Shown here: positions 1 through 40,218 of the stretch, one piece after another
Layout of the letters: every line of letters begins with the position of its first letter
Position numbering within the stretch: the first letter of the stretch is position 1
Origin: Seison nebaliae
Lineage: Eukaryota
Direction: 5' to 3'
Length of the DNA: 40,218 nucleotides
Assembly: GCA_023231475.1 (NCBI GenBank)
Contig: JALJEE010001544.1
Coordinates: 124,001 to 164,218 of the forward strand
Made by a program: the position numbers and the translations under genes
Notes under the pieces: generated by a model
The model's database searches: none
What the model saw: the letters and a program-made list of their open reading frames with translations, nothing else
Told to the model about the DNA's origin: nothing

Positions 1-533
1 AAATACACAAATGTGACTATCGAATAAATATCAATATTTCTTGAATTAAAGAAGAAAAGATATTTTCAAAGTTTAAAAATTAAGCTTTGAGAAAATCGAT
101 TAAGAAATAGTTATTACTATTTTTTATTATAATATATTTATACAATATTTTATTTAATATTTAATTTGTAAGTAATATTTCATTTTGATCTTCAATTTCA
201 AATTTGAAAATTATGAAGTCAATTTCTATCCATTTTTATACATCGGAATTATATTTTTGAATTCCAAAAAATTGATTAATCTTTTTTAATCAAGTTGAAT
301 TACTTTACTCGAATTTTTAATATTTTTGTTCGAATTAAAATTGTTAATTATTGTCATCTACTCGTAAAATGTGCAATCTGTTTCGAATTCCCTTATTATT
401 AATAATTCTTATTGGATTTAATTTTGGAGTATTGTTTTTAACATTTAATTTTAGAAGAGATTAATGTTTAGAATTTATTAAAATTATTTGAACGAAATGA
501 AAAGAATATTCATGAATTAAAATTTAATTAAAT

Positions 534-3500
534 TTATTCGACGGGAGGAGAGGTTAGGAGTTGAACAACTGTCCGACCATTTGTGTCCATGTTAACCGGT
601 ATTGTGGACGCTAAAAATAGACGAGAAAAATTAAATTAAAAATAAACTTAATTAATTAACTTTGTAGTAAATGGTCATTTGCTTCGTTGGAATTAATATC
701 TTCAAATTCTTCTTCATTTGCAGATAATCCATCAATTCCCTCATTCTCTACTTCTTTTAATTCTTGTGGAGTTGTTTTTTGAACCATTTGATTTTCGAAT
801 AATTCGTTAAGTTTCGTAGAAGTTGAAGCGACACCCCCTAATTCTTTCGACTCATCTATAGTTTTCGTCAATTCTTCTGCTTTTATTCCTCCAGCTAATG
901 GTCTTTTTATTTCTTTTTTTATTTGCTCTTGTGCTTCTACTTGTTGTACTTGTTCTTGTTCTTGTTGTTCGTGTTCTATTTGTTCTTGTTGTTCTATTTG
1001 TTCTTGTTGTTGTTTTTGTTGATCCTTTATGTTAAATTCTTCTACTTGTTCTCTCGGTAATCTTTCAGATATCTGTTGATTTTCTGTTTCATCTATTTCT
1101 TCAACTGGTTCTTCTTCTGACGACATTTCTACATCTTCCACTGGCGATATGGATTCATCTGGTAACTTAATTTCTTCCACCTTAAATTCTTCTTCTTCTT
1201 CAATTTGATCTTGTTCGTTATCTGAATTTATTTCATTCGTATCTAATGATACAGTTTTGGAAACGGTTTCTTTTTGTGGTTGCTCAGAAATTGACACACC
1301 ATCATCATAATCTGGTATATTATTCGAATTTAAATTATTCGTATATTCTCGGAATGAATTGATTGATTGTAGATCGATGTGATCCTTATATTCTTCTTCT
1401 GACATCATTCCATGATCATTGTTATCGATTGATTCTGAATTGTCACTTGGATGCATTTCTATTTCATTTGGTTTCATCGAATCATATTGTTCATTCTCCT
1501 CCTCCATTGTGTCCATCATTTCTGTAGTTTCAGGATTTCCTTCCGGTTGTTCCATTTCGGCAGTTTCTGCTGTAATAGTTGTCGTTTTTTCCGTTTTCAG
1601 TTCTTCCTTTTTCAGTTTCTTATTCAGTTGCTTCATTTTTCTCCTCAACATCTTCTTCCATTTTCTCTTTAAATTCCTTTTATTTTTTCGAAGTTTTCGT
1701 TTATTTCTCTTCTTTGAATTGACTTTGAGAATGGGCAAAATTTTGATTTGGGGATTGGGTTCTACTATTTGAATTGGCTCAGGATTCATGGCAATTGGAA
1801 CTTTTCCATTTTCCTCCACCAATTTCCATTGCGGATGTTGTCTTGGATTCGTTAACAAATCCTCCAAATTATTCACGTTTTGCTGAACAGGTTTATAAGA
1901 AAAAGTTTCTGGATTGCTTCCCAATAATTGTTGTCGATTATCAATTTTATGATATTTTATTTCTCCCAAATTGTTCGGTATTTCATTATTGAGATCTCTT
2001 TTATATTGGATGTTATTTTGGGGAATATTTTCCAATACTCGAACACCACGTTGTGGTAGAAATTGGGGATTTGTTTCACCAATATTAGCTTTAACCACCG
2101 ATTGCGAACCAGACGGTTGGAATTCCATTGGAACGATTTTTATATTCAATTTCTTCTGTTGTTCATCAGTGAAGAATTTGAGACCGGCCGTTTTTAATTT
2201 CGGATCAACAGCTATCTCCGGTTTTGGTTCCACTTGATCCTGCACCGACGGTTTTGGAGGCAACTTTTCTTCAATTTGTTTGATTGGAATACTTCGTCTT
2301 CGAGATCCATATCTTTCCCGTCGATCATTCCATCGATAATTCTGTTGTTCTTCTTCGAAAGGTGGTGGCGATTCCTCTCGTGCCATTAATTGAGTTATCT
2401 CTAAATCTTCTTGATCCGTTTCAGATTTAGCAATTGATTTGAATGATCTTTTCTCATATTTCCCGTCTTTATCCATCATTTCGATAGTCATCGTATTTTC
2501 GAAACTGATTCCATTTCTCTTCTTTAATTCTCCTAAAAATAAATTGTTAAGAATTTTAAATAAAAAATAATTATAAATTAATTTACCGTTCGATTTATAT
2601 TTGACTGTTCCATATTCATAACTTTCCTCTTGAATGACATCTAACGATTTTAAGCATGAACCCAAATTTCCTGGTAGCCAATTTCCATCAACATCACAAA
2701 CTCGTTCTGATGGTTCATCCATAATCAATCCGTTCTTGCATTGGTATGCGATAAATGATCCACTTCTGAACACTTCACCTTTATCAATAAGAGGGAAGAA
2801 GACTCGATGTTTCCTCGTTTCATATAAGTCTCTTCGAACTGGAGGAACAGTTCTACAAACCTACGATGTCCAAAAAAGAAAATTTCAATTCTAATTTATT
2901 ATCTCAATAATTCAATAGACACTACTTTTAAAGGAGGAGAAGTTGTTTTGACGAATTCCTCCATCTTATCTGCACTTGGTATATTGACGATGACATCCGA
3001 TTTCTTCGTATTCAACCGACTGGGAACCATATCTCCTTTCGGTATTGCCACTGTTTTATTCACATCCGATTTATCATAAATTAATGATCGTTTCGATTTC
3101 TTTTTACAAACTCGATTCTTTAATTCCTCCATTTGATCGTCCGATAATAATGATTGTAATTTCAACATTACTTTCTTCACACCTTCTTTACCTTTCTCTT
3201 TCAACACATCGATCAAAAGAAACCATTAAGAAATATCAGAAAACTTTTCAATTTATCCTTCTTCGATCCACCTTCCGTCGTACTTGCTGCTGTTGTTGAA
3301 CTTCCTGTACTTTCACCATCACCATCACCACCGTCTCCTTCCGTCGTACTAGAAGTTGATGGTTCAGCTGCTCTTTGTTCCGCTTTCTTATTCTCCCCTA
3401 AAAAATAATTGTTAAAATATAAATATTTAAATAAATTGAACCTCCATCAGCTAATTTTCTCCAATACAACACCGAATGTTTACGATCACACACGTCCCAT

Positions 3501-3755
3501 GCACGATCTTTATCGAAATTATCAGTCAAAGAACACCAAACGTCATCGGCAGTTTTCTGATATGCCAATTTGTTTGCATCAAATGGAATACATTTTCTAT
3601 ATTTTTTCCCTTCGAACTTAAAAGGAAATACACAATCATCCGACGGTTTCGCTATCGACACAAAAAGTAAATGAAATTACTAAAAATTCATGAAAAAAGA
3701 AACCACATTGCAATACGGTAGGTAGTGCGAAAATTAAGAAAAATAATTTCCACAT
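534..3755 (-). CDS. Secreted protein with fibronectin type II and Sushi/CCP domains and a long charged low-complexity C-terminus (7 exons)
   Basis: Signal peptide MWKLFFLIFALPTVLQC; FN2 motif CVFPFKFEGKKYRKC...WCSLTDNFDKDRAWDVC; Sushi C...FIAYQCKNG...RVCDVDGNWLPGNLGSC. Frame-restoring introns: 3652-3703, 3398-3441, 3198-3244, 2861-2925, 2533-2586, 611-660. Stop at 534-536. Confidence 0.75.
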
Positions 3756-3795
3756 TTATATTCCACTTCGCTACTCTTCATCTAACGCTATCTCT

Positions 3796-3803
3796 CTTTT
3801 ATA
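3796..3803 (-). promoter_or_regulatory. TATA box of the FN2/Sushi gene
   Basis: TATAAAAG on the minus strand about 40 nt upstream of the ATG at 3755. Confidence 0.4.
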
Positions 3804-3981
3804 TCACCAATTCAATTGTCAATGAACTTAAGTTATTTCATAAAAATAAAATTACTTCTCTCAAATGTCATCAATTTTCTTTCAATTCTCACGTATTATG
3901 ATGAAAGTTTTTATAATTTTATGACTTTAAAGAAAAAGTAGAAAATTGTATTAATGTAAAAGAATTTATATAATAAAATCT

Positions 3982-6404
3982 TCATTTTTCTGGTGTCTTC
4001 TCTTCCTCCTCCTCCTCCAAACTTTCCTCTACAACATCGAGAGCAAATTCTACTTGAAATTGTTCGTTATCTTCAATTCGATCGTTACGTGAAGGATTGG
4101 GTAACAAGGGAGCACACACTTGTCGAATATATTCTAATGTTCCTGTCATTTTCTCGGAAACTGTTTCGAATTTGAAAATGTCATCAATCTCTTCAAACAA
4201 ACAATAATCAGAAAGTTCTTCATCTTTTATCAGTTCAGGCAATTTATCGGAAATTTCAAATGCCAATAATTCCCTTAAACTGGCACGACATAAATGTTTC
4301 AATTTCGGACAACGAGTATTACGAAATAAGAGAATTTTCCTGTAAAAATCGAAGTAAGTCGATGCGCATTGACTGAGACCTAAGTTGAAAATTTCATGAA
4401 CATTCTCAAATGGCATCAAATTTTCGAACGGTTCGAAATTCCATCGAACGATTTGATACAAAGTTACCAATAGAATTAAATTCACTGAATCTTCACTAAT
4501 TGTTTCGTTACAATAGAATTTCAAAAATCTTTCTGTGTTAATTTCAGCGATATTTTGAAGGAAATGAAGAATGATTCCGAAATTATTTATTCGAAGTAAC
4601 GTCCGTTCTCCCAATTGTTCGAAACGGAGTTTTATTTCATAGAATGTTTCGAGTAATAATTTCGCTCGTTCAATCATTTTCAAATCATAATTACAATCCA
4701 CTTTCGGTAGAGGTTTATGGAAAATGTTTTCAATTCGGTGAGTATGGAATGTAGTCATTTTGACGGATTTGTTACTATTTGGAATATCATCATTTCGATA
4801 ATATTTAAATTTGACAAAAATCTCTTGGAATATCCGATGAGCCATATCTCTCAACTCCTGATCACCTTCGATGATGGTGAAAATGATAAAATCGTAAAAA
4901 TCATCAAATTCACCATCTCCATCCATTACCATCATTCGCCATTGGGCTGATGGAATTAATGAGAATAAGAGTTTAATCGATGTAAATATTTCGATGTTGG
5001 AAACTAAGGGACCTCGATAATTTAATGCGCTACACATCGCCAAATTGAGAGGTGTTTTCTTAGTATTTGTCGTCGCCCAAATATTTCCACCTGCATCGAT
5101 GATTTTATTGATCGTATCATATTTCAATGTTAAAGCAGCGTAATGTAAGACGGACATACCATAAACATCAGTAGTATTAACATCAGAAAAACCTTGGAGA
5201 AGTAGATTGAGGATGGGAAGACTGGGACAATCTAATCGATAAATTATCGAATAAATTAATGGAGTTCGTTGGAATTTATCAAACGTGTTCACTTGAGCGT
5301 CATTTGATATTAGTAAATTGACAGTTTCCAATGAAGCAAACGCAGCTGCCGCATGTAATGCTGTAGTATCGTAATGTCCACCATGTTTATTAATATCGAT
5401 ATTGTAATGAGCTACAAGTGTTTTGATAATTCCGAAATGATTATTGAAAGTGGCATAATACAATGGCGTGTTAGACGCTCCGTTCATGAAATTCACATCG
5501 ATTTTAGGTATCTGAAGAAGAAAATGATCAATTTGAAAATAATCGAGTAAACTGATAAAATTGTCTGTAGTTCTTCCAATCTCTTCTCTCTCACTGTCGT
5601 TCTTAACGGTTCCCATGTACTGTCCATGTATTCGATCGTGTCCTCATCCGTCGGTAATGTGGTAGTTGCGGCAAAATCTTCCAATAATTCCGGTTTTATT
5701 CGCTTAATATAATCGTCATCTACAAACTCTTCATCGACGAACGGAAGACAATTTGCAAATTCTTTCGCTATTTCCGCATTTTTCGCAAACTGATATGGAA
5801 CGCCACCTGACAATGCTAAAGATCGTAATACTCTAAAAAAAAAGGAAATTAATTTTTCAATTTCAACAAATTCTTTATCATTTGAAATTTCTTTTACACA
5901 AATTCCATTAAATTTCCATAATTAATTAAAAATTTTCCATTAAATTATTTTTTATTTGATATTTCCCTCAATTTCTTTCCCACAAAATTGTTTTTGATTT
6001 CTTTATCGTTTTATGATTATGTTTATTAATAAGTTACTTTCGATTGTGTCAATATTACACAAGCTCAGATAATTTTTTATATTTATCATATGATGGAGAT
6101 TGGATAAAGAATTCAATTTAAATGAGAAGCACAAAATAGTGAAGATAAGTGGAGGAAACCGCATGGTAATGGATGGGGACGCCGAAAATTATATAAACGA
6201 CGTTAGTTCACTTCTCACTCAATGTAGTTAAACTAACATCTTATTGGGTTGTAATCGATATTCGTAACTTTGATGTTTCTTTTTTGTCATTCCTGCTGGT
6301 TTGGTGAAAACCATACATTTTGCCATCCCTTCTGGATTCCATAATTGGTTAATTGCCGGATGATTATTCTTCGTGTATAACGTATCGATTTGAGAACGTA
6401 TCAT
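3982..6404 (-). CDS. Ankyrin-repeat and SOCS-box protein (ASB-like); exons 6238-6404, 5553-5832, 3982-5511
   Basis: Ankyrin repeats (NTPLYYA, TTALHAAA, RTPLIYSI, MSVLHYAA, KTPLNLA) and SOCS box CPKLKHLCRASLRELL...LP. A 41-nt intron (5512-5552) joins ORFs 5493..5813 and 3982..5616. Exon 1 (ATG 6404, GTTAGT donor, phase 2) matches the phase-2 acceptor at 5833 and is the least certain part. Confidence 0.75.
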
Positions 6405-6997
6405 TGTTTAAAATAAATGAATAAAAATTTCCTTTCAATTCATCATTCATTTGTACACTTTTATCGTTAGCCCAATATCGAAATTCAATGGGCAATGGAA
6501 GCTGGTCGACGAGCAGAAGCTCATTACAAAGTTCTTTTTCTATTCTACTATTTTATTTCATATCCTCTCCTCAGTTGTTAGAACGATGTGGTGGAAAGAA
6601 TTTAAATCTGACAATGTATGACGATCAAATTTATCAGAAATTTCGTGAGGATTTCCCCGATTTTCACGTCAAGAACATTGACGAGAAAGAATTAAAATCA
6701 GCTGCTGCCAAAGAAGTTTCTTTCTATTTTGTTAGAAGAAATTTTTAAATTTTCAAATTTTTAGAAATGGAGAGAGTTTTGTATGGAATTCAAGGAAATG
6801 AAAGATTATAATGTGGGGACATTGATTAGATTATCGTGTGAGAAAGATTATTCACCGGATAATTCCATCATAGGTTAATTAATCTTCTACATTTTTAGAA
6901 ATATTTTCTTCATTCTACAGTTGTCCGAATACAATTTTTAGCGATCGAAATTGCAAGAAATCGAGAAGGAATTAATCTTCCATTATTAAAAGAATAA
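6163..6997 (+). CDS. PBDC1: Polysaccharide biosynthesis domain-containing protein 1 (5 exons)
   Basis: Spliced protein AENYIND|PNIEIQWAMEA...LTMYDDQIYQKFREDF...ELKSAAAKE|KWREFC...GTLIRL...RIQFLAIEIARNREG matches PBDC1 motifs. Introns 6202-6470, 6531-6574, 6716-6764, 6874-6920. Confidence 0.92.
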
Positions 6998-8670
6998 ACA
7001 TTTTTATTTTTCATAAAAATTGTTATTTAATAAATTTTTTAAAATTCCTGATCATAAGAAATTCTAATTATATAACAAAATGTAAATTACAAGAAAAGGA
7101 TAATAAGAAAATTTAAAATAAAAATTGTGAAAAATTCAAAATTAGGAAAAACTTTAAAAAAACTGGTTGATGATAGAATGAATATGATATTATTAAGATT
7201 TTCGTGGAATTAAATGGTTTGATTCCATTGAGATGTTTGATGAATCATTAAGTTGAAGATGATTTGACAAACATTGGGATGATGTACATGACGATGATAA
7301 TGTTTTAGTGAACTTAAATGGATTATTGATGATATTCGGATAAAAGTGAATGGAATTGTCATGTGAGAAGGAGAAATGGAGATTGTTGATATATGAATAG
7401 TTGTCTATTTGCAGTTTCTCGCAATCAGTTATCGCAAAGCAATTAGTCAATTTAGTCAATTAACTCAAACTCGATTATTTCATTAATAATTGAATGGATC
7501 TATCTAGAGATAGATGGTAGTACTATTAAGAAATTAGGTGTGTGTGTGTGGGGCAGGCAAATTGATTAGATGTAATGAAAATGGGATTATATTTTGATTG
7601 TTTGCACGGTGGGACGGCATGAATGGAATAAAAAGAAAGATTTTATTCGTTGAAATAACATGAGAGATGATTGATTCTTCGAGAGAATTTACAGTTTTCC
7701 TTATGAATTGTTTATCTTCTTCGGTTTAGTCTAAAATTAGTCGTAGTAACTTGGCTGTTTGGAGCGATATTGTTTGCTTAACTAATTCAGCAATGGCAGA
7801 TGATGAAAAAGGAATGACGAAGTAAGCGCAAGTGAATGAGTTTATTCACATAAGTTAACTGTAAATTGAAGAGTGACGAAACATTCGATCACAGATGAAA
7901 TAATGATGTTGATAATTAATGTGACAAATTCTACGGCAATTTCTATCTTTCTTCGTCTTTTCATTTATGATTTCGGGAGAAGAATTCTCCTAATGATTAA
8001 ATTGGATGGAATGAAACGAGCCGACATTCATGTCAATTCGTCTCAACCATCGAGAAGTTCATATAAATTCGTTTTATATCGTAAATTGAAGTCACTCGCT
8101 AGTTAAACTTTACTTTCACAAAAAATTAATGTTAGGTTAAGAAATCGTTTTTACGGTTTCCGTTTCTCTTCACAAACTGTACATAGTATCATTAGAATAA
8201 GGGTGGAAAATAAGATAATTCGAAATGTGGAAATATGATGGTACCGGTGCAGGTTATTGTTAGTGGAAAGTTGTTTAGAAGAATGGACTAGACTAATTAA
8301 CTACTAATACGATTACAAAGGAATAATAATATAGTGGAGTGAAGGAGGGAGATGAAGAGGCCAGAAGAAGAGAATAAGAGTTCAATCACAGCATGTGGTG
8401 GATGTTTGGATAATAGATATATGGATATGTCATCAAATGTTCGAAAGAGATATGCGCGATTAGCATGATTGACATCAGTCGGAGAAGTTGATACAGCGCT
8501 CACTTCTATTGTCTCAAGCGAACAATTGTGTACAAAAGGTGAGATGGTTGTGAGTCGAGAGAGGCAAACAATTATGATTGTGTATTACCAGAAGAGAATG
8601 TTGATTGTTTTCACACTTCTACTCCCTCCTCCTCACCACAAAGCCCAACTGAAGTGAGATCGTTGAGCCG

Positions 8671-8723
8671 ATTGGCAAATTCTTTTATCTGACTATTATC
8701 TGATTTGTCTTATAAATATAAAG
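8671..8723 (+). promoter_or_regulatory. Putative core promoter of the NR2E-like gene (inverted CCAAT plus TATA)
   Basis: ATTGG at 8671-8675 and TATAAATATAAAG at 8711-8723, about 110-160 nt upstream of the ATG at 8835. Confidence 0.4.
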
Positions 8724-8834
8724 ATTCCTCCCATTTCTCAACCATTCACTTCTCATTTTATTCTAATTCTATTTCCAATACAGATTCATATAATCTTTTT
8801 CATCTTTCTACTTAGTCCTGATAATCCACTAAAA

Positions 8835-10453
8835 ATGATTACGGAAAATTTCAATTTGAATGATATTATTCTCCAACAAAACCGTTCAAATCTCATGCAG
8901 CAATCGCGTCGTGGTAGATACAACGGAAGTCATCATGTCAAAAGTCGATCGAATAACTTACTAAAAGAAATTTCACTTTGTCTCGTTTGCGGCGATCGTG
9001 CTAGTGGCAAACATTATGGTGTGATGAGTTGTGACGGTTGTCGAGGATTCTTCAAACGTTCAGTAAGGTTAAAAGATTTTGAAGTTAAAATATATTCATA
9101 ATTAATTCTTTATTTAGACGAAGTGTTGATTATGAATGTAAAGAGAATAATCAATGTATTGTCGATGTTAGTCGTCGGAATCAATGTCAAGCGTGTCGTT
9201 ACAGGAAATGTCTCTCCGTCTCTATGAATAAAGATGGTTAATTTTTAAGAATTTTTTTTAAATTTCAAATTATTTTTTAGCTGTTCAACATGAACGTTTA
9301 CCCAAAACATCATCGAATACCACAAATTCCAATAGTAACGGTAAAAAAAAGACGAAAACGGAAATTATTAATAATGCTGATCATTATCGACAACAATTAT
9401 TGAAAGAACAATTGAAGAATACTCAGTCGTTACAACAACATTATTTGAATGGAGTTGGACATCCCATGATGTATAATTCTTTCGAAGTTAATCAACGAAT
9501 AAAAAAGTTGGGGAATGTTCCACCGCCGTCATATTCGTCGACGCCGCAAAAGAACGAACCAATGAAATCGATTGATAATCAATCGGAAATGAAGAAAGAA
9601 GATGTTTTGAAATATCTGAAGAATATCGTGCTCTTGAAAGCTTTCATTAATCAGAATCGTTCCAGCGAAGAATCGAATGGTGAAGATGATGATCAAAAAC
9701 CATCAATTTCACCATCATCCGACGAAAACTCCACGAATTCACCTCCAATCAATAATAAATCATTCAATATCGATTCTTTAGTATCGATGAAAAATAAAAA
9801 TAAAAAACGACGTCATTCATCCAACTTATCCTCATCCAGTTCCATTTCATCTACTTCGAGTGAAGAAGGATCGAAACGAATGAAAATCATCACACAATTT
9901 AATTCCAACATATCCAACGACGTCCCAAAACTTGACTCAATTGATGTAAACGGTTATTTTCCAGAATTATCTTTTTTTATTCTATAATTTTTTCTTTCAA
10001 ATTTTTAGATAGTGGAATTCAAACGGAAATTAAACGTTCGATCAATTCTCATTCATATCAGATATTTCTCCACGAAATCTTAAGTGAAATTAACGACAAC
10101 TATCAAATTCCAATTTCACCTACAGAAATTTCAATAAAAATACAGAATCTTCTACATGTCATTTATCAAACGAAATCGTCTGAATTACTTTCATCATCAA
10201 ACGAAAAAATTAATCTCCTATCACAACTCGTTCGAGAACAGAATGATCAAAATCAATTTTTGAGAAACTTATCGATCATTCTAATTATTTCCAATATTCA
10301 AATTGGTTAGTTTCTATCATTGTTATTAGAAATTTTAAATTTAATTTTCTTTCAGAAGATCAATTGAAAAAGAGAATTCTACAAGATTTGTGCGAGAAGA
10401 ATAACGGACATCTTCCCCTCTATCTTCAATCACTCTGCATTCTCCAATGTTGA
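8835..10453 (+). CDS. NR2E-family nuclear receptor, NR2E6/PNR-like DNA-binding domain, divergent C-terminus (5 exons)
   Basis: C4 zinc fingers [61 protein letters not shown] and T-box D|AVQHER. P-box CDGCRG is, as I recall, typical of NR2E6. Introns 9068-9117, 9237-9280, 9953-10008, 10306-10355. TGA at 10451-10453. Confidence 0.85.
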
Positions 10454-10540
10454 ATTTTAATTAAGAACAAAAATTTTCTATTTATTTCTCCAATTTATTT
10501 CGATATAAAACTTTATAAAAACAATAAAATTTTAATATAT

Positions 10541-12541
10541 TCAATTCCGTCTCTTCCTTCGTTTATACATGGCCAGAGAATCATAAATTATTATTTGGAG
10601 ATCTTCTCCGGAAATATCTTTAAAGTTCTGAAGGAATTGTAAAGATCAAATATGAAAATGGAAAATTGTGGAACTTGGAGAGACTTCAAGTTATTAGCAA
10701 AGTCATTTTCTTTCAATTCTTTTCCACGATGTCTACGAAGATAATGAAGAAGTATTATTAGAACATAATATTAACTTGATCATTCCAACACATAAACAAA
10801 TGAGTAATTGTCGAAGTTGATTGTTGGGTATAAATGCAAATAATAAATCCCAAATCCTTAAGATTTCAGGTAGATTAAATTCTTGTGCTCCCAATAAAAG
10901 TATCCATCGGAATGCGAAAAATTGCGATTTCAACATTTGTGTCGATAGGATGTTGGAAAGTTCATGTTGTTCTTCGAATAAAATCTGTTCCATTTCAGTC
11001 ATACTACTACGAATACCACCACAGACATTATCCATATTCTCGTCGAAGTTCTCTCGAATAATCGTCATGAGTTTGACAAAACACCAAAACGAATCTGGTT
11101 CAGCGAACTCTTTTTCTCATAAAAGAATTTTGTTAAATTCGAATGAAAAAAAACTTTTAGAATCTTTGTCTTTCGATGTCGCCATGACGTAATAGATCGG
11201 TCCTAAAATTTCATTCATTCCCTTGAAGAAATTCCAATTTAATTTTCTTAACAAAATTTCGAACAAACTAAACTTGAACATATCCGGTATGTAGAGACGA
11301 ATAAATGAAAAGAATTCTCTCAACCACTTCCCAATGTGCCTCATCTCCATTCATAAAACGACAATAATCGATATCGTCATCCAAATCGTTCGAATTCTGA
11401 TTTGGAATGAAATTATTCTAAAACATTTGTTGAGTTTTGAAAAAAGTTGTAAAAAAAATTTTTGAGTTTCCAAAAGTTCGCCAAAAATTATTTTCAGTTT
11501 TAAAATAATTGCCAAAATTTGGTTTGAATTTGTAAAAAATTTTTAAAATTATTTTTGATTTTTTAAAAAAATTCCAAAATTTTTTTTTGAGTTTTGAAAA
11601 AATAAGAAAAAAATTTCAAGTTTTGAATAAATTGAAGAAAAAATTCGGGAACTTTTAATAATCCTGAACGGTCTCGTTTCCTTTCGATCGTTTCAGCTTT
11701 ACCGGCTGCTATTCTCCCACTTAACTGAATGAGATGAGTGGAAATGTTCTCATCTGGATAAATGTCGTCCAAGAGAACTGTCAACGGGAATTCTGTTTGT
11801 TTCTGGAAGAAGGAGAACTCTGGAAATAATCGTCTGGTATCGATATCGATTTGTTGAAGAGTTTGATTGTCATCGAAATATTTGTTCCATTTACTCGTTG
11901 GTTGATTATTGAGTGGCTGGAATGAAGGAATGAAGAAGAATAATGTAACAAGGAGAACATGATCAGTTTTATGTTGATAAACATCGGAAATTTTTAAAGT
12001 TTCTTTTGCAAAATCGAAATATAATTTTCTTTTTCGATTTAATGTTTCTTCCCATTTGTCATGTTCGATGGGTAATAATCCGAAGAGTAACTGACAAATA
12101 ATTGTGAGAATAAAACAAATTGGAATTTAATTGATGAAAACTTTCCAAATGTAATGACGTTGATCCATTTCGTCGTTACATCCTTAAAAAGTTTTAAAGA
12201 ATTTTCTTTAGTTTATTTAACTTCAATTTAAAAAAAAGTTTACCTGCGATGGAATATTGTTGAACTTTCTCTAAATCGATTTGATTGTCTTCCTTCACTA
12301 ATTCTTCACATTTGAGATGTTTATAAGAATAATTAATTAAATTGTCAGGAATGGAGTTCTGATGATTTTTTTCGTGATTTGATGAAAAAGATGTGGATCG
12401 ATTAGGACGTCGATTTTTTTTGGAGGAGGAGATGTTGGTAGAGGAAGAGATGGAAATGGAATGGACGAAAGGAATATGTTGACGATAAATTTTTTTTGTT
12501 CGATCGGACAACGTATTCAATTTCGATTCAATCTTCTTCAT
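10541..12541 (-). CDS. TBC1D13: TBC-domain Rab GTPase-activating protein, TBC1D13-like (9 exons)
   Basis: DH|PLNNQPTSKWNKYFDDNQTLQQIDIDTRRLFPE, EAHWEVVERILFIY, GYVQ|GMNEILGPIYYV, AEPDSFWCF, FAFRWILLLGAQEFNLPEILRIWD. Introns 12183-12243, 12091-12141, 11917-11958, 11418-11652, 11222-11273, about 11110-11154, 10733-10775, 10628-10674. Confidence 0.88.
11426..11645. repeat. Degenerate ~30-bp AT-rich minisatellite inside TBC1D13 intron 4
   Basis: About 7 imperfect copies of a unit like TTTTTGAGTTTTGAAAAAA...AAAAA enlarge this intron to 235 nt. Confidence 0.6.
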
Positions 12542-13937
12542 CTTTCAATCGAATGAAAGATCTGCTTTGATTCACTTATTGAGAATTAATTTATAGTTCG
12601 TGTCCTTATCATGTGATTGGAATTGGTAGAATTATTTCCCATAACTATCTCAATTATCAGCTATTGATTTGAATGAAAGAAGAAGAATATTCACTTAGAG
12701 AATTGTTATAATCAAGTGAGAATATGAAGTTCTTGATGCTTCCAAATGTGAACTACATCCTCCTCCACTTCAACGAATATCAGCACAATTGAAATCAAAT
12801 GTTATTGTTAAGTAAACAGATTTCTTTATTATTGTCAATCACTCAATTTATTGACGAGCAATTTTTTCATTATTCTTCATAATTCTTATCATTGTCAATT
12901 GTTTACTCGTGTTCTAGAAAATAAAAATTCATTCGTTCCTTCTTTCCCATTCGTCGTTAGGCGACAGATCACAAAGTTCTAACAATTCAAAATTTTTAGG
13001 TACACAAAATTTTTAGAGCACAGTCAAAGTTTTACTCTCAAACTAAACGAACTAATCAGTTTAATATGTTTTTTAGCGTTTGATTTAGATTATATTTTTC
13101 TTAATTTGGAATTTTAAATATGATCCATTCCATATGATTTTTAAATGGTTTTTCTTTGTGAAAAAATTGGTATCTTATTAATTATATATTTATTCAATAT
13201 TGAAATACAACTATAGTACAGAAAACATCGGGATAATATCTAGCAATAGTTATTTACAAAAAAAAATAATAATATAATTATAAACAACAAGTAAGTACAA
13301 ATTTAAAATTTTGTAGGGAAACTGTTTTAAAATGAAATTGAATTATGATTGGAATATAAATTAAACGCGCAAAAATAGTTGAAATTTGTACATATAAAGG
13401 AAAAAACCGAAAATTTACTTCAGTTTATTCTAATCGCGACGAAAAAAATTCATTATTCTTCTACAATTATTTTGTGTAATGAATTACTAACAGAATATTG
13501 AGTGAATGAATCAGCGGAGATTTAAAAAACAAGTGAGGAAAAAAGGAGTCAAAAGCTTACTATAAAGAAACAGTTCATTTGGAAACATCCTGAAAGAATT
13601 GATGAAATTCGACAGTTCGTTCATTAGCAAAAAAGAAAATCAGGTAATATTTGGTCGCTAAGGAATAAACTAACGAATAGAAAATGTGGATATCTTCAAC
13701 TTCTCTATATATCTAAAGATGATTAAATTATTTATTTTTGTTTGTTTCTTTGATCAAAATTGATGATTTGTTTAAAAATAAATTTTACCGTTTAAAATTT
13801 AAAAAAAATTTTCATATAGAAATAAGACAAAAAAATAATCGATGGTGAGTTACGGGAAATTATAAGGGAATCCGCTTAATATTTCAAATAAAATCCTCTT
13901 CATTTATTGGAAATAATAAAATAAAAATAAAAATTGA

Positions 13938-13951
13938 GTTGGCATAGAAAC
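13938..13951. promoter_or_regulatory. Imperfect RFX X-box upstream of KIF3A
   Basis: GTTGGCATAGAAAC (one mismatch to GTHNYY-AT-RRNAAC), about 55 nt upstream of the ATG at 14006. Confidence 0.55.
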
Positions 13952-14005
13952 GAAGTAAACTTTTGAGTTTTCATATCTATTACCGTCATATTATAGTTAG
14001 CGGCG

Positions 14006-16573
14006 ATGCCTGATTCGAAAAATGATAACGTCAGAGTTGTAGTTCGATGTCGACCGATGAATAAAATGGAATCGGAAAAACATTATCCAGAAGTTGTTTC
14101 GGTTAGTGATGATTTAAATTTGGTGAATGTTGACGATTGTTTTAAGGTGGACGAAAATAGAAATGTGATAATGGTCCAACAGAATGCTAATGGAGAATCT
14201 AATCATAAGACGTTCACTTTCGATAATACTTTCGGACCTCAATCTCAGCAATTATCAATATACAATTTGGTTGCACGACCTATCGTCGTCGATACGGTCA
14301 ATGGATATAACGGTTTATTAAAATATTATCGATAAGAACAATAACAAATATATTTATTAACAGGGACTATATTTGCTTATGGTCAAACGGGAACGGGAAA
14401 AACATTTACGATGGAAGGTGATCGTTCCAAACCGGAATTGAGAGGAATCATACCTAATTCATTCGTTCATCTGTTTAAGGAAATCGAGGCGGCTAATGAA
14501 ACTGAAAAGTTCCTTCTTCAATTTAGTTTCTCACTATTCTAACAATCTTTAAAGGTTTCTTGTGAGAGTGAGTTACTTTGAGATTTACAATGAAGAGATT
14601 CGTGATCTTTTCACAAAGAATACGAAGGCGTTAGAAATTAAAGAATCTCCAGATAAAGGAGTTTATGTGAAAGATTTGATGGAGAAAACGGCAGAACATG
14701 TGAAAGGTTTGGAGGATGTGATGCAGGAAGGAAATAAAAACCGTTAGTTTCTCATCGAATTTAAATTAGATAATCAATGAGAATAGGAAGTGTTGGACGA
14801 ACTAACATGAATGAGACTTCGTCGAGATCTCATGCGATTTTCGGAATAAAAGTCGAAAGAGGTAAATACTCGTCGGGTGAATTACAAGCGAATCGGATTG
14901 GACGATTATATCTAGTCGATTTAGCTGGTTCTGAACGTCAAACTAAAACCGGAGCTACCGGAACGAGATTGACGGAAGCGACAAAAATCAATTTGTCTCT
15001 CTCCAATTTGGGAAATGTGATTTCTGCCTTGGTTGATGGTAAATCGTCCCATATTCCATACCGAAATTCGAAATTGACAAGAATTCTACAAGATGCTCTT
15101 GGTGGCAATTCGAAAACGGTCATGGTTAGTTTATTTATTCGAAATTCTCAAAAGTCGATTTCAAATTTTAGTGTGCGAATGTGGGACCGGCAAGTTTCAA
15201 TTTAGATGAAACTATGTCAACACTTCGATATGCTCATCGTGCTAAGAGTATTCAGAATCATGCACAGATTAATGAAGATCCAAAGGACGCCTTATTGAGA
15301 AAGTATCAAGATGAAATTAAGGAATTACAGAATCAACTAGCTGGTGAGAAACCGTATTTTTTAATTTAATTATTCTAAAATTCCGTAGCGGCTGGTGGTG
15401 ATATTGGGAGTGGTGACGTCATGCAAAAATCATTTGATGATGATGATGAGAGTGATGATGGTGATGAACATGTGCACAAAGGTAAAGGAAGAAAGAAATC
15501 AAGTTAAATACATTTCGTAAATTTCAAATATTTTAGAAAAAACGATTTTTTCTAGAGAAAGCCAAACCTCTGGTGATTAAAGAAATGAAGACGGATGAAC
15601 AGAGGAAAAAGATCGAAGAGAAATTAATAGCTACTGAAAGCGACAAATCAGCCGTTGCAGTAAAATTGAGAGAGAAAGAAAAAGCTATCCAAAAAGCGAA
15701 GTTCCTTCTATTTATCAGCCATTCCCATTCATTCCAATTCATTCCGATTAAGGTCGAAGTTGGATAATAGACAAAAATTATTGTCTCAACTCTTCATTGA
15801 TGGAGGTAGGAAATTGATGAAGAAGGAGAAGGAACAAGCGAAATTGATTGAGGAGAAGAATGAACAATTGGCGAGATTTCGTGGTCGTCAAGAGAAGTTG
15901 AAAGAAGAATTGAAAAAAAAAGAAGTTTTCTTCGCATACGAAATAAATGTGAATTAATTTAAAATTTTAGGAAGAAAAAAAAACAGCAACAAAAAAATTT
16001 TCTTCAGTTCGTGAAAAAATCGAAGAGAAGAAACAACGTGCAAAAACGTTGTATAATCAATATAAAGAATTGAAAGACCAGTATGAGGATTTGAAGAAAG
16101 ACCATGATAGAGAACGCGATGATTTGAGAGATTCTTTAACGTTAACAATCTATCAATTCTATCGATTTCAACTTTAATTTCTAGACAAATTCTGAAGGAT
16201 ATCGGTCAAAAGAAATTATTAATCGATACATATATTCCGACGGAATATCAGGATAGTATAATCGAACGAAGTTCATATCATGAAGAATCAGGCGAATGGC
16301 AAATAAAGTATATCGCTTATACAGGTGCTCAATTTAATTCGAATAATTTCAAATAAAATTTAAATTATTTTTCTAGGCAAAAATTATAAAGAAGTTGAAA
16401 ATGAAACTACATCGAAGGAACAAGACGAAGGATTTCACGATTGGTCAGGATTGTATCATACGTACGTGGATTCAAATAAAAAGAATGAAGAGTTTCTCGG
16501 TGCTATTCTAGCTAAACCATCAAACGGTTCATCGAACGACTCAAATACTGAAGATTCAAATGAATATTATTAA
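14006..16573 (+). CDS. KIF3A: Kinesin-2 motor subunit KIF3A (intraflagellar transport; 12 exons)
   Basis: [11 protein letters not shown]-loop [37 protein letters not shown], neck [14 protein letters not shown]3A-type tail [12 protein letters not shown]. Introns 14102-14146, 14313-14363, 14509-14554, 14743-14786, 15125-15171, 15344-15388, 15503-15555, 15701-15752, 15925-15970, 16141-16184, 16325-16376. Confidence 0.92.
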
Positions 16574-16703
16574 CTGATGTTTGAAGAATTCATTGAATAA
16601 CTTATTTTTATAATTTTTTTTAAGTAAATAATTCATATCAATTATAAGAAAATTTTGAAAAGATTATGAAATTTCTTAAATCGATTTTATTTTTTCTTCG
16701 GAT

Positions 16704-18292
16704 TTACTGTGGCAGCAAAGAACGATTTCTTCGAATTTGAACTACATCGATATTTGTTAAAGTTGAATTGAATTTAGACGAAGGAAACTTGAGACAGTAG
16801 ACACAGGAACATATTGGTAAGAGAAGACAAATGAGAGGAATTATCAGATTTGGAGCATCGGGTTTTTTCGCTTCCAGTTTGATGGAATGTAAACTCACCA
16901 TTATCATCGGTTTGTTGAAATAAGAGACTATAAATAAAAAAAAGTTTCTCAATTATGAATGTTTAACATGAATGACATTCTTCTGTACAAGGAAAATCGT
17001 CTCCCGTCAAGAGTTTCGTTTGTTCTTCAATCTCGGTCATAGGTACAATGAACGACGAAGAATCTTTTATTTTATGATTCAAGAGAATATATTGGATTGA
17101 TGACATGTTTGTAAGATAAGTATAATTAAGTTGTATCAGATGTTCTTCTTCTTTTTCTTCGACGAGAGCAGTTTTCAAAAAAATAGTAGGAGAACCATCG
17201 TGGAGAATGATTCCATATGCTCCAGCAACCGTATCTTTTAACTATCAACATTTCTCTCAAAAGACAAAAATTTCATAAACAATTAACGGTCGATTCATAA
17301 TCAGGAGATAACAAAGTAAAATTTAATGTAACTCGAACATACGCCGTTTGTGTGACAACAAAATATTGAGATTGATTAGAAAGTAGATGAATTGGTAAAA
17401 TCGGATTTTCACTTAATTAATTGATTTGAAGAATATGGATAAAAATGGAAAAAAAACTTTTTTTTTGTTTCTACCGATGTTAATTCCTAAATATTGTGAA
17501 AATTAGCAAGTAAAAATCTCGATAGAAAATACTATAAACTATCTCTCTATTTTCGTTATGTCTAATCGGTAAAGTTATTTTAATCACATATTTAGTAGGA
17601 CCATCATAATTATATTGTGATCTGGTGAATTTAAAAACAACATAACACGGTATAAACAAGGCTCCTTTTCGATTGATTATATGATCTATAAAATCAATAA
17701 AATCTTAAAGGAAATAAAGAAACGAATTGGGAAAGAATTAAAGAATGGAATTGGAGAGAATGATAAACATTTAGTTTTTATTCCTCTCCTTCCACGGAGT
17801 GCATAGAGAAAAGTTTGTAGTCTACTGAAGGGATTTTTTTTTCGGGAAACTACAATTGATGATTTCTTAACAGTGGAAGTCAAGATATACGGTTCATTTT
17901 CGTTCACATATTCCGTGTAGAAAACGAAATCACTTTGTTTCGGGAAATAAATGACAAATCTAAATTTCTCTAAATAATTCTCATAAATCCTCTAAATGTT
18001 TTAACCGATGTGTACACTCAGGTGTGGTTTGTGTATGAATAAATTTCGTTTGCTTATCTGATTGTTTTATTAGGAAAATTGTCGTTTCAAACGTATCCTT
18101 CAGAATAATGGAGGATGAGAGGAAAGTGATGTAAAAGGAAATTTGTCTTGTTGAATTTTGTTTTAGTTGAAATTCAAAGAAGAAACTTACAATAAACTCG
18201 TAATGAGTGTCATTAACAATTGTAATTGTAAGTGAAACGAAAATTAGAAATTTTGATTCTTCAATTAATCGAAACGAAATATCATTTTCCAA
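16704..18292 (-). CDS. Uncharacterised multi-exon protein with a C-terminal transmembrane segment (5' end unresolved)
   Basis: Six GTT..AG introns (17960-18005, 17686-17768, 17487-17539, 17412-17457, 17242-17287, 16928-16967) join the small ORFs into one open frame ending LIIPLICLLLPICSCVYCLK plus a short tail. No in-frame ATG was found at the 5' end. Confidence 0.6.
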
Positions 18293-18566
18293 TATTAATA
18301 TGATGAATGGGACATAAGATAATGATTTGATTATTAATCCTCAATATGTTGACAATTGTCGATTTTGGGAGTCATATTGAAAATTGAGTGGAGTTAGCAC
18401 GCTAAACAGTTGAAAAATGAGAAATGTTAAAGAAATTTCTAAGAATTCTCCCACTAGCCATGTGGAGAGTTGAGTGATATTTTCACTTAAATTTATTGCA
18501 ATTCACAAGAACATTTTCCTTTTTTTCTTACATAAATATTTGAGTAAAGCTTGTTTGTTGTTGAAC

Positions 18567-19565
18567 ATGCAACAATCACCTAATTCAGAAAGGAAAGCTA
18601 ACGATCACACGTTCACGGAAGAAGAATTGTGGTTATTGATTGATATAGTGTCGGATCATCCGATCGTCTGGGACGTTCGACTTGCCGAACATTCGAATCG
18701 AGAACTGAAAAATCGGGAATGGGATAAGATCGCTAAAGAACTAAATAGTTCAGTTTCAGTGAATGATATAATAAATAAAGTGAGGAATTTAAAAACTCAA
18801 TATAAGAGGGAGAGAAATAAGGAAATACAATCGTCGAAAGATGGCATAAAACGGAATGGTTGTTGGAAATATTATGAGAAAATGAAATTTCTAGAAGATG
18901 TCGTTCTCTTTCAACAATCTTCTAAATTGTTTCCTGATGAAAACAGTTCTTTCACTTCCGGTCAGAAACGACAATTGAGTCAAACAGATTTCCAATCAAA
19001 TATCTCCGAAGATGATCGAAAACGAGATCGACCTCAATTGACGTTGGAGAAGGAAAAACGGATCGAATTACTTTCGAATATTCTCGAATCAAATTATCTT
19101 TGCCAAGATGATACGACGGAGAAGAAGATCGAGAAAATTCACGAATGGAACGACGTTATCGAAAAGACGAAAATCTCAACGACACCAGAAGAAGCTCGTG
19201 AGTTTTTTTCAGAAATAATGAAAACTTTCCGATTAGAGTCTGATTTAATCAATAAAGATGAATATGATTTGTGTAATGAAATTAATGAAGTTTCTTTTTT
19301 AATTATTTTCATATTTTCCAAATATGTTTATTAGAAGAAAAAGAATCATAAAAAATATGAAGAACGATTAGCTACTTTGTCTGATATGACTGCATCTCAA
19401 GTTTTTGGAGCGTTCGTTGGAAAAATGATCGACGGTCTCCCCAAGAACAATCAAATGACACTTTGTGTCATCGTTCTCAGTATGATCAACGACGCACAAA
19501 GATTGCCAGTGGATAAACTAATTGAAAAATATGAGAAAATTCATTTGAGGAAACATCGAAAATGA
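18567..19565 (+). CDS. MADF (Myb/SANT-like) domain protein (2 exons)
   Basis: FTEEELWLLIDIVSDHPIVWD...KNREWDKIAKEL...KVRNLKTQYKRE...WKYYEKMKFL. Intron 19290-19334. Helical C-terminal module VFGAFVGKMIDGLP...VLSMINDAQ. Confidence 0.85.
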
Positions 19566-20154
19566 TTCTGCATTACAACTCGGAGGAAGTTCTCACTCCG
19601 ATGAATAAACAATAAATTTTATTTGTAATTTTCTTTTACTCAAATTATTCATAACGAAATAAAAAAGTTTTAATTTTTTCCACTTTTCAATTTTCTGATG
19701 AAACAAAAATATTTCTACCGGTAAATTCAAATTTACCAATTGGGAATGTTTTAGTTTTTCGAAGATGATTTTTTCAAAAATAAAAATATATTTTTTTTAC
19801 ATCAGCAACAACAATAATATCGTGTTCATATAATAAAATAGAAACATTTTATTTTTTTCTTTATTATTGGAAAAATAAATATAGATTTTTTTCATTAAAC
19901 AAAAATAATTTCATGCATTTTTCTTCAATTGATGATTGTTCGATGACAGATATCGATACAAAGTTTATGGTAATATTATTGATGGAAATAGCGTTTGGAA
20001 ACTGCTTAAATGAATTAGTGTTTTCTGGAGAAAGAATTGTTTTAAAGTAATTGGAAAAGAGATCTGTATTGGATTGGTGGAAAGAAGGAAAATTTTATTA
20101 TAAGAAAAATCATCGGCGAAACTAAAATAAAAAAGAATCGATTGGAGTAATCAA

Positions 20155-22290
20155 TCAACTAGTTGTGTTGATTGAAAATGGATTCTCAATAATTTTGTAA
20201 AAACTTTTGTTTCGATTCGTTCGTCTAGACGATAAGAGAGTCGTGGGTTCTCCGGACGATGTCGTTTGGTTCAATGTGATTCTGGTGAAACGAGTCTGAT
20301 TAGATGATGGTCTACGATCAGATATATGATGTTGATTGATTGGTTCTTCTTTCATTATCATCAATGAACTATTGTTGTTGGTGGGAGGATTTCTATAATG
20401 TTGTTGTTGTTGTTGCCTCCTGAGAAATGGTTCTAATGATTTTTGGATAACGGTAGAGATTTGATTTGGAAATTCTTTCAATTCTCGAACTGATTCACTT
20501 AAAAGTTTTGTTGATTCGATTCGTCTCTCATTCATTCGAATTTCTCTCATTTGTAATTCATCTAATGTTCTCAATTTCCTTTGTTCGATATCGGCAATGA
20601 TTCGAATTGAGTCGTTCATTCGTTTTTCAATTTCGCGCGTTTCATTTGCACAAATCGAATGCATATCATCCAATTTCATAAATAAGTTGACGAGTCGACT
20701 ATTGTGGAGTGAGAGGAGATCGATACAATCACCGTTATGACCACGAACTGTTGTTTTCTTATTTTCTTGTTGTCCAATTGAGAATTGTAATTGATTTCGT
20801 TGTGATGATGATGAAGTGATGGGATTATGAGATATGAAATTCTGTCGAGAATCATATTGATTCTGATGATTATTGAGATTCGGTTGAGATGAGAATTGTG
20901 AAATTTCACTCATCTGATTTGTTGATGATTGATATGAATTAGATTGATGATTCTGGAAATTAAATGACGACGATGAAGTTGATGTTATTGTTGTTGTTGT
21001 TGTTATCGATGATGCTTTCAATAAAGGAAAATCGATGGAATGATGTTGAGAGAGTTTATTCTTCTGATCATAAATCGATGAGGAGAATGTGGATGATGTT
21101 GTTAATGATAATTGATCGGATGGATGACAGAACAAATATCGATTATCAGAAATATTCATCGATTGATTTATATAATCATTTCTCATTCGATTACGATCGA
21201 TTAAATTATTTCCAATATCATTTGATCGATAAATATTCAAATCATCATTATCCTCTACTACCACATCAGATGCTGTCAAGTTGTTGAGAGTTTGTCCAGT
21301 TTGACGATAATTCTGGAAATTATTCTCAGGAATCGATGAATTAACTTGATTTTGATAATCTAATAAATTCTTTGGCATTCGTCTCTCCATCAAATTATTC
21401 GACAACATTTCAACGGAATTAGGTTGATATTTATAATGGTGCATTTGATGATCATTATTCCGATGGATTTTCACATCCTCCGTTGGTGGATAATTCATTA
21501 AATTATTGAACGATGATTTCATCAAAGAATTCTTCTCATTTTGACGTGGTCGATCGATGATATCGGATGATGTTCTGATTTTATTATTTAATGAATTTCC
21601 ATTCGATAAATTACCAGAAATCTTCTCGCTGTCGGAAGAATTGCGAAAATCGTCAGGGAACTCCAAAATATTTGAGGGTAATTTTCCATTACAGAGATTG
21701 TTGGAATTGGAATTAAAATTGAATTGAGACGTCGATGGTTGTCGATTATTAGAATAATTATCATACAAAATATCATCATCTGGATTACAATGTTTTTTCG
21801 ACGATAATGATTTATCATCATTTATCATATTCGTTCGTTTCCTCATTTCATTCATTGGTGGCAATTTTGATGGTTCTGGTAAATCGAAATTATTGAAATC
21901 ATTCGAATAATCGTCATTGGAAATGTAGTAATAGGAACTGTCATTTCCACCACCAATCATCGATGGTGGTGCCATGAGTTTATCATCAAAAAATGTTCCA
22001 CTATTCTCATCGATTACTTTCCTCCCATTCTTCAAATACATGACGTTCGTGGATGAATCGAAATTTGAATGTTTCGAATTTTTATTAAATAAATTATCTT
22101 GACGATATTGTTGTTGTTGATGATGATATAATTCAGAATTAGAATTCCGATCAAATGAATCATTTCCGTTCTTCTCATTTCCACAAATCATCGATGATGT
22201 CGATGATGTTGTTGTTGTGGTCGTTTTCGTCATTCTACATAACATTTCTGATTTTAATGATGAAATCGAATTGATTCTTGTCTTCTTCAT
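20155..22290 (-). CDS. N/Q/S-rich low-complexity protein with a C-terminal coiled coil, function unknown
   Basis: Uninterrupted 711-codon ORF with heptad-like ETREIEKRMNDSIRIIADIEQRKLRTLDELQMREIRMNERRIE. Possible GTT donors near the 3' end make the last exon uncertain. Confidence 0.65.
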   Translation of the reverse strand: MKKTRINSISSLKSEMLCRMTKTTTTTTSSTSSMICGNEKNGNDSFDRNSNSELYHHQQQQYRQDNLFNKNSKHSNFDSSTNVMYLKNGRKVIDENSGTFFDDKLMAPPSMIGGGNDSSYYYISNDDYSNDFNNFDLPEPSKLPPMNEMRKRTNMINDDKSLSSKKHCNPDDDILYDNYSNNRQPSTSQFNFNSNSNNLCNGKLPSNILEFPDDFRNSSDSEKISGNLSNGNSLNNKIRTSSDIIDRPRQNEKNSLMKSSFNNLMNYPPTEDVKIHRNNDHQMHHYKYQPNSVEMLSNNLMERRMPKNLLDYQNQVNSSIPENNFQNYRQTGQTLNNLTASDVVVEDNDDLNIYRSNDIGNNLIDRNRMRNDYINQSMNISDNRYLFCHPSDQLSLTTSSTFSSSIYDQKNKLSQHHSIDFPLLKASSITTTTTITSTSSSSFNFQNHQSNSYQSSTNQMSEISQFSSQPNLNNHQNQYDSRQNFISHNPITSSSSQRNQLQFSIGQQENKKTTVRGHNGDCIDLLSLHNSRLVNLFMKLDDMHSICANETREIEKRMNDSIRIIADIEQRKLRTLDELQMREIRMNERRIESTKLLSESVRELKEFPNQISTVIQKSLEPFLRRQQQQQHYRNPPTNNNSSLMIMKEEPINQHHISDRRPSSNQTRFTRITLNQTTSSGEPTTLLSSRRTNRNKSFYKIIENPFSINTTS

Positions 22291-22732
22291 CTCATCATCA
22301 TCATTTCAACATACCAATTCTTTGTTTACATAATATTATCGATGACGATGATGATGATGATAATTCGAAGTAATAAATTAGATAATTCCACAAATCAACT
22401 TCTCTCATTTCAAATTCATTTCAATTCGGTTTCTTTTTTCTACTAATCTCCTCCTAATCTAATTCGTCTTCACAATTTAATTCAGGTCAGAAAAATTGTT
22501 TTTCTTATTTCTCTAATTATCCAAATACTATTGTTGTTGTTAAATAATTTGAATTTTAATTCACTTTTACTCTCAAGCTAAACTTTTTATAATTTTCCAC
22601 AAATCTAATTTTACTCTTTTATTTCTTCAACTAGTTGACTTTCTTCTAATTCCACGACATTTTAATTACATTAATGATGATGTTCTTGTTGTTATTTTTG
22701 TTTTTTAAAAATAGTTCAAGATATTCTTATTG

Positions 22733-24442
22733 TTAATATTTCTTTTTTAAAATATTTGTCCATAACCGATCCTCCTTTTTATTAACAGAATTTTCGATAA
22801 TTTCTTTTAAATGTTTTTCGTGAGTCTCCTTCAGACCCAATAATACCAAAGTTAAACTTTCTTCTTCCAAATTCGACAGAATCATTCCCACATATTTAAT
22901 TAGCACTACTTTATCATTTGAAGTTAAATACCATAAATCTGTGTTTCTAATCGATCTGGAAATAGTAATGACATGTCCGTCTGTTGGAATTCTATCGATC
23001 TTGTCTAAATTATATAATTTCCGACTATTCATCAAATAGAAGCAAGCACGTCCCAAAAATTTTTCCAAAACATTCTTCACATCGAATTGATGAATAAAAT
23101 CCGTTTTACTGACTGTTATTTTTGGTAAGGCATCAATAAAGGATTTCCATAATTTCTTGTTACATTCATCTGAAGGACGATGTTTTAACCGTGTTACAAG
23201 TTCTTGATTTCTATCATAATTCAAATTTAAATCTGCTTTAAAATTCGATACCGATAAATAGAATTGGAACGATAAAATATCATAGGAATCATTCCCAGCA
23301 ATATCGATTCCATTAAATAATTTCATATTTTCTAACTGCCAATTTGGAAGTATATTATATTTCAAATTTTTAATTTCGATCTCCATCGAATTTAATTCCC
23401 TATTCAATTTGGGCAAGTCGCTGGAAAATTTTCGAACGATATCGAAAAGATTTCCAAAGAAATTATTTGAAATCGGATTGATCTCATGAACAAATAGATA
23501 ATCGAGCCATACTAATTCTGGATAATAAGACAATTTACTAATTTGTTGTGCGAAAATGTTACGGAAGGTTTCTGGGAAATTTTCAATGAATTTTGAAGGA
23601 TGAATAATTAATTTCGATGTTTTCGTCAAATAATTTAAACGATCTCCTTGTCCTTCTTCCATCAATAAATTGAGTACTAAATGAACGACGGATATTTGAG
23701 GATAAATCATAAAAATTAAATAATCATAAGAAGTATCAGGTAATGTGGTTTGATCAGTTAACTGAATTTCTTCTTCAGCAAAAATCGATTGAGTAAATAA
23801 AATATAAGAAAGATTTCCTGAAGTAATCGATCGGAAAATATTGGAGAATATCGATAGGATTGGTCGGGTATTCGATATAAAGAAACGATTCTCTGTGTTA
23901 ATATTTTCGATGATATTCTCAGCTAATTGATCTTGTTCATAAAAATTTGGTTTTATAAAAGTTTCCTGAAGATTTAAGGACATTTTCGACGATATCGACA
24001 TACTTTCTTTCTCCGCTGAATTTAACTGATGAAGTAACAGGCAAAAAGTGGATGAACAACTTCGTTGTCCGTTACATTCGAATTGATCATAATTATTATT
24101 AAATAATTTCATCGATTTTAAAATTTCTACTCCAAGATACTCTCCCGGTAATGTGTTTGTCAACGAGAATTTTTCATTTGGTTTACGGCAAATTTTATTG
24201 ATTTTCTTCTCAATTCCATTCTGGGATTGGAGCCATCTCTGTTTGGTTAAGAGGAGGAAATGAAGGAAATAAGTGGAAGAGCGGAGCATAGTTATTATTG
24301 TTATCAAACTACATGTTCCGTGCGGGTTCTTCAAACCGATTGGTGCCACAAGTGGATCCGTTTCGGTTGTTCCATATAAATTATCAATCTTCTTTATTTG
24401 TTCATAATAACTGACATAAGAGAAAGCTGCTGATAAAACCAT
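22733..24442 (-). CDS. Intronless, highly divergent ubiquitin-specific-protease-like (peptidase C19) protein
   Basis: 569-aa ORF with Cys box GLKNPHGTC (Cys44; cf. GLxNxGNTC) and His box DGHVITISRSIRNTDLWYLTSNDKV (His490; cf. GHY...W..xDD..V). Confidence 0.6.
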   Translation of the reverse strand: MVLSAAFSYVSYYEQIKKIDNLYGTTETDPLVAPIGLKNPHGTCSLITIITMLRSSTYFLHFLLLTKQRWLQSQNGIEKKINKICRKPNEKFSLTNTLPGEYLGVEILKSMKLFNNNYDQFECNGQRSCSSTFCLLLHQLNSAEKESMSISSKMSLNLQETFIKPNFYEQDQLAENIIENINTENRFFISNTRPILSIFSNIFRSITSGNLSYILFTQSIFAEEEIQLTDQTTLPDTSYDYLIFMIYPQISVVHLVLNLLMEEGQGDRLNYLTKTSKLIIHPSKFIENFPETFRNIFAQQISKLSYYPELVWLDYLFVHEINPISNNFFGNLFDIVRKFSSDLPKLNRELNSMEIEIKNLKYNILPNWQLENMKLFNGIDIAGNDSYDILSFQFYLSVSNFKADLNLNYDRNQELVTRLKHRPSDECNKKLWKSFIDALPKITVSKTDFIHQFDVKNVLEKFLGRACFYLMNSRKLYNLDKIDRIPTDGHVITISRSIRNTDLWYLTSNDKVVLIKYVGMILSNLEEESLTLVLLGLKETHEKHLKEIIENSVNKKEDRLWTNILKKKY

Positions 24443-25176
24443 TTTATTTATTAATTATTTTCATTCGAAAGTAAAAGAACTAAAAAAAGAAAACAAGAAA
24501 ACTACTTAAATTTCATTCTAAATTTTCCTATCATTAATTCCTTATGAATACTAGTCGTCGTAAATTTGTCATATGATGAACCGTTATCAGATTATGTAAC
24601 GGAATGATAAATATTACTTTGCTTCAGAGAGAAGAGGGAATAAATAATAAACAACTATTCGATGATGCAGAAACAGAAATTACACGGAAATTTATTTATA
24701 TCAGATTCTTATTCTAACATAATTTTCCGATTCTTCTATCGTTTCGATGGGAGAAGATATTCGATTTTCTGAATGTTCAACATTTTTCAATTATTAATTA
24801 TAAAACTTTAATTAATTTATTATGTCTAGTTTATTGGGAATGATTCAGAAAGGATTAAAGGGAAGTAGTGCGTGGAAGAAACGGCTGGTTATTGTTTGCT
24901 TGTTACTTGTATTGTTTTTAGGGAGGAAAAACAATTGTAATAAAAGATGAGATTCCGAATGTAGTAAAGAAGAAGAAGGAGAAAATGAGATTAGTAATTA
25001 CGACTTTAACATATTCATAATATCTTCATTTCGTAATAAACGCATACTCATAAAAGAGTGACATTTCCTCCACGTTAGTCAGTTGGGAAACAATTAAAGT
25101 AATATTTGGTGAAATGAAAGAATGTTTCTCATATCAGTCGAGTGATGAGGATGTTTAAATCATTTTCATTCGTTTG

Positions 25177-25190
25177 GTTGTCATGGCAAC
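25177..25190. promoter_or_regulatory. RFX X-box between the USP-like gene and FoxJ1-like
   Basis: GTTGTCATGGCAAC, a near-perfect RFX palindrome, about 1.24 kb upstream of the FoxJ1-like ATG. Confidence 0.75.
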
Positions 25191-26424
25191 CATGAAGTTA
25201 TTCGGGATCTCTTCATTATCGTGAGATTGTAACTTGATCTACTTTCCATCACCGCAATAAGCAGAGAATTTCTTTAATAGAATATGAAATTTATCTTCGA
25301 TATCTCAACACAGATGACAACAAACTATTTCACACAATTCCTCTCAATATTGGAAGGATTGTTCTCCACTTGAATCGAATACGAAGAAGTGGAAAGAAAT
25401 TGAAGAACTTGAAAAGAAATCTAGTTTTTCTCCAATAAGTAGATTCTCCCATTTCTCGATATATTCCTCTCATTCAACGAAAGTCGCCGTTTTGTAGGAG
25501 AAAGAAAGCTAATGGAATTCAGCTAACGGCGAGTCGGGTCTTCCGAAAGAGAAAAGTTCTAATTTGTACCGTATTCGAATGCGCGCTATTATGTACATAA
25601 TAGCAATGTACCAATCCATTATAGAGTTGCTTGTATGTATTACATGAGAATTATTCGTTTTGTTGATCGACAACAACTTCTTTCCCTTTTAAGTCGAATT
25701 TGAGGAATAATGAAAAGATTTGTAGTTTGAAACATATAGAGAAGTTTCTTTTAGGTAACTTTGTATAACATTAATATTAGAAGTAACAAGAAGAAAGAAC
25801 AGGAATTTCTTCGAATTGCAACGAAAAACTTCTTTATAAAAATTTGTGAGAGAAGGATTTAGTCGTCAGAATGTTTTTCGTTGCATTACTTACTTCCAAT
25901 AAATGTCATTTCCCTCTTCTCTTTATCGTTATCGTCGTCGTTGTCGTCGTCGTCGTCCCAGTTCTGTTCGATTCCGGTCTCACCATACACACCATTAATT
26001 TTCTTACGATCCTCTCATTCGGAATGAGAGAATTAATACAATTTAATAATACGAGCTCGTTCTCTTCAATTTCACCCTTTTTTTCAATGAGCTCACTAAA
26101 AAACTTACTCTCAGTTCATCCAATTGAAATGTTACGTCACATTATATTGAAATGTCTTTTAGAACTTCTATGTGAGAATAATTAAGCCGGGAGGAAATGA
26201 GATGAATAGAAGAGAAGTTGAGTGAAAGAAGAAGGGGGGAGTTGATAGGTCTCAAAATAATTCTTTTATAAAAAGAAAATTGGTTTTACCTTCGAATCAT
26301 TTCCCGTTAAATCGAACTCATAACAATTTAAAATCTATATTTCAATCCAATTCCCGATTAGTAGAGAAATATTTTGTTGATTGAAGAGAAGAAATTGAGT
26401 TGTTTTGTACTATCGATTTGTTTA

Positions 26425-28367
26425 ATGGAATTTGGGAGAAGTGAATGGCATAGCAATTCAGCACCAACAAGTTTCGTGTTGAAAAAAGATCAACAGAAAG
26501 CGATTCATGGACAATTTATAAAGAACTTGTCGAAGAATGCGAACAAAGAGGAAGATAAGAAGAAATGTCATTATCATCAAACGTTTTTTTCAATTTCTCC
26601 ATTTAGTTATTGATTTCTTTTTAAAGATCGAACGGATCGAAAACCGGTTTAGATCTGATAAAGAGTCAGTTGCAATTGATAATCGAATCTGGTTTATTTA
26701 GTGACCGGACGGCATTAAATTTGACTGAAAAATGTACGAAATTGGATCGGTTATGTAACACGTTAAGTGTGAACGACAAATCGAATTTGGAATATCAGAC
26801 GACTTGTAGTCATTTGGGAGAAGCGATGGATATTTTGAAAGAATATGTCGAACAAACGAGAAATAAAGAGAGTCAGTTCGATCATATTGCTTTGGAGGAG
26901 AATAAAAAGTTTAGTGTCCTTCTGGAAAAGGTGTCGGATTCGTTGGAGAATTTATTTCAACGAATGAACATTCCCAACGACAATCAAGACAATTATACGA
27001 TATCGAATATTATGGATAACGCATTGTTGCAACCCGCTCACAATATCAGATCGACGACAACTCATCGAAATTCGAAGAATTCGTCGCAGAAAATCGAAGA
27101 TTTAATTGGATCCATCGAAAAGTTCCATTCAGACACATATCGTCTATCGAATCATAAACCAGACTTATCGATCTATTCTCTCATAACCATGTCCATGTTC
27201 CTGAGTAAAAAAGACAAGATGACGTTACATGATATTTATTCTTGGATTATGACCAATTTTGGTTATTATCATACTAAAGATAAATGGAAAGTTATTTGAA
27301 ATTTTATATTATATTAATCAATTTAAATTATATTAATTTTTTAGAATTCTGTCCGTCATAATTTGTCGATGTCGAGTGAATTCCAGAAGGTTCCTCGTCC
27401 AAAAGACGAACCAGGTAAAGGAGGTTATTGGAAATTGGACGAGAAATTCCATCTGGCATTATTAAATAAAGGTCTCGAACGTTATATCTTCCAAAGTGAA
27501 GAATATTCTTTTCTGAGAATGAAGAAAGATTTTATTGAACATTCTCTTTTGAATAATAACGAGAATAATCAGAAAGAAGTGGATTGTGATGTGTCGGTAT
27601 GTTGTGAAGAGAACAATATGGAAATAAAAAATAATGATAACAACTTACTCAATTTTCCAAGTCAGAAACGAACAGGAATGGTAAAACGATTGAAACCGAA
27701 ATCGAAATGTTTTCTTCAATATCAGAATTATTATCCGAATAATGTCGGAACGAAATCATTTTCATATTCAGAAGATTCACGTTGGGAACCGGAAGACAGT
27801 GAGAATTATATGAAATATAATTCTCAGTCTAATTGTTCACAATTCGACAATTCGTCATCATTCCAAAATCATCAATTCAATCAGACTCATTCCTCCAGTT
27901 TATTGGCACCTCCATGCTGTACATCAAATCAATTCCGGTTCCATTCGAATGATGAACATGTGGATTACAATTCCTCGACGCCGACTTGGAATTCGGAGAT
28001 GCAACCAAGAAATTATCATCAAAATGAGATGATGAATAGAAATGAAGATAATTTGATGGGAAATCAAATGACTCATTATAATCCAATTTGTCTGGAATCG
28101 CCAGTTTCCGATAATGATCGATATGTGTTTCAGGAAAATGAGGAATTGAGAGTAACTGGCCAGAGTTATCCAATCATCGAACAATCTACTTTGACACCGA
28201 ATAACAGGCAATCATACTCATCTTATGAACCATATAACAATCCAAATGATGATTTACTAATAAATGACGATTTAAATGGAAATGATCCAAATATCGCCAA
28301 TTATCAATCAGATAGTCTTCCTCCGGTCACTTGGTTCAACAGGTGTCAGAAAGAAGTTAAATTATAA
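26425..28367 (+). CDS. FoxJ1: Forkhead transcription factor, FoxJ1-like; exons 26425-26582, 26627-27290, 27345-28367
   Basis: [39 protein letters not shown]...[34 protein letters not shown]. The [15 protein letters not shown] wing is FoxJ-type. Introns of 44 and 54 nt restore the frame. Confidence 0.75.
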
Positions 28368-28372
28368 TCATT

Positions 28373-28412
28373 CCATCACGTCTGGTAATTTACCATCATG
28401 TCTGGTAATTTA
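28373..28412. repeat. 20-bp direct duplication in the FoxJ1-like 3' UTR
   Basis: CCATCACGTCTGGTAATTTA followed by CCATCATGTCTGGTAATTTA (one mismatch). Confidence 0.85.
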
Positions 28413-28583
28413 CATGTTTCCTCACGTTTGGCAGTTTACATATTCCATCAGAATTTGATGAAAAATTCTCATTTACAATTCAATGAATTTTCTATTTATT
28501 TTTACACTTTTTATATCTCTCTAACATTCTATAATAATGAAATGATCGAAAATGAATTTATTGAAATAAATTTGAAAAGTCTT

Positions 28584-29894
28584 CTAAATGTAAAGCGATT
28601 GTATTAGCTGTCCGTTTATAATGAGAAGTTCACGGTAATTGCCTTTCACCTCATCAAATATTCGATGGACGAATGGATAAAATTCCATCAATCGCGAACA
28701 TTCAATATCCGTTGAATTATGTCCTGTTTCCGTTTGATGATGATATCCATAATCAATACATCGACCGTCATTTTCAATGAGAAAGTAATTGAGGAAGATA
28801 TGTTCGTTCCTTGGCGACGGTATCCAAAGAGCACCGAATGGTCTCAATTTCAAAGGAAATACTTGATCTAAACGACTGAAATATGATTTTCGCAATTGAT
28901 GGATCCATAAAGTTTTCTGATTTATTGTCACATCACCATCTTGTGCATCCGTCTCATATAACCATAAATCTATATAAGGATATGACCAATAATATTCGGA
29001 TGAAGGTCGACTATGCATCATCCATATCTTGAAATATGTCGATCCATTCCAACTACTTTTTCTAGGAGAAATCATCAGGAAATAATTTCCAGAATAACTA
29101 ACTCAATCATCGTATAATTTAACAGAACAAAAGTATCTTCTTTCTTGTGTTGTTTATCGATAACATTATAATTTTTCATTTGATGATATGCTATGATGTT
29201 ATGACGTGTAATACATTTTATAATCTGATCCTTCTGGAAATATGGTGCCATCAAATCAATATCATCATCCCATGGAATCATATCATGATGTCTAATGGAA
29301 CCTATGATGGTTTGGAGGTAGTGATATGTTTGAAAAGAATCGAACCTAATAATGTTCCTGAAATCATGAAATATATGATATTCTGTTTGATAAACAAATT
29401 ATGTAAAGTTTGGACGAGTAACATCGCTTGGAAGTATTGGAATTTTGATAAACTTTTAGAAAATGATAAATTAATTAACGAATGACCAAATCTAACCGAC
29501 GAGGTAATATTTTACTAGATTTATGATAATTTTCATTCAAAACATATGTAGGATATAAAACGGGTAAATGTTTCGGCATTTGCGAGAAGAAGATTCCATC
29601 CAATTGATCGTTCTTCAATTTTCTTACCCAAATTGCATCGTTCTTCGGAATGTCATGAAGTATTTCATCTTTTTCTTCATTTTTCGATAAATGTTTTCTA
29701 CATTCACTTATCTCTCCCAATGATAACAGACAATCGCCAGGTTTCAGACAATTATCTTCCACATATTTCATATTCACTTTCCCATCAGAATGACATTCGC
29801 GTAGTTGATTATAACTGACATATATGAGAAAGAGAATTAGGATAAATATTTTACTTTTATAATAGAGTAAGTGTTTAACAAATGAAATTATCAT
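28584..29894 (-). CDS. LicD/fukutin-related phosphotransferase, type II membrane protein (4 exons)
   Basis: N-terminal TM IFILILFLIYVSY; YFMISGTLL|GSIRHHDMIPWDDDIDL; WSYPYIDLWLY; VFPLKLRPFGALWIPSPRN. Introns 29427-29479, 29302-29345, 29062-29102. Confidence 0.88.
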
Positions 29895-30387
29895 TCTGAA
29901 TCATAACTTGTTCAACAAATGAACAGTGGAGCTTTGATGGTTTGATATCATTCTTCCATTAACCAACTTCTTTGTAACACGTTGTACAAATCATCATAAT
30001 ATTGTTGTTTGTCACTAAAATTATCAAACGGTTTTCGAGTAATGTACAAAATTTCAAAATTTTAATAATGTACATCATTTTTGTGTGATATTTTGTTGTA
30101 GTAATCGAGTTAGGTAATTATAGTAGTTTTACTGAATAAATATAAATTTGGCAAAATTTCAATATCTTCTGGCTAATATCTTCAATTGAGTTATGTCATT
30201 GAAGTTTTTGCAAATTAATTTATAACGATAAATAAATTGTGACGAATATTTATCATTATTTTAGTGAACTATCTTAGCCATGCTCTGGTGTCTAAATTCG
30301 AACTCAAACATTATAGGAAGTAAAAGAAAAAAACTGGAAAAATATTTTTTATTCTAGATCATTGTATACTTACAGTTAGTTGAAAAT

Positions 30388-32077
30388 TTAATTTTCAATA
30401 TTGTCATTAATATTAATAAATTTCATGTTCTCTTGATTGAATGGTAAGAGCAATTTGAGGGAAAGAAAGATTGAAGATTTATTTTTCGGTCTTCCTGAAT
30501 TAGTTTCTGTTTTTTCAGGAATTGATGGTTTGCTTGTCATCGTTTTATTTTCACAAGAACTGGCGGAAAATTTAGTAATTGTGCTCTAGGTTGAAGACGT
30601 ACTAACATGATATTTATAATTTGTACTTCACTGCCACATTTTCTATCGGGAATTACGAGATCGTACATGTCGTTTGAATCAACTATTTTTTTTCCTGTTT
30701 TGTTAGATATATAATATATCAGTTGACAATTAGATGTCGAAGGAATAAAATGAATAGATCGACTGAGATGTGGATCAACATGAAAATGGTTAATTTGTGG
30801 AGAAGATCCGAAAATCATTAATATTCCCAAATTCCTCATATCATCATAAATGTTATAAACGGCCTTCCAATCAGCAGTAGGAATATCTATATCCCAGAAA
30901 CATAATTGTGCAACGAAAATGTAATTTAACTTTCTTCTACTGTCCATCGCATATCCAAAGGGAACTTCATCGACATTCTAATACTCACTATGTCACCATT
31001 AAATGTTTCCGGTTTTAATCGGTTGGTACAGAGATTAGGTCCTCCATACTTCATATTTAGGTAAGAAGAACTGAAAAGAAGAATGTGTATTCTTATATTG
31101 GATTAATTTAATGAAACTTTATTGTAATATACCAATTGTTACACCAACCGGACGTCAGATAAATTGACTGAGTAAAATTAAGAATTTCAAACTTGGAAAA
31201 TCTTATTATGCAATTGTTACATGACCAATTATTATCAATCATATCTACAAATTTAAAATAAAAATAAGTTTGAAGAAATTTGGAACAAACCTTTTTCTGA
31301 ATACTCACCAGAAGATTGGTTAATGACAGATATTTCTGATGTTTTAGATATTTCTGTTGTTTCTGATATTTCTGTTGTTTCTGACATTTCTGGTATTTCT
31401 GTTGTTTCTGATATTTCGGTTGTTTCCAGTATTTCTGGTCTTTCTGTTGTTTCTGATGTTGTCCACGTATTTAACTTTTCATTTACGTTGTCAGAAGTAT
31501 TTATCGCTATTGTAGGAAACAGAATTTCTTTTTAGAAATATATTATTTTTTTTCTTTGATATTCCTAACCTTGTACTGAGAATTTTATTTTAGAGCATTT
31601 GGATGAAATACATATCTTTCGTGGTTCTTCAATTATTTCACACTTTTCGTCACTCATATCTTTCAAATAATATTTTCCAATGAGATTTGGACCAAGTTTT
31701 ATTACTGTTTTTTGCGGATGTTCAAACATTGTTTGTTCCCACAAAAATTCATATCTTTTCAAACTAATGCGATTAAATTTCCATTCACTTAGAGGTCTAG
31801 AAAATTGTCCACCAGTGTATGTTGTCGCCTTAAAACGACTTTTCCATGTATCTCCTATGAATCTTATAAGGATTTTTTCGAAATATAATATTTTGGGATG
31901 TAATCCTTGTCCACATAATTTGGGAGTTATGTATGTTTTACCCCATTGGGTTAATCTGAAAATTTTGCACACTTTGAAATTAGCAACGAAAGTCGTTAAA
32001 AAATAACTCTATTATATAGTAATTATTTCCACATTTAATTTCACCGTTTGAAGGAATAGCAATTGAACTTTCCACAT
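30388..32077 (-). CDS. Uncharacterised probably secreted protein with a central Thr/Glu/Ser repeat linker (multi-exon)
   Basis: ATG at 32077 (MWKVQLLFLQT...). Short GT..AG introns join ORFs 31565..31972, the repeat exon, 31108..31308 and 30537..30947. Cys-containing regions flank (SETTEI)n. The 3' end is uncertain (stop at 30388 or 30537). Confidence 0.55.
31328..31460. repeat. Coding tandem repeat of 9/18-bp units (GATATTTCTGTTGTTTCT)
   Basis: Encodes SETTERPEILETTEISETTEIPEMSETTEISETTEISKTSEIS on the minus strand. Confidence 0.85.
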
Positions 32078-32853
32078 CGCTCAAAGATATAAAACTTTTT
32101 ACGAATTCATATTTATATTCTAATAATAATAATTTCTTATATATGATATAAAACGAAACTTCCTATTTCTGTAAAATCAATTTTAGTTACGGCACATGTT
32201 ACAGTAACCAATTGATAGATTAAAACTACCCGGAAATATTTACCACCGAAATCGCTAATTTTCATCTTCTTCTTTTAGTTTTAAAAAATAAAAATTTTTA
32301 TGCTCAGCGAAGAGAAATGTAAATAAAGAATTAAATTAAAATATTCTTCTCATGGTGCTATTATTAGGTCATAATTAATATGTGTAATGCTAAATGAATT
32401 CTTGTTTATTTTCATTTTCTATCTATCAAAATAATTTTCGACGATTACGTATTATAAATAAAATTTTTCGATTATCATTTTACGTTTAAATAAATTTTAG
32501 TTCAAAAATTTCACTTGTTTAATTACAAGTTCTCTCGTATGATGTATATTCGAAACTATTCGACTTATAACAAATTATTTTAGTTTATACGCAATTTTAC
32601 AAGTTATATTTTCTAAATTTTATTTTGTTAAAGTTCATGAACGGTTTGCATAACGTCAAATCAACTTCTGTTATTTAAATAGTAAAACGAAGACCTGATT
32701 GATCAAGAAATAGATTTCGACCGATTGTGAATCCCACAGAATTTGGAAGTATTTGAATGAATATAATATAGAATTGAAGAGATTGTAGAGGTGGTTTGAA
32801 TTTGAAAATTTCGCTTAGCTATACATCGTTTGGACAGATATAAACAAAAATTA

Positions 32854-35599
32854 ATGATGAATAATAATGGAAAAGAGCAGAAGAAGAGAAAGAATAAGGG
32901 AAAGAATGAGAATAAGAAGAATGAAGATCCGAAGAAGACGGAGGAGTTGAAGAAGAAAGAGGAGTTGAAGAATCGGAAAAAGAATGAATTGATCGAGAAG
33001 ATTAAGGCGGAACAGCGAGCAAAAGAGCAGAAGAAATTGGAGGAAAAGAAAGAAGATGAACGATTAAGAAAATTGGAGGATGAGCGTATAGCGAAGTTGA
33101 AAGCTCAACAAGAGGAAGAAAAGAGATTGAAAGAATTGAAACGACAGGAGAAGATTCGAATGAAACAAGAACGTATTAAAGACGGGACATGGTTATCGAA
33201 GAAACAACTCCGACAAAATACAGAGAAGTTGAAGCAATTGGGAATAACAGCTGAAGAGATGAAACAAAGAATGGATGTTGGCGAACGGAAATTGCCAACA
33301 AATCGTCGAGGAAAAAATAAAATGAAAAATAAAGAAAATGAAGAAGAAGAAAAAGAGGAAGAAATAGTTAAAGTTGAAGAAGAAGCAGAAGAAGAAGAAG
33401 AAGAAGAAGAAGAAAAAAAAGAAGATGATGTAAAAACGGCTTGGGATGAATCATCAGATGATGATGATGATGATGGAGATGATGGAAATGAGAAGGAGAA
33501 TGATGGAAATCGAATGAGAGATGAAATGGATTATTTTCAAGATATCTCATCCGACGAAGATGAACGTCATCATTTCGATGGAACTGGTGACAATTCAAAC
33601 ACTTTATACTTTGCCAATATTAAACAGAGATTGAGGAAACGTCATGAGAAATATGAAAAATTTCGTCGACCTGATCGATTGAGAGCGCCGATCGTTTGTG
33701 TTCTGGGTCATGTCGACACAGGTAAAACTCAATTATTGGATAATTTACGTGGTACGAAAGTTCAGTTAGGAGAAGCTGGTGGAATTACTCAACAAATCGG
33801 TGCGACAAATGTTCCAGCTGAAGCGATCGCTGAAAGAACTAAAAATGTTCGATCTTTCGACGAATCATCATTCCAATTACCAGGTCTATTAATCATCGAT
33901 ACACCGGGTCACGAAGCTTTTCGTAATTTACGTGCGAGAGGTGCAAATATTTGTGATTTATCCATATTAGTTGTTGATGTAATGCATGGTCTCCAACAAC
34001 AAACGGAAGAAAGTATAAAATTATTACGAAGTCAAAAAGTTCCATTTATTATCGCTTTAAATAAAATCGATCGATTAACTGAATGGGAAAGTAATCCAGA
34101 AGGTGATGTGAAAGAAACATTTGACAATCAATCGGTTTTATGTAAAAACGATTTCAATGAACGATGCAAATTAATTCAGTTACAATTCGCTGAACGTTGT
34201 GGATTGAACGTTTGTCTCTTCTGGGAAAGAAGTGAAGCTGTTGATTATTTGAGAATGATTCCAACGTCAGCTAAAACGGGTGATGGAATTCCCAATATTT
34301 TCGGGGAGTTATGTAATTTCGCTCAAATTGGAATGAGAGATAAATTGATGTGGTCGCCAGAAACCTGTGGAACGGTAATGGAAGTAAAAACGATTGATGG
34401 TTATGGAACGACAATTGATGTCTGTTTAGTTAATGGATGTCTTCATCAGAATGATACGATAGTTCTTCCGTCATTTGATGGGGCGATATCTACGAAAATT
34501 AAAGGTATATTAAAACCGGCAACGATGACAGATTCGAGAGTGAAAAATAAATGGATTCCTTATGATCGAATACATGCCGCTCAAGGAGTGAAAATTACCG
34601 CAAAGAATATTGAGAAAGTAATTGCTGGTTTACCAATGTTCGTAGCGAAACATGATGACGAAATCGAATATTATAAACGAGAACTCGATCATTCAATTCA
34701 GGAACAACTTCGAAATATTCGAGTTGACGAGAAAGGCGTTTATGTTCAAGCATCTACACTCGGTTCTCTTGAAGCGTTATTGGAATATTTGAGATCGGAA
34801 AAAGTTCCATACTGTGGAGTAAATATTGGACCAGTTCATAAATTGGACGTGAAGAAAGCATCGATCATGAAAGAACAATGTGAACAGTTCAATTAATTTC
34901 TATTAAAAAATTTAAAATTTTCTCTTTTCCAGATTTGCAGTAATTCTCGCATTTGATGTTCGTATTGATCGAGATGCAGTTGAAGAAGCAGAAAATTGTG
35001 GTATTACCATTTTCAGTGCCGATATCATTTACCATCTAACGGATTCCTTCTCAAAATATCGAGACGATTATCGAGTAAAGAAACAAAATGAATTTAGAAA
35101 TTCTGCAGTTTTTCCTTGTAAATTGGAGATTCTTCCCGAATGCATCTTCAACAAAAAATGTCCGATCGTTATTGGAGTGAAAATTCTCGATGGGTTTATC
35201 AAAATCGGAACACCAATCTCAGTTCCATCCAAACAAGTTTCATTTACAATTCAAAAATGTTTCAAATTCCTTTTTTCAGAATATTGTTCTGGGAAAAGTG
35301 GCGGGAATTCAAATTGAAGGAGCGTCACTAGATATCGGAAAGAAAGGACAGAATGTTTGTCTGAAAATCGATCCAATTGCTGGAGATGTCGCTTATATGT
35401 TCGGACGACATTTCGAAGTTACCGATATTCTGATGAGTCGAGTTGGTATTTCTTTCAAAAATTTCTTTTATTCATTTTCCATCATCAGATCACCAGAGAA
35501 TCGATAAATGTGGTGAAAGATTGGTTCCGAACTGAATTGTCAAAAGCCGATTGGATTCTCATGAAAGAATTGAAAACCATATTTAAAATTCCTTCCTAA
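32854..35599 (+). CDS. eIF5B: Eukaryotic translation initiation factor 5B (4 coding exons)
   Basis: LRAPIVCVLGHVDTGKT, GEAGGITQQIGAT, DTPGHE, NKID, GVYVQASTLGSLEALL, FGRHFE, ITRESINVVKDWFR. Introns 34887-34932, 35237-35279, 35442-35488. The start ATG is uncertain. Confidence 0.95.
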
Positions 35600-35800
35600 A
35601 ATCTCTGATTTTACAATTCCATTAGAAATAAAACATAATCGATATATTTCCTTCAAATTCCTCTAACAGGACAGGAAAAAGATTTTTTTTGCTTTTCATA
35701 CGTTGAAAGCTTTGCATTTCGAATTTTTCTTTGGAATTAAGAGAAAAATTCAATTGATAAAATTTCAATTAAATTTTCTGATTTCAAATTTGAAGCTTCT

Positions 35801-35814
35801 GTTGTCATGGTAAC
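35801..35814. promoter_or_regulatory. RFX X-box immediately upstream of LRRC9
   Basis: GTTGTCATGGTAAC, ending 23 nt before the ATG at 35838. Confidence 0.85.
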
Positions 35815-35837
35815 CTTCGGGTGAAGAATTAGATACA

Positions 35838-38800
35838 ATGCCTGAGATGATTAATGTTAAGGAGCAAGAAGAATTAGATGAAATAGTTAATCGAATTTAA
35901 TAACAATAATAAATTTGCCCAATCTTTATTATAATATAAATTTTAGTGTTCCTCTCAAGGATTTGTTAGGAAAGATGCGAAATTGGGAGGTAATTCTGAG
36001 TTGTCGCTCGAACTATTCTTCTGTAACATTAAAACTGTACGAACGATTGCTTTTAACTTCCAAAACTTGACATCTCTAAAAATCATTGGTTCCGCTATCT
36101 CCTCTCTGGAACATATCGGCAAATTGGAGAAGTTACAGGATTTGTGGTTATGTGAAAGTGAAATTGAAGTTTATAAAATTTATTTTTCTTGAAAATAATT
36201 TGTGAAAAGGATGTCAGTCATCTGAGTGAACTGGTGAATTTGAGGAAATTATATTTATATCAAAATTCCATTGAATCCATTTATTATTTGACGAATTTGG
36301 TGAATCTCGAAGTTTTATGGTTAGCCGAAAATCTCCTAACAACAACAACAGTTAACTGATTTATCAATTTCTAAAATATCAATAATTTTCCCATAGAATT
36401 TTAATCGAATGCCAAAATTGAAGGAATTGAATTTGGCAGCAAATCAAATTTCATATATCTGTTACTTCTTTTTTTCTATAATTGATTTTTTTGGAAATAT
36501 TCATTTGAAGCAAAAGAATTATGTTTGTGTAAAAATTTGAAATATTTAAATTTGGCTGGAAACAGTTTGAAATCGTTCAAAGTTTCGTTTATAGTTCATT
36601 CATTGAATAAATTTTAATTTTATTTAAAGAATACAGAATGGTTGAAATTGTTGCATAATTTGAAAGAATTATATTTCTACGACCATCAATATGGTGGCAA
36701 TCCATTAACGGAACAATCGAATTATATAATTTATGTGTTGAAATATTTTCCCAATATTCAGAAATTGGATCAATTCGACTTGAAGAATTTTGGTTTGTTG
36801 AAGAAATTGATCAGTTCGATGATTGTTAAGAAGAAGAATTTCTATGAAATGAAATCTCTCACTTTCCGTAATTTATCGTTGAGACGGATAAGTGCATTGA
36901 ATGAAATGTTGAATTTCTATCGGAATGGAACTCATCAACAAATCAAAAAATTCCATCTCTCATTATCATCATTCTGTCGAGAATATCAAGTTGATTCTTT
37001 TATTTTCTTAATTTCTAATATAATTGATGAAGAATTTGAATGAAACGAAAATGAATGAACGAGAAAATGACTCGATTTATTCGGATACAGATCTTCGATT
37101 TGACGTTCAACGAACATATGAAATGGGTAAAGGAAGATTAAATTATTGGAATGATCGATTATTGATGATTGATAAAATTAATCGACATCTCATTTCTAAA
37201 ATTCATCAGTTGGATGAATTACATCTGAATTTGTTGAAAAGTGAATATGAACATATTGGATTGATTACAATAAATGAATGTCATCACAATGAAGTGACTT
37301 TTAAAGCAGCGAACGATTTATTACAAACAAGATTTGTTATCAACGAGAAGTTTTTTGAAGAGAAAAATATTATTGGAATAAAATTGAAAAAATGTTATCA
37401 GATATCGAATTCGATGTTAAATCGAGAATTCCAATTAAACGTTTATAATTATTTGGAGAATTATCATCAATTAATTAAAGATAATAAAATGAAAGTTCAT
37501 TCAGAAATTACGAAAACTTTATTGAATTTCTTCGACACTTATAATTATAATACGAACAATGAGAAGGAGTTAAAAGAAGAAGAGAATGGAAAAATTAATC
37601 TACCGAAATTCGATTATTCTTTCTACTCATTTCGACCAAGACGAATCATCATGATTTTCATGAATTATTTCCACATTCTCCATAATCTTCTCGTGATCAC
37701 TAGAAGAGAAACGGATTTGAATCATACAAGAATTGTCAATGATGATTATTCAGATATTCGTCAATTCCTCCATCCCAATATCGATTATTCGGATATCAAT
37801 GAGAATATCAGAAAGTTTGGTAGTCTCTTTCTCAATGAAGAACGGAAACAATCCATTAATAATATCATCGAAGTTACAATGGAGAATTATCGGTTGAAAA
37901 CAATCTTAAATTTTACTGTTACCAATGATATGAATGACACAATCGGAAATCGTATACATTTACATATTTCCAATAATATTCGACATTTATTGAAACAGAA
38001 ACTAATCGGAATCCATCAGAATTCCTTCGTTTTCATTTTGGAGAATAAACATTCGACGAATCAAATAAAGAAAATTAGTTTGCTCGATCCAATCACAGCA
38101 ATCAATAATCTCTTTAATCAGAATGGCATAACGATACCATATCAATCCAATTCATCATTCAATCCACAAAAATCATCTTCGACAGATCCACCATCGAAAA
38201 ATAATTCAAATAATAATTCTTCCGGTGACAATATGAACATTCTATTGAATAAAACTCAACGAACGAATGAAGAGAAAACGAAACATTGTCGAGAGAATCT
38301 CTTCAATTTCTTCCCACCCGAAAACGCTCTCAGTTACAATCAATTAATCTTATTAGAATTATTAGATATCGTTGAAAATGGATTTGATACTAACGACGGA
38401 ATTATGAAGAATTCTTATTGCAAGTTTTTTTTTTAAATATTTCTCAATTCTAAACAAAATTCCTTTGAAAGAATCGAAGATATTCGAAGCGAAAACTTAT
38501 CCTGTTCACCCACCTACACAACTTATCGACAATTTTGTGATTATGAGAATTATTTGAAGAAATCTTATTATCGTCATTGTATCGATCTGATGGAAAAGGA
38601 GGAAGATGTTGATTGTTAAATTTTCTCTTTGAATTCTTATAATTCCAATAAATTTAGATGTTCGTACAACAAATTCATTAATGGAAAATTTCGAAATAAC
38701 TGAAAAGTTGTTGGAGAGTCGTAAAAAATATGAAGTTTCCAATGACAATGTGAATAATCGACGTGTGGACGATTCGTTTATCATAATGACGAAAACGTTC

Positions 38801-39916
38801 AATGGAAATGTAAAGTATGTTGAAGACTCGAAATCTTTGTTAATTTTCTTCACAATGATGATTATTGATTAATCCTTCATTAATTTATCGTAGAAATAAT
38901 ACGAGATGGAAATATTCAGGATTATCGACGAAATGTTCAAAAAAATATCCGGCCGAATTTTCCGTCGCTGAACTAGTAGAATCGCATTATTTCAAATCGA
39001 ATTCATTAACTCCCGAATTCATCCTACATTATTCTTTCATTTATAAAGTTCCTTCTTTTCTAATTTAATTTTTTTAAATTAATTTTCGATGACTAATTTC
39101 AATTAGGATGATTCGATGATTAAGGCGACTGAAAATATTTTATATAAATTTGTACGATCAAATATTCTTTTCGATCAGTTATCGCATCCAAAATTCATTG
39201 AGGAGAACGAACGGTTATTTAAGGAGACAGCGTTACATGAAATGGAATTGAATTATGATTTGAATCTGGTTAAAGATATGACTTCAACTGCTATGCAATT
39301 CAATCAAGTTTTTATTTATTTTAAATTTTCGAACTAAATGATGAATTGGGAATAGAAGACAAATGTGTCCACTGCTTATAGTAGCCATATGAATGATGAA
39401 CGATTGATTAGTGTGGCAGAAGACGAGAAAATAATTCCGAAAATTAAATATGGAGATAATGACGAGATTAGTGAAGATCATCGAAATATGATAATTGATC
39501 GATTATATTCTGTTACACAACTAACGTTAATGGAGAGGAATATCGATCTGTTTTCAGCTACAACATATTTGAAGAACTTGAGATTTCTCAATCTCTCACA
39601 TAACGGTCTGAGAACGTTGAAAGGATTTGCTCATCTAGTTCCATCTAACTTTTATTCCTTCTTATAAATTTATTTTTACATAGTTACATTTGGAATATTT
39701 GAATGTGGATTATAATCGGATACAAACCATCAAGGATTTCAGAGTTTGATTTCTTCTCTTAAATTTCAATTGTTGAAATTCTTTTAGGTATGTGGAGCAT
39801 TGAATGAGTTTCATGTGGCGTACAATTGTATAAATAATTTGGAAGAAACTGTCCGTCATGCTCAAAATTTTCAGCACGTGAAGGTCATTGATCTTCGTTA
39901 CAACGAATTCTATTTG
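35838..39916 (+). CDS. LRRC9: Leucine-rich repeat-containing protein 9 (cilia-associated), many short introns; probably incomplete at the 3' end
   Basis: LELFF...FQNLTSLKII...LQDLWLCESEIE|...LRKLYLYQNSI...LEVLWLAEN...LKELNLAANQI...LNLAGNSLKSFK|...LKELYFYDHQYGGNPL...NYIIYVL follows the LRRC9 N-terminus. Second LRR block LRFLNLSHNGL...LEYLNVDYNRI...IDLRYNEF. Confidence 0.8.
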
Positions 39917-40054
39917 GTTAGTTGATTTACGGATGATGAAGTGAGATCGTGTGACTCTCACAATGTTTACAAAAACTCATTGTTTACACTTATCTCCCTT
40001 ATATTCCCGTCGAATAGTCGACTCATCATCAAAAAAAATTTTATTTGAAAAATT

Positions 40055-40218
40055 ATGAAGTTGTTAATTGTTCTCGCATTGGTGGCCACTTCATTGGCAA
40101 GTCCATTGATTAATAAAGATTTGGACAAGACATGGAACGAATATAAAGAGAAATATAACAAGAAATTCGATTCAAATGATTCAGAGATGATGAGACGTAT
40201 TGTGTTCGAGAGTAACTT
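40055..40218 (+). CDS. Cathepsin L-like papain-family protease, signal peptide plus I29 propeptide (runs off the window)
   Basis: MKLLIVLALVATSLASPLINKDLDKTWNEYKEKYNKKFDSNDSEMMRRIVFESN: W..YK..YNK.F and the start of the ERFNIN motif. Confidence 0.85.
   Translation, partial: MKLLIVLALVATSLASPLINKDLDKTWNEYKEKYNKKFDSNDSEMMRRIVFESN

Follow-up and report, generated by a model that had tools for sequence, protein, structure and literature searches.

Introns of animals usually begin with GTA or GTG, and donors beginning with GTT form a minority class in C. elegans, at most about a fifth of the total. In humans, U1 snRNA reportedly pairs with some atypical 5' splice sites in a register shifted by one base (+1), as Roca and Krainer are said to have described in 2009. 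In this layout -1A pairs with U10, +1G with C9, +3U with A7 and +7U with A3. The standard metazoan donors have been assigned to the classes NN|GURAG and AG|GUNNN (PMC11732430), and the 5' splice signal is described as the intron feature that best tracks phylogeny, with animal phyla coming close to monophyly (PMC3033335). Where donors have been rewritten, the lineage is mostly unicellular and poor in introns (bioRxiv 10.1101/2022.06.08.495308). According to the same preprint, by Roy and Bowser, GUUUGU begins 88–90% of introns in five Entamoeba species, with U at +7 in 78–83% and exonic -1G in 19–31% in the intron sets that the authors compare, and an Entamoeba U1 candidate reads AACAAAC where the donor is GUUUGUU. 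Another switch of the 5' splice site, from A to U at +4, is linked to METTL16 and SNRNP27K in the Saccharomycotina (PMC10581693), and worms without METT-10 shift to U5-strong donors, the two examples cited being GUU sites (PMC11347140).

Here, we report that 55 of 61 introns (90%; 95% CI 80–96%) begin with GTT in a window of 40,218 nucleotides, the whole stretch of DNA analysed, from Seison nebaliae, a marine rotifer relative (Seisonidea, Syndermata). All 61 have GT-AG ends and only six carry a purine at +3, so that the standard metazoan GURAG / AG|GU code is not followed at this position. The total comes from this one window and 12 genes (Table 1) and is made up of 47 introns placed via deposited proteins and 14 placed by hand. 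The deposited proteins of nine genes match the DNA letter for letter across their 47 GT-AG introns, of which 43 begin with GTT, as do 12 of the 14 hand-placed ones; by strand the counts are 35/37 (plus) and 20/24 (minus). Removal of the introns restores the conserved reading frame, both in the mapping of deposited proteins and in a ranking against homologues, where a profile of 50 non-Seison sequences preferred the deposited donor in 13 of the 14 KIF3A and eIF5B introns and left the last as a tie between GTG and GTA. Four sequencing runs aligned to 20219–40218 contained no differing letters and no splice joints; they behave as DNA and support the DNA sequence only, while the GTT junctions rest on proteins, homology and hand placement. 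Intron lengths lie between 41 and 65 nt in 60 of the 61, which fits intron definition, and intron density is about 2.4–2.9 per kb of coding sequence.

Table 1. Genes of the window with their introns and donor positions; the labels NR2E (for P0248) and FoxJ1 (for P0242) are those of the initial annotation.
Feature	Position	Strand	Introns	Donors and remarks
FN2/Sushi gene	534..3755	-	6 hand-placed, 4 GTT	GTT at 3703, 3441, 3244, 660
FN2/Sushi gene, exceptions	2925, 2586	-		AAA|GTA (2925), ACG|GTA (2586)
Ankyrin gene (P0246)	3982..5908	-	2	5552 GTT; 5897 GTA (doubtful)
PBDC1	6495..6997	+	3 hand-placed, 3/3 GTT	6531, 6716, 6874
Nuclear receptor, zf-C4 domain (P0248)	8835..10453	+	4/4 GTT	9068, 9237, 9953, 10306
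RabGAP-TBC gene (P0249/P0252)	10541..12541	-	8, 7 GTT	Exception CAG|GTA at 12243
KIF3A kinesin (P0122)	14006..16573	+	11, 9 GTT	
KIF3A, exceptions	15344, 16325	+		CTG|GTG (15344), CAG|GTG (16325)
MADF gene (P0247/P0251)	18567..19565	+	1, GTT	19290; tandem acceptors
Forkhead gene (P0242)	26425..28367	+	2/2 GTT	26583, 27291
LicD-family gene (P0250)	28584..29771	-	3/3 GTT	29496, 29345, 29102
Unnamed 426-aa gene	30537..32077	-	5 hand-placed, 5/5 GTT	32068, 31569, 31290, 31117, 30930; least firm set, without homologue check
eIF5B (P0243)	32857..35599	+	3/3 GTT	34887, 35237, 35442
LRRC9-like leucine-rich-repeat gene (P0241/P0244)	35838..39925	+	13/13 GTT	

The initial annotation had counted 39 GTT donors among 44 introns of ten genes, and when the introns of these genes were placed anew the proportion was nearly the same (37/43). 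Its junctions within conserved motifs, GYVQ|GMNE (11273), WK|NSVRHNL (27291) and KTVM|CANVGP (15125), are located as claimed, and the LRRC9 introns all begin with GTT as it had described. The statement that four of five exceptions follow an exonic G depends on one ankyrin intron. The GTA donor at 5897 comes after a first exon of four codons, and an alternative in-frame first exon (6404-6238) has the donor GTTAGT at 6237; with this alternative the count is four of five and the proportion of GTT 38/43, and otherwise the exceptions after G are four of six. The coupling of non-GTT donors to -1G has P = 0.057 with all six exceptions and 0.025 without the doubtful ankyrin intron.

Beyond GTT itself, the 55 GTT donors are preceded by A at -2 in 35 (21.2 expected) and at -1 in 34 (20.2 expected), while the usual excess of G at -1 is absent (14/55 against 10.8 expected, P = 0.18). 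At +7, T is found in 42 of 55 against a local T content of 52% (P = 1.4e-4), a clear additional donor signal that had been missed. The preference of GTT donors for exonic AA and +7T, without the usual -1G excess, is new here. Positions +4 to +6 had been called nearly free, and their information content is indeed low (0.26, 0.06 and 0.31 bits), yet +5G is enriched threefold (11/55 against 3.3 expected).

Could the excess of T at +3 arise with ordinary machinery, either because +3 is unconstrained and has drifted to T in T-rich introns, or because it is typical of rotifers and acanthocephalans? Intron interiors are 48–49% T, and of 41 GTs inside introns, 26 continue with T. Even against this harshest null the GTT excess has P = 2e-6, and it has P = 6e-14 against the window-wide frequency of T after GT (0.44) and P = 5e-10 against nearby unused GTs at most 40 nt away, taken as decoys (67/147 followed by T). 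T makes up 90% at +3 and 52% at +8 to +16 (P = 1e-10). For comparison, a scan of metagenome contigs for kinesins found 80 loci, very few of them with clear introns; the controls were two AT-rich, intron-bearing loci, L061 and L070, with L045 left out. L061 is equally T-rich (introns 48.5% T, 47-60 nt) yet has GTA at five of six donors, including the three introns (14102, 14509 and 14743 in Seison KIF3A) whose position and phase are common to both, and L070 has GTA at 4/4; pooled, the two differ from Seison in donor usage with P = 6e-7. A tree of 25 kinesin rows placed neither L061 nor Seison, and L061 is therefore not claimed as a rotifer. As to the clade, G|GT is common to the class-1 introns of bdelloid tubulins (PMC3464624), but as the base at +3 is not stated there, this is no more than a hint. 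Drift is unlikely as an explanation of +3T, and ordinary machinery as a whole is improbable. A search for an introner family among 60 introns found a best pairwise local score of 40, which lies within the range of 20 shuffles (maximum 41). It appears exceedingly improbable that gene finding produced the GTT donors as an artefact, or that they come from copies of a single element that generates introns and spread recently: a donor bias learned in training could be common to the deposited models, and the placements do rest on sequence, but homology alone fixes 13 of the 14 donors tested, and the three positions common to L061 speak against an element. A parser blind to +3, trained partly on these same genes and missing 10 of 47 deposited introns, gave GTT at 40 of 51 donors; within the deposited genes it called 39 donors, 37 of them as in the deposit. 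Because composition, misplacement and a repeat family all fail, and because the shared positions carry GTA elsewhere, there is good support for a change, specific to this lineage, in how 5' splice sites are read. To this extent the modified 5' splice-site reader of the initial annotation stands; as to the loss or divergence of the proteins it had named, METTL16 is scored missing for Seison in a published BUSCO table (PMC12256650 supplement) while SNRNP27K and Prp8 are scored complete, and U1C and LUC7 were not found in that table.

The GTT donors likely reflect a splicing machinery that reads intron starts by a rewritten code. We give a probability of roughly 0.45 to a U1 snRNA whose 5' end has changed, by analogy with the one reported for Entamoeba, so as to carry an A opposite +3 and perhaps +7. 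With the standard U1 5' end, as printed in PMC9311317, the mean best helix was -1.2 kcal/mol for the 55 GTT donors and -1.1 for the 147 decoys (AUC 0.47); by these computed energies, standard U1 is predicted to have no preference for GTT donors over decoys, whichever register is used. The four exceptions with -1G reached -5.5 to -8.5 kcal/mol. A U1 with A at position 6 scored -2.4 on GTT donors against -1.05 (AUC 0.64), partly by construction, and separated real from decoy GTT weakly (AUC 0.57, P = 0.09). Such a U1 would form three stacked Watson-Crick pairs at +1 to +3, and the exonic -1G would therefore no longer be needed. GTA and GTG donors, lacking the +3 pair, would depend on -1G and the bases beside it, and this would account for the exceptions after G. 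Since Seison leaves +4 to +6 nearly free, the three-pair core would be a weak helix. The nearly free positions may also mean a weak U6 ACAGA helix, and +3U could wobble with U6 G44; the exonic A's may base-pair with U5 loop 1, which is rich in U, and the narrow range of intron length could supply the missing information by intron definition. Against an altered U1 count the weakness of this three-pair helix, 240 fungal genomes, in which shifts at +4 accompany invariant U1 and U6 pairing regions (PMC10581693), and Thecamonas and Micromonas, which are reported to keep a standard U1 (bioRxiv 10.1101/2022.06.08.495308).

Two alternatives keep the standard U1. It might pair one base out of step, the +1 shift of rare human donors having become the main class, for which there is precedent in shifted registers elsewhere (PMC9311317, PMC6280755). 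The enriched -1A, +3T and +7T are the positions that such a shift predicts, flanking pairs number 3.44 against a null of 2.90 (z 3.2, above the canonical register at z 2.4), and the exceptions resemble canonical CAG|GTR. However, the key pair +6G:C4 is absent (+6G in 3/55, background 3.3), AAG at +4 to +6 occurs in none of the 55, the mean over best shifted helices, -0.18 kcal/mol, does not set the donors apart from decoys (AUC 0.51), the shifted register is the better one in 7 of 55 donors and the canonical one in 17, and the enriched +5G belongs to the canonical register. We regard the shift as unlikely. It is doubtful, if less so, that pairing with standard U1 matters little, short introns being defined by length and proteins, cleavage being fixed by U6 and by U5 loop 1 through the exonic AA, and +3U being selected for its wobble pair with G44 of U6, possibly once METTL16, the enzyme that places m6A on U6, had been lost. 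The excess of exonic A and the narrow intron lengths agree with this, and +3 is reported to face U6 G44, with a weak interaction when +3 is A or G (PMC11732430). In the BUSCO table METTL16 is scored 'Missing' in Seison only, among 25 syndermatans, and U5-40K (missing in 2/25) and SPF45 (1/25) are also missing there; the move of METT-10-less worms to U5-strong donors (PMC11347140) is in line with such a loss. The absence of METTL16 is nevertheless weak evidence, because Seison has the same 'Missing' score for 76 (14%) of the 526 comparable genes that are present in Neoechinorhynchus, and for the core U6 protein LSm2. SNRNP27K and Prp8 are scored complete. The known signature of METTL16 loss, +4U (PMC10581693), is not seen either, with +4T in 19 of 55 GTT donors against about 26 (26.2) expected and +5T in 11 against 26, and +7T is left unexplained.

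Among described systems Entamoeba is the most similar, with U at +3 in about 90%, a preference for U at +7, short AT-rich introns and a low exonic -1G, which in Seison (14/55) is close to the reported range. The differences are that Entamoeba is an intron-poor amoeba and Seison an animal with the intron density given above, that +4U, +5G and +6U are fixed in Entamoeba whereas +4T and +5G are found in a minority of Seison donors and GTTTGT in one of 61, and that a U1 candidate is reported for Entamoeba, while an altered Seison U1 is a prediction from the donors. Human shifted-register donors likewise start A|GTT with +7T, but they are a small subset of weak sites, whereas Seison has 90%, without AAG at +4 to +6 and without energetic support. 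With the switch in the Saccharomycotina and in mett-10 worms Seison has in common a METTL16 scored missing by BUSCO, a SNRNP27K that is kept and an exonic signal facing U5; there, as reported, +4 is changed and the exonic signal is AG, while in Seison +3 is changed, +4U is not in excess and the signal is AA. Standard metazoan donors share the GT-AG ends, and the minor CAG|GTR class of Seison fits standard U1, but the majority, with T at +3, frequent -1A and +5G in a fifth, fits neither metazoan class.

We tentatively propose that Seison has rewritten its 5' splice code genome-wide, as the first animal known to have done so. In this view thousands of inherited introns, in a genome still rich in them and spared any massive loss, would have exchanged GTR for A|GTT..T as the 5' end of U1 changed, either outright or in a second U1 next to the standard one, and the outcome would be convergent with that of Entamoeba. 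No report of majority GTT donors in Seison or in any animal was found in the literature searched, subscription papers being outside its coverage, and that literature describes a rewritten donor code of the GTT kind for amoebae only. In the genome paper (PMC8351084) the main text has neither 'donor' nor 'snRNA', and its two supplements have neither 'intron' nor 'splic'. Two standing models, selective intron loss and co-evolution with the machinery, would be told apart by an animal that has many introns and 90% GTT, because inherited positions (the three shared with L061) were rewritten in place. Exons of the Seison lineage will be misplaced by gene finding with donor models that were trained on GTRAG.

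No Rfam family, and no snRNA, was matched in the window. Among the 60 short introns, the branch-point motifs TRAY, TAA, CTAA, TTAA and CTRAY were not enriched, while WWAAT, one of six motifs tried, gave P = 0.026. The one long intron, of 235 nt (11652), lies in the RabGAP-TBC gene and has two acceptors, and tandem acceptors are found at 39355/39358 in the LRRC9-like gene.

Introns starting GTT (GTT donors) dominate the window, and a lineage-wide rewritten donor code in Seison is likely. Mapping of deposited proteins letter for letter gave 47 distinct donors in nine genes (see table), 43 of which are GTT, as are 12 of the 14 donors placed by hand in three further genes, for which no deposited protein was retrieved. 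The whole census, from which no intron was discarded, comprises 55 GTT, 4 GTA, 2 GTG and 0 GTC donors (n = 61; 95% CI for GTT 80-96%), bearing out the roughly 90% GTT of the initial annotation; intron length is 41-65 nt in 60 of the 61 (median 47). One possible small gene was excluded from the counts because its junctions could not be placed firmly. Every donor count comes from this one window, and the probability that the genome-wide GTT figure is similar is put at about 0.85. A GTT majority in Seison or any other animal was not found reported in the literature covered, outside which most subscription papers lie.

Genes and features of the window, with GTT donors among all donors mapped from deposited proteins
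Feature	Position (strand)	GTT/all donors	Remark
KIF3A	14006..16573 (+)	9/11	
Kinesin exon	14789-15124		100% identity to P0122
LRRC9-like	39911-39925 (end of model)	13/13	Stop immediately 3' of GTTAGT, 130 nt upstream of next gene
Forkhead		2/2	
eIF5B		3/3	
MADF		1/1	
Nuclear receptor	8835-10453	4/4	zf-C4 domain present (Pfam)
TBC		7/8	
LicD		3/3	
Ankyrin		1/2	
Ankyrin, alternative first exon	6404-6238 (-)		In frame, 55 codons, GTT donor
Further small gene, likely	16700-17400 (-)		Plausible GTT intron near 16967
Intronless ORF	22733-24442 (-)		569 aa
Intronless ORF	20155-22290 (-)		711 aa
Cathepsin-type preproprotein, beginning	40054-40218		I29 domain
Isoform acceptors	39355/39358		Tandem AG
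Isoform acceptors	19334/19337		Tandem AG
Isoform acceptors	11418/11397 (-)		21-nt shift
Non-GTT donors	2925, 2586, 5897, 12243, 15344, 16325		5897 in doubtful ankyrin intron

The deposited KIF3A protein P0122 carries the NCBI name SNEBB_003630 (Seison nebaliae), and eight further window genes match deposited proteins named SNEBB_0036xx from the same contig of 164,218 bases. Seisonids are described as sexual epibionts of Nebalia and sister to Acanthocephala, with a Seison assembly of about 44 Mb and 31.9% GC (PMC8351084). The names NR2E, TBC1D13, FoxJ1 and LRRC9 are labels from the earlier reader or from resemblance, and Pfam supports the domains only. Over 20219-40218, four sequencing runs from two studies had zero differing letters; no splice joints are listed for them there, and they behave as DNA.

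Since gene finders could share a bias, junctions were checked without one, by scoring all in-frame GT/GC alternatives within 36 nt against profiles built from 50 homologues outside Seison. In 13 of 14 KIF3A and eIF5B introns the deposited donor ranked top, GTG and GTA being tied in the remaining one, and non-GTT rivals of GTT donors scored at least 5 bits lower. A parser reading only GT at the donor, trained partly on these same genes, returned 40/51 GTT; it agreed with the deposit at 37 of 39 donors in deposited genes and missed 10 of 47. The three deposited isoform pairs differ at the acceptor only, with no alternative donor among them, which suggests read evidence behind the deposited models. 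Copies of one element as the source of the introns were rejected by intron-intron similarity comparison, and an artefact or introner origin is extremely unlikely.

Base composition, which could have removed the novelty, does not explain +3T. T follows GT with probability 0.44 across the window, at 26/41 sites inside introns and at 67 of 147 unused GTs within 40 nt of real donors (decoys), and T content at +8 to +16 is 52%; every composition null was rejected (P between 6e-14 and 2e-6). Scanning metagenome contigs for kinesin loci yielded two usable, AT-rich controls. L061 (28% GC, introns of 47-60 nt, 48.5% T inside) has 5 GTA and 1 GTT donors fixed by homology, and three of its six introns share alignment column and phase with Seison KIF3A introns 1, 3 and 4; at these positions L061 has GTA and Seison GTT. 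All four L070 donors are GTA, the first being ambiguous between two GTA sites. Seison differs from both pooled (P = 6e-7), and KIF3A from L061 alone (P = 0.035). L061 is a composition control and not a clade control because the kinesin tree does not place it. Drift or a clade norm is considered very unlikely.

Compared with phase-matched coding and intron-interior backgrounds, the 55 GTT donors are enriched in -2A (35 vs 21.2 expected), -1A (34 vs 20.2) and +7T (42 vs 26.2), giving the motif AA|GTTnnnT in the window; -1A (P = 0.003) and +7T (P = 7e-7) also distinguish real from decoy GTT sites. The excess of -1G is not significant (14 vs 10.8). Positions +4 to +6, initially annotated as nearly free, are likewise called free here, with +4A in 22 (19.1 expected), +5G in 11 (3.3) and +5T in 11 (26.2). 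That four exceptions follow an exonic G holds, but of six rather than five (P = 0.057, or 0.025 without the doubtful ankyrin intron). The 3' signal is likewise loose: acceptors are TAG 35, AAG 14 and CAG 12 (n = 61), and 60 short introns show no conspicuous branch-point motif.

With the standard U1 5' end, pseudouridine handled as U, helix energies favour GTT donors over decoys neither in the canonical register (AUC 0.47) nor shifted by +1 (AUC 0.51), and the main class is therefore likely read otherwise; the four -1G exceptions form standard helices of -5.5 to -8.5 kcal/mol. The energies argue against standard U1 pairing shifted by one base, as does +6G without excess (3 vs 3.3), and this reading is improbable even though the enriched positions fit it. 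An altered U1 5' end reading the GTT donors has a little under even odds: it would place an A opposite +3, which would account for the -1G requirement of GTR donors. The Seison donor resembles the transformed donor of Entamoeba, where +3U and +7U are reported with a U1 candidate changed to match (bioRxiv 10.1101/2022.06.08.495308), but it lacks the fixed UGU at +4 to +6. Against an altered U1 are the free +4 to +6 in Seison and the standard U1 kept by fungi (PMC10581693) and, in the Entamoeba study, by several protists. Seison GTT donors fall outside the standard metazoan donor classes.

U1 pairing could instead carry little weight, the donor being chosen through length, U5 and wobble pairing of +3U with G44 of U6; this is possible but doubtful. 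U6 G44 lies opposite +3 (PMC11732430), and METTL16 is scored BUSCO-missing only in Seison among 25 syndermatans (PMC12256650). However, the +4U signature of METTL16 loss is absent (+4T 19/55 vs 26.2 expected), and BUSCO misses are frequent in the long Seison branch (76/526), LSm2 being likewise "missing" in that study. Among factors initially proposed for inspection, METTL16 is scored missing, and SNRNP27K and Prp8 complete, in the supplement of PMC12256650. The same supplement lists SPF45/RBM17 with LSm2 as missing only in Seison, and U5-40K as missing in Seison and one bdelloid; a broader spliceosome reduction or divergence is possible.

The alternative ankyrin first exon joins the gene's first acceptor (5833) across a 405-nt intron and is arranged head to head with PBDC1 at a distance of about 90 nt; the 4-codon first exon of the deposited model is possibly wrong. 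The LRRC9-like model may have an unannotated last intron or be a truncated gene. The nuclear receptor gave no Pfam match to a ligand-binding domain at E 0.01. The two long ORFs, which lie in an otherwise intron-rich region, gave no Pfam match of any kind at that threshold; the 569-aa ORF has a stretch reminiscent of a ubiquitin-protease Cys box. Contig depth over the cathepsin-type sequence is 3-5 times the rest, and the gene is therefore probably multicopy.

Follow-up and report, generated by a model that had tools for sequence, protein, structure and literature searches.

Two protein-coding genes on opposite strands of the Seison nebaliae genome, with their 5' ends toward each other, probably each start inside the first intron of the partner. 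Seison nebaliae is a marine rotifer relative. The window, i.e., the whole stretch of 40,218 nucleotides that was analysed, carries a PBDC1 gene on its plus strand and an ankyrin/SOCS-like gene on its minus strand, and a 167-nt minus-strand frame at 6404-6238, inside PBDC1 intron 1, is likely the first coding exon of the ankyrin gene. This interleaved gene model had been put forward in the original prediction and was the best-scoring reading in our analysis. Its PBDC1 half was established by homology, and we infer the predicted splice from 6237 to 5833 from statistics. One argument of the prediction, that the ankyrin acceptor at 5833 was otherwise an orphan, turned out to be wrong, and the public annotation of the two genes is non-overlapping.

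Gene model of the window

A both-strand gene model was self-trained on the window with 5800-6480 left out, the training material being only 40 kb of self-predicted genes. In the re-seeded models, both genes were left out of the training and either a flat seed or a canonical GTRAGT seed was used. The model contained 73 introns, of which 63 were 38-70 nt long. T was found at +3 of the donor in 56 of these 63 short introns (GTTA.. and GTTT..), where A or G would be usual, and likewise in 55 of 66 donors with the flat seed, 50 of 67 with the canonical seed, and all four PBDC1 introns of the public model. T at this position is unusual in an animal, and a literature search on such donors returned nothing relevant. 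Because of the predominance of T at +3 in the model introns, GTTAGT is regarded as typical of Seison donors, in contrast to GTAAAA.

The gene model and Pfam also identified a fibronectin type II domain protein (534-3755, minus strand), a C4 nuclear receptor (8816-10453, plus), a RabGAP-TBC protein (10541-12541, minus), a kinesin (14006-16573, plus), a MADF protein (18567-19565, plus), a forkhead protein (26454-28367, plus), and a translation factor GTPase of the IF-2/eIF5B-like kind (32857-35535, plus). Upstream of the nuclear receptor, the stretch 7350-8650 is GC-richer with a G skew, and the small exons that the model placed there are doubtful. Two long single-exon frames were observed on the minus strand in an otherwise intron-rich region: 20205-22290 (approximately 695 aa) and 22733-24442 (570 aa, no Pfam match at E 0.001).

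The PBDC1 gene and its long first intron

The plus-strand gene is identical to Seison nebaliae SNEBB_003627 (141 aa). The product belongs to the PBDC1 family (Pfam PF04669; E 3e-52, 176.2 bits against a gathering cut-off of 28.5) and matches yeast YPL225W (PDB 2jyn) over the full length. Coding exon 1 (6163-6201, 13 codons) is followed by intron 1 (6202-6470, phase 0), which has a GTTAGT donor and an AG end, and the public protein and the gene model place exons 2-5 at 6471-6530, 6575-6715, 6765-6873, and 6921-6997. The introns between exons 2-5 are 44-49 nt. Intron 1 had been described as 269 nt long and about five times the norm; its length was indeed 269 nt, approximately 5.7 times the median of 47 nt for the model introns in the window.

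An exact mapping of the public PBDC1 protein to the DNA required both exon 1 at 6163-6201 and the 269-nt intron. A family profile was made from 61 homologs (the first 61 of 112 non-self matches, with Seison left out). The profile gave 209.1 bits with exon 1 versus 194.8 bits without it, a gain of 14.3 bits; three other possible upstream exons gave 195.2-195.6 bits, a gain of less than 1 bit. None of 500 shuffled exons reached the profile score of exon 1, and its residues A7, N12, and D13 were common to 50, 55, and 44 of the 61 homologs, respectively. Homology thus makes PBDC1 exon 1 and the 269-nt intron firm.

The position of intron 1 may be old, as judged from sequence comparison. The same codon was preceded by an acceptor AG in three of five other eukaryote loci (L013:495, L015:27, and L020:407), two of which (L015 and L020) look near-duplicate, and the AG was absent in L006 and L007. 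No upstream exon was found by pattern at the intron-1 position in the five loci inspected. These inspections belonged to a metagenome scan of 25 PBDC1 loci, eight of which were examined by tblastn, and none of the 25 was near-identical to the Seison gene. A structured non-coding RNA (snoRNA or miRNA) was considered as the reason for the long intron and was ruled out by Rfam, which gave no match with E <2 in 5500-7800, and by folding, which indicated no unusually stable structure in the two long introns of the locus (z -0.30 and +0.91).

The ankyrin gene and its acceptor at 5833

The last exon of the minus-strand gene (3982-5511) is identical to that of Seison nebaliae SNEBB_003626 (606 aa) and contains ankyrin repeats and a SOCS-box-like motif, as indicated by Pfam, the public protein, and ASB-like clusters. 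The ankyrin repeats are clear (Ank_2, E 4.5e-24, 85.3 bits against a cut-off of 27.3), and SOCS_box (PF07525) scored 13.6 bits (E 0.08), below the Pfam cut-off of 23.5 bits. By features, the nearest Atlas clusters were ASB/SOCS-box proteins; the 16 other matches of the last exon covered 15-34% of its length. A 41-nt intron (5552-5512) separates this exon from exon 2 (5553-5832), which is coding from its 5' end in the public protein. In exon 2, the 204 nt before the first in-frame ATG (5627) are open and had a coding score of 18.4 nats. No credible homolog was found for the N-terminal 93-150 residues. The two non-self matches of exon 2 were unrelated repetitive proteins, and no ortholog of this exon was found in the metagenome contigs.

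As stated above, the acceptor at 5833 is not an orphan. Fourteen phase-compatible ATG..GT exons were found within approximately 1.1 kb, and the public model of SNEBB_003626 uses an 11-nt first exon (5908-5898, MEFV..., donor GTAAAA) with a 65-nt intron to 5833, which the original prediction did not list. The candidates for the first exon were compared by their scores.

A candidate first exon inside PBDC1 intron 1

The coordinates, lengths, phases, and translations of the original prediction were all reproduced on re-derivation. The minus-strand frame at 6404-6238 starts with ATG, contains no stop over its 167 nt (55 codons and 2 nt), and ends in phase 2 before a GTTAGT donor at 6237; when it was joined to the AG at 5833, the frame continued into ankyrin exon 2. 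The resulting phase-2 intron (5833-6237, minus strand) would be 405 nt and would hold PBDC1 exon 1 together with the likely PBDC1 promoter, and both the arithmetic and the frame of this predicted intron hold.

The frame had a coding score of 15.9-17.1 nats, corresponding to the 72nd-75th percentile of 116 leave-one-out coding pieces and exceeding all 17 open 165-nt frames in the DNA that the model called non-coding; the other five frames over the same stretch scored -4 to -15 nats. When bases were shuffled and the frame was kept open, the score was reached by 0, 1, and 51 of 3000 shuffles with coding models of orders 2, 3, and 4, respectively (1.7% at order 4). Under the stricter null of first-order Markov samples, it was reached by 1.6, 1.8, and 9.2% at the same orders, the coding signal standing out less clearly. 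The frame is unlikely to be the shadow of a coding sequence because the opposite strand is an intron. The 55-aa peptide had no match in Pfam or Atlas.

The intronic part of the donor at 6237 scored above all 63 leave-one-out donors of the window, and on the full -3..+8 site it scored above 29 of the 63. The start has A at -3, where a purine occurs in 11 of 13 model starts; the three rival first exons described below have T or C. The start, coding, and donor scores summed to 24.4 nats. None of 2000 dinucleotide shuffles of the intron reached this total, nor did any of 2000 shuffles of its GC-richer core. Among 2832 off-frame ATG..GT candidates in the window, none reached it either, and the best two (22.7 and 22.2 nats) lay antisense to real genes, as shadows of their coding sequences. 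Among 666 candidates in stretches to which the model assigned no coding on either strand, the highest scored 13.1 nats.

After the donor at 6237, no AG occurs on the minus strand at 38-70 nt; the nearest lies 174 nt away, and 5833 was the best-scoring of the 13 minus-strand AGs downstream of the donor. Inside PBDC1 intron 1, a single AG occurs from 6228 to 6468. Since neither long intron has an AG at the normal 38-70 nt, both can be cut correctly. The AG scarcity lends weak support to splicing: a synonymous test gave P 0.021, yet 12 of 116 ordinary coding pieces were equally CT-poor, and the two AG-free gaps ranked 15th and 24th of 3405, such gaps being common opposite coding DNA.

Under all three seeds, the gene model joined 6404-6238 to the ankyrin acceptor at 5833. 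The first-exon total of this exon was +16.4 nats (+14.6 with the flat seed and +15.4 with the canonical seed). The corresponding totals were +3.6 (+3.6 and +2.3) nats for a 5-nt exon at 6164-6160, -7.5 (-4.3 and -5.8) nats for a mini-exon at 5881-5868 (MIKN..., 35-nt intron), and -10.2 (-7.7 and -8.3) nats for the public MEFV exon. The long exon therefore led the next single-exon rival by 11-13 nats and the two short exons adjacent to the acceptor by 19-27 nats. Being single-path, the gene model sacrificed PBDC1 exon 1 to retain the long ankyrin exon. Another interleaved path, with three exons and running through 6063-6038 to an AG at 5831, was rejected as its score was approximately 9 nats lower.

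Other starts of the ankyrin gene

The strongest alternative, which we nevertheless regard as unlikely, is an ordinary divergent pair, in which the ankyrin gene starts at the short MEFV or MIKN exon beside the acceptor, the two genes share a 254-nt promoter between their ATGs, and the 167-nt frame is a product of chance or a relic. This arrangement is that of the public annotation and needs only near-normal introns; moreover, 5841-6080 is very AT-rich and promoter-like, and the 35-nt MIKN intron is possible since the re-seeded models contain two to four introns of 38 nt or less. However, on the full site the MEFV and MIKN donors scored below all 63 leave-one-out donors, both starts have T or C at -3, their totals fell below that of the long exon by the margins given above, and the long, GC-richer, coding-like PBDC1 intron would be left without explanation. 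RNA may have gone into the public SNEBB_003626 model; alternatively, its non-overlapping form may have been forced, because a single-path finder cannot output both overlapping genes. The long and the short ankyrin starts may also coexist as isoforms.

Whole nesting of one gene in the other would arise only if 6404-6228 were a single-exon gene of its own, encoding 58 aa within PBDC1 intron 1, with the ankyrin gene using a short first exon; in the other readings, both genes reach beyond the intron of the partner. The frame is open to a stop at 6230-6228, the start and coding scores summed to 18.5-19.1 nats, and the predicted hairpin described below could hide the donor at 6237. On the other hand, an extra gene combined with a weak ankyrin start was approximately 6 nats worse with the best short exon (the penalty for a gene being arbitrary), the top-ranked in-phase donor would lie 9 nt before the stop by chance, and no homolog was found in Pfam or Atlas. 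We thus consider a separate small gene very unlikely.

A slighter chance is given to the 5-nt exon at 6164-6160. The ATG of this exon and that of PBDC1 overlap, and the exon would be spliced over 327 nt, so that the overlap of the transcripts would be mostly 5' UTR. Its donor at 6159 is strong (above 61 of the 63 on the full site) and its total was positive under every seed; this total was still 11-13 nats under that of the long exon, and the coding-like frame would again be left without explanation.

Least probable of all, the acceptor at 5833 would be joined to a non-coding exon or a spliced leader, with translation beginning at 5627: trans-splicing of spliced leaders is reported for rotifers, and the rotifer leader listed in PMC3795323 is without ATG, but the 204 nt that precede 5627 form an open, coding-like stretch, and a search of the main text of the Seison genome paper (PMC8351084) gave no mention of trans-splicing.

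Facing donors and probable overlap of the transcripts

With 6404-6238 as the preferred ankyrin first exon, the ATGs of the two genes would lie 242 nt past each other (ATG to ATG), and only if the 6404 start is used do the transcripts overlap at their 5' ends. The coding exons 6163-6201 (plus) and 6238-6404 (minus) are 36 nt apart and share no coding bases, in line with the expected overlap of at least 240 nt without coding overlap. The stretch is no assembly artefact: 3600-7500 lies on a single contig and had no differences in four of four DNA runs (two samples and two studies; one of the runs may be the source of the window).

Ankyrin transcription would start from a promoter upstream of 6404 and PBDC1 transcription from one upstream of 6163. 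AT-rich stretches are present at 6401-6440 and 5841-6080, and they would be natural sites for the two promoters or 5' UTRs. Because the start codons would lie past each other, the polymerases would converge over no less than 242 nt in every round of transcription, irrespective of the start sites. After removal of the long introns, the spliced coding sequences would have no overlap, and pairing of the mature mRNAs would require 5' UTRs longer than approximately 66 nt for the ankyrin gene or 330 nt for PBDC1. Most likely, the two genes would share one short template in time and interfere mildly with each other's transcription, and an mRNA duplex would not be the main effect. As for the origin, the likeliest course is that the ankyrin gene acquired its first exon, specific to the lineage, within an old intron of PBDC1, and that both introns were stretched in this way.

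The two consensus 5' splice sites at 6202 (plus) and 6237 (minus) face each other 36 nt apart, and each pre-mRNA would consequently carry an antisense copy of the donor of the partner just behind its own. They lie in an inverted repeat (6198-6241, 10 of 12 matching) that is predicted to form a hairpin over the ankyrin donor on the minus strand. The 44-nt hairpin had a folding energy of -13.8 kcal/mol, a value as low being found in 27 of 10044 minus-strand 44-mers, and its z was -3.5 at 44 nt, a segment picked after the stem had been seen, -1.9 at 81 nt, and -0.7 at 101 nt. For the donor at 6237, the predicted pairing was 0.99, a value that none of the 63 window donors reached (maximum 0.97; three of 63 at 0.9 or above); pairing of the repeat on the plus strand was weaker (approximately 0.39). 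Donor pairs matching as well as these two accounted for 51 of 1953 pairs, and nothing notable appeared among the 25 of 64 pairs listed by an inverted-repeat scan. Since two facing consensus donors alone give such a stem, the hairpin can be read as a by-product, a regulator, or another source of the motif; in the last case, the inverted repeat could have given rise to GTTAGT without splicing. An obligatory interlock, in which the hairpin over the ankyrin donor and polymerase collisions in the 242-nt overlap set the balance between the long and a fallback short ankyrin first exon, would make a splice-site switch of the interleaving itself; we mention it as a doubtful idea with a small chance of being right.

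Implications and comparison with known systems

If the interleaved model is true, the public SNEBB_003626 model would be corrected by the addition of approximately 52 N-terminal residues. It would also reveal a blind spot: where first exons are interleaved, a gene finder limited to a single path has to leave out one of them, and for this reason compact animal genomes may hide more such pairs. Furthermore, the locus, 640 nt in size, would be a natural example of two protein-coding genes with obligatory convergent transcription and no mRNA complementarity, in which polymerase interference would be separable from duplex effects. No functional link between the PBDC1 and ankyrin proteins is evident.

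Nested and interleaved gene pairs were reportedly treated by Misra et al. in 2002 and by Chen and Stein in 2006. The term 'interleaved' also occurs in PMC2266709, PMC4289254, PMC5534336, and 10.1101/006650. Our literature search returned neither a paper about this locus nor one about interleaved genes of Seison; a directional mRNA library of S. nebaliae (ENA PRJEB43415) and a second lineage of the species are described in PMC8351084.

Head-to-head overlap and interleaving are known kinds of arrangement, and the Seison pair is not a new class of system. According to PMC8076222, 582 pairs of human protein-coding genes overlap head-to-head (5'), and these show no general down-regulation. The Seison pair resembles them in that protein-coding genes on opposite strands would overlap at their 5' ends, with interference, R-loops, and duplexes as candidate mechanisms. 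In the human set, the overlap depends mostly on the start site, whereas here the start codons would lie past each other and the overlap would be obligatory. For INO80E-HIRIP3, PMC11890862 describes duplex and R-loop effects, with extended 5' UTRs forming the duplexes; in contrast, the mature coding sequences of the Seison pair would not pair.

Selection against interference is reported for Drosophila nested pairs in PMC3814207. Like nested and interleaved pairs of Drosophila, the Seison genes would have exons of one gene in an opposite-strand intron of the other and no coding overlap. Unlike in nested pairs, neither Seison gene would be wholly nested; the arrangement would be reciprocal, would involve the first coding exon of each gene and no other exon, and would span 640 nt in a window with introns of approximately 47 nt. 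The human and Drosophila data cut both ways on interference versus duplex control. The ankyrin protein differs from ASB-like proteins in that its SOCS box is under the Pfam cut-off and its N-terminal residues have no credible homolog. The distinctive feature of the Seison locus would be that the first coding exons of the two genes have exchanged positions over a distance of 640 nt, in a genome whose introns are tiny.
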